Shown: piece after piece, positions 1-64,000 of the stretch
Numbering within the stretch: position 1 is the first letter of the stretch
Layout of the letters: every line of letters starts with the position of its first letter
Assembly (NCBI GenBank): GCA_021613535.1
Contig: CP075496.1
Span: 14,880,001 to 14,944,000, forward strand
Length of the DNA stretch: 64,000 bases
Direction of reading: 5' to 3'
From: Adineta vaga
Lineage: Eukaryota > Animalia > Rotifera
Program-made: the position numbers and the translations under genes
The notes under the pieces: generated by a model
Database searches by the model: none
Seen by the model: only the letters and a program-made list of their open reading frames with translations
Told to the model about the DNA's origin: nothing

Positions 1-1884
1 CATTCTTTCATATCATATGGCCACGTCAATCTGCTTTATTCCGATTGAAATGTGACGCATATAGACCCACACAAAATACTTTACTTATTAGAGTTCTGTC
101 TCTACATTGTATGACTTTTTACAAATAAATTCTATAAAACTAATTTCAAATGGTTAGTAATCGTTCTGCTTGTCTAGAAAATTCAGGTTGGATATTATGT
201 CCATCTTTCGGTCCAATTTCGGAATTTAAAGAGTGTACATCAATGAAACCAAACAACTTATTGTTTTCTGAACTATGTAATAAAGGATAATCTGAGAAAA
301 TGATAGCATACAGTTTATTTAATACTTTCGGGGGATGATGTAATCTTGAAGAGTTTGGAAAAAATGTTTTTCCTAGATTAAACTCAAATGCAAAGAGATT
401 TACGAAACAAATTTTATAGGTTGAATTAATGATTCGTAATTAGTGTACTTCCATGAAAAAGATGAGCATAAATATCTGAGAAAAACCTGCTACTCGAAGA
501 CATGTTCCGAAAACATTTTATTTTTATTGCTGACTAACGTTCGTAACGTAGAGTATGGACCATTAGTGAGCAATATCATCGTTAAAGGGCTAACGAAGAT
601 TGGAATTTATACTACAAATTATACAAAATTCTTCCGATCGTTATAACAATTTTTAATATTCTGATGCAAACCGAATCACTCTTGGTTTTGTCGAAAGGAA
701 ATCCGAAGAACTTTTACGAAGTTCGCAGGATGATGTAAGAAAACTTTTGTGCATTTTCTGCTTATTATGGTACTATGGAAAGACTCTTCTAAAATACGCG
801 TGCAACAAGATAGAAGAAAATACTTCAGCTTTTATGATATTGTTAAAATATTATGATTAATATTGAAAAAGAGAAAAGTAAAAAGCTAGGAAGGTCAGAG
901 TAACTAAATGCCTGATTATGTGTAGGGCGAGATGTTAATTTTCTAGTTCTTCTCATACATGTTCATTTTTTCTAACAGTTCTTATTATTCACTTTAGTGT
1001 GGTGATTCAGCTTATGAAAGGATAGAAGTATCGACAAGTGAACAATTGTGCGTTGCATGTTGGACCATTTCATCAGCGCGAAATTTCAAAGAATATGATG
1101 TTCAATGTGAGTGTGTCCATATCAGGGTGGACTTTTACTTACCTGTATATGAATACACAGATAAAAAAGTTAGGTATTGAAACATTTTTCATACTCGATA
1201 TCATAAGAAATCCCCCTCATCGTATGACCACTTTCAAGAGCCACTTTAATAGACCTACCGCACAGAAAAGGACACATATATGGCACAAGCTGACTGAAAA
1301 CCTCGATTCTTCCTTCCTCCTTTTTCAAAGCGAAAAATAAACTTCTTAGGTACACGTTCTAATTATAAATACCTTTGCCATATTTTAACATAATTTAACA
1401 GATATAGTTGCACATATCTTCATGTAGAACTATCTTTTAATCATATGGCATTCTCCCGTAAATGACATAATATCAATCCTTCACAAAATAGCCTTCTGCA
1501 ACTTCATTCCTTGCTCCAAAGAACGTACCTCATAAAGACGGCGCATCTATACTTATTATTCTTGCTATTTCATGAATGTGAACTATATTAGCACAGGGTG
1601 CAATAAACTACAACGCTCCACCGCATCATACAAAACTTCTAGTTGACTATTTATGAATAGCATCCACGTTTTTCACAAAAACATGTGTCTTATCCTCTGA
1701 ATATTATACTAGGATATCTATAAATGTTGGCTTACCTTGTTTTAGTCGGTACTACAATGAAGTTGACTGCCGTTTGATTTGCATCTTCAAACCATGTTAG
1801 TCAGTTGTTACGTTCTTGTTCGCTAATATCCATGAAAAGCACAAATCGAAAACCAAACTGTTCTGTTCAATTGCTTAGACGCTA

Positions 1885-2165
1885 TTAGTACAAGAGCCTT
1901 AGTTCCACCAACACTAGTGCCTCGATAGTGTTCTACCCGTGGTTTGATTTATGTTAGTACAAGAGCCTTAGTTCCACCAACACTAGTGCCTCGATAGTGT
2001 TCTACCCGTGGTTTCATTTATGTTAGTGCAAGAGCCTTAGTTCCACCAACACTAGTGCCTCGATAGTGTTCTACCCGTGGTTTGATTTATGTTAGTGCAA
2101 GAGCCTTAGTTCCACCAACACTAGTGCCTCGATAGTGTTCTACCCGTGGTTTGATTTATGTTAGT
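1885..2165. repeat. Tandem minisatellite, 4 x 69 bp
   Basis: Unit ttagt(a/g)caagagccttagttccaccaacactagtgcctcgatagtgttctacccgtggttt(g/c)atttatg starts at 1885, 1954, 2023 and 2092. Units are near-identical with no spacers. Confidence 0.95.
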
Positions 2166-2885
2166 TTAAAGGCAAGTTCATTCAAGCTGCTAATATTTCG
2201 AACAGAATTGGTTTTCGAAGATGTGTAATAACCCAGTCGTTGGAAATATGAATAGATAATCCTTCTTTCTTAAGTGGCAAGTTTCGTATCACTTTTTGAG
2301 ATTTATTCTTCGTTTAAGATTGGTCAGATATTAGTTTATCTATAAAAGAAATGAATGCGATCTCAAGTTGGTACGATGCTTTATGAGTCTACTATCGACG
2401 AGATTTCAATACAAAGTACTTGAAGTAACGTGTTTTATCGGAAAATTTGACTGATAGGGAATGGTCAACAACTACTCAGGCGCTTTTTAATTGATATTAT
2501 GTGGAAACCATATGTTTTTACTGGAAAAAAAAACTAAGGAGTGTAAGTTTTAGGTCGATGAATTTGGCCCATTCGTCTCCCCGATCCTCAATTACAGACA
2601 GAATCGAATACACCCACACCTACACCCTGATAAGTTGGTGAGCTTACCTCAGAAAATGCTCATAACTATGATAGAAAGGCTTGAGACAACTCTGTGTTCA
2701 AGGTTTATTACGTCTCAATAAGATGTGTCGAATCTTTAAAACTCCAGCGCAATAACGAATGAACCGCTTTTTAAGCCGTTAACATGAACGTCCATAAACA
2801 GGTGCTAAAAAATATTAATCCATTTTCGTGCCTTTTGGGCGCTATGACGCCCATCTTACAAAAATCTGATTCTTTTTGAACTAAA

Positions 2886-3507
2886 CGAGGAATGATCCTC
2901 AACTGAGCAAAGCGCTTTACAGCCCAGACTCTGTGCATCAAGTAGACCCCCATGAGTTATGAAAAACCCAAAAGCATAGATGCCTGCTAGGTCTATCTTG
3001 GCAGAGTTATAGCCGTTTTATTGAAAATTTCGCCATATAGCTCTGTATAGGCGCAGAGCTGTGATAACACCGTTGAGACCTGAGATTTTTGCTCGAAGAT
3101 TAGGTCTACTTGTAACTAAAATACCCCGAAATTTCAGCTCAAAAGCATGTTCGCCTCATGAGTTGCGTAAGTCTCAAAAATCGTCGACAGTAAGAAATAT
3201 CCGTAAAAATGATGACTTTTTAAGACCTACACATCTCATGAGGCGAACATGCTTTTGAGCTGAAATTTTCAGGGTATTTTAGTTACAAGTAGACCTATCT
3301 TCGAGCAAAATCTCAGGTCTCAACGGTGTTATCACAGCTCTGCGCCTATACAGAGCTATATGGCGAAATTTCAATAAAATGGCTATAACTCTGCCAAGAA
3401 GACCTAGCAGCACCTATGCCTGTGGAGTTTTTCATAGCTCATGGGGGTCTACTTGATGCACAGAGTTCGAGCTGTAAAGCGATTTGTCAGTTGAGGATCA
3501 TTCCTCG
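2886..3507. mobile_element. Foldback MITE (622 bp, CGAGG...CCTCG ends, TAA target duplication)
   Basis: Near-perfect TIRs of ~290 bp. The element is absent at the homologous site in the right arm (~63190), which has a single TAA. Confidence 0.9.
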
Positions 3508-3609
3508 TAAGTAATATTTCATGATCGATTTCATACCAACTGGGAGCCTGTCGAAAGTACAATTCATTGACTTTAGATTTGTATAAAATTGGGCTTTAAA
3601 TGTTTCTTA

Positions 3610-4184
3610 GGAGAGATGGTCACTACATGTTCAACCGTTTTTCGTTAATATTTTACCCATAGGTAGCGGGCTATAACAGTAGAACAATTCTACTAGGATA
3701 TGGGTCGCTAGGACTTTCGCGCCGAGGTAAGAGCTTTCTATCGATTTTTCGCCCTTTTTCCACATTGAACACAAATCTAAATAACGAAGTTTTCGACTGA
3801 AATTTGGGCCGTATATAGGTCTAGCCATCATTAAAGTATTTTGAAAGTTTCAGCCGGAAAAAATGTTCCTATATCGAGATATTGATTTATGAGAAGATAA
3901 TCAATTATAGCCCACTATATGCAAATTATCAGATTACTTCAAAATCCAATATCTCGATAAAGGAACACTTTTTTCGGCTGAAACTTTTAAAATACTTTAA
4001 TGATGGCTAGAACTATATACGGCCCAAATTTCAGTTGAAAACTTCGTTATTTAATGATTTGCTCAATATCGACAAGGGTTAAAAGGTCGGTAAAGAGCCC
4101 ATATCCTCAAAGGATTATTCTAGGCTTGGAGTCTCTAACCTGCGGCCAAAATATCAACTGAAAAGCGACTGGACGGTGAGCTCG
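3610..4184. mobile_element. Older foldback MITE flanked by TTA, present in both arms
   Basis: Inner inverted repeats 3780-3890 / 3940-4052 and TTA at both ends. Counterpart at 62509-63091. Confidence 0.7.
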
Positions 4185-4445
4185 TTATTTCTAAAGAATC
4201 AACTTTTTTTATAAAGTGGGTGTCATAGCGCGCAAAAGCAGGAAAGGATTAATATGAATATTATGATATTCAATCAGAATGTCTTTCAACATTTGATTAA
4301 ATAATATCCTATATATGGTGTACAATACTTTAAAACTGTATAAATAAATTACTTACATTTTTTGAACAAGAAGGACGAACTGAATATTATATATCATTCT
4401 CGCATAAGCGTGATATAATTTAAACATCCGCATTACTTAACCAAC

Positions 4446-5197
4446 CTAGAATTGAGAAAAAATACCGAGTATGGTTGATTTCAACTCTTCCTCTGATGTT
4501 TTACCAATATGAAAATCACGTCCTTGTTTTGTAAAGGCCTTCTCATATTGTTCATGATGCAGCGTGATATTATATTTCTTCATACTACTATCAAGCCATG
4601 TATGAAATATAATGGTCCCTATTTTATTCTACGCGTCGATTCTTCATAAAAAACGAAGATAAAAATAGACGAAACGTGAATAAGTAATAGAAGAGGAGTG
4701 AGAGCGTTCATAGTATTCTGTTTTTTTGTCGATATATCTCACACTATACATTTATACATGACGGTGAAACATTTTATGTTCCGTACAATACTAAACTTGG
4801 TAAAGTGCGGATAACATAAAAGTGAAAAAACTTTATTCGTGCATTGCATAACCTGTAACGACGATTCTATTCTAAAAAAACAACTAAGAGTAATTGAAAA
4901 CTTTAACTAAAACATATTTCTAAGCCATATTTTAAGACTTAACTTGATATGGAGTATTACAGAGTCAGAGAAAGATATGAATTTGTATTTCTACAGAAGT
5001 TTTCGTTCCGAAAAGATTCATTTTTCCGGAATGTAAAATTATTTGTTTCGATATATTTGTATTTGATAGCAACCTAAATCAGAGATGTTTTGTATCTATT
5101 TTGACAACTACCGCAAATTCATTTGAAGTTGAAGTCCATAAGATGTTTCTTACCAAATATTTGTATTGACCATAATCCAAACTCTGACTCTACAAAT
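4446..5197 (-). pseudogene. Decayed coding sequence of unknown family inside the left arm
   Basis: Frame conserved with the right-arm copy (GTIIFHTWLDSSMKKYNITLHHEQYEKAFTKQGRDFHIGK; RVRVWI). Several stops, some shared between copies. Confidence 0.45.
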
Positions 5198-5202
5198 CTG
5201 AA

Positions 5203-5955
5203 AATACGTCTGTTCCAGAACGAATGGATCTCTGAGTATTTTTTACATTTCTCCTTTATCATTCATGTGCTCAATGAACTTTTTTATCAAAAGATAGCGC
5301 TTGAAATTCTCTAAAAACCGTATATGATTGAAACATCACACGTTATTAAACGTATTCGAAAAAAATGATATTCGAGGCGTATAAAAAGGTGTAGAAAGCA
5401 ATGAGCTAAACAGTTGCCTCTCTTGTTCTGCCATTTGCTTCATCTTATTAAACAGATAAAATATGCCAATAGATGCAGCGTGAAAAGCTCTACAGTTTAC
5501 GAAAAACACATTATTTTGAAAAGTTGTAAGAGGAAGATCAATCTATCTTATGACGAAAAGATATAATTTAGTTCGGTTTAAATTTGATCGCTCAAGATTT
5601 TGTTTATTTTAGAATAAAAAGTGCGCCGTATAATAAGTGATTGTGTGTAGTTTGTAGAACTTTTTACGGAGCATCTTGTAATATAATTTTTGTTATGGGT
5701 CGAAATAAGTGAGGAAACAGTAGACTACAAAGGGCGGCTGTTTATTATGACTAATCAACTACTCTTTCTTACTTTTTGTATGTTTCTAATTTCATCCTTT
5801 TCGAACCTGTTTAATAATGTTTTAGGATTCAACTACACAGTTTTGTAGAGAATTTCAAGCGCTATCTTTTGATAGAAAAGTTCTTTTATCACAAGAATAA
5901 TAAAGAAAGAATCTTCAACATACGCATAGGCCCGTTCTTTCTTGGACGCCTATTA
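5203..5955. mobile_element. Degenerate foldback element inserted in the left arm only
   Basis: Inverted repeats ~5250-5335 / 5828-5912 (atcaaaagatagcgcttgaaattctcta). Arm homology stops at ~5205 and resumes at ~5955. Confidence 0.7.
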
Positions 5956-6479
5956 TTTGTATTTTATATCCAAACTGTGACGACAAACTAGATAAATATC
6001 TCATCGCGGCTCATATTATACATGTTTACAAGCTACATCACATATCGAGAATGTTTCTACTTCACAGTAAACTAAACATTCATATAGGAAAGTAGAGAAG
6101 AGTACGAGATGAACAGATCAGAAGATAACAGAGAGAAGAGATGAAATCACTACCGGCGCACGAACCTCTACACTGAATTTTTAAAAATTAGAATTTTACA
6201 CCCGTACAGATCTGCTATACGCACATATAGATGAGCATCATTTATTTATTTAGTCCGACTTTTGCCGTCGACATGTACTTAAAATAAGTTAATATACGAA
6301 AATCGATATCTTTCACTAGAGTAGAAGGCCATACTTTCGAACTAAAGTAATGAAGGTGGACAAAATACATGGCGGCAGTAGTATTTTCTCAATATCGTGT
6401 TCAAAACTCATAGCTTTGAGCTAGTTGTGTTTCTAAAAGATGTTCCGTTCAGTTGATCGGAAAATCATATAAAAGTCAG

Positions 6480-8165
6480 CCCTACAGAGGCAGAAATACA
6501 ACAACGATTTCGGTAATTCCGAGAATATTTTAAATGAGCATGACATAGAAGCAACTCCACCATGGAGGCCGCTGTTCGGCGAGCTCCGTGCCGCTCACAA
6601 GTGTAGATACCGCCGTCTATAAAAAGAACAACACGAAAGAAACCAATCACGAATGTTGCCAAAGATAAGTCATGCCAGTTCGGACGACGACCGATAAAAT
6701 AAGGTCCGCGCCCTCTGTTGAGTCACCAGGACAAAGTCGAAAAATTGGCGGCTGGAAAGAATTCAAATACGACGAAAAACACGCAAAAACTGAAACTTGC
6801 CAAAAATACTCTGACAGTAGGGAAATGGAATTTGTAGACACTATGGGCTGTAGGCAAGCTGGAACGGCTCAAAAACGAAATGAAATGGTTTAGATACGAT
6901 ATAATTAGTATTTCAGAAGTTTGATGGGCAGGAGAAGCGTCCCCACATACGAGGATGGGGTGAGGTTCTCACTGAGCATTCAAGCAAAAAAGGCGTTAAT
7001 AGGTTACTATTCAGTCAGTTCACGAATGATTTCGGCACTATTCGATGCAGCACCATTCAAAATTTTAGTAATACACATATGTACCAACTTCTTCATCTTC
7101 AGAAGAAGATATCGATGCATTCTATAACTATATCGAAGAAGCAATATCAAGGACAGATAAAAAAGACACAATTATCTTGACAGAAGACTGGAACACTAAA
7201 ACTGGTAAGGGTAATATAGATTGGAAATCCTTAATGGGAAAATATGATTATGGCGATAGAAACGGACGGGAAGAACGCCCCTTAGAATTTGCTACAGTGC
7301 ACAATCTCTCCATATGTAATACAAGATTTGAACATAAATCAAATCGAAAGTCGACTTGGGCATCACCAGATGGCAGGCATGAGCTCAGATCATTCATTTA
7401 TATTCCAATCATGTAGCGCTGCTTTAGCGAAACAGCTTAAAAAGATAGACGCAACTGTACCAACAAAAGGAATAGCTAAAAAAAGCCTGGATATCAGAAG
7501 AAACACTAAAACCAGCTGACGACGAACGTAGATTGAAACAGGTAAAACGCGTTTCCTTAAAATATATACAACTATATAAAGGCCTATGTAGAAACGCCAA
7601 GTGATCAGCAAGACAGAACAAAGAATACTAGATGCAAGACTAATATAAGCAAGCTGAAAAGGTCTAAGTATTGGAAATACAAGAGAAGTATATGGTCTCA
7701 TAAAAATGCTCAGTAAAGAATTTGTACTTCAGTTAAATGTCATACGAAGTCAAGAGCGGACAATGCTACAGCCAGACGACGGAATTAAACAAAGGTGGAC
7801 ACAGTATTGTAGCAGTCTGTATAAAGATTCTGGAGGTGGGGACGGCATGGCGAGAGAAATCGAAGACATTGCACCTCCTGAAAACGATAGTCCTCAGGAT
7901 ATCTTGTGCCCAGATTTGCAAGCAGCGGTAAGTTCATTAGAAAGAAATAAGAGTCCGGGATCAGACGGCATGACAGCGTAAATACTACAAGCGGGAGGCG
8001 AACTGCTATCACGTAAAATCCATCAATTCTGTAACAAAGCACAGCAGGAGGATACAATTTCAAAAGAATAGGGCAAATCTATATTGGCCTCTATCCCAAA
8101 GAAAGGAGCAACTGCTCAAACTACCGACCAATCTCTTATATTAATCATACAGGAAAAGTATTATT
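6480..8165 (+). mobile_element. Degenerate non-LTR retrotransposon (APE endonuclease + start of RT, RTE-like)
   Basis: Frameshifted motifs DIISISEV, VSSRMISA, DWNTKTG, NLSICNTRF, TWASPDG, KSPGSDG, IPKKG, NYRPIS..INHTGKVL. The 5' boundary is approximate. Confidence 0.85.
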
Positions 8166-9108
8166 GGGCTTGTTGGCGCAACGCGATACTTTGCTGATCA
8201 AGTTTTGAAAAAACATTTTTTCGAATTTCATTTATTCGAATAGTTTTTTTATGCGGTTTTCACGCTGATTACGAATCTGCCACTCATTTGGCAAACAAGC
8301 GACTTTTTGTTCTAAGAAATTCAGTTTTAAACTTTTCCAAAACCGTATTTTGAAACTTTTGAAGTAAAAACTTTTTCAGAATTATCCGGAAAGGATACTT
8401 TTCGACGCACAATTTCATTTTCTACAAAATGGTGTGTTTACTTTTCATTTTTGTAGTTGTAGGCGATTCATAGACTCTCACACATTTTTCGACTTGCAGC
8501 TCAGTTTAGGAGCTTCCACATTGATGTATCAATCTGATTTTCTAGCAGCATGCTGGTCTCCATTGAAGGACCAACACCTTAAAATATGAGGTCATTTTGA
8601 GCATTTTAAGTGCCTCAAAATTGGTCAACAAAAAATTGTGTCACAACGTTACGAAAAATGTCACAGCATTACGTTTGGACAAGCCCTTCAATGAAACACC
8701 TTTGTAAAAAAAATTTCGAGAAATTTGCTCCAGCTGATCTGCAGAAAGCCTGATTCCAAAATGTATACTGTGCCAAAAAAAGGTGTCACATTGAACCTTT
8801 TTTCGGTAATATTTTCAGAGCCATTTTAGGTTCTAGTTCTAGGGTAAAACCTTTTGTGGCTCACTATTACCCAGTTTTTCCTTAAAAAGTAGGGGAAAAT
8901 GGCGGGAATTCATAATTAAATAGACTTTTTTCAAATGGGCTCGTTAGAATTCGCTCAAACGTTTTCTCAACGACTATTCACCAAGAGCTATCAAAAGCAG
9001 ATGCCAAAAGTTTGGGATCTCTCATTGAGCAGGGTCGGTCGTTGCTTTCGTACAGTGGATCCTAGTTTTGTATCTAGTTTGATCTTGAACGATTCATAAT
9101 TCGGATAA

Positions 9109-10674
9109 CGAGGGATACAATTTAGGTTTCACACTACGATTCAGTTCAATCGTTCATCATCTGATAGAGTATGATGAGGTAGTTAAAAGCTAAAAATATC
9201 ATCGGCCCACAACTCTTTCTCGACACTTTATCCTATGACATGGCAACCCGCAAAGAAAAACGGATATCGACATTTTGATCTGAAATTTTGTTCATAGGTA
9301 AGTCTATCTGTAACTAGAATGTCCTAGCAAATTCAGCTCAAAATAATATTCTCTTCGTAAGATATCATAGTCGCGAAATCGCTCGTATATTAAGAAAAGC
9401 CTGGAGGATGTAAGGCTTCTTTGAGAATGTAATATCTCATGGAGAGAATGTTTTCTTAAGCTGAATTTTCTAGGACATTCTAGTTACAGATAGACTTACA
9501 TATGGATCAAATTTCGGCAAAATAGTTTTGAAAATAATTAGCTGATTTGTGGCAAAATAAAAAATACGTATATTATATTAGTTATACCATCAACAGCAGT
9601 ACTGTTGGTATGGCTATCTTACTAGTCTTAGCGGTTTAGTGCTGTAAGCGGTCTAAGTCTTATGAGGGAACCACCCGAGGTGTCAAAAAGCTTTTCGGTC
9701 GAGATTATGATGGTTAGATAGGCCATAGCTAGGAGTGATATACCCTAAGTTAGTTCGTGCCCAAGTTGAGATCCAGCTGAGATATCGAATTTTTACTGAA
9801 ATTTGCCTATAGGACTACATCTTCCCCATAAAATCAAAGTTTTGGATTTTGAGGTGAGATTTTGTCCATATCAAGGCCTCAGCCAGAGTAGTCCATTCAC
9901 GAACTTTCAGGATTTTTGGACTAAGCATTCTCGAGATCTGAGTGTGTTAACATAAACATAGTTTTTTATAAGTATCGTTGTATGCATAGATATTTTGAAA
10001 ACATTATATCTCGAGAATGCTTAGTCCAAAAATCCTGAAAGTTCGTGAATGGACTACTCTGGCTGAGGCCTTGATATGGACAAAATCTCACCTCAAAATC
10101 CAAAACTTTGATTTTATGGGGAAGATGTAGTCCTATAGGCAAATTTCAGTAAAAATTCGATATCTCAGCTGGATTTCAACTTGGGCACGAACTAACTTAG
10201 GGTATATCACTCCTAGCTATGGCCTATCTAACCATCATAATCTCGACCGAAAAGCTTTTTGGCACCTCGGGTGGTTCCCTCGTTAGACCGCTAAATCAGT
10301 AAGACCGTTTAAATCGCCTAGCTCTAAAATTTCTACACTTCAGTGCTTAGACCATCGCTGAAATTACTTGATTTGATAGATAAATCAGTATTTAGCTCGA
10401 CTTCAATGCTCAACGTAAGATATGTTTTTATCGATTTCACTGAAAATATATCAGCGTTTATTTGAATTTGCAGCAAAATCAAATTCCCCATTAACTCAAT
10501 TTCAGATCAAAATGTTGACATTCGTTTTTTTGTGCGTTGACATGTCATAGGATAAATTGTCGAGAAAGAGTTGTTGGCGGATGATATTTTTAGCTTTTGA
10601 CTACCTCATTATACTCTATCAAATGATGCACGATTCAACTAAATCGGAGTGTGACACCTAAATAGTGTTCCTCG
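9109..10674. mobile_element. Outer CGAGG-ended foldback MITE with nested insertions
   Basis: TAA-CGAGGG...TCCTCG-TAA. TIR pairs 9109-9290 / 10498-10674 and 9290-9380 / 9425-9515. The right TIR is split by an ~1 kb insert. Confidence 0.8.
9663..10282. mobile_element. Young foldback MITE (620 bp, TTA target duplication)
   Basis: TTA-TGAGGGAACC...GGTTCCCTCG-TTA. Nearly perfect TIRs of ~275 bp. Confidence 0.92.
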
Positions 10675-10966
10675 TAAGCGAACCTATTCTAAAATATGCG
10701 AGAGATATTGGTGCAGTACAATCTCTAATAGTAAGAAAACATTTTTTATCATTTTAGGAACATATGGGTAGTGAGAGATATGTATCCTACGCCCACAATG
10801 ATATATAAGTGTATTGTGCGCTGCGAGTAAGTGGGCGTGTTGTTTGGGGCAAAACGAACGAACGAAAATGTGTATAAATACGTCAAGTATAGGTGTTACT
10901 CAGGGGAAAGTGGTAAGCAGGAAAATGCAAAAGTTTGACTTAAGTAGGTGTTGCATAAGGGTAGGT

Positions 10967-11072
10967 TATCATTTCCCCAACATTCGAGTCCCCAGAATGG
11001 TCCCAAGAAAAGTCCACACTAGTATGGACTTTTTGGGACCATTCTGGGGACCAGAATGTTGGGAAAATGATA
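10967..11072. repeat. ~106 bp hairpin/palindrome (mini-MITE)
   Basis: tatcatttccccaacatt...ccccagaatggtcccaa paired with ttgggaccattctgggga...aatgttgggaaaatgata. Confidence 0.85.
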
Positions 11073-11241
11073 GTCATTCAAATGATTAAACAGCTTTTTT
11101 AATATTTTGTAGATGGACCATTCCTCGCTGCTCCTAGACTCCTGAAATGATGAAAAAATGTCCATTCATGTTTTGTAAGGTACTCATTGAATATCTTTTA
11201 CATCTCTGAAGCCGTCTCTAGAATCTCGCATTTATGAAATA

Positions 11242-11735
11242 CTAGCGGAGATATCCGCTGCAAAGAGGACGCAATTTACGTTTTCCACCTACAACAGTGC
11301 TCTTATCATCACCCACCGGACCTCTCTGTAGATATTTATCCGTCGTGTATCAAATAATCCTCACAGCCTCCTTTCCCACCCTGTCTTAGCTAATGTAATC
11401 CTTCAGTTCGTCACTCAGCGCGCGTTATCTGTGTTCCACACGTCTTTCTACTCTGTACTGAGACCCCTCTTACATCCCTTTTCGCGTCATGCTCCAGGTC
11501 TTTTCCCTAGAACTTTTCGCATCTCTTCATTAGTTCTTTCGTACCGGTCTTGTCTATCTATGTATACGACATACAGCTCTGTTCCTTTTATATCCACTCC
11601 TACTGTCCCACTGCATCTTCAGCCTCATTTTTGGACCTAGAGAACCATTGTGAAAAGTTTGGTGACGTTCGCTATTACAGGGACTGAATGCATTGCGGAA
11701 AAACAGACAGACAAACTTTCTTCTTTATATATAGA
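11242..11735 (-). mobile_element. Non-autonomous Helitron
   Basis: On the minus strand it begins A|TCTATATATAAAG..TTTGTCTGTCTG and ends with a GCGGA-tatc-TCCGC hairpin overlapping CTAG|T. Inserted between A and T with no target duplication. Confidence 0.75.
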
Positions 11736-12361
11736 TACATGTGATACTGTTGATATTTTACGATAGTTTCGCTTATCTGTATTACGAGTCGTTCTAAATC
11801 AAATTAGATACAAGCCTAGGATAGTTTGATACTCAATTGATCACCTGCGTAAGCTCTAGAAACTTTGAAAGTTCGAGCAAAATTAGGGTTATAGACAGTT
11901 CTTGACCTATAATGCTTTGGATACCCTATCTATTAGAGACTTTGATTGGACAAATGTATAGCCTGTACTACTGTCTCTCGGATGACACTTTCCATACATC
12001 AAACGGCCAAACCAATCGCGTTCTAACGTCAAAATACTCGGCACCCTCATTTTTATCGAATTTTCAAGGTCGAGAATGATCTATGAAACTTGTTTTCGCT
12101 CGCTTTTTTCTCAGATATAGCCTAATGATCTAAGATTTTTAGATTTATCTATAGTTCAATAAAACCTTACATTTTAGAAAATAAAATCGAAAAAAAACTT
12201 CCCCAGCGTGATATGCATCGAATAGGGGTCTTATCTCGTAGACTATCTTTTAATATATTATTTGACACTTCGCAAATTAAATTCTATTGTTTCAGATAAT
12301 CTTGCTTTAAGGTTTATAGCACTTTACATACTTTATAAGATATTTTTAATACAATTATAAT

Positions 12362-15300
12362 ATGAATTCTCTCGAACCAATTGCACTTGTTGGTATTTCA
12401 TGTGAATTTGCTGGAGACATTCATTCACCCGTCGATTTCTGGCAATCACTTCAAGAGAGTCGCGATTTAAGCAGTGATGTACGTGAAGAATGTATGAATT
12501 TGAAGTCTGCTTTTCTGGCACATATGCTAAATCAAGATAATAATGGTAATTTCGAGAAAAAGTTCATTCGCCGAGGTTATTTTCTGTCTACTTCCCAATG
12601 GGACACATTTGAGCCAAGTTTCTTTGGTTTGTCTGATGGTGAAACAGGAACTATTGATCCGTGTCATCGACTTCTTATGCTCAAGTTCGTTCATCTACTT
12701 GAAGATGCTGGCTATACCATGGAAAAAATGCGAGGTTCACAAACATCAGTGCATATAGCTCAGTTCTCTGGAGATCATTCAGTTACATTATCACGACTTA
12801 AACCTGAACAGCGGTCACGATTCCATGGGCCTAATACATTACTGTATAATGCCGCGGCTCGGCTTTCATATCATTTTGACTTACGTGGCCCCAATCTATC
12901 AATGGATGTTGCTTGTTCAGGATCACTTCAGGCCTTACATCTAGCTGTACAGGCCCTGCGCGCAGGTGAAGCAGATATGGCCGTTTGTGGTGGAGTTAAT
13001 TCGGTATATACTCCTGAAAATCTTTTGCATGCTTCAATTCTTGGTGCTATGTCACCCGAGGGGAGAAGTCGATCATTTAGCGCTGATGCCAATGGCTATG
13101 CGAAAGGTAACCGAATCATTTTTCTTATCAGGAAGAGTTCGAAATTGTGGCAATTGATACTTCATTGATAAGATGACTATTTGAGTGCAGAATGTACATG
13201 TATTAGTTTACGTATTCGATCTTGATCATATTGTATAGCGTAAGAGAAGTGAAAAATCGTATGATATTTTTACTATAATCAAGTTTATGCTTGAGGCAGA
13301 GATACTCTATCGACTGAAGTCTTGTTTTAGCCGTTGCTCAGAATATTATTTAATCAGAAAGCGACTTATCAAATTGACTTTTATTTAACTTGATGCATTC
13401 TTTGATCGGATGAAGAATGTTTGAATATTCTTCTTCACTATTGATAATAATATATTCGAAACTACTTTTTGCAAGAGAAAAGTGAATAAACGTTTTGCTG
13501 GAACCTATCAAAACAACTTTTAAAATGGCTATCTAACTGTTCTATATAAATAGAACGCTTAAATATTCTTTTGTTGTCGATGAATAAGTAAATAATTTCC
13601 TTAGAAAAGAATGTAGATATTTTATGCCAGTTTTTCTTTTCATAATTCGTTTCTTAGTATACATAATTTCGAACGTACTAGCTATGTTTATTAATTTGCA
13701 GAACCGAAAAATTTTGTTTATAGAGAGAAAGTAATCCACTCCAGTATTGCCTAACATAAATAGACAAATTCTAAAACTTTTCATATATTCTCTTTTAAAA
13801 GGTGAAGGTCTGGGGCTTGTTCTTTTGAAACGATTGAGTGATGCTGAACGCGATGGTGATCGAATTTATTGTGTGATACGCGACATTCTCAGTAATCATG
13901 ATGGCTGCGACGGTAAAAATAGTTATGTTGTTCCTTCCGAATCTGGTCAACAACAGCTGCTTAACCAGGTGTATAGTCGAACTCAATATGATCCAAGTCG
14001 TATCTTCTACGTTGAAGCACATGGAACAGGAACATTAGTCGGTGATCCAATTGAAGCAAACACACTTGGACGTTTCTTTAATAGGTCTTCATTTGATCCT
14101 CCACTTCTTATTGGATCAGTCAAAAGTAATATTGGTCATACAGAAGGAACAGCCGGTGTTGCTTCTCTTATCAAAGCAGCTCTTTGTATGCGGTATCGAG
14201 CCATTCCACCTAATTTAAATTTCTCAACACTCAATCCGAAAATTGAAGCGAAACGCTATAATCTTCACGTAGTTCAGAGTATGGTGCCGTTTCCATCAGA
14301 TGATGCTGCAAGTCTAGGTCAGCCAGTAGCGCTTGGAATTAATTCATTTGGAATTGGTGGTAATAATGCACACGCCATAATTGAAGAGTACAAACAACCT
14401 AAGCGTTTAACAAATGGATATGCGAAAGCAGAAGTACAAGATTTATTACAGTATCGACAACATTTTCTTTTTGTTTTTTCAAGTAAGTTCTCATATACTT
14501 ATATAAATAGTCATCATTGTTTCATGCTGTTCTATTTTTCCTTCTATTTTTCCAATAGGCAAAAGATATGAATCACTTCAGAAACAAATAGCTCAATTTA
14601 ATGTCTGGCTACAACATGCTCTATCAAACAAGGATAGAGATGAGCATTCTTTACTCATGCGTATCTCCCAACATCTACTTCTTAAACGAACGCTCAGTTA
14701 TGAACATTTCGCTATATTCGTGTCATCTGAAAGTAAACAATTACAAGAACAGGTTGCTTCTTTTTTGGCCGAGCAACCATCAATACCTGGTCTTTTAGTT
14801 TCAAAATCTGCTTTACCGTTCAATGGTGATCGTCGTATATGTTTTGTTTTCAGCGGTCAAGGGCCTCAATGGTGGGCAATGGGACGGCAATTATATACGA
14901 CAGAACCTATTTTTCAAAAATGGATTAAGAAGATCGATGAAGAATTAATTAAGGTTAATAACAATGAATGGAGTCTTTTGCATGAATTGATTGAAAAGAA
15001 CAGTGAACATGAATCCCGTATCAATGATACAAATATTGCTCAGCCAGCCCTATTTGCTGTACAAGTTGGTCTTGCAGCTCTCCTTGTCTCGTGGCATATT
15101 TTGCCATCGGCAATTGTATCACATAGTGCTGGAGAACAAGCGGCTGCATTTGTTGCAGGTCGTATATCATTAGAAGAAGCAGTTCGTATTGTTTATCATC
15201 GATCTCGTCTTCAACATCGAAATACACGGCAAGGTGGTCGAATGTTAGCCGTGGGAATGAGTGAACAAGAAGCACGTGAACATTTACTCAATGGTGTAGA

Positions 15301-18300
15301 ACATCTTGTATGTGTTGCCGTCATCAATAGTCCTCGATCAATCACTTTGAGTGGTGAAGCTCAGAATATTAATGAAATTCAACAAATTCTTACAACTTTT
15401 CATCCAAATGTATTCAAAGCTCAATTACGTATTGAAAATGCTTTTCATTCACATCAAATGGATCGATTTGATATTGAACAAGAAATGCTCTCGATGCTTG
15501 CTGATATTCGAGGTCTTCCACTAGAAAATCGTAAACAAATGTTTGATGAAAGATGTGCACATGTTCCTATTTATTCAAGTGTTACTGGATATGAAATGAA
15601 TGAAACGACACCATTTGATGCTCGTTACTGGTGGTCAAACGTTCGACAATGTGTTCGATTTAGCGATGCCATGCAGACAATTATCAAAGATGAAGTTGCC
15701 GATACTTTCCTCGAACTCTCACCACATCCTGTCTTGGCTACATCAATTCGAGAGTGTTGTGAACTGAAAAATTATCAGGCATTGATTTTATCTACACTGA
15801 AACGAAAAGACGATGAACAAGTAACACTTCTTACAAGCCTTGCACAATTATCCCATTCATCTGTCGTATGGCATTCATATTTCTCTTCACGTTCTATTCA
15901 TTCAGACGAAAGTGATTTTGATGATGAAAAGTATTTATTTGATTCATTTCCGTTATATGAATTTAACAAGAGTACCTTCTGGTATGAATCAAAAAATTCT
16001 GTATTAGACCGACGTGCTCATCGACTTTCTGAACATCCACTTTTGGGTGTTCGCCAACTAACTCAGGAACATACATCAGCTGTATGGAGGAGTTTAATTA
16101 ATCTACAATTACCTCAATATCAATATTTACGTGATCATAAAATACAGGATGCTATTCTATTTCCAGCCACAGGTTTTATCGAACTTGCTATTGCAGCATG
16201 CCATGAATTGATTCCAAGAGTGGGTGATGAACCTTTACAACCACTTGCTTTCGAACAAGTTGAATATCTCAAAGCACTTCATCTTACAGAAAATGAGTTA
16301 ACAGAAGTATTTACTGAAATAATTGGTGTACCTATACGTGAATGGCATGTCTACAGTCGTTCATGGTCGTCATCTGCTCTTGATTGTACACGCACAGGTG
16401 GAATGGCTGGTACAGATGTCGTTGAATCATTTGTCGATAAACAAATACTCAATAAACATGCAATGCAAGAATATACTCTTCATGCTCGAGGTCGTATTGA
16501 TTTTGGTACACATCTGAATTTGTACGCAACATCGGCTATTCGACATGACCCTGAACATACGCGATTTATCGAGCAAGATATAAATCAAGTTTATGCATTT
16601 CTTTCAACCCGAGGTTATCAATATGGACCAACATTTCGTACAACTGAATCACTTAAAACATCCAAATCAGAAATCATTGCTCATAGTATATTTAAAAATG
16701 AAGAAAATGAAACCAAATATTACATGAATCCTCGAATGGCTGATGGTAGTTGTAATTCTGTCATTTCGATAGTGCCTGGTCACGATTTATATCTTCCGTC
16801 AGGTATTGGTAAAATAATCTGCTTCACTAAGACAACTGGTATTACCGATCTAATAACTCATGGTACTTTTCATTCGACTGTAGCAGGTGTTGCTTCAGAA
16901 CGATCATATTCCATCGATATGTCTGTCTTTGATGGTAGTAAAGAAACAACGAATAGCAAACCAATTTGTATCATTCAAAGTTTCAAATACGATCGTGTTC
17001 CTGGTGTGGTAACTGGCGATAAAACTGTTTTCGAAAAAGTTAACGAAATTGCGAATTTGCCTAATGCGAATTCAACTGATCATATCGATAAAATTTTTAA
17101 TGAGTATTGTTTTGAAAAGAAATGGTCACCAAAAGCAATGACCACAACTACAGCAATCAAATCTATTATCGATTCATTTCCAGCAATAAATACTTTGATT
17201 GGCGATCATAACTTGGAAGTTGAAAATGAAATAGACAAACAACTTGAAAAATCTCTTGCAGAAGTAAATGCATTAGCATCAAGCTTTGCTTTTCTTGCCA
17301 TTAAACAATTAACTAATCGAGATAACAATGATGATCAAGTGAACTCGAACAAACTCGAACAATATGTACGTAACGATGAAATTCATTATCAACGATTATT
17401 TCGTGCTTGTCTCGAATTAGCCAAGAATTGTTCAAATGATATAAACACTATTAATTCAATTCAACTCGAACGTAAACGGTTACTTACTCAGTATCCTAGT
17501 CTTCAGCCACTTCTTACTGTTCTATTTGAATGCGGTTCACGTCTTAGTCGAATTCTTACAGGTGAAGAACAACCTGAAGACTTTCTCATTCTTGATCATA
17601 CAATGAAAGAGCAAGAAATAACAGCAGCGAAAGCATTACAACAAGTTCAAAGTATTCTCATGGCTGCAAACAGTAAAACAGAAACTATATTTCGATTATT
17701 TTTGAATCATATCAAGAATAATAAATGTAATAAAGAACAAGAACCACAGCTAAGAATGGAAAATCGATTACGTATAATGTTTATTGGTGGTGGAACAAGT
17801 GACGTTGCTCTACCTCTTCTTCAACAACTTGAAGATTATATTACAAATGAAAATGAAACCATTCAGACTGAAATTGTTTACACAGATGTGACACAAGCTC
17901 TTCTAGATGAAGCTAAACAAATATTTGAACATTCACCACTACTGAAAGCAAATAAACAACGTTTTTCTTTAAATTATCATCTATATGATATAGAAAATGA
18001 TAATTACATAACTAACACAATTGTTACTGAATCATTCGACATTATCTTTGCTGCTAATGTACTTCATACAACTAATGATCGAATCCAGTCATTGTCAACA
18101 TTGCGATGTCTACTTGTTCCAGGTGGTCTTCTCTTTCTTGTTGAATTAACTTGTTGTCATGCTTACTTTGATTTATTCTATGGTTTATTTGCATATTGGT
18201 GGCGAGAAAATGATCAACGTGCTCTACTTTCAATCGACCAATGGACGAAACATGTAGAATCGGCAGGTGGATTTGATCTCCCATTAACTGTTATATCAAC

Positions 18301-21300
18301 GACAAAATTGAATAATAAATTTGGTGATTCACTTCTGATTATTCAAAAAAGTCGATCACGTTCCATTCTCACTTCTCTTCCTGAATGGAAACAACAAAAT
18401 TGGTTAATACTAACCGATCAAAATCGAAAAATAGCTAGTGCACTTACTCCTTATTTGTCTTGTTCAAATCCACGAATCATAAATAATGATAATACATTTA
18501 CAATAAAAGATATTTGCCATGAAATTACGGAAATATTAACACAACATGAACAACAATTACATTTAGTTTTTGCTTGGCCACTCGATTTCACTATCGATAA
18601 TAACGATCAACAACAAGTAGCAATCAAATATCAAGAAATAGAACAATTATGTAATACTCTAATTCAAATATTACAGACGATACAAATTGCACAACCTTCT
18701 AATTATCCATTTATTTATATTTTAACAGAAAATGCTCAACAAGTAAGAACAACTACGGCAAATCCTCTTTTATCATCACTCATTGGTCTTGCACGTAGTT
18801 TAACTATTGAATGTTCCGGTAATGGTGGCCAAGGACATCGAATTAAACTTATTGACTTACAACCAGCTGATGAACGTTTTGTATCTGTATTAGCCAGACA
18901 TATGAATGAATGTCGATGGACTGATAATTTAGATGAAATTATTCTTCGCCAAGACGACAACAAAATAGAAAATGTTATTCGTCTTGAGTGGAATTATGAA
19001 ACAGTTCAAACACAAGAAAAAAATTCAAATACAGTAGAATCACAAACTTTAACTAAAACAATCGTCCCTCTTTATGATGCTGATCAAACACCATTTCGTC
19101 TGCAAGTAGCTCCATCAAGATTTCTTGCTGATCTTGTTTGGGTTCCTGATGCACCACTTCTCTCACCACCAGCTGCTCATAAGATACATATTCGTGTTCA
19201 TTGTGTGGGTCTTAATTTTCGAGATGTACTCAAAGCGTCCGGCGTCTATCCACATACACGTTTATTTGCTCAACTGGACAAGGACCAACCAGCGAACGAT
19301 CGTGATGATTGTCCGGGTATTGATTTTTCAGGCACAGTTATTCGTTGTTCACCTGATAGTCGGTTAAAATTAGGTGATCGTGTTTTTGGTTGTTGTTTAC
19401 AAGGAGCATTTCATTCTCATCTTTGTGTTGAAGAAGATGAAGTTATACGTGTTCCAAATAATTGTCATCTCACTTATGAACAATTAGCATCATTGCCGAC
19501 TGCATTCAATACAGCATTATATTCTCTCAAATATCGTGTTCATTTAGAGTCTGATCACATTGTACTTGTACATGCAGCAACAGGCTCTACTGGACAAGCA
19601 TTTATACAATATTGTCAAGCAATTGGAGCGCATGTTATTGCTACAGCAGGTACTGATGAAAAACGTCGTTTTCTGCGTGAACAATTTGGACTCGAACATG
19701 TGTTTAATAGTCGAGATCTGTCATTTGTTGCAGAAGTTGAAAAAATTGCACCTGATGGAGTCGATGTTGTTGTTAATTCTCTTACTGGTCCATTACTTCA
19801 AGCATCTGTTCAACTTCTTGCTCAACATGGTCATTTTGTTGAACTTGGAAAACGAGACATTTTCGATAAGAATACTTTATCATTATTTAATTTACGAAAA
19901 GATTGTACTTTTCACGTCATTGATTTATCTTTATTAGTTCTTGGTCGCCGAAAGAAACAATCTGTACAAATAATGAATGATTTAGAAAAATATATTTCAA
20001 GTGAACAATTTAAACCAATTGAACCAATAACAACTGTTGAACCATCAAATGTTATTGAAGCTTTTACAAAATGTAATCTTGGTAAAATGATGGGCAAAAT
20101 AATCATTCGTTTATCAAATTCCACTGAACAACTTCAAATTGAAATGAAATCACAAGAAATGCTTACAAAAGAGAACGAAGGTTAGTTCATTTACTGTAAT
20201 AATGTGATATATCTAATAAGCAATTGATTTTATTTTCACAAGAACATGTCGAGATAACTTATAAGTTGTCATCTGAATTATCTATATATACAGTGGTTTG
20301 CTAAAAGAATTGAAATACTCTCGGAGTATAAACATTGAGGGTGTGGGTGAAGGTGGGTGTATATCTTCTCCTCTTGCCCGCATTCCCATACACTCACACC
20401 CACCCACACCCACACCCACACCCACACCCTTTATACTAGTGGCATAAGCAACAGATGCTGGTCGATTATTCAATCAGTAAAAAAATTGATTAAGTTTCGT
20501 GTCAGGTATTCTAAGACGACAAACTCATAACTGTCAGCCAGACTAACATTCATTTGAAACTAGTTGAAATAGTCGTTGGTACAGGATGAACATTTGTTCC
20601 AACTATTTTTGCGAACCATCGTATATGCAGTGGCACAAAAATTTTGCCGTTTAATGCATAGCCTTTGTTTTAATCTTTTTCATACGGTCTAGCCAATAGA
20701 TCATATTACGGTATTGAAGTTTTGATCACTGAGAAGAGGTTTGAAACTACTATACAATAATTACACTCACTCATACTAGTCATAAAAACATTTTCTATAT
20801 CGAAAAATATTGCACTATGTTATCGTGAAGCTAAAAATGTGGTTCGTCAGTCCTCAATATATGAAATCACTATATGGTCACCTAATAGCGCAAGTCTCGG
20901 TTTAGCTGAATTATTCTACCAGATCATTTAATCAACTTATATCAATGAAAAACTTCGAGATATTGGTAGATCGGAAAGATTCGAATGTGAAAAGTAGAGT
21001 AAAGTTCAAGCGTAATCTATAAATTTCCTAACCACTTCGAAAAACGTCAGATTATTATCCTCTATAAAGCTCATAGAGAGTCAGCAACTTTTAATAATCA
21101 ATGTGTTTATAGAGTAACAACATTAAAAGGTCTTAATAGCTCATACTTCTATTAGAAGAATCTTGCAAAAAATCTATCGGCAATTATTTTTGCACTGTAC
21201 CGTATATTTACAACAATATAAGAAAGAAAAGGAGCAATGAATCCATAATTATTTGAATAAACAGTCGAAGAAAAAAATACACTGAGAAATGAGTTATTGA

Positions 21301-23172
21301 TAGTACAATGTCAACCATAGTATACAGAAGAAACGATCTTTTGTGCTCACCTTCTCAATATCAGTCGCTCAACAATTGATCAATCTTGTGGCAATTTGAT
21401 AAATAGTTGATAATATTTTGAATATGATAAGATTCTATAAGGAAAAATAACAATTAAAATTATCATAAAATACACGTCTAACTATTTTTATCAATTGAAT
21501 ACGATAGAAATAGCTTTCGCTTCAACATCTTGGTAAAATAACCATCCATTGTATTTGTTTAGAACATTGTATGTTTCCTTCAATTGTTTGTGATCAAGGA
21601 ACAATTTTAATTTCTGGCGGCTTTGGTGGTCTTGGTTTAACCATGTCTCGATGGATGGTAGAAGAACGAAATGTGAAGCGAATCGTTTTAATGAGTCGTC
21701 GAACATTATCAGAACTCGAACAACCAGATAATCCACAATATACACAATGGATTCAATTAAAACAAATATGTCAAACTAAGAAGAACATTGTTCATATTGA
21801 TGTTGTTCAAGTAGATGTAACTAATTTTGAAGATGTACGTGATTTAATTAAACGATTAAATCAAAGTGCATATCCTGTACGTGGTATTATTCATAGTGCT
21901 GTCGTTTCACAAGATAAACTTTTAAAAAATATTACTCCTGAAACACTCAAAATTGCAATGGATGCTAAAATTCGTGGTGCTTGGAATCTTCATCATGCAG
22001 TATGTCAAAATCAAGTACCTCTCAATTTTTTTCTCATGTTTTCATCTGTTCGAAATCATATGGTCGATTTTGGATCTGCAGGATATAACGCAGGAAATGA
22101 ATTTCTTGATGCTTTGACACATTATCGTTCTAAAATTCTTCATCAACCGACACTTTCTATTAGTTTACCTGCAATAAGTGGCGCTGGTATGTTTCATCGA
22201 GAACGAAATATATTAAGTCAGTTATATTCAAGTCATGGCTTTGAAACAGTTCCTACAGTAATCACATTTGAATTAATTGATCGACTATTTATAAATCAAC
22301 AACGAAATTCGTGTCCAATTATTTTTGCCTGCAATTGGAAAATTATGGGTGCTTCAGCTAACAAAGATCATTTGGCCACTTATCAATTAACTCAACTTGT
22401 TGCTCAACAACAAATGGCGCAAGAAAATGAGTATGATAGTTCAGCTAAGGTTCAAATAGGTATAAGAACAATGCAAGTTGACGAAGTTATTGATCGGACA
22501 CAGGCTACTGTTGCTCGTCTTCTTGGATCATCCAATGTTGAACGAATTGAAATCGAACGCTCTCTTCTTGCTCAAGGAATGGATTCATTAGCTGGTGTTT
22601 CACTGTATAATTGGTTAGGTCAATACTTTGGCATCTTTATTCCATTATCTGATATTCTTCAAGGCATTACTATTCAAAATATTGCCAAACATATACTTGA
22701 TAAATTGGAAGAACAAAAACAAACGACAACTTCTACAATATTAACAGTATCTGAGACGATATCACCAGACAATAATGATAAAGTGATATTGACAGATGAT
22801 TTATCTTCATATACAGGGATGAATAATATTATTAGTGTCATTCAACCTAAAAACAACGATAGTATCATAGTCCAACGTATCGTCTTTTGTCTCGGTGTTG
22901 CAACTACATCTCTCGATAAAATTCTACCAAAGCAGCAGTCGTTATTGTCTTCATTAATATATGTTCTATGTATTCCGAATGGTTCATCTGCAACGACTGA
23001 AACAATTGCTCAAATGCGTCGAATTCAACCTCGCGGTCCATATTCATTGATAACATTCAGTGAACAAGGAGAACATCTTGCGCATCAAATAATCAAGCAA
23101 CTCGCTGAGCAACATCAACAAGCGGGTGTTGAATATTTTTCGGCAATGGTCGATCCTATACCACTGAAATAA
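12362..23172 (+). CDS. Highly reducing iterative type I polyketide synthase (KS-AT-DH-cMT-ER-KR-ACP-degenerate TE), ~2885 aa
   Basis: Exons 12362-13106, 13802-14482, 14559-20180 and 21563-23172 join in frame through GT-AG introns (8658 nt). Motifs: KS DVACSGS/HGTGT/NIGHTE; AT GQGPQW/SHSAG/AFHS; DH HPLLG/DHKIQDAILFP; MT FIGGGT/ANVLH/LVPGG; ER GLNFRD/LVHAATG; KR GGFGGLG/YNAGN; ACP GMDSL. Confidence 0.95.
20291..20621. mobile_element. Tc1/mariner-type MITE in PKS intron 3
   Basis: TA-CAGTGGTTTGCTAAAAGAATTGAA...TTCCAACTATTTTTGCGAACCATCG-TA: imperfect TIRs with TA flanks. Confidence 0.6.
20336..20429. repeat. Interstitial telomere-like hexamers (TGTGGG/CCCACA)
   Basis: tgagggtgtgggtgaaggtggg followed by the opposite-orientation tract cacccacacccacacccacacccacaccc. 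Confidence 0.7.
20628..21197. mobile_element. Second Tc1/mariner-type MITE in PKS intron 3
   Basis: CAGTGGCACAAAAATTTTGCCG...CGGCAATTATTTTTGCACTG-TA. Confidence 0.6.
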
Positions 23173-24399
23173 TCACCACAAAACGAATTAAGAAACACTA
23201 TAATCATAAACAGACATAAAATGGGAATTAACCATGTTATAGATGTGAATTCGTTTTCACAACCAATGCTATTCCTTCTTTATCTAGTATTTGTGATGTC
23301 CTTCATTACAAAATTTATTTAATAAAAACTTGAAAATCAGTCCACTTAGCTTAAGAAACGTTTTCAGTGCAATCTCTGTTGGATTAAAAATGTCAAACAC
23401 GATAAATCGAGGTATATTATACAGCATATATGACTCGTTCGGTTAAGCGGCTATTTTGACCTTTAGCACTTTATAGATCATTGCCTATAGTAGAAAAGCG
23501 AGGCCGCTACGATGTTGATAACAGTCTTTGATAGCTAGTTAGCTAACCAAAACATTGACAGAAGTAAGTTATTTCTGATTAAATAGTTAATTAATTAATC
23601 AAATCTCGATCACAGTATATAAGTGGGCCATAGAGTCTATGGTGACTATCCTACACATGAACTATGAGAGGAGGCAAAGAAAGAGTCGTTGAGTTGGTCG
23701 GTACCTTGACGGGGGGAGGGGAGGGAAGGGATAGTCACTATTGAGTCTATTTCTACAGATCGTTCGATGATAGTTTTAGACAAAGTCATCGGTTAGTCAT
23801 TAGTTGTCAGAGGGGCGAGTGGATCCAAATTTTTACCCTTAAATACTTCAACACTATCTTTTAGTTCGTATTTCACAAAAGAATTAAGTGTCAATCAATA
23901 TGTATATAAGTAGATGCGTCATCGTGAAAGATCAAAATATGTGTTACAGAAGTTTCTTCTATAAATTTCGAAGAAACCTGCAGAAATATTAAGGGACAAC
24001 AAGATACTAAAAATATTAGCCTTCTTACATGACTCTTGAGCTACGTCATTTCAATAGTATAGATACTCATTTTGTATTACAATTTATCTACTGTAACAAC
24101 ACATCATATAATGTTCAACCAAGTTATAACGCATAACTCCTTTTTAAACAGCAACTTATTTTTATTTCTTATGTCTTAATAATCACATTACATTCAAATA
24201 TAGCTGATTGAGCACAAAAGAGAGATGCTTTTCTGTTTTTGATGTTTATACAGAGCGTAAAAAATTCTCGAGTTCGAAAGGTTTAAAAAACAATCTCAAT
24301 GACATAAATGACTGTATTTGTTAAAATATGCCCAGACCAAATTTTATTGTTAAATTGTTCTAGAAAACAACGAAAAGACATCAGAGAAACGGTTAAGAA

Positions 24400-27300
24400 T
24401 TAATGAAATGAGGTTTGTCGTATTCGTCGTGCTGGAACACCTGACCAATGTGTATTAAATGGCAATTGTTCATTTTTCATGATGAGTGTATATGGAAAGA
24501 GGCGATTTTGTCCATGAAGTGTTGATCCAGAAAGCAAAAAGCAAGCACTCGTGATTATAGTTGAATTCTTCACAGTAACTGGTGCCAATTCATAGATCCT
24601 TTGTTCGAATGTATGACACTGTAGAAAAAAAGAGATAATGCAAGTAGATATATATAATAGAATGTAATATATTACTTGTATGATACTTCCCATGCTTAAG
24701 CGAACATGATCACCAATAGTCACAAATTGAGAATCAACAAGAGCATAGACGTCAGATATAATAACATCACAGCCGATTTGAGCACCGAGTAGACGAAAAT
24801 ACATAACAAGAAATTGTGTTCTTGCGAGAAATGGAGCAATAAACACATAAAAGTCGTCAAAAAGATGAGCGATCAATATGAATGTACTAGTGATCATCTC
24901 CGAAAAAGTAAACTTCGTTTTTGTTCGTTGACCTACAGTTGAATAGCGATAGATCATGCAGAGAAGAATTGTGTGAGTAATTGGTACGGCAATCATAGGC
25001 AATACTGAGTATAAAGTAGTGGTAAAACATTTAGTAATGAAGAAAATGGAACAATTGTACATGAAACATGAAAAAGCTGACCAACCAGTGGATGGTGCGT
25101 GTTGCGCCGATGTTACTTTATCCGGCATAAGAAAAGGCATTTGTCGACCTGGTATACCCAATAATACTGCACCTGAGGTACTGCAGTATGACTCTCGTGT
25201 GATTAGAGTTAGAACACCTACCATTGTATTAGCTTTGAGATATGTGCCTGGCATGAGTGTACATTCATTGCCAAGATTAGTACCTGAACCCAATGAGATC
25301 CTATCAACAAGACAATCTCCAAAGTCGGTCGTTTCAAATGAAACAAGTTTAACTCTAGAGAATATGGTCACACTACGTTCAAGTTTAAGAAGATTCGTAG
25401 GAAAATGTAATAGAAAGTAAACCTCAGCCAATTTAACATCATCTTCGATTTCAGCGCCCAAACATCGAAGACAAATTATGGAGATTTCATCATATGAAAA
25501 TACTAATGAGAATGAAATACGTGACGATGACAAAATTAGTTGACGCAACCATAACTTATGTAAATAGTAGTAAGAATTCATTGGATATTGACCCGGTGTG
25601 GTTCGTCCCACAATAAACTTTAACAGGAGCAAGCTGACGGATAAACTTAGTAAAGACCAAAAGAGCAAAGTTAGAGCAAGATTCACAGGTAACAAAATAC
25701 ACCAAGTTGAACAAAGTTGATAGACGAAGTAGCTAAAACTAATAAGAATACAATGAATAAAAATACAACACAAAAGGCAAATGAATTGGAAGATTATATT
25801 TCCATAGCAGAAAGATCGATCTTTGAAGGAGATGTTGTCAGTCATTGGTGAAACTTGTCCAGTGACTGCTGACACTGCTTTAATATGGACATAATCTTGT
25901 ATTCTCACGTCACCGTGCAAGACACAGCGAGTACCGATGGTACAATATGATCCAATAGAAATTGCATCAAGTTTATAGATTGCAAGATCATAAGTTAAAC
26001 TCGACAAAAGTGTTTCATCGCCAATAAAGGTCGATTCTCCCACTTCAAGCAACCAAGGGGTATCGATCATTGTAGTATAAATTTGTGTATGACGACCAAT
26101 TTTAGCACCACAAACTCGAAGATACCAGTTATAAAATGGAGTGCCCAATAAATGATGTAGCCAGTAGCTATTGTTAACTGACCACAAACGTTCCAGAAAC
26201 CACCAACGATAGTAATCCCATGAATATATACGGTCATCTATCTTTCTAACGTGCTCACGCCGCAAGAGCAACCGTTGAAATAGAACATACGATAATAAAT
26301 GCATTACAGGCACACAAACTACCGTCAACATATTTTCATACTGGAATACTTTCCATATAGGATAGATCCACTGACATGCAAGTAACACAATACTGATAAA
26401 TTCCACATAGAGATTCGGTCTAGGCTGTTCGTGATCAACAACTCCTTGCTCGATTTCAATCTCCATCGGTTTTTCCTCTCTATCAGACGCTAATGATTCC
26501 AAAGCCCGAGCAAGTCTTCCAATAGTTGGATGCGCAATAAGAAGGTTCACATCAACTTCTGGAGAAATCTCAGCACGTATCACTGTCAGTACACGGATCA
26601 ATCCCAAAGAAGTACCACCCATCTCCTCAAATCGCATGTTAACATTAGGAGAAGTGATCTGAAATGCTTCCGCAAAAATTAATAATAGACGAATCTCCAG
26701 TGATGTTAGAACTACGACGTCGTCAACATTATCGTGCAATTCTCGAGCAAAATCAGGCGACGGAAGTTTCTTTCGATCTACTTTTCCATTCGAATTCAGT
26801 GGAAATTCATCAAGAATAATAATCATTGACGGAATCATGAATGATGGAAGATGTTGAGAGCAATAGCCGTGCAATTGCTTTTCATTGAGATTAGAACCTT
26901 GAACATATGCAATCAGATGTTGATCACTCCATTTGACCACAACACAATTCGACACTTGAGTGGATGCATGGAATAGACACTGTTCTATTTCAGCTAATTC
27001 AATTCTTTGTCCGCGAAGTTTAATTTGAAAGTCTTTTCTACCAACATAATGAAGGAGACCTTGATGATCAAATCGAACAAGATCACCGGTTCGATAAAAT
27101 ATTTCTTCATTGACGAACATCAATACTTTTGATGTTAAATCATCTCTGCCCAGATAACCTGCAAAAACACCAACACCTCCCACAAACAGTTCCCCTTCTT
27201 GATTGACGCTGACTGGTTGTGAATATTGATCAAATACGACGCATTGTTGGTTGCGAAGTGGTCTTCCTATCGGGGGACTTCCAAGGTCAAGTCTGATGTC

Positions 27301-30300
27301 TACGAGATGACATGAAGAATCAACGGTTACTTCTGCTACTCCATACATATTCCAAATTCGAGCATCTTTTGATAGCACTGAGTTGACGAAATGAGCCAAC
27401 TGCTGTGGAAATGCCTCACCTAAACTTAAAAAGTTCTGATTTTTACATGCATTTTAGCTTCAAGAGAGACTTGCCTCCTGGGCATATCTTTCTCAGGTGT
27501 TGAATGACTGAAGAAAGACCACTGTTCTTTAGATATTGAAAAAATGCTTGAATTAGTGTTGGTACCATAGCAGCATACGTAATTTGTTTTTGACGGAAAA
27601 CGTTCCCGAGATATTCAAAATCCATAATACCATTTTCATGAAGCATAACAAGTGATCCACCAATGACGAGAGTGCCCAAAAGTTCACTTAAATGATTATC
27701 GAAAGAGCAGGGGGAAACCTGTAATACTATATCTTCACTACTCATTGGACCAGCATAGATAAGAGAATTCATATACACAGTAAAATTGCGATGTCGAATT
27801 TGAGCCTAAAAACCGTCGGAATTCAGCAAAACTAGTTGAATAGGAAAACGAATAGAAAACTTACCGCTTTCGGAACACCCGTTGAGCCACTGGTAAAAAT
27901 GATATATGCGATGTCTTCTATAGAGACTCGAACATTTGATAATTTTTCAAAATGAATATTGAGATCGAAACTATTTCTATTGACGATGGTCTCGATATCA
28001 AGTGTGAAACAATCATTCGTGAACTTTTGGTTTGTCATCCAATGAACGAGAACAAGATGGCTTTGAGTTTGTTTTATCAGTGAATCGAGTCTTTTTTCTG
28101 CATCACGTGGAGACAGTGGACAATAGACAGCACCAATCATTTCAATGGACATTATGCCAATCACCTATACAATCAGCACACATATCCATAAGCAACACTA
28201 TCATCTGCTGCTACACTTACCATCGATATACTACGTTCGACACATTGACAAATGACATCACCACTTTTCACATTGTGGTGCACCAAAAAATCAATGGAAC
28301 ACTTTTGAACATAATACAGAAGTTCATCATAAGTGACACATTGTTCATCAAGTTCAACTGCCACTTTTTGTGAATAAGTTAGAACTTGTTTAGTAAACGA
28401 CTCTACGATGGTATCTTTGATCTGTTTCGCTTCTGTACTAATGTTCGTATTCAAAGAAGTGATCAATGTCAGTTCGTGAGGTAGGATAAGAGATAATTCA
28501 TATAAGGATGAGCTGATAGGTGCTTCTTCAGCAGAATTAAAGAGTCGTTGAAGAAGTGTTGAGAATCGATGAAGCATCACGTCGACTGTTGTTTGATCGA
28601 ATATATCACTGGAACAGATGAGAGAAGCTGACATAATATTTTCTGCTGCTAATGGATCATAGTTGAATGCTAGCATAAAATCAAATTTGGCCGTGTTTTC
28701 AACTTCTAACGATAAAAGTGATTCGAGCTGTGTTCGATCAAGTAATAATCGATTTATCTCTGGTATGTGAGTGACAAAATCAAAGACAGTCTCAAGAAAT
28801 GCTGCACTCGAATGTTGATGAAGTGAATCAACAAGAATATGTTGCAGAGGATAGTGTGAATGCTTCATAATTGATAAGCATTGGAGTTTCACTTGTTTGC
28901 TTAATTGTTGAAAGGAGTTTTGAGGATCAGGTTGGATACGATAAGGAAGAGTAGCAACAAACATACCAATGAGATCATGTAATTCAGATCTGTATCTGTT
29001 AGCATTGATAGAAGCAATACATAGATCATTTTGACCATTGGTGAGCTTGAAGAGAAATGCATAGAATGTAGCAAGACCAAGTTGAAATGGAGTCATTTGA
29101 TGTGTCGAGGCAAACACGAGAAACGAACGAGACACGTCATCATCGAATCGTATTTCACTGTGAGTGGCATGTATCGATCGATCAGTAGCTGTCAAACGAC
29201 GTCTGTCAAATGGAAGACTAAGACCATTTTCAAAGTCATAGTCGATGAGTTGTGTCTGCCAAAACGATTGACTATCACTGATGTCGATTAAACGTTCGTG
29301 AACTGAATAGTCAAGATATTGCAACTTGTCGTCAAAGTTGGGTGGTGGTCCTTCAAAGCTGCATGCCATAGCAAGATCGCGAAGAAAAATCAATGCAGAT
29401 GCACCATCGAACGCTGAATGATGGAAGTTGAAGACAATAACGTCACCTTTCCTCAAAGCATTGTCATCATCATTCAATTCCTGATGAATGCTATGTATAA
29501 CAGAACAATGGAGAACGCGGCCCTTTGCTAAATCAAAAATCTGTGAAGATTGAATCTTCTCACAGACATTGATTATCTTGTCGTCTGCGTTGCTTTCGAT
29601 CTCAAGAGTAACGACTTCGAATACATGCTTTTCCACATATGCATCCATCGTGTGCAACACAGTTTGTGTTGGAATACCGTCTACATCGAAGCACAGCGCT
29701 GTATGAAGAACTTGATGTTTGTCAACCACAGCTCGCAGTGCTTCATATAGTCGATTAATTGTGATATTTTCAGCGTCAGATGAAACACGATACACTAATG
29801 GAATCGCGTAGACTAAATTATCTTTTGATCCCAAACGAAATTGTTCGTCAAGTAGAATACGTTGTTGTGCATACGATGCTTCAGCTACAACATAGTAGGG
29901 TTTATTATTTCATGAAAAGAGAAACTATTCAATATTACCTCGACTGAGATGTAAAGGACGCCAACTAGTTGTAACACCATTTTCCTTTAACTTTACTTTC
30001 TCAATCATATGAGCATGACTCTTTATAGTAGAGTGTTGGAACAATTCGGAAATAGGAAGATCATGGGAATCGAAATCAAACATCATCTTGTAACGATGAT
30101 ACAGTTGCATTATCAACAAAGAATGACCACCAATATTGAATATACTTGTTCCGGTTGAAATTCGATCGTGATGAAGAAATTCGCTCCATAATGAATGTAT
30201 CATCATTTCATAATCATTACTTGGTTGCATATCTCCATTATCAGTAGTAACCGAAGATGTTTGAACAGCAAAATCAGGTGCAGGAAGTTTCTTTCGATCT

Positions 30301-33300
30301 ACTTTTCCATTCGAATTCAGTGGAAATTCATCAAGAATAATAATCATTGACGGAATCATGAATGATGGAAGATGTTGAGAGCAATAGCCGTGCAATTGCT
30401 TTTCATTGAGATTAGAACCTTGAACATATGCAATCAGATGTTGATCACTCCATTTGACCACAACACAATTCGACACTTGAGTGGATGCATGGAATAGACA
30501 CTGTTCTATTTCAGCTAATTCAATTCTTTGTCCGCGAAGTTTAATTTGAAAGTCTTTTCTACCAACATAATGAAGGAGACCTTGATGATCAAATCGAACA
30601 AGATCACCGGTTCGATAAAATATTTCTTCATTGACGAACATCAATACTTTTGATGTTAAATCATCTCTGCCCAGATAACCTGCAAAAACACCAACACCTC
30701 CCACAAACAGTTCCCCTTCTTGATTGACGCTGACTGGTTGTGAATAGTCGTCCACAAGCAAACACTGGTAACTTGGAAGTGGTCTCCCTATGGAAATAGC
30801 ATTGGTGTTGAAAGTAGCAATCAGAAGATGACATGTTGACACTAATGTTGTTTCGGCAGGACCATAAAGATTCCATATCTGACAGTTTTTCACCACATGT
30901 TGTCGTAAAATGCTCGCCAGTTTCACAGGTAGAACTTCGCCTAGCAATTATATATACGAATATATGAAATATATTCGATGATTCTTCGAAGAGACTTACC
31001 AATGCTACAGTATGAAGTTAAGAAGCAGAGAGCGTGTTCTAGTTTTCTCTTTACAATAAAATCAATGAAACTTGTCGCTAGGGAGGGCACAATATGAATG
31101 TACGTGATCGACTTCTTTGCTAATACGTCGGCCAAGTATTCAAAATCTAATATACCATCAGGATGAAGCATAATCAAACTTGCACCAGCCGTCAATGTGC
31201 CCACAATGTCTTGTACATGAATATCGAACGAACATCGCGATATCTGCACTACCGTGTCTTTGATATCAAATGTGCCGCTTTGAAGCAAAGATTGTATGCA
31301 TTCAGTAAAATTGCGATGTCGAATTTGAGCCTAAAAACCGTCGGAATTCAGCAAAACTAGTTGAATAGGAAAACGAATAGAAAACTTACCGCTTTCGGAA
31401 CACCCGTTGAGCCACTGGTAAAAATGATATATGCGATGTCTTCTATAGAGACTCGAACATTTGATAATTTTTCAAAATGAATATTGAGATCGGAACTATT
31501 TCTATTGACGATGGTCTCGATATCAAGTGTGAAACAATCATTCGTGAACTTTTGGTTTGTCATCCAATGAACGAGAACAAGATGGCTTTGAGTTTGTTTT
31601 ATCAGTGAATCGAGTCTTTTTTCTGCATCACGTGGAGACAGTGGACAATAGACAGCACCAATCATTTCAATGGACATTATGCCAATCACCTATACAATCA
31701 GCACACATATCCATAAGCAACACTATCATCTGCTGCTACACTTACCATCGATATACTACGTTCGACACATTGACAAATGACATCACCACTTTTCACATTG
31801 TGGTGCACCAAAAAATCAATGGAACACTTTTGAACATAATACAGAAGTTCATCATAAGTGACACATTGTTCATCAAGTTCAACTGCCACTTTTTGTGTAT
31901 ACTGCACTGATCGACAAATAAACTCTCGATTGATGCATTTAGCTGATGAGAATGGCACATGATAATGATTAATTGATGATATGACTGGTGTTTCTTCTGG
32001 CAGTGTAAGTGACATCTGATTAATCGGGTGATTGGACTTATTGATAAGGGCGTTGCAAAGTTGCTCTGTCATGTTAAAAAAACGTTGGGCAATTCGATTA
32101 ATTGTGTTGACATCATATAGATCGACTGACCCATCGATTCTGGCACTTAATACATCAGTATTTAAGTCATGGTGGATGTTAAGGGAAAAATCAAAGTTAC
32201 TGGTGATTTTATCTGTATTCGTTTGGGCTGAATGGGGCACAGTAGAGATCGGAACATTGCCAAGGATTGTATGATTATGGGTGCTCTTAGTTGCATTACA
32301 AAGGAATTCGAATGAGATATCTAGAAATGCTGCTCTCTCTGCAAGATCGTGTTGAGCAAGAATCTTCTGAAGCGGAAAATAAGAATATAGGCTAGTTCGT
32401 CGCGCCATTACATGTACGTCTTTGACAAGCTGTGCACATGTACTATACGGATCGATTTGATATCGGAAAGGAATAGTATTAATAAACATTCCGATGATCA
32501 GATTTAATTCTGGTTTATAACGAGCTTGTGTATTGATTCCAACACATAAATCTTGTTGACCATTTGTCAGCTTGAATAAAAATGTATAATAGCAGGCGAG
32601 TGCTAAGTGTTTTGTTTTGATATTGTTGACTGATGCATAATTTACAAAGTGTTGAGAGAGTTCTTTATCGAAATCGAAACAGATTGACGTACTGGTACCA
32701 GTTCGATGTTCGTGAGCAGCACGAAATCGATCAAACGGTAACGATAATGACCGATTTATTTCAGAATTTCGAAGAGCGTCAAGCCAAAATGCACTCGCCA
32801 TAGTCATTGACATTTGCTGTTCAATAGCAGCATCTAAACAAAATAAACAAATGATTCGAATTAAATTATAGAAAAAACATATTCGTAGCAAACTCACAGT
32901 CAAGATAACGCAACTTCATACGATCATCTGTCAATTGACCAGTTTTAAATGCTTGGTCAAGATCACAATGAAAGATATGCATTGAAGGAAAATCAAAACA
33001 GGCCTGATGAAAATTAAATATGATTGCGTCATTTTCGAAAAGAAGATCTTCTTGAAAATTATGTTTATCACGAACAATGTGACATCGAAAGACAAGACCT
33101 TTTGAAAGATTAAAATGGTTTGGATTGCTTTGTTCATCATGCATGATTTGTTGCAGATCTTCATCGATGTTGGATGTACTCTGAACAAATGTATATAACT
33201 GTTGGTAATTATTGTCAGTTGGTACAATGATTTTTTGCATTAAGACATTTTCATTTTTATCAAAAACGAGTGATGTACGAAGTGATTCATGTTTCATTAT

Positions 33301-36197
33301 AATCAGTTCTAATGCTTGGCGAAGTTTTCTAATTGATAATTTACCAGTAGATGAAATCCGATACAGAAATGGTATGTTATGAATAGCTACTTGTGATTGT
33401 TGTGAATCAAATCGAACTTTTTCATCAAGCCAAATACGTACTTGAGCATAAGAAGCTGAACCTAAAATATTCAACAATAGAATGAATGCTCATATTGCGT
33501 ATATAAAACCAAACCTGCTATACTTACTTAAATTAGATATTAATTTTTACTATTTAAAAATTTTCATTTTGATTACAGAAATGTTATTCAATTCATTTTC
33601 TTATTTTTATAATTTTAATTTCGGAAACTGTATGAATATATACTGTCCTTTAATTAATATTAAACGTTTATGAGAAAAATCAAAATTCTTTAAATAAAAT
33701 TTCTAATATCGAATTAGATTAGCCACAATGGTGAACATTAAAATACAGATGTGTAGATTCTGCGTTTACACTAAATATGTTCATCAACAGATATAGTGTG
33801 ACCAGAACGAAAAGACTTTAGACGACACGTTTTTCGAAGGCTTCGATTCGCATGAGAATGAATATAAGAGTATGAATTGAAATAGGTGAATATAAATGGA
33901 GCATTCAGAGCTATACTCTTACTGCCAACGTAGACTTTTCTATAGGAATAATTTCCACTATAAGCCACATAATGCGCAATAACTGAGGTTTATCGACGAG
34001 TGCAGCGACTATTTCTCATCATTATTTATGCATATTTGCATCTCAATAAGAAAAATTTCTAACATACAGAATTGCTAAAATTTCACGAATTATAAAATGA
34101 ATTTTCGCTACTCTTTAATTCCACTATTTTAACTTATGTCCATTCTTTTTTTGTCCAAATGACACTATATTACGCTTAGCATTTATTATAAAAGAAATGA
34201 GCTCGTCAGCTAAATTTTATCCATTTCACAATTATTGAAACAAAAGAATGTGAATGGTTTTCGACGTTTAAACTATAATTAGTTAATTTACGTCTAGATT
34301 CTTTTTTTTAGGTATAGACGAGATATAATCATATTGTCATACGTCTGACGACATATTTATTTCTCTTTTTTCATTGTGTATACACTTCATCTCACAGTAA
34401 AATAGATGGCATTAGTTTGACGTTAAGCTTAAGTGAACCGGTCTGTCCTCAGCGCTACTGTAGAAAAACAAATTCCATAAGGCCGACAAATATAAATACT
34501 TTTTCAATTCTGAAGCAGTTGAGAGGAATCTCCTGTTCCAAATTCTATCTCGTGAATGTGTTTTTCTTTACTAAAAATATCAACTAACCTTGGTTATTGA
34601 TTGGTGGCATTTGTTGGAACATGTCCATTTGAATTTCATTAACTTCTTCATTCAATAGCCAGCGTAACAATGAAACTGATTCATCTTTTCTGTCGTACGC
34701 TGTTTTTCTTGTAAATATGTGTCGTAAAAGACATTGAAATCGTTTGGTAAGAATACTGATTGTATTTTTATCAATTAGATCAACTGAACATTCAAGAAAT
34801 CCTTCTGTTGTTTGTTTCTGATGATTGTGACAAAGAGTTAATGAAAGATCAAATAGTGAAACACCATTATCATGCGTTAAATATCGATTTTTACTACCAC
34901 CTAATTGAACATCCTTCATTTTCATGTCAATTTCACTTTTATATGAAAGATTTGAAAGATGAGATTCGTATTGAAAACTAATCTGAATTGTTGGTGGTCG
35001 TTTATCTAATGTATAATCAATAATATGTTGGTATGGTAAATGGGAATATTCAAGTACTTTTAAACAAAGATTACACACTTTTTCAATTAAATCTGGAAAT
35101 GTATTTTCTTGATTAATTTTTAACCGGTAAGGAATAAGATTAACAAACATGCCAATGATTGACTTCAATTCAATTAAAGAACGACTACTGGTTGGAATTA
35201 AGATACATAAGTCGTTAAATTCGGAATAATTAAGTGTATAAAGAAAAATAAAGTAGCAAGCAACACCTAATTGAAACATCGAAATATTGCTTACTAATGC
35301 AAATCGCATTTGTTCTTCAACAATATCTTGATCAAGTTCAAATTTAACTGAATGACCAAGACCTGAACGTGCTACTATTAATTTATTCGCTGCTTGTGAT
35401 AGAAAAGAGAATGAATAATCATCATTCCATTGATAACCATTCATTATGGTTGACCAAAATTGGCGAGTTTCATTCATTATTGTGGATGAACTGTTAAGTT
35501 GATTTAGTTCATACAATGTGAAATCTATATATTGTAAGGTATTTTTGTGATCGACTTTTGTTGGCTCATCATATGCTTCTCCAAATGCAATAATAAAATG
35601 TCCAGCACTTATTAGATCAAATGCAATATGATGAAAAGCGAAGAGAATGATATCTCCTTTGTGAAGATATTTGTCATGTTTACTTTTATTGTTCATTTGA
35701 ATAAGATGACATCGAACAACAAGACCTTGATCGAGCCGAGCAAAAGGTGTATTTGTCTCGGCCACGAGTAGAGCGTCGAATTGTACATCCGACTGGACAT
35801 TGTGCGTCACGCAAAATGAAATTCGTTCGTTTGTTATGGGCATCACTTCCTGCACAATCTGATTTTTATCATAATCGAAATAAACAGCTGTGCGAAGAAC
35901 ATGATTTCGTTCAACAACGGTCATTAATGCCGTTCGAATTCGTTCAATTGACATTGTTCCATCTTTAATATATAATGGCACAGTAATATTATAAAGCGCC
36001 ACTGATGTGGAGGCTGATTGATTAAAATGGATTTGTTCATTCAACCAAATTCGTTGTTGAGCAAATGATGCAGGAGCATGTGTTCGGTCACTAATACTGA
36101 TAGTAGGTGGTAATAATGGTAAACAGAACTGTGATGCAGCGGATAGTGTTATCTTCACATTTTTCTTGGCAGCAGATCGAATAGCAGTTGACCTCAT
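24400..36197 (-). CDS. Non-ribosomal peptide synthetase C-C*-A-T-C-A-T with Pls/PosA-like membrane terminal domain, ~3383 aa
   Basis: Exons 36197-34589, 33461-32898, 32833-31746, 31689-31390, 31330-31000, 30940-29939, 29884-28221, 28164-27865, 27805-27475, 27419-24676 and 24618-24400 join in frame (10152 nt). Motifs: C HHIAFD/HQACFD/HHSAFDG; A YIIFTSGSTGVPK, YGPAE/YGVAE, YRTGD, KLRGQRIE, NGKVDRK; T GGHSL/GGTSL; three GAxI(G/E) beta-helix units separated by hydrophobic helices. Confidence 0.93.
26762..27225. repeat. 464 bp direct repeat identical to 30283-30746 (C-terminal part of A domains)
   Basis: Base-by-base match at offset 3521; same peptide SQPVSVNQEG...KVDRKKLP in both ORFs. Confidence 0.92.
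27778..28372. repeat. 595 bp direct repeat near-identical to 31303-31897 (N-terminal part of A domains incl. two introns)
   Basis: Match at offset 3525 with one substitution seen (NRNSF vs NRNSS). Both introns are identical. Confidence 0.92.
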
Positions 36198-37379
36198 TGT
36201 ATATGTGAAATTTATGAATGTTAAGTTTTTCTTTTTTTTGCTACTGTAAGTGCTATAATTACAAAAAGAAGAATCATTTACAGATAGTTTTCATAAACAT
36301 TTTTGTATCGCAAACATCATTGACTGAAAGCATCAGATGGCTCTAGCTACTAATTGAAAGCAAACATTATCTGATTTGTAATAGAAATTTTCGCTGGTCG
36401 ATTTGTTTTCGTTAAAAAATCAAAGATTCAAATATTTCATTTTCAAATATCAAATATCTACTTCTACTTCTAAGAGAAAATATTTTTCAACGAATTGTTT
36501 GCAGTTAAATTACATAGATACGAAATAAGATTTGATTGCAGAAAAATATAAAACTTCTACATGTAAATAGAATGACATTCACGTATTTAATGTGAGAGAA
36601 AGCTTTTCGACTATACTAGAGCTAGTCGCATCCAGGAGCTGAGTAATCGTCACAAATGTCCCCAAGTTGTAGTCCGTAGAAAAGCGCCTCGTAGTATAAA
36701 TGTTTTTGTTAGAAATTGTCTTTTACAAATGACCCTATAACATATAGTCGTTCTGAAAAATATTCTCAATTATTGAATTGTCCTTTAATAAAAACACAAT
36801 GAAAAATGTGGATTTGAAGGTAGACATAGGAATATTATTGTGAATGAAAGTGCCAATGTAACTAAAAGTAAGAAGTAGGTTGTGGGTTGGGATGAAGGTG
36901 ACGTGGAAAGTGAGAGTGAGAGTAAGAATGATGATGAGTATGATAATATCAGTGGAGATGAAGGTGTGGGTGGAAGCAGAATAAGGTTACAGTCACTTCA
37001 CCCATCCTTAATGTGACGAATTATACTCGCATATATTAACGCTTTGTCACAGCCTCTCTATCACCCATGCTTTCAACTATGTTTTAGACACACTTTATGT
37101 GAAATTTTCTTAACTCAGGTTGTCCCTTTTTTCGACATTTTATACAACTCGAAAAGAACAAGCCGACCGACCTGAAACTTTTACTACGCATAGAGTCTTT
37201 GAAATAATTCGACACGTGTCCGAGAAAAAATAATTCGTAACTGACTTTTAGGGATTTCTATGCAAAATCTTGGTTCTCAAAAAGTTTTATTGGGATCATG
37301 GAAACTACCCAAACACTTCGTCCAATCGAACTGAAAATTTCAATTTAGGAGTCACTGCACGATAGTGTCGATCGATCAT

Positions 37380-38025
37380 GCTCAACGAAAAATCTTAAAC
37401 TTGTGCTTTCGACTTCTGGCAGCTCTAACTGAATAGTGTCTAGGGAAAAGGTTTGACAGAATTCTATTGAGCTGATCTAAAGAAAGTCCATCTAAATATG
37501 AATTTCCGTCATTTTTCCCTATAAATTTTTAAAACAGATTTTTACAGATCAGCTCGAGCGAATTTGCTGAAACTTTCTTTACAAAGACCTTTCACCGAAT
37601 GCTATCTAAAAGTGGTAAAAAAATTTTGGAATCTTCAGTAGAACGGTGTCGAATATTTGTTTTGTGTAACAGCTCGTGTCAACTGTTCGAAGTGTTATTG
37701 GGAAATCAGACTAGCATAGCGAAATAAATCCGGAATTCTGAGTGGACCATATTCTTTCACCTGTCAGCGAATAAAGCTGATGATAAAGGAGCGATGACTG
37801 TGGATATAATAACACAGCATACCGCCTAACTTTTGAGGACCTGTTTGGTAAAAAAATTCGTTCTCAGAGCGGGAGTATCTTCGTCAGAAAATGTGAGACG
37901 AAGCTAAACGTTTGCTTTTATAGCTAAAAAATTGTGCTCTCCAAGGCTGTATGTGTTCCACACGAAACTGAGAACTAATCGAGCGGCCCCCTATGGAAAT
38001 CGGCTGTGGTTCTCGTACAGTGGAT
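37380..38025. repeat. Old dispersed repeat family (other copies ~39655-40130 direct, ~48750-49390 inverted, fragments ~8690-9060)
   Basis: Shared blocks gagcgaatttg..caaagacctttca, cgtcaactgtt, attctgagtgg..attcttt, ctcgt(a/g)cagtgg. Confidence 0.7.
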
Positions 38026-38215
38026 CTCTGTAAAAAAATCTAGAACTTAAAATGGTTTTATTCAGATATACGAAACTCGAAAAGGTTTTAGACTTTTCTT
38101 CTAGAACCAAAAACAGGTTCGGAAAATGGTACCCAAATTTAGAATCATAACAGGTTCTAGCTCTAGGGTAAAACCTTTTATGGCTCACTATTACCGGGTT
38201 TTTCTTACCGAGATC

Positions 38216-39440
38216 ATAACGGCTTTTTTCGCCTTTTCAGGATCATGTCATTTTAGGGATATTTTGGGTGGGGTTAGTATTTTGACATTTACTCGTAAAC
38301 GGAGAGAGTCATCGAGCTAGTTCAAGTTTCATTTAATAGATCATGATATGTGACATAAAAAATAAATGAAAATCAAGTATGTTGGTTGTTGAGCTATGGA
38401 ACTGTAAAGTCGTACAGATTAAAAATACGGAAGAAAAATATGTTTTTCTTTTCAGTTTGAATCTTATTATGATTCATGAAGTAGATTTTAAAGCCACCAT
38501 ACGTTTTTATAGCTCATGTTGTAGAGCTTTCCTAACTGCATCTAATCAAATGAAATTCAAGTGAACAAAACACTCTCGTCACCCTGAAATCTGGTCGTCA
38601 ATTGCGATGTCCTAGTCTTTTTTGAACCTGTTTTCACCACTATCTATCGATTTTCTACTAAAAAGCGTAGAACGTGCTGGGAACAAATATCGTATTCGAA
38701 ATCATCAGGAAAAACTGAGCGAACTTAGGTAACTTTTAAGTGACTACTGTTGTATTTGTATTTAAATCACCTAATAAAAACGTGCAATGTGTTTCATCAT
38801 GTACTTAAACTTATAAGTCGCAGTTCATTTTTCTGACTTATTTAGCCCGGTGGGGTGGCTCAACGTCAAATCAGTAGGACAATGAACTTCATTGAAAAAT
38901 AAAGTGACAGTGGCCACTTAAAAGTTACCTAAGTTCGCTCAGTTTTTCCTGATGATTTCGAATACGATATTTGTTCCCAGCACGTTCTACGCTTTTTAGT
39001 AGAAAATCGATAGATAGTGGTGAAAACAGGTTCAAAAAAGACTAGGACATCGCAATTGACGACCAGATTTCAGGGTGACGAGAGTGTTTTGTTCACTTGA
39101 ATTTCATTTGATTAGATGCAGTTAGGAAAGCTCTACAACATGAGCTATAAAAACGTATGGTGGCTTTAAAATCTACTTCATGAATCATAATAAGATTCAA
39201 ACTGAAAAGAAAAACATATTTTTCTTCCGTATTTTTAATCTGTACGACTTTACAGTTCCATAGCTCAACAACCAACATACTTGATTTTCATTTATTTTTT
39301 ATGTCACATATCATGATCTATTAAATGAAACTTGAACTAGCTCGATGACTCTCTCCGTTTACGAGTAAATGTCAAAATACTAACCCCACCCAAAATATCC
39401 CTAAAATGACATGATCCTGAAAAGGCGAAAAAGTCGTTAT
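38216..39440. mobile_element. 1.2 kb near-perfect palindrome (foldback element, ~535 bp arms)
   Basis: Arms 38216-38750 and 38907-39440 give identical 61-aa ORFs on opposite strands. The right side continues to CCCTCG-TAA at 39562. Confidence 0.9.
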
Positions 39441-42400
39441 ATAGAAAAACTTTTATAAAAGGGTTTTGGAACGAAATATTTTGGGATTTTTCATAATAAC
39501 ATGTGACCCTTCAAATCAAGTAGTAAAATGCAAAAAACAAACTTTGCTACAACCTACCCTCGTAAAACTTTTCGGTTTTCGCGCGTACCCTTTCTTTAGT
39601 ATAAACTGGCGTCATCAGAGCTTATAAATTTAAAAAATAGTTTTTTCGCAAATAAGTTCGAGCGAATTTGTCGACACGTTTTCTCCAAAGACCTTTCATT
39701 CAAGGTTATCTAGGAGCAAGAAAAGAAGTTTGGGACTTTCAACAGAACAGTGTCAGATTTCAGTCTTGCGTAGTGACTCGCGTCAACTGTTATAGGTTCG
39801 TTTGGAAAAGCAGACGAGCGCTGAGAAAAAATATAAAGATTCTGAGTGGCTCGTATTCTTTGACCTTTCGACATATGGAACTGACGATGCAAGGATGATG
39901 AATTTGTAAATAGTTAAAAAATTTACCTTCTGACTTCTGAATAACTTCTGGGCGAAAGTTTCCTTCTTAGAATCTGCGGAACTTCACCGGAAAACGTTGG
40001 GGTAAGCTAGAAAAATAGGTTTTTTACTGAAAATAATGTGCTTTGTCAGATGACATGTGTCACACAGAAAACTAAAAACTTAATTGAGTAGTCTTTTACG
40101 GCGCTCGGTTGTGGGCCTCGTGCAGTGGCTCATAGATACCTTTGCATATTATCCACAGTAAGTTTTAAAAAATCTCAATTTTTTTTATTTGTTGAAGAAT
40201 ATACTAATGAGATTTCAGGAGAATTGTATGATTTGTTTTATAAACCCTATCAAATTAGAAAGGAGCAACTAAAATACAAGTCAACAAAACTACCTCTATA
40301 GGATATTCCTAAGTATAGAGGGTAAAATTTTGGATGAATATGCAGTTCGCCGGAGAAAAATATCGAAATGCGTATGATCGAAATTTGGCGATACATACTT
40401 AGACGAGCTATCGTTTCGATTATGACACTTTCGTTTGTGCCTTTTTTCCTATTCCCTACTGTCGATAAGAGTGTTTGCAAGAACTGACGGCACAATCGCC
40501 ATAACTTACTCTCTTATTTACAACACGTAAATGCTAAATTCTATCATAGTCTTACGACAGTAGTATGACACTCATGGCGTTTGCGCTGTCAGTCCGTGCA
40601 ACTAGTGAGTAGTTCAGCCCTTGATATAAGTGAAGTTTCATGTGAAGATTTGAAACTTTGATTTAATAGTTGAAACTGAGTCGTATAAGAATATACTACT
40701 AAATAGTCGATATCTCAGTCAGATCTCAAATTGCGCACGAACCAACTTAAACCATATCACTTGTGGCTAGGTGTGGTACATTTCCGTTAATTGTCAACAT
40801 TAACGTATTAACGCATCCATAATTATCCTAGCGTCTTCATCTCAATTTTTCTTCATCTAGAAATTAGCACTCAATCATAAAATATTTTTATACTATAAGT
40901 AAATATGTTTAGGGCACAGACAGCTATCGGTTCCCTTCGCTGAGGAAGGTTAAAAATCAGTAAGATAGAGAAAAAAATTTGTTAAAGAGAGTGTGATTTC
41001 GTACTCAGATGACGTATAAAACTAATATCATTTGTCTTCTCTCTAAGTTTAAAAAAACGAATAAACACGAACTTTCGCTGTTTTTTCACTTTTTTAACCT
41101 TTCATTTTTGTCGAAATAATGAATGCAACTTTCAATAAAATTTTAAAAAAGAGATGAAAATGAACTGATTGACTCAGAGAAACCAATGATCTGAATCGAT
41201 ATAGAATAAAAATAGCTCAATTTTATAGTAAAAATTATTTTAAAAATAAGACTAAACTGTCGTCCGTGCAGAGATGCAGAATCTGCCGTAAAAATAAAAA
41301 ATTTCCCCCCAATGTAAAAAATCAATCAAACATTTTCTTATCATTTTTCTTCATAAAAAAATCCATAGTCAATAATTTTCAGAAGCAATCTTAATATATC
41401 ATCGGTTGCTTCATCTAAGTAAATAATAGTGAATTATCCTTATTTTATGCTAAAAATCGCCGTTTTCTCTCTTGAAAGGCGGATTTTTTGTGCATTTTGG
41501 TTGCAAAAAATAGTATTTTAGGCATATCTCGGATAAAGTAATATCGACCGCCTAGAAATTCTAAGTAAAAAAGTACAATAGTATCAAGACGAGTATTGTA
41601 TCAGGAGCAAATTATTGCACACTGTCGAGCAAATTTCATTCTACAAAACTTCTTATTTGAAAACTCCCGTTTATTACATGTTTCTCTGAGAAATGTTCAT
41701 ACACTTTCAATGTGTCGTGCAAATATTTCTAGGGCAAAGGACCGCAGTCAAAACGAGGGAATTCATTTTATTTCTTATATATTCTGATAAAGCTTTCTAT
41801 GACGATTCACAATATGCTCTTGATCGAATGATTAGGATGTGAGTGTCGAAATTAGAATAATCCACAGTCACACCCGCAAGATTCATATACCTCTCAGTGA
41901 TCTTAATTCAACCTCCGCCCAGTTCATGGAAAAGGAAAAATGAAATAGGATGTTTTAATAGGACTCTCACGAAAAATCCTAAATACAAACATATATATTT
42001 ATTCCTGTTTTAAGTATAGACAGTGTCCCTAATAAAAACAGGCGTGTGAACATCCACGATAATTTTCTATTTTTCTCAGTTATTTCTCAAGAAAAGAGCA
42101 TTTCGCGCATTCAATTTAGCAAAGCTGAATAAATGATCTAAAAAAGTAATGGGATACTTATTGATATGATTTAATAGTAAGTTTTTCTGAGAGAAGAGAC
42201 TAAATTTAGAAGAGCTATCCGAAGACAGTTCTGGTATTTGCGCTTTTAATATTTCTTTTCAAAACGCCATAATGAGTATACATAAAAACCAAAATATCAG
42301 GGGCCAACTATATGTTGTACTGACGAGGGAACCACTCGAAATGTCAAAAAGCTTTTCCGTCCTGAATATAATGGTTCACCCTCACTCTCCAGATTTACCA

Positions 42401-42549
42401 ATTAAACATATGATTTATTTTCTCAGTTCATATAAAGAGCACGGCCAAGCGTTAGGGAATTTCATTTTTTCAACTTGCGAGATACGTGTCTTCTCAATAA
42501 CAAAAGAGATGTCTCTGAAATTTTAGGCGTATATGAAGACTAATCAGCT

Positions 42550-44130
42550 CTACCAGCACTGAAAATTTCTTTCAGTAATCACAAGCCATAGTGAAGCTAT
42601 TTGAAAAACATAGTTCGCTACGGAATTTCGCCATTTTGCTCTTTTTCCGCGGAGGCAGGGGTGCAGAATATGCCCTTCTGCTACAACCCATGTTGGGCGA
42701 AATTTTTGATTTTTACGGCAGATTCTGTATCCTTGGTTGTAACCTGATGTCTCCTCTTTTTCCGTGTCGATTTTCCTACCAACTTTGCTGTTGTTTCTGG
42801 TATACATTTTACAAAATTGTCGTATTTTGTTTGTATGTCGTTGTCGGGGCTGATGTGGTCTAAAATTTCATAACGATTTTGCACTTGTATATTGAATAGT
42901 GATTGTAGTTTGGAGCTATTTTTGAGTTTGTTCCAGTCGTACTTGATCCTTTTGCTCTTGATATCTTTCGGTGCCCGAAGACTGATTGATAGCTTGGCGC
43001 TAACAATACGATGATCGGAATTCAATTCTACTGTGTTGTAAGCGCGAACGTTTCGAATTCAATTCAACCATTTTTCATTTATGAGAATATGATCAAGTTG
43101 AGCTTTGGATTTGCCATTTGGGTGTAACCAGGTCCATAATCTTGATTGTGGTTGTGGAAAGCGTGTCTGTGTTGAGCGCATGTTACAGGCTTCGCAGTAG
43201 TTGATAAGTCTGTTGCCGTTATCGTCAGTTGAGTGATAATATGTGAGTTTGCCAATTGCTCGTGGATTTGTTGTGTGACTATCGGTTCCCAATCTTGCTT
43301 TAAGATCTCCAGCAAGTATCAGGACATTGTGTAGTGGAACGTCATGAGCACATGTTTGTAGATCATCGTAAAAGGTATCTTTTTCTGCATCACTTTTGTC
43401 TTCCGCAGGTGCGTAGACGATGATGATGGTTATTGTTGAGTTGTCTTTAAAGTGCACCACCATGATGCGATCAGATATTTTTTCTGAAGAGCCGAAGAAT
43501 GCTGACATTCTAGGATTTATCAGTAGTTCGATACCTCCATGCCTTTCTGGTGTTGCTGAGCAGTATTCGAAGCGTCATGGTTCGTCGTTCAGTGTTTGAT
43601 AAGTTGTGCTTGTTTATTCTAATGTTTGCCAGCGATGTTCTTGAATTGCCACCAGATCGATGTTGTTTTGGTTGCATCCATATACAAGTTGGTGCAATTT
43701 TCCAGTTTGCTTTAGGGTGCGAACGTTGTAGGTCGATATTGTGATGGTCTTGTGAAGAATTTCTGTGTTTTTATATTTTGAACGACACGCCGCTGCTTTC
43801 TCAAAGGCAGGTAGCTGCCTTATCATAGGCTTGGATTCTTGAGGAATCCTTGCTTGCTGACGGCGAGACGAGAGACTGCTGCCCGGAATGGGTTCTTCAA
43901 TTGTTGTTTTCGGAGTTGTTGTGAAGCACGCTTCGAGTGGCTAGCCCTGAAGCGTCTACCAGAGCCCATCTTAGCCGTCGAGAACGACGTCTTCATTCGA
44001 CACTGCGAGAAAGTGAAGGGTTGGCTTTTGTCGGACTATAACTCAATATCGTCTTTCAAATCCCGAAAGCTTGAGACGATTCTGAAACCCTTGAGTATAA
44101 AGTGGGTGAGACTCCATGGAATACCCCATA
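42550..44130 (-). mobile_element. 5' portion of a non-LTR retrotransposon (leader + APE endonuclease), degenerate
   Basis: TYNVRTL, LVAIQEHRW, ISDRIM, VYAP, LAGDLKAR, TWLHPNG..QLDHILIN, SDHRIV, with frameshifts and stops. No RT present. Confidence 0.88.
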
Positions 44131-44132
44131 CA

Positions 44133-44779
44133 TTTCAATCGTTGAAGACAGCTAGTTGTTCTGTATACTGGTCGACTTTAAATGACATTTCATAATTTCT
44201 TCAATAAACCATGATTGTAATGATGAAACTCGCTTTGTATTAATAAGGCAATAAAGAATTCCAATTCAATTCGATCGATTAAGTTTTACTGACAAATTTT
44301 ATGCGTTTTCATTCGAAAATCGTCAGATGTTCTTTTAAATTGATCAAAATATTGCTCAGTATATCGATTTGTATGAAAAACAATTGCGTCAAGAATTTCA
44401 TTTGTAGTAAAAACGCTTGGAACAGTCAAGAACAGTATGAACCTCAGTAATGCATCTTGCTTTCTTTTTGTTTATGTTAGCAGCACATATTCGACCTTGT
44501 ACTGGTCTTGGATCCGTAGACCATACAACTTCATTCTTTTCTGATGTTGATGGATGAGATTCTAGAGAGTTTTCTTGATTAATATAAGAATCTAATGAAT
44601 CATGTTGATGTCATGTGTTCATCAGTAGACGTGTTGTATGAATCTGAAGCAAGAACTTCATAATCACTATCATCCGAATACGATTATAAACCTTCATTGA
44701 CAGAATCATTAGTTTTATTATTATCTGTTAGTAAAATTTCTTCGATTTGTTTTAAATTTGTTATCAAACTGCGATTCAT
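44133..44779 (-). pseudogene. Decayed piggyBac-type transposase N-terminal fragment
   Basis: Manual translation gives acidic SDDSDYE, VWSTDP..GR..ANI, TNEILDAIVFHTNRY, DRIELEFFIALLI, SRPVYRTTSCLQR. Contains stops and frameshifts and is cut off at the LINE. Confidence 0.75.
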
Positions 44780-46189
44780 GCTGTTCAAACACGAAAATGT
44801 ATAGTTGACTTTAATCTTATCGTCTTACGTTGTACAATCAAAATATATCTGCACAAAAAAATGAAATAAATAAAAGAGAGAAAACAGAGAGAAGAGCAGA
44901 AGTACAGCGCCGTATACACGATGTAATTGATTTCGAAATAGATAATGCGAAACGATATATAATTATTCCTTTTTTTTATCATATGTATTGTTATATTCAG
45001 AAAAATGGACTAGAATTATACTACTAGTAGACGATTTTAACCTCTTGTATAAAAAAGAATTCAATTTTTTCGAGAAAAAGCAAAGCAAATGTTCCCCAGG
45101 TGTTAATTAAAGTCTCCTGGTTATTCTCCTGGATTTAAAAAGAAACTTCTGGTCAACTCCTGGTTTCGTGAATTTTGATTCGGCAGCCCTGCTAGTAATT
45201 ATATCAGATCTTGGTCGATTAAACGATAAATTTCACACTCTTCGTACTAAATGTGAGTCATTATTATAAGTTAGCGAAGATGAAAACCAATCCAAATAAA
45301 TCTTTAGAGAGAAAGCAACACTGAGAAAACACACAGCAGCAGTATCACCTTATAAAATAAGATTATACTATCATAGTTGTTATGAGATCTATAAGGGCAC
45401 GTAACTGCATTTTTCTCTCTTAGAGATATTCATGATTTATAATATGGGTAGTGTATACTAACAAAAGACTGGAGATCAGCTGTGAGAACTGATTGCTCGA
45501 AAAGTTTGTCGAATCCTTGAGTTGGCGTGAGGAGACAAGAGCATGAGGGCCCATATGAAACTCAGGCACTCACACCCTCAAAACAGATTATTTAAATAGG
45601 ATTCTCTTAAACATAATCAACAAAAGGCACAAGAGTTGGCGTTTCTCATAGCGTTTGATCTATAATTTTCCATATCAGTTGTGCATATTCGCGTCTTACC
45701 AGGAGAAATTTATAAGTCTCAGAGTTTCCAAGTATTTTTCTGATTAAAAATTCGATATTTGCTACTCTTTAATTTTTCTAATATAATTTTCCCTCATGTT
45801 TTTTCTATGAAGACTAGAAAAATATTTACTATTAAAACGATATTTTTAGTTTATTTTCACTTCAAAGTTTTTGTGAGCAGAGTTCTATAATTAAACCAAC
45901 CGATTTTTACCGATTTTAAAAAGTAAAACCGGTTCCCTGTCTAAATTGGTTCATGCCTAAACTGGACTAATCGGTTGACTATCACTTATTCCTATTTTCC
46001 AATCAAGTTTTGCACTCTTAGCATTACTGACGAAAGAAAAAGCAAAAAACGATTGGATGCACTGACGCATGACAAATATGTATAAACACGTTAACTTCAC
46101 CATTATATTTATTCTCTGTTTCCAAATGCGATTCGTAGTAATATTTCGGCGTTGAAGTGTGACACAGAGGCAATGCGTGATCCAAAACA

Positions 46190-46980
46190 TTTTAGATAAA
46201 ATACTTCCCCACTTTGAAGCCACTATAAACTACTGACGACGAGTTGCAATCTACGAATTCTAACCAGATTTTTTCCTCCTTCATAATATAGGTCTGTAAT
46301 TTTTTTGTCAAGTCTTATTTGGGAGTAGTAAAATTATCTTAGACGTGATATATTTATATCTGTTCAAGAATACTGAACGAGGTTTTGAGAAGTTCATAGA
46401 ATTTTTTCTAATGGTGAACCGATAGTTTTACCTTCTTGTAAGTTCCTTTTCGATCATAGTAAAAGCTGTCAGTGCCAATTTTTTCGTAGAGCAAATGCAT
46501 CTTTAGAAAAAATGTTGTCGAAGTAAGTTATAGCTTATAGCTAAGGGGAAACTATAACCATTTTATCAAGAAATTTTTCTAGGCCCCATTTTTACTATAA
46601 AAAAGAATGCTTTTTTTCGTAAAATAATTAGCTGAGAAGAATGAATATTGTATCACCATATCGAAGCACAAACAAATACTGAAATAGAGAATCTGGTAGA
46701 GCACGTTCTACTGTACAAATTCAAATAAAAATGAGGGCTTCGATTTTCGGTTCTCACTCATAATGATTATCGAAAATAAAAGGTCAGCAAAAATAGTTTT
46801 TTCAAACCACCGTTTTGAATTTTTCAAAGTCGGTTTTACTGCTCCCAAATAAGGCTTGATAAAAAAATTATAGATCCATATTCTGCAAGAGAAAAAAATC
46901 TGGTCATAACTCGTCGCTTACAACTTGGCTCTGGCAGTTTCTAGTGACTCGAAAGTGAGAAAATCTTCTGTCTAAAAATA
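46190..46980. mobile_element. Degenerate foldback element just upstream of the ABCB start
   Basis: Inverted repeats ~46190-46335 / 46832-46980 (ccagatttttt, tcaagtcttatttgggagtagtaaaa). Confidence 0.7.
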
Positions 46981-47118
46981 TTCGGCTACCCATTACTAGC
47001 GTCAAAATGGAGAATGAGCGAAACTATTAAAATCAAACCAACGGTCATACGGATATGGCGTGACTATAGTTGTTAATGTATTATTTAAAAGAATAATCTA
47101 TTTAGACAAAAATATGCA

Positions 47119-50100
47119 ATGACTGATAAGGAATATCTGTTAAACACGTTCTCGAAACTCTCCACAAGCAATGATGATGACGATCATGACAAAGAAAACG
47201 ATAAACAAGTCTTATCGAACAGGTATGCATGAATGAGTGCTGTGAAAAATTAATGATTGTTGTTATTCTAAATGTTCTAGTCTCTCCGATTGGCGTCAAT
47301 GTTTCGATGTACTGCGGAATCGACGAAAATATGACCAACTGGATGATAATGATGAGACAGTTGATGCTGACAAGAATTCTTCTGTGGGACTTACCAAATT
47401 AGTAAGCATCTTTAAAACAGAGAACATACACCGAAAACAGTTTCAGAGTTTTTCCTAAGAGGAAAATAATAGAATCTGGAAGCCATGAGTTCCCTATAAT
47501 TCTAGGATTCAAAAGTGAAAAAATCCGATTCTCTATGTCCGTCTTTCCCAGATTGTCACTGACATAGGTCCGAGTACATTAGATGCAAATTCTTAGAAAC
47601 CATCACAGATCGTTAGCAATAATTTAATTAATTTTATAATTAGCTATGACAAACCCTCACTGACCAAGGCCGACACTAGTGATTCTTACTGATATATTAG
47701 AGTGCGACTGAAGTTGTATCAAGGAGAAAAAGCGATACTTCAGTACCCCACAAAAATTTTGGACTACGATGGAGCGCAGTGAAATAAAGATCAAAGTATG
47801 AATAGAGTAAGGTGAAGTATAGGTAGATGATTATTAAAATAGAGAATCGTATTAAAAGTTATCGCTTTATAATTGACTGTGTCTGATGACGACTAAAGAC
47901 TATTAAACGGCTTAATAGACATAATGGTAAAGAAAATCAAACATAATTAATTGGAAAACTGTAAATATCCGTTTTACTATGTGCAGAGCTGCGCCGTGTG
48001 ACACATTTTTAATTTCACATGAACTGCGATAATATATTTTCTCCCCGATAACTTTTATATAAACCAATCTCAATATTATTCTAGTTTGGTTTCGGCAATA
48101 AGTTTGATTATTTCCTGATGTTTCTCGGCGGATGTTTCAACATAGCAAATGTGTCTTGTATTATGGCTAGCTACGTTTTTCTCGGTGAACTTGCTGGAAT
48201 GTTTGCAACTCAATCATTCGCTGTCGATTGCCAATCTCAACAAGACAATTTCATTACTAACTTCAGCAATCATAGTAGATGTCCACATGGTATTGACATC
48301 AGTCCATCGAATTACGATCAATTACAAAGGTAGACCATTATTGAGAAATATGTTATCATTTTTCGTCTCTTGTTTTGTACATTGCAGATTTTGTCATCTA
48401 AATGAGACGAATTTTACGACAACAGTAAGAATAGCACCAATATCGCTTTCGTTTCGAGGACAAGTGATGGACAAAATTTACTGGTTAACGAGTAAGTCAG
48501 TGAGCTAAAATCATTGAATTAAGACACGGTTGAGAATGTAACTCCATTTTCTTTCTTGGATCATGTAGTTATTGGTTTTATTTCATGGTTATGCTGCTCG
48601 CTGGATATAATAATGTGGTCGACATCAGTGAAACGACAGACATCACGTATGAATATCGTACTCTTTCGATCACTGATTCAACGTGTAAGTGGAATTTCCT
48701 TTTTTCCAATCCATACTTTGTTTTCTTATCGGAGTATATTAAGAATCTATGAACCACTGAGACGCCTAAGCACCAGAGAGGGCTGCTCAATTAGATTCTC
48801 AATTTCGTTTGGGACATATTAATTTTATACAGCACATTATTTTAGGTATAAAACCTACTTTTCCGCTTTGCCACATGTACTCAGGTGAAGATGTTCACAT
48901 TCTGAAACAAGTTTTTCAACAAACAAATATTTGAAAGTCAGACGGTAACTTTTTTTTGGGTATTTGTAAATTCATCATTTCTTCATGGTCAGTTCTATTC
49001 GTCGCAAGTCAAAGAATGCGATCCGCTCACAATCTCTGACCTATTCTCAGTGTTCGCGGACTTCGCCAATAACATCGAGAACAGCTGACACGAGTCACTA
49101 CACAAAACTCATATCTGATCCTGTTATATTGAAGATTCCGAATTCCATTTGTCACTATTAGATAACCTTCATTGAAAAGTTTTCGCAGAAATAGATTCAA
49201 CAAATTCGCCCGAGCTGATCTGCGGAAAATCTATTTTAAAATGTATAGAACTGAGTGATGTCAATCCATATTTAAGTGGGCTTTCTTCAAGTCAGCTCGA
49301 TGGAATTCGGTCAAACGTCTCCTCTAAAGACTATTTACTTAGGCTTATCAGAAGAAGATACCAGAAGTTTAGGATTTCTTATTCACCAGGACCAGTCGTC
49401 GCTCTCATGGAGAAATCCATAAGATACGAAAAAAAATAATAGTCCATGCATATTCAAATATTCACGTACGCGTGGAAATATCAGAATCATTGTGCATACA
49501 ATAGTTGTAAGAGAGGAAGCTAATCAAATAACCTTTTATTTTTTGAGTAAAATAAAATTTAGATAGAGTATTCCCAAAATAAAATAAAGAAGAATCTGGT
49601 TTCTATACCACACGTAGTAATTCGTAGTTACAAGAATGATCCTACTTTACTAGGACATAATCACAATTGGAAACTTTTTTTACTCCTATGAAAAAATCTA
49701 TTCGTTCGGCTAGTTTTCTCGGATCTAAACGAAAAATTAGTAATTATCATTAATGTAAGAGCAAAAGGAAATCGAATAGAAAAGTTTTCTTTTATTATGA
49801 AACGTTTCAACAACTGCGATTGTATTAATCAGCGAAAAATAAAAAGAAGTTATATGCAAAAGAATATATACAAATTGAAAACAACATTAATTATCATAAC
49901 ATCTCGTAATAAAACAAATATTTTCTATTCAGTTTTCTCTTCTTTTCCTTTGGTTATTAGATGTATTGAAGGAACTAAAACAAACAATAGTTATATGCCA
50001 GGAATTATCACACGGTGATATCACCGATTCTTGTTAACTACATATTAGAGCAATAAAAGGAACATCAGCGAAAGAGAAACGGAAAAAACGATGACCTTTA

Positions 50101-53100
50101 TGGGCCTCAAACCCACACCTTCTGCTTATCCGCGCAGATGTCCTAGGTCAGTTAGACTAGAAGAACCGTCTTAATCTCAAGTTTACCGTCGAGTGATTCA
50201 TTACAGATGCTAACAATTCTCCATCACAAAATTCTCAGTTTGTTTTCTTTTGTACGCGGAATAGTAGAGCTTTCTTTATTGATCAATTCGAGAAAAAAGC
50301 GTTGACGGTTTTTTCTAGAAACAACTAAGATACCGTCAAAATATTGACAAATCAAAAACTACAAAAGTTACATTTTTGGACATCTGCTGAGGAAATTTCT
50401 TTTTCTTTTTCGTACCTTCAGACAAACGTATTTTTTTCATTTATAATGGCGATATATAGTACATCTGTCTCGATGCCATAGAGTACATGAAATAACGACT
50501 TGAAATAGTGTCATGTGGGAACGATTTTTTGTGGTTCTTGTTCCCCTTCCCATAGTTCCCAAAGAGTTTCCTAAAGCTCCATTTATCTCTGAAAACATGT
50601 CATTAGTATATATGTTGACTAGTTTTTCGCGACATCGCGTTTTATACGTAAACATCTATTATTATCAGGAAAATTATCTCTATCATGAATTCACGAAATA
50701 AAACAAACGGCAAAATATTAGCACATGAAATAATCTACCCCTTTGCATAATAGAAGCTTTCGAGGATTTATGAACTGTATAGCGTTCAGAACTTTTTCGA
50801 GAAAACTCTTTGCTATGTTCTATGATTTTTAAAAATTTATTAGATACCAAACTTTTCCAGAACTATTTAGAAGATTCTCAGACTTTTTACACTGTTTTTA
50901 AAGTTTGCAAAAGAGTTTTCGAGATTTCAAGACAGTTATCTAAGATTTCAAAAAAAAATTATTTTAATCCTTTAAGAATGAGTTCTTTTTCTGTATCTTT
51001 CATCATAAATCAATCAACGTTTCTATTTTCTAAAAGAACTTTATAAAAACGTGTGTTCATGTAGAACATCGTCTAACATGTCCCTATATAGAGAGCAACG
51101 ATTCTATATTATGAAGTTTTTTCTCTGAAAGTCAGTTTTGTTATATTTATTATCCATTACTGCATATCTGAATAAAATAACCTAATTACAATCCAAATTA
51201 TACCGAAAGACTCTCTGATAAATGCTGTAACAAAAACTAATCTCATATAGGAATCTGTGTGTTTTGAAATACCAGAGAATCGCCAGGGCCTCTTAAGGGG
51301 CCAACCGTCCCCAAAGGGTTAAAAGTGCTTATATCATTTAATTTGCTGGCTCTAGAAAGCCCTATATTCAATTTCTCAAATAAGTTTGAAAATCTTTCGA
51401 AAATTGCGTTACAAGATTTTGAACGGTATTGGCTATGCACATAAGTAAAACCATACGGTTAAATACCAGTAGAACTTCATCTGACAAGCTTAAAAATTAT
51501 ATAAGACATCTACTCTAACAGAAGAAAAGAATCATCTAGCACAGAGCTGCCGATAAGCCACTTTTTCTCTGGACTAGTCTGGTCTCACTCAAACTGCGAA
51601 ACAGGAAAGAGTAGACTGCTTGCTTTCTTAGCTTAGCCTGAGCAGAAGAAGAGGTGCCTGCAAGACAATACGTGTGATCGATAGCGCTATTCAGCATGTG
51701 AACATTGTCTGATAATCACCGAGCATATTCTATTAAACTCCATCACAATCTATGAATATTAAACTCTAACAATTTTCGATCTCCCTGTTTTGTGAAACAC
51801 GAACTGAAAGAGTATTGAAATGACTAAGGGTAAAAATTTGGAACCACTATCCATCCCCGCAGACAATTGCAGACAGCTCTTGACAGGCTCAACATTTGTT
51901 TCTCATACAGACCGGTATCCATAAACTCTATGGTCTATTTATTTACTGCGACGAACTTGACGATTAGCTAATTGAGCAATCAAGTATCAACGATTCTTGT
52001 GGTCATTTCAACTAGCTACTAAAGACCATGGAAAAAGTGATGGTGTAACCAAGAAGAATAACAGCGTTTTGTCTGTTTTCTCAGTTACGATATAGTTCTC
52101 AGCAGGACTAACCTGTATCTCATGTAGCATGCTAACAAGTGCACAATTATCAGGAGACAAACATAAGACTTTTTCGATCAATCAAATCGATGAGCAATAT
52201 TCGCAAAAGAAAAATAGTTCATCCGTAGATTCCAAGGTTTTAAAGATTCTATAAGAGTTCAATAGATTCTAAAGGATTTAATAATATTTAACTTTTCAGA
52301 ATCACATACTTCTCGAACGGATTTGGATGATCCTAAGTGATTATGAAAGATTCTATGAGATTAAATCGATTCTAACTGATTCTACAGATGTTTACGTGAT
52401 TCCAAGGTCATAGAATCAGCTGTTTCACTCTTTAATATTGAAATCTTTTCTGTCATGATTGTAGGAATAATCGTGCTCAATGTATCTTGAAAAAAAATTA
52501 GTATAAATGTTCAATCGATATTCTTATCGTTTAAAGTTATTGTTTAGAATATGACATACTTGGATACAAATTCACCTAGTGAACTAATTTTGAAATTATC
52601 CGAGTAAGCAAAATTGATCTTTCATATAAAAATAAGCGCTAATCATCATTCAATTGTTTAATAGTAATATATCAAAGATCGAGTCTGGCATTAGTATCGA
52701 ATTCTTAACATTTATTACGGCTGTGTTCAGTATAGCCGCCAGTGTAATCATCTCGTTCGTTATTAACTGGAAATTATCATTGATTCTTTCGTGTCTTTTG
52801 CCTATGATTGTTGGTGCTTCAGTAATCTTTTCTCGAGTAGGTAGATCATTATTCAAATTATCAAATTTTGTTACCTCGATTATTGTAGGCCATCAGCAAT
52901 GAAACAACCAATGAATTAACAAAATATGCCAGAGCTGGAAAGATTGTTCAAGAAGTATTTAGTTCACTGCGAACTGTCCATGCACTCAATGGTAGTCAAT
53001 TTGAACAAAAAAGGTAGTTGAATATGCATATCAGTGTGACTTAAGCTCTTTCTACTTAATTCGAAACTGTGTACTCAATTGTATACTGGAGTAAAATTAT

Positions 53101-56100
53101 CACTATTAATACATATATTCTCCTTTATTCTATCGAATACATTTATCAGTTGATGTTACTGCTAGTTCAAATCAAATAGCTCAACATTATTAAAAGGTTA
53201 ATGGACTGAAAAATGATAAGGAAAGTTAATAGTTATAACCGAACTTATAACTATTTTAAGTTTTCAGACAATAGTTTTAACCCACATACTGATTTAGGTA
53301 TGACAAAGAACTAGATTCAACTCACTGGAGTAGTATTCGTAAAGGTGTAGTGTTTGGTGTTTATATGGGTTGGATGGCCTTTCTGGTCTACTTAGTTTAT
53401 GCTGTTGGTTTCGTTTTTGGCGCGATTCTCATGTCATCTGCAGATCGTCATGTCGCCAGCATTAATCATATTCTGGTGGTAAGATGGCGTGAAGACAGAA
53501 CAATCGAAAACAATGCTATAACTGACGAGATTCATTTTATATAGATTGTAATGTTATATGCGCAATTTGTCCAGCTGTTCGGTCTCATTGGTCCTCTCTT
53601 TCAGTCATTTTCGGAAGGTCGAGGAGCAGCAGAACCTGTATTTCGATTGATTGAAGAGGTAAAGGCGACATAATGAAAGTCGTATGATCATAACGATATG
53701 ATTTTATTATATCAGGAACAAAATATATGTGTCAATGAATATGATGTATTGAACGAGGATAAATTCAAAGGCGAATCAGTTACGGATCTTATCGGTGATA
53801 TACAATTTCATCATGTCAGTTTAGTTTATCCATCTCGAAAAGATGCAACAGCATTGAATGATCTTAATGTGATATTTCGTGCTAATAAAACAACTGCATT
53901 GGTTGGTTCGAGTGGTTCTGGTAAATATTTGTTTTAAGCAAATATTTTAATTATTGAAATCTGATTATTTATTGTTGTCAGGAAAAAGCACATGTATTTC
54001 ACTTCTTCTTCGTTTCTATGAACCTTCATCTGGTCAAATAACTATCGATGACCGACCACTTACAGACTATGATATAAAAAAGCTTCGACAAAGTATTGGC
54101 GTTGTTAGTCAAGAACCCGTATGTTTTTTTGTTCTTCTTCTTCGGTTCTGTTTGTTTTTAATGTTGTTTTGAAATAGATTTTATTTAGTATGAGTATTTA
54201 TGAGAATATTCGTTTCGGTCAACTCAATGCAACACGTCAAGAGATCGAAGCAGCAGCTAAAGAAGCCAATGCACATAATTTCATTATGAAACTACCTGAT
54301 GTTTGTATTTATTGTTAGCGAACGTGCGTAGTATGAGTCTGAGTTCTTTAGGGATATGAAACATTGACTGGTGAACATGGTGTACAGTTAAGTGGAGGTG
54401 AAAAACAACGTATTGCCTTAGCTCGTGCATTGGTGAAACAACCTAGTATATTATTGTTGGACGAAGCAACAAGTGCTCTCGATAATGTTAGTGAGAAAAT
54501 TGTTCAAGAAGCACTTGATCGAGCATCGAAAAGTAATGTACCCTTATTCTTTTGTTATCTCTTATTTTACTGAGATGATAAAGGGAAATTCCTAATTGAT
54601 TTGTGAGCTAAATTTTTCTGTGATACACCCATGCAGCGAAGCACTTCGTGTACGACAATCAATGTCTGCTCCTCTCTCACGCATATAGTAGGAAAGTTAC
54701 AAGCTCAGAAATATGCTTTTGAAAAAAAAACAAGAAATAAACACATTTCTCTAGAAATCACATAAAAGTTTCTTTTACTTAAAATAAAGTTTCTTAATAT
54801 TCACTCTTTGAGGACCGGAGACGCATATGTGCGTTTAGATTGATTTCTTCAAAAATAAGTAAATAGAAATGAATTCAATAGTGAACACCCGTCCGTATGT
54901 ATAAATTCATATACAATGCAACAAACATATGCTATTGAACTGCGCTCTATACAAAATATGCGTACTTAGAGGTAGTTAACTAATTTTATTTTGTTATGTT
55001 TGATGCGTTATGGTTTTTAGAAGAAAATAATATGGCCTTCAAAGGGCTAACTAATAAGATGAAAATCGATAAGAGCCACTATTCATAAACTTGGTTTCGT
55101 TTAGCTTGTAACGCCTTTTTTGACAGACATCGAAAATATTTGCTATTATTACTTCAAGAATTGAACGAAACAATGTAGATATCATATGCGCAGATGTATC
55201 GGCTGTTGAAAATGTCTTGAGAATCATGAAAGAAAAAAAATAACAGGGAGGCATTTTACAAGTTTGATGAGTTAAGATGATTTTCTTAACTTAGAAAGGC
55301 AAAACAGCAGAGCAGAGAACTATGGAAGAAATAGTAGAAAATACACATGAATGTCTGGTAAAAAAGGTGTTACAAGCTAAACGAAACCAAGTTTATGAAC
55401 AGTGGCTCTTATCGATTTTCATCTTATTAGTTAATATTAAGAAACTTTATTTTAAGTAAAAGAAACTTTTATGTGATTTCTAGAGAAATGTGTTTATTTC
55501 TTGTTCTTTTTTTCAAAAGCATATTTCTGAGCTCGTAACTCTCCTACTATATGCGTGAGAGAGGAGCAGACATTGATTGTCGTACACGAAGTGCTTCGCT
55601 GCACGTTTGTGTCCCAGAAATAAATTTTCAAATAAGCATCTCAACACAGAAGAATTTATCACACAAATCGAGTTGAGATTTCTGGTACGGTCAACATATT
55701 ATCTATACTTAGATCGTACTACTATTGTCATTGCTCATCGTTTGAGCACGATTAAAAATGCTGATCATATCTATGTGCTAGACAACGGAAGATTCATTGA
55801 AGAAGGTACACATGAAACTTTGATAGCCAAAGAAGATGGTAAATATGGAACAATGATAAAAGCTCAGCAAATGACAAGAATGATTGATGAAGATCGAAAT
55901 GATCTAATGAGTACGATAACCACTACAGCTGAAGATCAAAAACAAATATGTATATAAAAGTTTAAATAAAAATTATTCAGATTTATTTCAATACTTTATC
56001 TATTGTCTAGCACAACGAACTCATGCACTGAGAGAAGGTGAACTTCTCACTACAGATCAAGTAAATATTGATGCACTAATATTAGAACTAAGAATTTCTT

Positions 56101-58658
56101 TTGCAGAAGGATACGACATCAGTCGAACAAAACAATATATTTCGAAGACTCTTAGCAATGAATAAATCCGAATGGGTTACTATCTTAGTTGGTTGTTTAG
56201 CATGTGTGTTCAATGGTTTGACCCAACCATTATTTGCAATATTATTGACTAAAATCATCAATGTAAACATCTCATCAAGTTCTATAAAACTGTTCAACAG
56301 TTAAAACTATGTCTTTTTGTATGTTTAGGCATTTAAAGATTGTGGATATGGAAATATACACTATCAAGTATTTGTGGCCAGCTTATTTTTTTTAGTCTTA
56401 GGTGTGATGGTCTTGTTCCTTTTTTTCTTTCAAGTAAGAATTCTTTTTGTCAAGAACCGAAACGATGGGAATTATATTGTTGTTCTAATTGATATTTTTC
56501 TTCCTTTCAGTTTATGGCTTTTACTATAGCAGGATCCAGATTAGTTCGACGTATTCATTCGAAAGCATTTGCATGTCTTCTCCGTCAAGAAATAGCTTAT
56601 TTTGATCGACCAGAGAACAGTTCGGGTGCTATATGTGCTCGTCTGACTGCCAATGCAACAGCTCTACAAGACATGATTGGAAATAGATTAGGTGCCATCT
56701 GTGAAGCTTTGGCTTTATCCGGTTTTGGTGTGCTATTTGGTTTTATTTTCAGTTGGCAACTCGCTCTCATGTCCGTAGTGCTGCTTATTATTCTGCTTGT
56801 GGTTAGCTCTATCAGTATATATTTGAGCACAATTATAAAAGAAAAATGCGATCGCTATCGCAGTCAAGCCAATTCAGTAGGTCTTTTTCGTGTTTGAAAC
56901 AGCTCAATATTAAAGATGCTAGTGAATGTTGTTTCTTGGTTTTAGCTTGCTATGGAAGTTATTCATAATATGCGTACGATCAAACAATTATCTGTTGAAA
57001 ATGAAGTTTTACAACAGTATACTGACTCGATTCAGCAAGTATTGAAGTATGTTTTGAAACGCAGATGCTATTTTATACATATCGAACAGAATTAATATTG
57101 ACTAAGTTTGTTTTGCTCATGTAGAACGTCTTTGAAATTCAATGTTCTGATGGCTCTGTCAACTGGTATAGTTTGGTCCATAAGTCCGTTGATAATGGCA
57201 CTTTTCTATTGGAGTGCTATTATCCTTATTGAAAATCATAAACTAGCTTCAAATGAGATGATCATGTAACGATACTCATAGTTGAACTAAACTGACAAAA
57301 AATGCTTTAATCTTTGAACTTTTCTAGGGTTTTTGCTTTTGTTATATTTACATTACAATCATTCATAATAATCGGCACACTGTAAATAAGAAAATCAGCC
57401 ATTTCGTTAGTGATTTGTGTGTTCCTGTGATTTTAGATCAGATCGTATTGGACAATCGATTTCTGCTGCACAGATCTTTTTTGATATATTCGACCGAACA
57501 CCATCGATTGATAATACATCTACCCAAGGACAAGAATTAGTAAGAGGACACTTCATTAATCGTTTGTACAATATGTTTTATCTAGAGTGATTTCCGTGGA
57601 GATATAGACTTTGATCAAGTGAAATTTGTTTATCCCACTCGACCTGCATCTGCTATTCTTAACAAATTTCAATTAAATATCAATTTTGGTAAGCAAAGCA
57701 AGAGAAATTCCCTTAAGTAGTTTTTTTAAATTTTTCTTCATTTTCCATCTTTGCTTAGGTCAACGTATCGCTCTTGTTGGTAAGTTGGAATTTATCCGAT
57801 CAATCTTTATTACAGAATATTATTCATATAGGGACATCGGGGTGTGGAAAATCGACTGTTATTCAACTATTAGAACGATTTTATGATATTACACAAGGAC
57901 AATTAGTAAGTCAGGAGATTGTCATTAAAAGCTGCTAGAATTGAACTGTTAAACATTTAGTTTCTTGATGGAGTGGATATTCGACAACTAAATGTGCAAT
58001 GGCTTCGTTCTCGTCTTGGTCTTGTTAGTCAAGAACCTGTTTTATTTGATATGACCATTGCAGAAAATATTATATATGGATTAGAAAATATTCCCATAGA
58101 AGAGATCATTAATGCTGCAAGTAAAGCTAATATTCATGAGTTTATTCAACAGTTACCACAGGTTAGGGTCTACGAAATGATATTGATAATTGTTTAATAA
58201 TGTCTAATACGATTATATACGTAGGGCTATGAGACAAGAGTTGGTGTTAAAGGTAGTTTTATGTCTGGAGGAGAAAAACAACGTATTGCTATAGCAAGAG
58301 TACTTCTTCGTCGGCCCAAAATCTTATTACTAGATGAAGCAACAAGCGCCATGGATTCATTTAACGAGCAAGTAAGTGGCTGTTCGTTTTTCTGTTGATT
58401 ACTTTATTTGTTATCTTGATTCCATCATTCGAGATTGTTCAAGAAGCACTTGATCAAGCTCAGAAAGAAGATCCAAGCCGAACATCGATTATCATTGCAC
58501 ATCGTCTGTCGACAATTCGTTCTTGTGATGCAATCTATGTACTTGATCAAGGTCAGATTGTCGAGATTGGCAATCACACTGAATTGGTGCAACAACGCGG
58601 AATATACTATAAAATGCTTCTGGCACAAAATAATCTGCAAAACTATGATACGATGTGA
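47119..58658 (+). CDS. Full-length ABCB1/MDR1 (P-glycoprotein)-like ABC exporter, ~29 exons
   Basis: Predicted start MTDKEY at 47119; VGLTKL|[12 protein letters not shown]; two TMDs. NBD1 [40 protein letters not shown]; NBD2 [33 protein letters not shown]. Exons traced in frame. Large introns 48685-52547 and 54533-55712. Confidence 0.92.
50968..51318. mobile_element. Possible piggyBac-type MITE in ABCB intron 5
   Basis: TTAA-TCCTTTAAG...CCCCAAAGGG-TTAA. Confidence 0.45.
54610..55625. mobile_element. Foldback element in ABCB intron 14
   Basis: TIR pairs 54632-54800 / 55433-55603 and 55048-55130 / 55350-55433. Confidence 0.85.
54804..55046. mobile_element. piggyBac-type MITE nested in the left TIR of the foldback
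   Basis: TTCA-CTCTTTGAGG...CCTTCAAAGGG-CTAA. The opposite TIR shows the empty site as a single TTAA. Confidence 0.7.
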
Positions 58659-59036
58659 AATTCATTCAATCATTTTTTATTTTTCGACTTTTCTAGTGTA
58701 ATAAAAAGATGACCAATAGAACCTCATGCACTAAAAAATTCGATGTTACATAGAATTTTTGAAGGTTTGATACTATTTTATGACATAGTTTTAAGTTTTT
58801 ACTATGAAAATCATTTCGCCGTATTCATACAGAGCTTATTATAATTCCGAAATCGAAAGAAAAAGATTTTTACTGCACATATAATGGATAGCAAACATAT
58901 AAAACTATATTCCATCTTGAGATACCGGCTGAACAATGCCAAAAAGTTCATTTTCTATTGCTACCTGTTAGACAAAAAGTAATATGGTCAAATTATTAGT
59001 TGTGTTTTTAATTCTGGCACTAGATCAATTCGTCGC

Positions 59037-59056
59037 ATATATATATATATATATAT
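59037..59056. repeat. (AT)n microsatellite
   Basis: Run of about 10 AT units. Confidence 0.85.
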
Positions 59057-59468
59057 GAGAGTAAGAGAGACAAGTATGAGAGCGAATCGATAACTAAATT
59101 ACACAATTTAAACTGACTTGTTATAGTGAATGTATTACTGATTTCAAAAGTTTCATATGAACTTTCTAAGTTATACAATAATTAGATGAAGTTGATTTGA
59201 CGAGAACGTCCAAAATATCAAACTTTCACTTTCAAAAACAAGAAAAGATATTGTCAGCTATCTGTCGTCACCAAAAGTTTGAATAGACTTTACTATTGAA
59301 TCGGTGGATAATTGCCTCTCGTCTGATGCTGAGAAAAAGTAGTGAAAATCTTAAGAATAATAAAGGAAACAGGTCTTGCTTTCATTTTTTCAAAAGGTTT
59401 TTTTCTCGATAAGTTATTTATAGTTTTGTGCGGACTCTCAGTTATGATCGGTTGGAAAGATGAGTTAA

Positions 59469-59705
59469 AGAGGATGGTCGAAAACCATGACTTTTTACTT
59501 ATGCTGGAAATGTCATAATACGAAAGTTCTTGCCACTTAGATCACGAATTTGATGTCCATTTGTGTGGATCGGATCCTTTTCTTCGGTGTTCTTCGTAGG
59601 GGTGTACCCAGATCTCAGCACTAGACTCAGGTACTTCCCCCATGGGAATCGCTGAAAAAAAGGATCATATCTAGACAAACAGCCATCATTTTTTGACCAT
59701 CTCCT
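59469..59705. mobile_element. MITE with TTAA duplication and AG...CT ends (Kolobok-like)
   Basis: TTAA-AGAGGATGGTCGAAAA...TTTTGACCATCTCCT-TTAA with further internal inverted segments. Confidence 0.65.
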
Positions 59706-61507
59706 TTAACAAATAAGTGCGCTGAAAAAGAACAAATTTACATTATCTAACCGTCAAATATCGTTTTGTAGTAGCTTTCAGTATGTATAGTACACATTTT
59801 GTTTATTACTAAACGTATGTCGTTAGCTAATTATTACACCACAGTATAGGTGTCTTTTATAATTGAGTAAAAGTGAAAAATTATATATCGTGTATAATGC
59901 TGATATTTTTTGTAAAGTAACCCTTTAAACAACAGACGACATAATAAATATAAATTGACTAGAGCATTTTGTTACAGAATAATAACATTATGGTCCTCAA
60001 TTTTGAAAAAAACTGCTCCCTTCCGATAAACTTCTGATTTTTAAGTTGTTGATACGACCACATTACTTTATTGTTTTTAGGGTACAGCAGAGTGAGGGAA
60101 ATGAGCAAAAATAAGTGAATCAACCTGTATAGGGGTACAGCCAGCTATAGGTCACCCTAGCATCGAGAAGATTCGAATTGAAGTGTACAGGAAACCTGAT
60201 ATATCAGATGAAAGGTCATGAACGACTGTCTTTAAAACATGTATGATTACCTCTTGTAAATTGAATTGTGATCTAGTGCTAGGATGTGTGCGCAGTAACT
60301 ATTCTCTCTTAAATTAATTGGTCGACCCTTGGTGTACAATTTGTCTCCGAAACGCTGGGTATATGACATCACTCGTCTTCTAATAAAACAATCTGACATT
60401 TTAGAAGCTCGTTTGAGGCTGAACGACTTTTATACAGAATGTTTATTGAAAAGCCACTCCATTTCGGAATGAGCTACTAAACTCTCGGCTGCTCTAAGAA
60501 AAATTCTCTAACAGCCAATATTTTCTAGAAAACTCAGTTCTGGCGAAAGAAAAATAAATGAAATTATTATCATTCATAAAGTTAACTGAGATCCATTCAC
60601 GGTGAGAATTGCAGTGAATTTGTTATAATTACGGAAGAGATATAGATATTAAAATACGAGAGATAAAATTCCCTCACACTTGATCATGCCAATATGTAAT
60701 CGAGTTAAAGGATGAAAATTATTTAAATGCACTTGAACGATCAGTTTTTTTTTCTATACTTCGATCAATCATCTTTATTACTCAGAACAATTGAATATAA
60801 AAAAACAGGAAAACACGACCGCTTGTAATATGTGATTGGTTCGATTAATTAAATTTCTGTTAGTGTAGATTGGATGACTCGATCGGAAAGTATCATTTTG
60901 TAAAACAAATCATGTTTTTTTGGATGACTCTTGTATTATAGATTGACCAAGAAAACGAAATCAAAGTAAGGGTACAATCGATCCTATAAAATACACTAAC
61001 GGTCTTGATTCTGATCGTTGAAACAAATATTACTGAAAAACAAGATCAGCGAAAGTTCGATTGTCAAAACAAACGATTCTATGAAATTCGAACACTTATA
61101 TTGATGGCCCCTATTTCGATTATATTTTTTTCGACGGTTTAGTCTTTTCATTGTATTCATTTCGGCGATGAGGCATACAGTTACTTTAATTCTTTTTTAA
61201 TTATAGATTGACTGTGGCAGTCGATATAAACGACACGTCTACTTTAACCGATTAACTATCGGTAACGTATAAATAAACATATTCATGCATTTATACGTCG
61301 CCGACAGTTAAACAAACACATGTGTAGTCAAGATTCTACACGATGACATCTGTGCTAAGCCATGTTAGATTTAGAGTGTGTACTCGTGGTCAGATCTTGT
61401 TTTGTTTCGTAAAAACCGTTTTTGTTTACAGTTTATAACGTGAGCGACGGTGAGCTACTAGTTCAGTTTTTCGGTACAGTTATGATACAAAATATGAATA
61501 TTTTCAG

Positions 61508-62264
61508 TTCTTTAGAGTCAGAGTTTGGATTGCAGACGACGCAGATATATAGTAGAAAAGATCATATCTGTTGCTACTTGCAATGAATCTGCAGCAGTTA
61601 TCGAAACAGATACATGATGCATCTAATTCAGAAAGCTACTACATACGCTTGTGTCGGAACAAAGAGTGGATAATTAGACATTGCAGAGTGCCTGGTTTTG
61701 GTCGATAAAAACTCTCAATAAATAAAAATCCATATATTATTCTGACTCTGTAATAGTCCATTTATAATTATGTCTGGAGAGATGATTTAGAAATATAGTT
61801 TTTTTTAAAATTTTTTAGCTGCTCTTAGTCGTTCTCAAGGTGAGAATCATTGTTTTACGTGATACAATGTATGAATATCGCTTTCTCACTTTCCTTCTAT
61901 CCATACTTTACCTAGTACAGTATTGTACAGAACGTCAAAATTCTTATCGTCGTGTGTGAATGTCTACTGTGAGATGTGTCGATAGAAGGAAGAATATTTC
62001 AATACTATTTGTCGTTCTTCGATTACCTATTCACGCTTCATCGATTTTTACCTTCGTTTTTTATGAAGAAACGACGAGTAGAATAATATAGGGGCCATTA
62101 CATTTCATATACAGCTTGATAGTAGTATGAAGAAATATAATATGACGCTGCATCATGATCAATATGAGAAGGCCTTTACAAAACAAGGACGTGATTTTCA
62201 TATTGGTAAAATATCACAGAAAGAGTTTCAATCCACCGTACTCGGTATTTTTTCTCAAATCTAG
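61508..62264 (+). pseudogene. Right-arm copy of the decayed unknown coding sequence
   Basis: RVRVWIADDAD..MNLQQLSKQI and GAITFHIQLDSSMKKYNMTLHHDQYEKAFTKQGRDFHIGK, with stops. Confidence 0.45.
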
Positions 62265-62508
62265 GTTGGTTAAACCATATCACACTTATGGCAAAATGAT
62301 ATATCATACATAATCTATTCTTGTAGCTAAAAAATGTAAGTAATTTATCTATGTAGTTGTGAAGTATTATGCATTATATATATCGTAATATTTGATAAAA
62401 TCCTATAAAACATTTTGATCGAATACTATAATATTCATATTAATCCTTTCCTGCTTTTGCGCGCTATGACACCCACTTTATAAAAAAAAGTTGGTTCTTT
62501 AGAACTAA

Positions 62509-63091
62509 CGAGAGAGAATCACTCACTGTCCAATCGCTTTCCAGTTGATATTTTGGCCGCAGGTAAGAGACTCCAAGCCTAGAATATTCCTTTGAGGATA
62601 TGGGCTCTTTACTGACCTTTTATCCCTTGTCGATATTGAGCAAATCATAAAATAACGAAGTTTTCAACTGAAATTTGGGCCGTATATAGGTCTAGCCACC
62701 ATCAAAGTCTTTTGAAAGTTTCAGCCGAAAAAAGTGTTCCTTTATCCAGATATTGGATTTTGAAGTAATCTGACAATTTGCTCATATTGTGCTGCAAGTG
62801 ATTATCTTCTCATAAATCAATATCTCGATATAGGAACATTTTTTGGCTGACACTTTTAGAATAGTCTAATAATGATTAGACATACTAATGGCCCAAATAT
62901 CACTTGGAAACTCCGTTATTTAGTTTTTTGTTCAATGTAGAGAAAAGTGCGAAAAATCGGTAGAGAGCCCATAACTCGGCGCCAAAGCCCTAGCGGACCA
63001 TATCTTCGTGAAATTGCTCTACTCTTATAGCGCCCTACCTATGGGTAAAATATTAACGAAAAACGGTTGAACATTTAGTGACCATCTGTCC
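62509..63091. mobile_element. Right-arm copy of the TTA/TAA-flanked foldback MITE
   Basis: TAA-CGAGAG...GTCC-TAA; homologous to 3610-4184. Confidence 0.65.
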
Positions 63092-64000
63092 TAAGAAACA
63101 TTTAAAACCCAATTTTATAGAAATCTAAAGCCAATGAATTGTACTTTCGACAGGCTCCAAGTTGGTATGAAATCGGTCCTGAAATATTACTTAGTTAAAA
63201 AAGAACCAGATTTTTGTAAGACGGGCGTCATAGCGCTCAAAGGGCACGAAAGGATTAATATTTTTATGCATCTGTTTATGGACGTTAATGTTCACGACTT
63301 AAAAAGCTGTTCATTTGTTATTGCCTTGGAGTTTTGAAGATTCGACACATCCTATTGAGACGTAATAAACCTTGAACATAGAGTTGTCTCAAGCCTTTCT
63401 ATCATAGTTATGAGCATTTTGCGAGGTAAACTCACCAACTTATCAGTCGCTTTTGGGTTGATATCCTAGTTATAGGCAAGAGACTATAAGACTCGAATAG
63501 TCCTAGGAAAAATCAGAACACTAGGCCTTTTGTGTGGAGTTATGGATTTTTAGCCGCTTTTTCAGTATTGAGCGAAAACGCTTTTCAGCGCAACTTCTTT
63601 GGGACTAAAATGTGGAAGTCACATAGCCTGTTTGCGATTATAGCGTGTACGCGCGATGAGGCTCTACGTGAAACTGAGTTACACCTAAAATGGAGTTTTA
63701 TGTTTTATAAGTTTGCGCTTGTGATGAATTCTGTCTGTAATGGAGGATCGGGGAGACGAATGGGCCAATTTAATCGACCTAAAACTTACACTCGTTAGTT
63801 TTTTTTTCAAGTAAAAACATATGGGTTCCACAAAATATCAATTAAAAAGCGCCTGAATAGTTGTTGACCATTCCCTATCAGTCAACTTTTACGATAAAAC
63901 ACGTTACTTCAAGTACTTTGTATTGAAATCTCGTCGATAGTAGACTCATAAAGCATCGTACCAACTTGAGATCGCATTAATTTCTTTTATAGATAAACTA

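Follow-up and report, generated by a model that had tools for sequence, protein, structure and literature searches.

A probable pair of old inverted subtelomeric duplicon copies, putatively homogenised in their outer part by gene conversion, around a PKS-NRPS-ABC gene block in Adineta vaga

In A. vaga, subtelomeres are described as repeat-rich and much rearranged, and as regions where horizontally acquired genes and NRP/PKS clusters abound (PMC8494291, PMC11258130). In the 64,000-nt stretch analysed here (the window), which lies on a contig referred to as C4, three large genes are bracketed by two repeats in mirror-image orientation. The question raised by this arrangement is how the repeats came to face each other across the genes: they might be the long TIRs of a giant element with the genes as cargo, the product of an inverted duplication made during break repair, or separate older copies of a dispersed repeat. 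The assembly examined is a single haploid one. All positions are window coordinates, and the arms were traced after adding 20 kb of flank on each side. The left arm (L) and the right arm (R) are non-coding, measure approximately 5.9 kb each, and enclose 56.3 kb. The principal features are as follows.

-716..5206 (in the window 1..5206), minus strand: left arm L, the part pairing with R; a dispersed subtelomeric duplicon copy
1885..2165, no strand assigned: 69-bp minisatellite in L, 4.1 units
2609..2627, minus strand: interstitial telomere-like repeat of 18 bp, TACACCCACACCTACACCC on the plus strand, replacing 282 bp
2886..3506, no strand assigned: palindromic MITE-like insertion of 621 bp, in L only (heterology 2)
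5207..8653, minus strand: inward continuation of the left duplicon copy, with no counterpart in R
12362..23172, plus strand: highly reducing PKS, KS-AT-DH-MT-ER, a 1.39-kb intron or insert, then KR-ACP
24400..36197, minus strand: multimodular NRPS
about 46330..58707, plus strand: ABC transporter gene, intron- and repeat-rich
61499..67350 (in the window 61499..64000), plus strand: right arm R; family homology to at least 67494, inner end truncated relative to the family
62594..63086, no strand assigned: foldback element nested in R; L counterpart at 3728-4103
63447..63727, plus strand: 282-bp segment in R and other family copies, deleted in L (heterology 1)

Within the window, an inverted-repeat search and self-BLAST identified three colinear inverted matches between the arms: 2332-2604 with 63728-64000 (96% identity), 2627-2884 with 63191-63446 (91%), and 3508-5206 with 61499-63193 (80.5%). 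Beyond the window the pairing continues, with -694..2165 matching 67299..64443 at 95%, and across its edge 1883-2604 pairs with 64449-63728 at 97.6%. The bit scores of the matches range from 360 to 1569, and reach 4507 with the flanks included, which is well above chance. The best part of the pair, 3.6 kb in length, is approximately 95-97% identical and contains eight perfect tracts of at least 100 bp, the longest being 150 bp. An earlier note on this DNA had proposed that an inverted duplication of at least 3 kb encloses about 55 kb with all three genes; the duplication is real, and its arms are even longer than proposed and extend outside the window. The colinear inverted arms of that note stand, while its inner limits need to be moved: R starts at 61499 rather than near 61000, and the L/R pairing ends at 5206 rather than near 6470, although the left repeat copy itself runs on to approximately 6600. 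The same note described identity as highest at the outer end and decaying inward, and the values agree with this (0.93-0.99 outside R 63825, then 0.92, 0.86, 0.81, 0.73 and 0.66).

L and R belong to a dispersed family of at least 11 members. The others number at least nine, are 5-6 kb long, and show 76-87% identity.

C1: copies at 67 kb, 255 kb, 550 kb and 17.35 Mb
C2: copies at 15.92, 16.01, 16.08, 16.09 and 16.15 Mb
C4: the two copies L and R, at 14.88-14.95 Mb of the 15.22-Mb contig

The copies sit at different chromosome ends, where the high-coordinate copies on C1 and C2 are taken to be subtelomeric from their position. Measured against the nearer chromosome end, eight of the nine other copies point the same way, and seven of the nine are solo. 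The only other inverted pair consists of the C2 copies at 16.08 and 16.09 Mb, which form a palindrome with arms of at least 8 kb and 99.1% identity, its centre lying at C2:16,085,886-16,091,603.

The ends of the copies are ragged and copy-specific, as judged from approximately 1.5 kb of flank per copy taken from the search loci, and this is the pattern of a duplicon. The inner ends, expressed as L-equivalent positions, are 5206 (R), 5583, 6046, 6553, 6602 and 8653; the outer ends, in window coordinates, are 67288, 67350, 67494 or beyond, and approximately -1889. In its fullest form the duplicon is at least 10.5 kb long. The left copy is the fuller of the two, spanning approximately -1889 to 8653, and R is a truncated piece (61499 to approximately 67494) that is without at least 1.4 kb of inner family sequence. 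Of the inward continuation of the left copy, 5207-6602 is common to most family copies, and 6602-8653 is colinear with C1:61163-63481 and C2:15923564-15926926. The inner breakpoint of R at 61499 is also the alignment start for the C1 67-kb and C2 15.92-Mb copies, both of which extend further along the left copy.

The nested elements are distributed through the family in much the same way. The 69-bp minisatellite occupies the same place in all family copies with a variable number of units; in R it has 8.1 units and lies just beyond the window, at 64167-64723. The foldback element is in register in every family copy, and has solo relatives elsewhere in the genome. Two indels distinguish the arms. 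In L, the 18-bp telomere-repeat scar takes the place of the 282 bp kept by R and the other copies, and the 621-bp insertion, which has the TIR CGAGGAATGATCCTCAACTGA and is flanked by TTA on both sides, is confined to L. Telomere-like stretches found in the arms are short and degenerate only.

The divergence between L and R is a mosaic, with approximately 5% in the outer 3.6 kb and approximately 20% in the inner 2 kb. When the break between the two regimes is placed by maximum likelihood, it comes out at R 63728 (LRT 552). The scar and the 282-bp indel have their edge at this position, so the step in divergence coincides with the telomere-repeat scar. Between R 63190 and 63830 the two indels make a global pairwise alignment unreliable, and BLAST segments were used there. 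A tree of the outer segment places L and R as sisters (support 100/100, path length 0.057). In the tree of the inner segment the L-R path is 0.22; L is nearest to the C2 copy at 16.15 Mb (0.16), and R groups with the C1 copy at 17.35 Mb (84/94). An AU test of the inner segment does not reject monophyly of L and R (p = 0.164), so the discordant inner topology falls short of proof, and the argument is based on the fourfold difference in divergence. Faster decay does not explain this difference, because family-wide rates are alike in the inner and outer segments. The inner identity drops gradually, from 0.94 to 0.66, without a flat plateau, a pattern that requires either repeated conversion or additional decay towards the inner end of R.

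We consider it probable that L and R are old inverted copies of a subtelomeric duplicon whose outer part has been homogenised by gene conversion. The repeat-laden block would have spread among chromosome ends through DNA-level segmental duplication and ectopic exchange, not through transposition, and by chance two separate old copies would face opposite ways on either side of the 56 kb that carries the PKS, NRPS and ABC genes. Later non-allelic gene conversion would have homogenised the outer 3.6 kb of the arms, leaving the divergence of approximately 5%, and the inner 2 kb would have retained its old divergence of approximately 20%. From the sequence comparison we infer that the mosaic is due to conversion and that the heterologies blocked its progress, with tracts ending at the 18-bp scar and 282-bp segment first, and then at the 621-bp MITE of L. 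One proposal of the earlier note was a cassette prone to inversion whose arms still undergo conversion; the part that concerns conversion gains support from the mosaic divergence and from the sister relationship of L and R, which is found only in the outer part.

An alternative, unlikely in our judgement but with several observations in its favour, is a single local inverted duplication. Repair of a double-strand break, for example by template switching or break-induced replication, would have placed a copy of approximately 6 kb of the left duplicon beyond the cluster; the inner parts would since have been replaced through ectopic conversion from other family members, or would have decayed faster. 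This alternative is consistent with the extents in family coordinates, where R lies wholly within the longer left copy, with the sister relationship across 3.6 kb, with the AU result for the inner segment, with the location of the telomere-repeat repair scar in L, and with another large inverted duplication in the genome, the C2 palindrome. However, one recent duplication cannot explain arms that differ by 5% in the outer part and by approximately 20% in the inner part. If a third copy had converted the inner part after a duplication of age 0.057, that part should lie less than 0.057 from its donor, whereas the inner distance to the nearest copy is 0.16 for L and 0.22 for R; faster decay is inadequate for the reason given above. 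The break-repair origin suggested in the earlier note thus holds loosely, in that the DNA is duplicated subtelomeric sequence and L carries a telomere-repeat scar, and fails as a single recent event. It is very improbable that the pair is an assembly artefact, with a haplotype copy of one arm set in the wrong place or orientation to give the other. Palindromes in the AV13 (2013) assembly did arise from scaffolding of phased haplotypes (PMC8494291), and the difference of approximately 5% in the outer 3.6 kb fits expected subtelomeric haplotype divergence. Against this, 56 kb of unique gene-bearing sequence separates the arms, a different unique flank is joined to each without Ns, and the arms differ by the approximately 20% of the inner 2 kb, by the 621-bp insertion, by the 282-bp versus 18-bp replacement and in minisatellite unit number.

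Least credible of all, and in our estimation extremely improbable, is a giant DNA transposon or composite element of approximately 68 kb that brought in the PKS-NRPS-ABC cluster as cargo and has the two arms as its long TIRs. The arms do face outward and bracket the whole cluster, their family is multi-copy, and the C2 pair has the same relative orientation. The outer ends, though, are not shared termini: L/R homology fades at -716 and 67350, past which L runs on with the C2 copies at 16.08, 16.09 and 16.15 Mb and the C1 copy at 550 kb to approximately -1889, and R runs on with the C1 17.35-Mb and C2 15.92-Mb copies to approximately 67494. There is no TSD, in that the flanks at the homology limits, which are themselves imprecise, are TTTATTAGGA on the left and GCTTTTCTTC on the right and contain no direct repeat. 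The arms are unequal at their inner ends, most family copies are solo, and the C2 pair is a near-perfect palindrome with homology continuing through both flanks. The earlier note had stated that no intact transposase lies inside, and at the level of Pfam domains this is borne out. The 101 ORFs that measure 62 aa or more and are not part of the PKS or NRPS gave hits to ABC-transporter domains only, and none to a transposase, integrase, recombinase or RT. This search covered the window, and the outer 3.3 kb of each arm was examined for long ORFs only; no family copy contains an ORF longer than 130 aa. No tRNA genes were found as integration targets, and no Rfam family, ribozymes included, was detected in the window, its flanks and three other copies. 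Under the criteria for Penelope-like, Athena and Terminon elements, the arms have no RT domain, and no hammerhead ribozyme was found through Rfam; it is possible that the arms contain a highly decayed Penelope-like remnant. The giant-element proposal of the earlier note, which had itself held that a dispersed arm family would speak against it, is disfavoured by the family of at least 11 members, the unequal arms, the ragged ends, the lack of a TSD or mobility gene in the sequence searched, and a cargo core that is not repeated.

The last of these points concerns the enclosed genes. The PKS has no close paralog in the A. vaga genome (best at most 48% aa identity), and a protein search of other bdelloids gave at most 51%, too little for an ortholog, the sole 100% match being the AV20 model; a look-up of the exact protein returned no record. 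With no close PKS paralog, the PKS-NRPS core is not repeated, and the combination of arms and cluster occurs once. The ABC gene has a paralog at C2:16055742-16039255 (82%), with which it is colinear, and there is no PKS beside that paralog. The possibility of synteny between C2 and the ABC gene together with the right arm was rejected: homology ends with the gene itself, at window position 58707, and on C2 the closest arm copy lies at a distance of 27 kb, so that this comparison does not prove the position of R to be ancestral. The enclosed biosynthetic block probably derives from horizontal transfer.

These results take away a tempting claim, namely that a complete biosynthetic cluster is carried in an animal genome by a giant TIR element. 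What the locus provides instead is a documented example of bdelloid subtelomere make-up, in which duplicon copies, MITE insertions, a telomere-repeat repair scar and apparent non-allelic gene conversion surround NRP/PKS genes of probable horizontal origin. For bdelloid specialists, two aspects should be useful: a putative conversion tract whose end coincides precisely with a telomere-repeat scar, and the inverted arrangement of the arms, through which the cluster could become inverted or be lost.

The closest known counterparts are subtelomeric duplicons or segmental duplications, as described for human (Linardopoulou et al. 2005, cited in PMC11258130) and for the "dynamic subtelomeric regions" of A. 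vaga (PMC8494291). The likeness lies in non-coding blocks of several kb at several chromosome ends with 76-99% identity, in their patchwork structure and copy-specific breakpoints, in nested TEs that predate the spread, and in short interstitial telomere repeats and signs of ectopic conversion. The present case differs in having two inverted copies around a 56-kb block, and a sharp conversion boundary at a telomere-repeat scar. A second A. vaga case (PMC3846280) also has an NRPS-type gene between repeated flanks, one of them inverted, but there the flanks are pLTRs of approximately 200 bp, the TSD measures 8 bp, and an allelic empty site has been demonstrated, whereas here the arms are composite, non-coding and 5.9 kb long, with no TSD and no Penelope sequence or ribozyme detected. 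Giant and composite transposons (the foldback-flanked "TE" elements of Drosophila, Mavericks/Polintons and Terminons; PMC6431247) share with this locus long inverted repeats, internal tandem subrepeats, cargo of tens of kb and a telomere-proximal position. They differ from it in that the arms described here have no defined termini, TSD or element enzyme, are unequal, occur mostly as solo copies, and surround single-copy cargo.

Judged by their length and similarity, L and R are predicted to suffice for homologous recombination (NAHR). We regard it as distinctly doubtful that they serve as a working recombination substrate, which would either invert the 56-kb block of PKS, NRPS and ABC genes, so that A. 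vaga lineages or haplotypes differ in its orientation, or, as a shared duplicon, move biosynthetic cassettes between the subtelomeres of an asexual animal. A comparable geometry exists in human Xq28, where 11-kb inverted repeats flank the 48-kb FLNA-EMD segment and NAHR produces its inversion. Both loci have inverted arms of several kb around a gene segment of approximately 50 kb, with similarity kept, here putatively, by conversion. The A. vaga arms differ in that they are 95-97% identical at best, with a longest perfect tract of 150 bp, and approximately 80% identical elsewhere.

Repeat search and self-BLAST confirm the inverted colinear matches that the earlier note had claimed for the window's two ends, and the arms are larger than was claimed. 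The right arm (R) runs past the window edge; 20 kb of flank was added on each side (negative positions and those above 64000), and in this extended contig the homology with the left arm (L) continues outside the window on both sides:

L 2332-2604 with R 63728-64000, inverted match, 96% identity
L 2627-2884 with R 63191-63446, inverted match, 91% identity
L 3508-5206 with R 61499-63193, inverted match, 80.5% identity
L -694 to 2165 with R 67299 to 64443, inverted match with flanks, 95% identity
L 1883-2604 with R 64449-63728, inverted match with flanks, 97.6% identity

Pairwise alignment places the arm limits at -716 to 5206 for L and 61499 to 67350 for R, past which L/R similarity is merely patchy (to about -1015/67640). 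The arms differ by a 621-bp insertion at 2886-3506, present in L and not in R, by 282 bp of R (63447-63727) in whose place L has 18 bp of telomere-like repeat, and by a 69-bp minisatellite with 4.1 units in L versus 8.1 in R. The insertion is MITE-like (90% self-complementary, TIRs of at least 21 bp, TTA on each side), resembles PIF/Harbinger elements in these features, and is the sole full copy genome-wide, with relatives elsewhere being 64-72% identical.

Between L and R lie 56.3 kb with a highly reducing PKS, a multimodular NRPS and an ABC transporter gene, in a window (32-40% GC) that is approximately 280-345 kb short of the right end of contig C4 (15,224,634 bp). The locus fits the published descriptions of A. 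vaga subtelomeres, in which repeats, rearrangements and foreign genes abound (PMC8494291) and most of the ~40 NRP/PKS clusters reside (PMC11258130). The PKS ORF (1842 aa) is a 100% match to 'hypothetical protein I4U23_021842 [Adineta vaga]', no PKS paralog above 48% amino-acid identity was found in this genome (100.8 Mb, six contigs) and no homolog above 51% in other bdelloids, and the PKS-NRPS core appears to have no second copy in the genome. The ABC transporter gene (46330-58707) has a colinear paralog at C2:16055742-16039255, ~82% identical in the matched stretches, with homology ending at the gene end; this paralog sits amid arm-family copies, and PKS/NRPS do not adjoin it.

Both arms are members of a dispersed family. 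Genome-wide searches with each half of R, inner and outer, gave at least nine further copies (a lower bound) of ~5-6 kb each and 76-87% identity:

C1, arm-family copies at 67 kb, 255 kb, 550 kb and 17.35 Mb
C2, arm-family copies at 15.92, 16.01, 16.08, 16.09 and 16.15 Mb

At the left end of C1 all three copies point the same way, and the high-coordinate C1 and C2 copies are reversed with respect to these, except that at C2 16.09 Mb; by this pattern L is oriented as is usual for a right chromosome end, and R is the odd one. A nested foldback (R 62594-63086) and the minisatellite are in register in all copies, and solo relatives of the foldback are present elsewhere in the genome, so that the unit was composite before spreading, which favours duplication at the DNA level over transposition. 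No copy contains an ORF longer than 130 aa, no Rfam match occurs in the window, its flanks or three other copies, and we found nothing that suggests a function for the arms.

Similarity is highest at the outer end and decays inward, as the earlier note had it. In an alignment of eleven copies scanned in 200-bp steps, the L/R identity outward of R 63825 is 0.93-0.99 (other copies there reach at most 0.90-0.95 to either arm) and drops inward through 0.92, 0.86, 0.81 and 0.73 to 0.66; in the inner part, other copies match each arm as well as or better than L matches R. Maximum-likelihood trees gave:

64730-67290 (outer), L and R sisters, support 100/100, L-R path 0.057
63187-64160 (mid), L and R sisters, support 100
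61720-63186 (inner), L and R not sisters, L-R path 0.22

L-R divergence is fourfold higher in the inner than in the outer segment, with family-wide distances alike in both. In the inner tree, L is nearest to the copy at C2 16.15 Mb (0.16) and R groups with that at C1 17.35 Mb (84/94), but L+R monophyly is not rejected there by an AU test (p = 0.164), which leaves the topological discordance unproven. A single-changepoint fit places a step at R 63728 (LRT 552), with raw mismatch of 4.6% versus 26%, the latter inflated by misalignment around indels; the BLAST segments there are 91% and 80.5% identical. The 282-bp/18-bp replacement has its outer edge at this position, and the next drop (91% to ~86%) coincides with the MITE-like insertion of L. 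Steps at heterologies are what L/R gene conversion would leave if its tracts ended there.

The best reading, and one we hold to be rather probable, is that two old copies of a subtelomeric duplicon came to lie in inverted orientation, one on each side of the gene block, and that their outer parts were homogenised by gene conversion in tracts bounded by the indel heterologies. The arm conversion proposed earlier is supported by the mosaic divergence and by a sisterhood of L and R in the outer part only. An inverted duplication, also proposed there, fits less well as a single recent event: the inner parts would have been converted from third copies, and a donor that postdates the duplication should lie within 0.057, but the distance from either inner part to its nearest extant copy is at least 0.16. 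The only other inverted pair in the family, at C2 16.08 and 16.09 Mb, is the product of recent inverted duplication and no pair of TIRs, because the palindrome that contains these two copies (16077863-16085885/16091604-16099626, spacer at most 5.7 kb) is 99.1% identical across all 8 kb available per side, flanks included. Large inverted duplications are thus a recurrent feature of this genome.

The third proposal, that the arms are long TIRs of a giant cargo-carrying element, is not supported. The ends are ragged and unequal, no direct repeat (TSD) occurs in the flanks at the L/R homology limits, the PKS-NRPS core is unrepeated, and the arms are a dispersed family. The claim that no intact transposase lies inside holds: in a Pfam scan, 101 ORFs of at least 62 aa outside PKS and NRPS, including the arm portions within the window, matched ABC-transporter domains only, plus two P-loop cross-hits, and no mobility domain. 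The locus differs in its features from the one documented case of TE-mediated NRPS mobilisation in A. vaga, which has ~200-bp Penelope pLTRs, an 8-bp TSD and an allelic empty site (PMC3846280).

Inward, L continues with the family to ~6600, and to 8653 alongside C1:61163-76207 and C2:15917193-15926926; outward, past a gap, it resumes and matches flanking sequence of four other copies to ~-1889. R stops inward at 61499 and continues outward with just two copies, to ~67494, and the remaining copies have different end points again. By these unequal ends, R is a 6-kb truncated part of a duplicon that measures at least 10.5 kb, and the L/R homology limits are just the points where the shorter or more diverged copy runs out. 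With 3.6 kb of inverted sequence at 95-97% identity, including eight perfect tracts of 100 bp or more (the longest 150 bp), the arms could plausibly serve as a substrate on which non-allelic recombination would invert the cluster.

In L, read in the R orientation, ...ACTTATCAG is followed by GGTGTAGGTGTGGGTGTA and then by TTCGATTCTGTCTG..., and in R and the other copies these same flanks are 282 bp apart. As the L segment resembles the bdelloid telomere repeat, (TGTGGG)n (PMC8494291), we read it as a scar of break repair, in which a double-strand break in the L copy would have led to loss of the 282 bp, addition of a few repeats by telomerase, and rejoining.

Outside L is a PLP-dependent decarboxylase gene, and 2.3 kb outside R is a non-LTR retrotransposon (69635-72374, minus strand; APE (Exo_endo_phos) and RT), flanked on both sides by short telomere-like stretches. 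In the PKS, a 1.39-kb intron or insert (20186-21570) whose borders are of GT/AG type separates the part that codes for ER from the one for KR-ACP; it contains a head-to-head pair of telomere-like repeats (G-rich arm 20336-20353, C-rich arm 20390-20432); the public gene model (2350 aa) is without KR and ACP, both of which are in a separate ORF (21571-23172). The NRPS has internal direct repeats matching duplicated modules, at 26746-27225/30267-30746 (99.4% identical) and 27612-28376/31137-31901 (91%). The stretch 42200-44200, which is GC-richer with strong AT skew and has minus-strand ORFs of 114-171 aa with no Pfam match, may be an uncharacterised gene within the bracketed segment. A ~390-bp repeat (at least 40 genomic copies, ~85% identity) occurs in direct orientation just upstream of the PKS (11240-11629) and just outside R (68832-69221). 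Foldbacks lie at 38225-39432 (a perfect 526-bp inverted repeat, 156-bp spacer) and 9657-10288 (298 bp, 96% identical, 36-bp spacer), the latter with copies at C1:16310176 and C4:14855010.

Follow-up and report, generated by a model that had tools for sequence, protein, structure and literature searches.

The window, a stretch of 64,000 nucleotides, lies on chromosome 4 of Adineta vaga Av20 (14,880,001-14,944,000), with the chromosome end ca. 0.3 Mb away. Three genes that look intact were located in it: a highly reducing type I PKS, an NRPS, and an ABCB (P-glycoprotein-type) transporter. All three lie where the initial annotation had placed them, and its proposal of spliced, intact genes from a bdelloid is supported. 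The features are given below by window position and strand, with the basis of each assignment.

12362..23172, plus strand: highly reducing type I PKS, four exons (Pfam; tblastn of NCBI model P0121 and bdelloid homologs; catalytic motifs)
13108..13801, plus strand: PKS intron 1, about 694 nt, GT..AG, within KS (sequence; the 100% tblastn match of P0121 splits here)
20181..21562, plus strand: PKS intron 3, 1382 nt, GT..AG, between ER and KR (sequence and frame; X4 contig)
21563..23172, plus strand: last PKS exon, with KR, ACP (GMDSL), and a 146-aa C-terminal stub (Pfam KR and PP-binding)
23173..24399, no strand: 1.2-kb spacer separating PKS and NRPS, which converge at their 3' ends (ORF ends)
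24400..36197, minus strand: NRPS, about 11 predicted exons (Pfam and NCBIfam; tblastn of bdelloid homologs; splice-site search)
24400..26421, minus strand: Pls/PosA-like C-terminal domain (TIGR02353; hydropathy; AF2; fold matches)
26422..28220, minus strand: module 2 A domain and carrier T2, GGTS (Pfam)
28221..29884, minus strand: C2 condensation domain, motif HHSAFDG (Pfam; motif)
29939..31745, minus strand: module 1 A domain and carrier T1, GGHS (Pfam; translations; junctions)
31746..33461, minus strand: C1 condensation domain, two exons, motif HQACFDF (Pfam; motif; junctions)
33462..34588, minus strand: predicted C0-C1 intron, 1127 nt, phase 1 in a Gly codon (sequence)
34589..36197, minus strand: NRPS exon 1, C0 condensation domain, ATG at 36197, motif HHIAFDL (Pfam; motif)
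38216..39440, no strand: 534-bp inverted repeat in the NRPS-ABCB spacer (own-genome DNA search)
42550..44037, minus strand: non-LTR retrotransposon fragment, APE-type endonuclease ORF (homologs with PF03372 and PF14529)
47119..58658, plus strand: full ABCB transporter, more than 20 exons (Pfam on exons; exon translations; PDB matches)

Every coordinate of the PKS and NRPS ORF pieces is identical to those of Cluster 4.3 of Nowell et al. 2024 (Nat Commun 15:5787, PMC11258130): the CDS of Supplementary Data 9, from 14892362..14893168 through 14914584..14916197, correspond to window ORFs 12362..13168 through 34584..36197. The PKS-NRPS unit is the same DNA as the published cluster, entered there as region4.3 (Chrom_4 14884446..14930947, intact, 6272 aa, with NRPS_term and AdoMet). 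Its novelty is therefore not supported, nor is that of a flanking co-expressed metazoan ABCB1, an idea already contained in that paper. The published region stops within the large ABCB intron, and the transporter is not listed in it. The paper gives no strand for Cluster 4.3 and generally assumes co-translation, whereas PKS and NRPS are found here to be two convergent genes, with stops at 23172 and 24400, i.e., 1.2 kb apart, as had been proposed. The published models are refined here by RNA-like support for the 1382-nt intron, by the C0-C1 junction, by an HQ variant in C1, and by the TE stub.

Pfam matches to the PKS (KS, KS_C, AT, DH, methyltransferase, ER, KR, and ACP) make up the domain set of a highly reducing enzyme, in the order KS-AT-DH-cMT-ER-KR-ACP followed by a truncated TE-like stub. 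The catalytic residues (KS Cys-His-His, AT Ser, DH His, KR Tyr, and ACP Ser) are present or occur as variants conserved in bdelloid homologs; the motifs are DVACSGS, HGTGT, and GHTE in KS, HKIQDAILFP in DH, YNAGN in KR, and GMDSL in ACP, while the AT motif, SHSAG, is common to all bdelloid homologs compared. The NCBI model of this gene (P0121, which is A. vaga I4U23_021842 at 100%) ends at an in-frame TAG (20183-20185) inside intron 3. A contig from run X4, whose type is not on record and whose contigs fall on exons only (RNA-like), joins 20065-20178 to 21561-22187, skipping 1382 nt with GT..AG ends. This contig links the ER exon to the KR-ACP exon and places all PKS domains on one transcript. 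Since the 1382-nt intron is spliced out, the NCBI PKS model is truncated.

The initial annotation held that the PKS lacks a functional release domain, and the C-terminal stub agrees with this. In blastp against TE-bearing bdelloid PKSs, the stub covers no more of the TE than its N-terminal half; TFSEQG replaces GYSFGG, the protein ends ca. 30 aa later, and the half carrying the catalytic Asp and His is missing. Pfam gave no match on the last 146 aa, and four homologs (P0126, P0125, P0131, and P0145) terminate at the same point. By its sequence, the PKS carries no working chain-release domain (TE or R) of its own.

The NRPS is ordered C0-C1-A1-T1-C2-A2-T2 and ends in a Pls/PosA-like membrane domain, with matches to three C domains, two A domains (AMP-binding and AMP-binding_C), two PCPs (PP-binding), and hexapeptide repeats. 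C0, annotated by NCBI as a separate 537-aa protein (P0241 matches 100% over 537 aa), is predicted to be joined to C1 in one gene by an intron that lies directly before the ASYAQVRIW motif and is non-coding in all three frames. A 62-nt intron occupies the same position and phase in the chromosome 5 paralog, and C0 and C1 lie within one protein in A. steineri models P0242 and P0243. The HHxxxD motif is kept in C0 (HHIAFD) and C2 (HHSAFD), so that the NRPS would start with a catalytically intact C domain, as had been claimed. C1, in which a 64-nt intron occupies 32834-32897, has lost the second His (HQACFD), which paralogous C1 domains keep; this change, missed in the initial annotation, may impair one condensation step and counts against the pathway proposed below. 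The A domain core motifs, the A10 Lys, and the carrier GGxS are in place (TSGSTGVPK, NGKVDRK, GGHS, and GGTS). The A5 core motif of A2 is atypical (NMYGVAE), which also counts against that pathway. Module 1 A-T1 is split by introns of 56, 59, and 59 nt, and module 2 DNA is in parts 91-99% identical to that of module 1 (blastn).

The C-terminal tail, which contains an in-frame 57-nt intron (24631-24687), matched TIGR02353 in three stretches with 160.1 bits, below the family cut-off of 423.1. Its hydropathy peaks at ORF residues 330-379, 528-601, and 795-859, and its AF2 model (pLDDT 86.8, pTM 0.87) consists of three helix-hairpin and beta-helix repeats, for which LbetaH acyltransferases were the fold matches. 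The tail is thus predicted to hold six paired TM helices, the three pairs alternating with three LbetaH segments, and this supports the earlier view that the NRPS ends in a membrane-embedded domain. This TM and LbetaH architecture has been described for Pls/PosA terminal domains (PMC10522769). In Pls/PosA synthetases, too, an A-T pair is followed by a C-terminal domain of ~670 aa that combines three TM hairpins with three left-handed beta-helices. However, their characterized members are single-module (A-T-Cterm) enzymes that polymerize diamino acids (PMC10522769), an architecture the NRPS does not have; in Cluster 4.3, the domain closes a multimodular line, C-C-A-T-C-A-T-Cterm, that a PKS would prime.

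The ABCB gene is complete, as had been proposed. It is ordered TMD1-NBD1-TMD2-NBD2, each half carrying Walker A, Walker B, signature, and H-loop, and its NBD motifs (GSSGSGKST, LSGGEKQR, and AHRLST, then GTSGCGKST, MSGGEKQR, and AHRLST) and full-transporter architecture are shared with animal ABCB1/ABCB4 P-glycoproteins, from which it is set apart by the signature motifs LSGGEKQR and MSGGEKQR. The best solved-structure matches of the TMD2 exon are ABCB4/ABCB1 (residues 772-875). The start, in an exon conserved in a chromosome 2 paralog, lies ca. 5.5 kb upstream of the first clearly recognizable ABC exon, with TM1 and TM2 at 48.1-48.7 kb; large introns occupy ~48.7-52.5 kb (3.8 kb) and ~54.6-55.7 kb.

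Beyond these genes, no further ORF of ≥70 aa in the window had a Pfam match; Rfam also gave no match in the window. Intergenic space consists of dispersed repeats and a LINE endonuclease fragment. The arms of the inverted repeat (38216-38750 and 38907-39440) are 99% identical. The ORF at 42550..44037 was rejected as a biosynthetic gene because its homologs carry PF03372 and PF14529; it has a 92% copy on chromosome 5 (60046-61352) and 71-73% copies elsewhere. RNA-like contigs extend to 23271 and restart at 24772 around the PKS-NRPS spacer. No PPTase was found within the window, again as had been noted; two PF01648 (PPTase) loci lie elsewhere in the A. vaga genome, which counts for the pathway proposed below.

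No fewer than six paralogous clusters of A. vaga have a PKS KR-ACP that is followed, after 1-3.6 kb and on its own strand, by a C0-type domain (chromosome 5 at 0.68 Mb; chromosome 3 at 19.93, 0.33, and 1.57 Mb; chromosome 6 at 13.60 and 13.75 Mb). The chromosome 5 cluster shows a stop that ends the PKS and a separate ATG that starts C0. The family order is a stand-alone PKS, then an NRPS of the form C0-C1-(A-T-C)n-A-T with a Pls/PosA-like tail, which closes many clusters of the bdelloid family. Because the PKS lies directly upstream of a C0-type domain in at least six of these clusters, a PKS-to-NRPS hand-off is well supported, and the earlier idea that the two synthases are complementary parts is strengthened. 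The closest paralog of the Cluster 4.3 C0 (43%) is that of the chromosome 5 cluster, modeled as g48151 (Chr5:665120..721107). Like its A. ricciae ortholog and paralogs, the g48151 cluster has the PKS first, then C0-C1-A-T-C..., and the tail last. It differs from Cluster 4.3 in being co-directional, much larger (a 21.5-kb CDS model), and pathogen-induced, while Cluster 4.3 comprises two modules, its PKS is inverted, and its C1 reads HQ.

We infer a hand-off, a release chemistry, and a product from these data, and consider the following course of events moderately probable. The PKS would assemble on its ACP an acyl chain that is reduced and possibly C-methylated; with its thioesterase truncated to a stub, it could not itself release this chain. 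The NRPS, translated as a separate protein, would receive the chain in trans at its N-terminal C0, which would N-acylate the amino acid held on T1, and C2 would add a second amino acid. Release of an acyl-dipeptide would then fall to the membrane-embedded tail, with an amine at the membrane as the most likely acceptor. The PKS gene would have been inverted in Cluster 4.3, and therefore the two genes converge, which would be immaterial for two separate proteins.

Bacterial lipopeptide NRPSs that open with a starter C domain and fungal PKS-NRPS hybrids likewise have an N-terminal C domain, not preceded by A-T, in position to take an acyl chain, which, as proposed for Cluster 4.3, is supplied by a reducing PKS with cMT. 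Against this general background, Cluster 4.3 differs in having separate PKS and NRPS proteins, two tandem N-terminal C domains, and an animal host with genes carrying spliceosomal introns; its product would also be released through a membrane LbetaH domain instead of TE, R, or DKC.

The initial annotation had combined all three genes into a lipopeptide-type cluster. The complementarity of PKS and NRPS was strengthened, while membership of the transporter was not supported. If the ABCB were a dedicated exporter or self-protection pump of the PKS-NRPS product, co-regulated with the synthases in a three-gene cluster, this would fit its position: 10.9 kb separate its start from that of the NRPS, and nothing but repeats lies between. 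ABCB1-like, MFS, and P450 genes flank the A. ricciae counterparts of the induced g48151 cluster (its ortholog and paralogs), and the ABCB1-like ones are co-upregulated (PMC11258130). Among about 20 ABCB-like loci in the A. vaga genome, three of the 20 matches have a C-domain locus no more than 60 kb away, compared to 2.4% expected genome-wide (P ~0.012); for subtelomeric ABCB matches alone, however, P rises to ~0.08, so that proximity does not exceed shared subtelomeric enrichment. The closest paralog, on chromosome 2, is collinear with the window gene from 1.7 kb upstream to the stop, at 72-82% DNA identity. Collinearity ends at the ABCB gene, short of the synthases; the 40 kb fetched around the paralog contain no PKS or NRPS, and the nearest C-domain match is 61 kb away. 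No ABCB match lies near the paralogous clusters checked (chromosomes 5, 3, and 6), and most paralogous clusters have none within 60 kb. Among paralogs, conservation of linkage extends to PKS with C0-NRPS in at least six clusters but not to ABCB at the chromosome 2 paralog. The link of ABCB to the synthase pair is weak, a dedicated exporter seems doubtful, and the evidence favors a native animal P-glycoprotein paralog that is a bystander rather than the exporter of the product.

A decaying relic, transcribed at trace level and no longer making its product, appears unlikely, though several features point that way: the C1 motif without the second His that paralogs keep, the PKS inverted relative to the family order, introns expanded to 0.7-1.4 kb, and transposable-element fragments around the genes. 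Expression of Cluster 4.3 is very low: the stretch is almost absent from runs that bear the same species label and whose RNA origin is a guess; this also counts against the trans hand-off pathway. Within single samples (X4 and X5), contigs of the PKS occur alongside contigs of the NRPS, with X4 covering the NRPS tail too, but contigs carry no expression levels. A fungal pathogen induced only two of 60 A. vaga NRPS/PKS models (PMC11258130), and both map elsewhere (g48151 to Chr5:665120..721107; g23567 is intronless). By inference, Cluster 4.3 is not among the pathogen-induced models, which fits decay and again counts against the pathway. On the other hand, ~19 kb of coding sequence contain neither frameshift nor premature stop, every catalytic motif other than that of C1 is kept, the long PKS intron is correctly spliced in the X4 contig, and Nowell et al. 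2024 scored Cluster 4.3 "intact" while finding defects in 10 of 40 clusters (PMC11258130). That PKS and NRPS are mere neighbors with independent products, as separate convergent genes might suggest, is improbable given a PKS without a working release domain, an NRPS without a loading module ahead of its first C domain, and a PKS-then-C0 order repeated in at least six paralogous clusters.

New here are the public contig with the 1382-nt PKS intron removed, which makes the NCBI PKS model truncated, the predicted C0-C1 joining intron, with position and phase shared with a paralog, and the finding that a PKS immediately precedes a C0-type domain in six or more paralogous clusters of A. vaga. A 1:1 ortholog of Cluster 4.3 was not found in other species, which counts against an acyl-dipeptide pathway. 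Together with the trans hand-off and membrane release proposed above, and with the same moderate probability for the whole, Cluster 4.3 would belong, as the smallest member, to a family of clusters that bdelloids acquired horizontally.

A search of the six-contig, 100.8-Mb A. vaga assembly placed the window at G000:C4:14880001-14944000, 280-345 kb from the end of Av20 chromosome 4 (CP075496.1), and its largest PKS ORF was 100% identical to the A. vaga model I4U23_021842. The domains, motifs and gene structures found, with spliced gene models searched one exon at a time and not as joined proteins, bear out the initial annotation in that the window holds an intact PKS, an intact NRPS and an intact ABCB gene. 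No other window ORF of at least 70 aa had a Pfam match and there was no Rfam match; PPTase genes sit on chromosome 2, at 8.65 Mb, and on chromosome 5. The locus itself is known. It is one of ca. 40 Av20 clusters in the catalogue of Nowell et al. 2024 (PMC11258130), whose Supplementary Data 9 lists region4.3:14884446..14930947 (Cluster 4.3) as intact, with 6272 aa, NRPS_term and AdoMet, the three-domain set and no defect. A comparison of coordinates showed that its CDS pieces are exactly the PKS and NRPS ORFs of the window. The published region stops at window position 50947, within the large ABCB intron, and the ABCB gene is absent from its listing. Since the cluster and the idea of a flanking ABCB1 pump were both published in 2024, little is gained here as discovery. 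The interpretation offered initially, of complementary parts, stands in part: the complementarity of PKS and NRPS is supported by the gene order of paralogous clusters, as described below.

ORF and Pfam analysis resolved the PKS into four pieces on the + strand (KS; KS_C; AT-DH-methyltransferase-ER; KR-ACP), and tblastn with the NCBI model and bdelloid homologs placed three introns between them, at 13108-13801, ca. 14488-14560 and 20181-21562. The NCBI model I4U23_021842 stops at a TAG three bases inside the third intron and therefore contains neither KR nor ACP. In homologs the ER runs directly into the KR, and the GT..AG pair 20181/21562 preserves the reading frame. Splicing of this 1382-nt intron is settled by public contig data: in a 741-nt contig of sequencing run X4, positions 20065-20178 are joined to 21561-22187, with exactly 1382 nt skipped and GT..AG ends. 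Contigs of X4 and X5, which come from one sample, contain exons only, and 24772-25422 in the NRPS tail is covered as well; these runs, whose type is not on record, are taken as RNA because of the exon-only pattern. Contigs of two further runs, X6 and X1, span the intron and are DNA-like. NCBI A. vaga models break at the long introns of both genes, 20181-21562 in the PKS and 33462-34588 in the NRPS. Five long introns (two of the PKS, one of the NRPS and two of the ABCB gene) had no sequence in common.

The catalytic residues of the PKS are present or are variants common to all bdelloid homologs compared. The 146 residues beyond the ACP had no Pfam match, even at E values up to 10, and align with the first half of the thioesterase of TE-bearing bdelloid PKSs. 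This stub has TFSEQG where the thioesterase has GYSFGG, and the chain stops short of the Asp/His region. Since the stub is a partial thioesterase and the bdelloid homologs P0126, P0125, P0131 and P0145 share its end point, the earlier claim that the PKS lacks a functional release domain holds.

On the - strand, Pfam resolved the NRPS into C; C; A-T; C; A-T-hexapeptide, and homolog tblastn combined with a splice-site search yielded ca. 11 exons with introns 54-64 nt long between them. The first condensation domain, C0 (34589-36197, - strand), is a separate 537-aa protein in the NCBI annotation, and the 1.1 kb beyond it are non-coding in all frames. We read 33462-34588 as a predicted intron joining C0 to the second condensation domain, C1, on four grounds. 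The C0 ORF terminates in G|GTTAGT; with an acceptor at 33463-33462 the frame resumes directly before the C1 motif ASYAQVRIW; the exon after C0 lacks an ATG; and in the chromosome 5 paralog the same Gly codon is interrupted by a phase-1 intron of 62 nt, while C0 and C1 lie in one protein in A. steineri gene models. The chromosome 5 C0 (I4U23_022096, 525 aa) has likewise been split off by NCBI despite an intron of only 62 nt. The models presented here correct those of NCBI, in which the PKS is cut before KR-ACP and C0 is split off. The two A domains (26746-28376 and 30267-31901) are 99.4% identical over 480 nt and 91.4% identical over 768 nt of DNA, introns included, while the ca. 390 nt between these blocks, which contain the substrate-pocket region, do not align. 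The pattern is suggestive of a recent duplication of the module, or of gene conversion, with the pocket spared.

The NRPS ends in a membrane domain, which matched the NCBIfam Pls/PosA terminal domain at 160 bits, under the 423-bit cut-off. In this tail the hydrophobic helices form three pairs, and its AlphaFold model (pLDDT 86.8, pTM 0.87) consists of three repeats of a helical hairpin and a beta-helix. The predicted architecture agrees with what has been described for the C-terminal domain of PosA/Pls (PMC10522769). A fold search with the tail returned LbetaH acyltransferases only, none at E <=0.001, and sequence comparison with the PDB gave only weak LbetaH matches. Its 999-codon ORF contains an in-frame 57-nt intron at 24631-24687 (GTAATA...TTTTTTTCTACAG), which in the model appears as a low-confidence helix breaking the third beta-helix. 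To our knowledge, Pls/PosA-type membrane domains have to date been found in single-module homopolymer synthetases only. A PABS domain (PF01564, spermidine-synthase-like) was observed in some NRPS models with the same tail (P0070, P0078 and P0080, from Adineta steineri, Rotaria socialis and A. ricciae); this co-occurrence hints at a polyamine link for the tail domain.

The evidence that the two synthases belong together comes from paralogs. In genome DNA and protein searches, six of the best nine C0-type paralogs had a same-strand PKS KR-ACP 1-3.6 kb upstream of them. When pieces of the window were mapped on two paralogous loci, they fell in the order KS...ACP, C0, C1, A-T, C; on chromosome 5 the PKS ends in a stop and C0 begins with a separate ATG, and many paralogous clusters are closed by the tail domain. 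We conclude that clusters of this family are ordered PKS, then C0-C1-(A-T-C)n-A-T-tail, and that Cluster 4.3 is the shortest version of this order, in which the PKS is inverted. The PKS-then-C0 order supports the proposal that the two enzymes are complementary.

Homolog searches in other species revealed no 1:1 ortholog of Cluster 4.3, and no non-self homolog of the PKS or the NRPS tail exceeded ca. 50-58% identity. The closest A. ricciae PKS, P0126, adjoins a tail-NRPS in tandem. It was rejected as an ortholog of the window PKS because its best A. vaga match, at C3:16.50 Mb, is 62% identical and the window locus 50%; on this comparison P0126 is orthologous to a different A. vaga locus. The matching locus (G000:C3:16504126-16507498, 62-67%) has a TGA in frame and is perhaps a degraded PKS copy. 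As candidates for orthologous synteny, we also rejected a Rotaria locus (L003) containing a PKS alone, a scrambled A. steineri locus (L013), and an environmental contig (L012) with neither PKS nor ABCB within 10 kb downstream.

The best reading of the locus is a two-enzyme PKS to NRPS pathway, for which we infer the hand-off step, the chemistry of release and the product. The PKS would build a reduced acyl chain, which C0 would take in trans and use to acylate the first amino acid; the third condensation domain, C2, would add the second amino acid, and the membrane tail would release the product, probably onto an amine. A complex prediction for C0 with the ACP-stub scored 0.00, which is evidence neither way. 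The order PKS, C0-C1...tail provides a concrete hypothesis of hand-off and release that can be tested by heterologous expression.

Three observations leave room for Cluster 4.3 being a relic. The first is the C1 motif: C0 has HHIAFD and C2 has HHSAFD, C1 has HQACFD (window 32950-33000), and HHxxxD is found in every paralogous C1 examined (chromosomes 5 and 3) and in the A. steineri homologs. The second is trace expression; next to none of the window was present in runs that carry the same species label and were guessed to be RNA. Only two of 60 A. vaga models, g48151 and g23567, were induced (PMC11258130), g48151 mapping to Chr5:665120..721107, the chromosome 5 paralog compared here; since both map elsewhere, we infer that Cluster 4.3 was not induced. 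The third is its rearrangement, the PKS being inverted.

The ABCB exon translations contain TMD1, NBD1, TMD2 and NBD2 with the full set of NBD motifs. TM1 and TM2 are encoded by exons at 48.1-48.7 kb and the start codon is at 47119 (MTDKE...); these exons and the start codon are kept in a chromosome 2 paralog. The best matches of a TMD2 exon among solved structures were ABCB4/ABCB1. The many introns and animal-type matches fit a native metazoan gene, and the ABCB copies flanking A. ricciae clusters have likewise been called metazoan (PMC11258130). An ABCB-like exon just upstream of the window (G000:C4:14824457-14824840) is 53% identical to the window TMD2 exon and lies ca. 8.5 kb outside published cluster region 4.2.

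Besides dispersed repeats, the spacer between the NRPS and ABCB genes contains an inverted repeat of 534 bp and a fragment of a LINE endonuclease. The repeats of the window are as follows.

Repeats and mobile-element fragments in the window
1885-2165: 69-bp tandem repeat, 4.1 copies, 98% matches
37350-37974, 39623-40130 and 48783-49409: three copies of a ca. 630-bp repeat, one within the large ABCB intron
38216-39440: 534-bp inverted repeat, arms 99% identical and ca. 157 bp apart
42550-44037: LINE-type endonuclease fragment, 92% identical copy at C5:60046-61352

The C5 copy of the endonuclease fragment sits inside published cluster region 5.1 (21856..69474), and an intron of the chromosome 2 ABCB paralog also carries a copy of the ca. 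630-bp repeat.

Whether the transporter belongs to the cluster is a separate matter. In A. ricciae, both the ortholog and the paralogs of g48151, the induced cluster, are flanked by co-expressed ABCB1-like and MFS genes (PMC11258130). Genome-wide, three of 20 ABCB-like matches lay within 60 kb of a C-domain match (P ca. 0.012); among subtelomeric matches alone, P was 0.08. On chromosome 2, the closest ABCB paralog shows collinearity that begins 1.7 kb upstream and ends shortly beyond the stop, at 72-82% DNA identity; the similarity goes no further, and no synthase was found within the 40 kb examined. We therefore consider membership of the ABCB gene in Cluster 4.3 no more than a possibility. 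In subtelomeric regions such as these, the proximity of an ABCB gene does not by itself constitute evidence of cluster membership.

Among apparently intact members of the bdelloid PKS-NRPS family, Cluster 4.3 is the smallest, with one PKS and a two-module NRPS that together make up ca. 6,300 aa. On a more novel and improbable reading, it would represent a functioning, minimal animal pathway, in which a stand-alone reducing PKS feeds a C0-C1 didomain in trans, a Pls/PosA-type domain terminates the multimodular line and couples an acyl-dipeptide to an amine at the membrane (an amino acid or a polyamine is proposed as the acceptor), and the adjacent P-glycoprotein removes the product. If true, hybrid assembly lines would have a new logic of release, and the bdelloid defence clusters their smallest tractable example.
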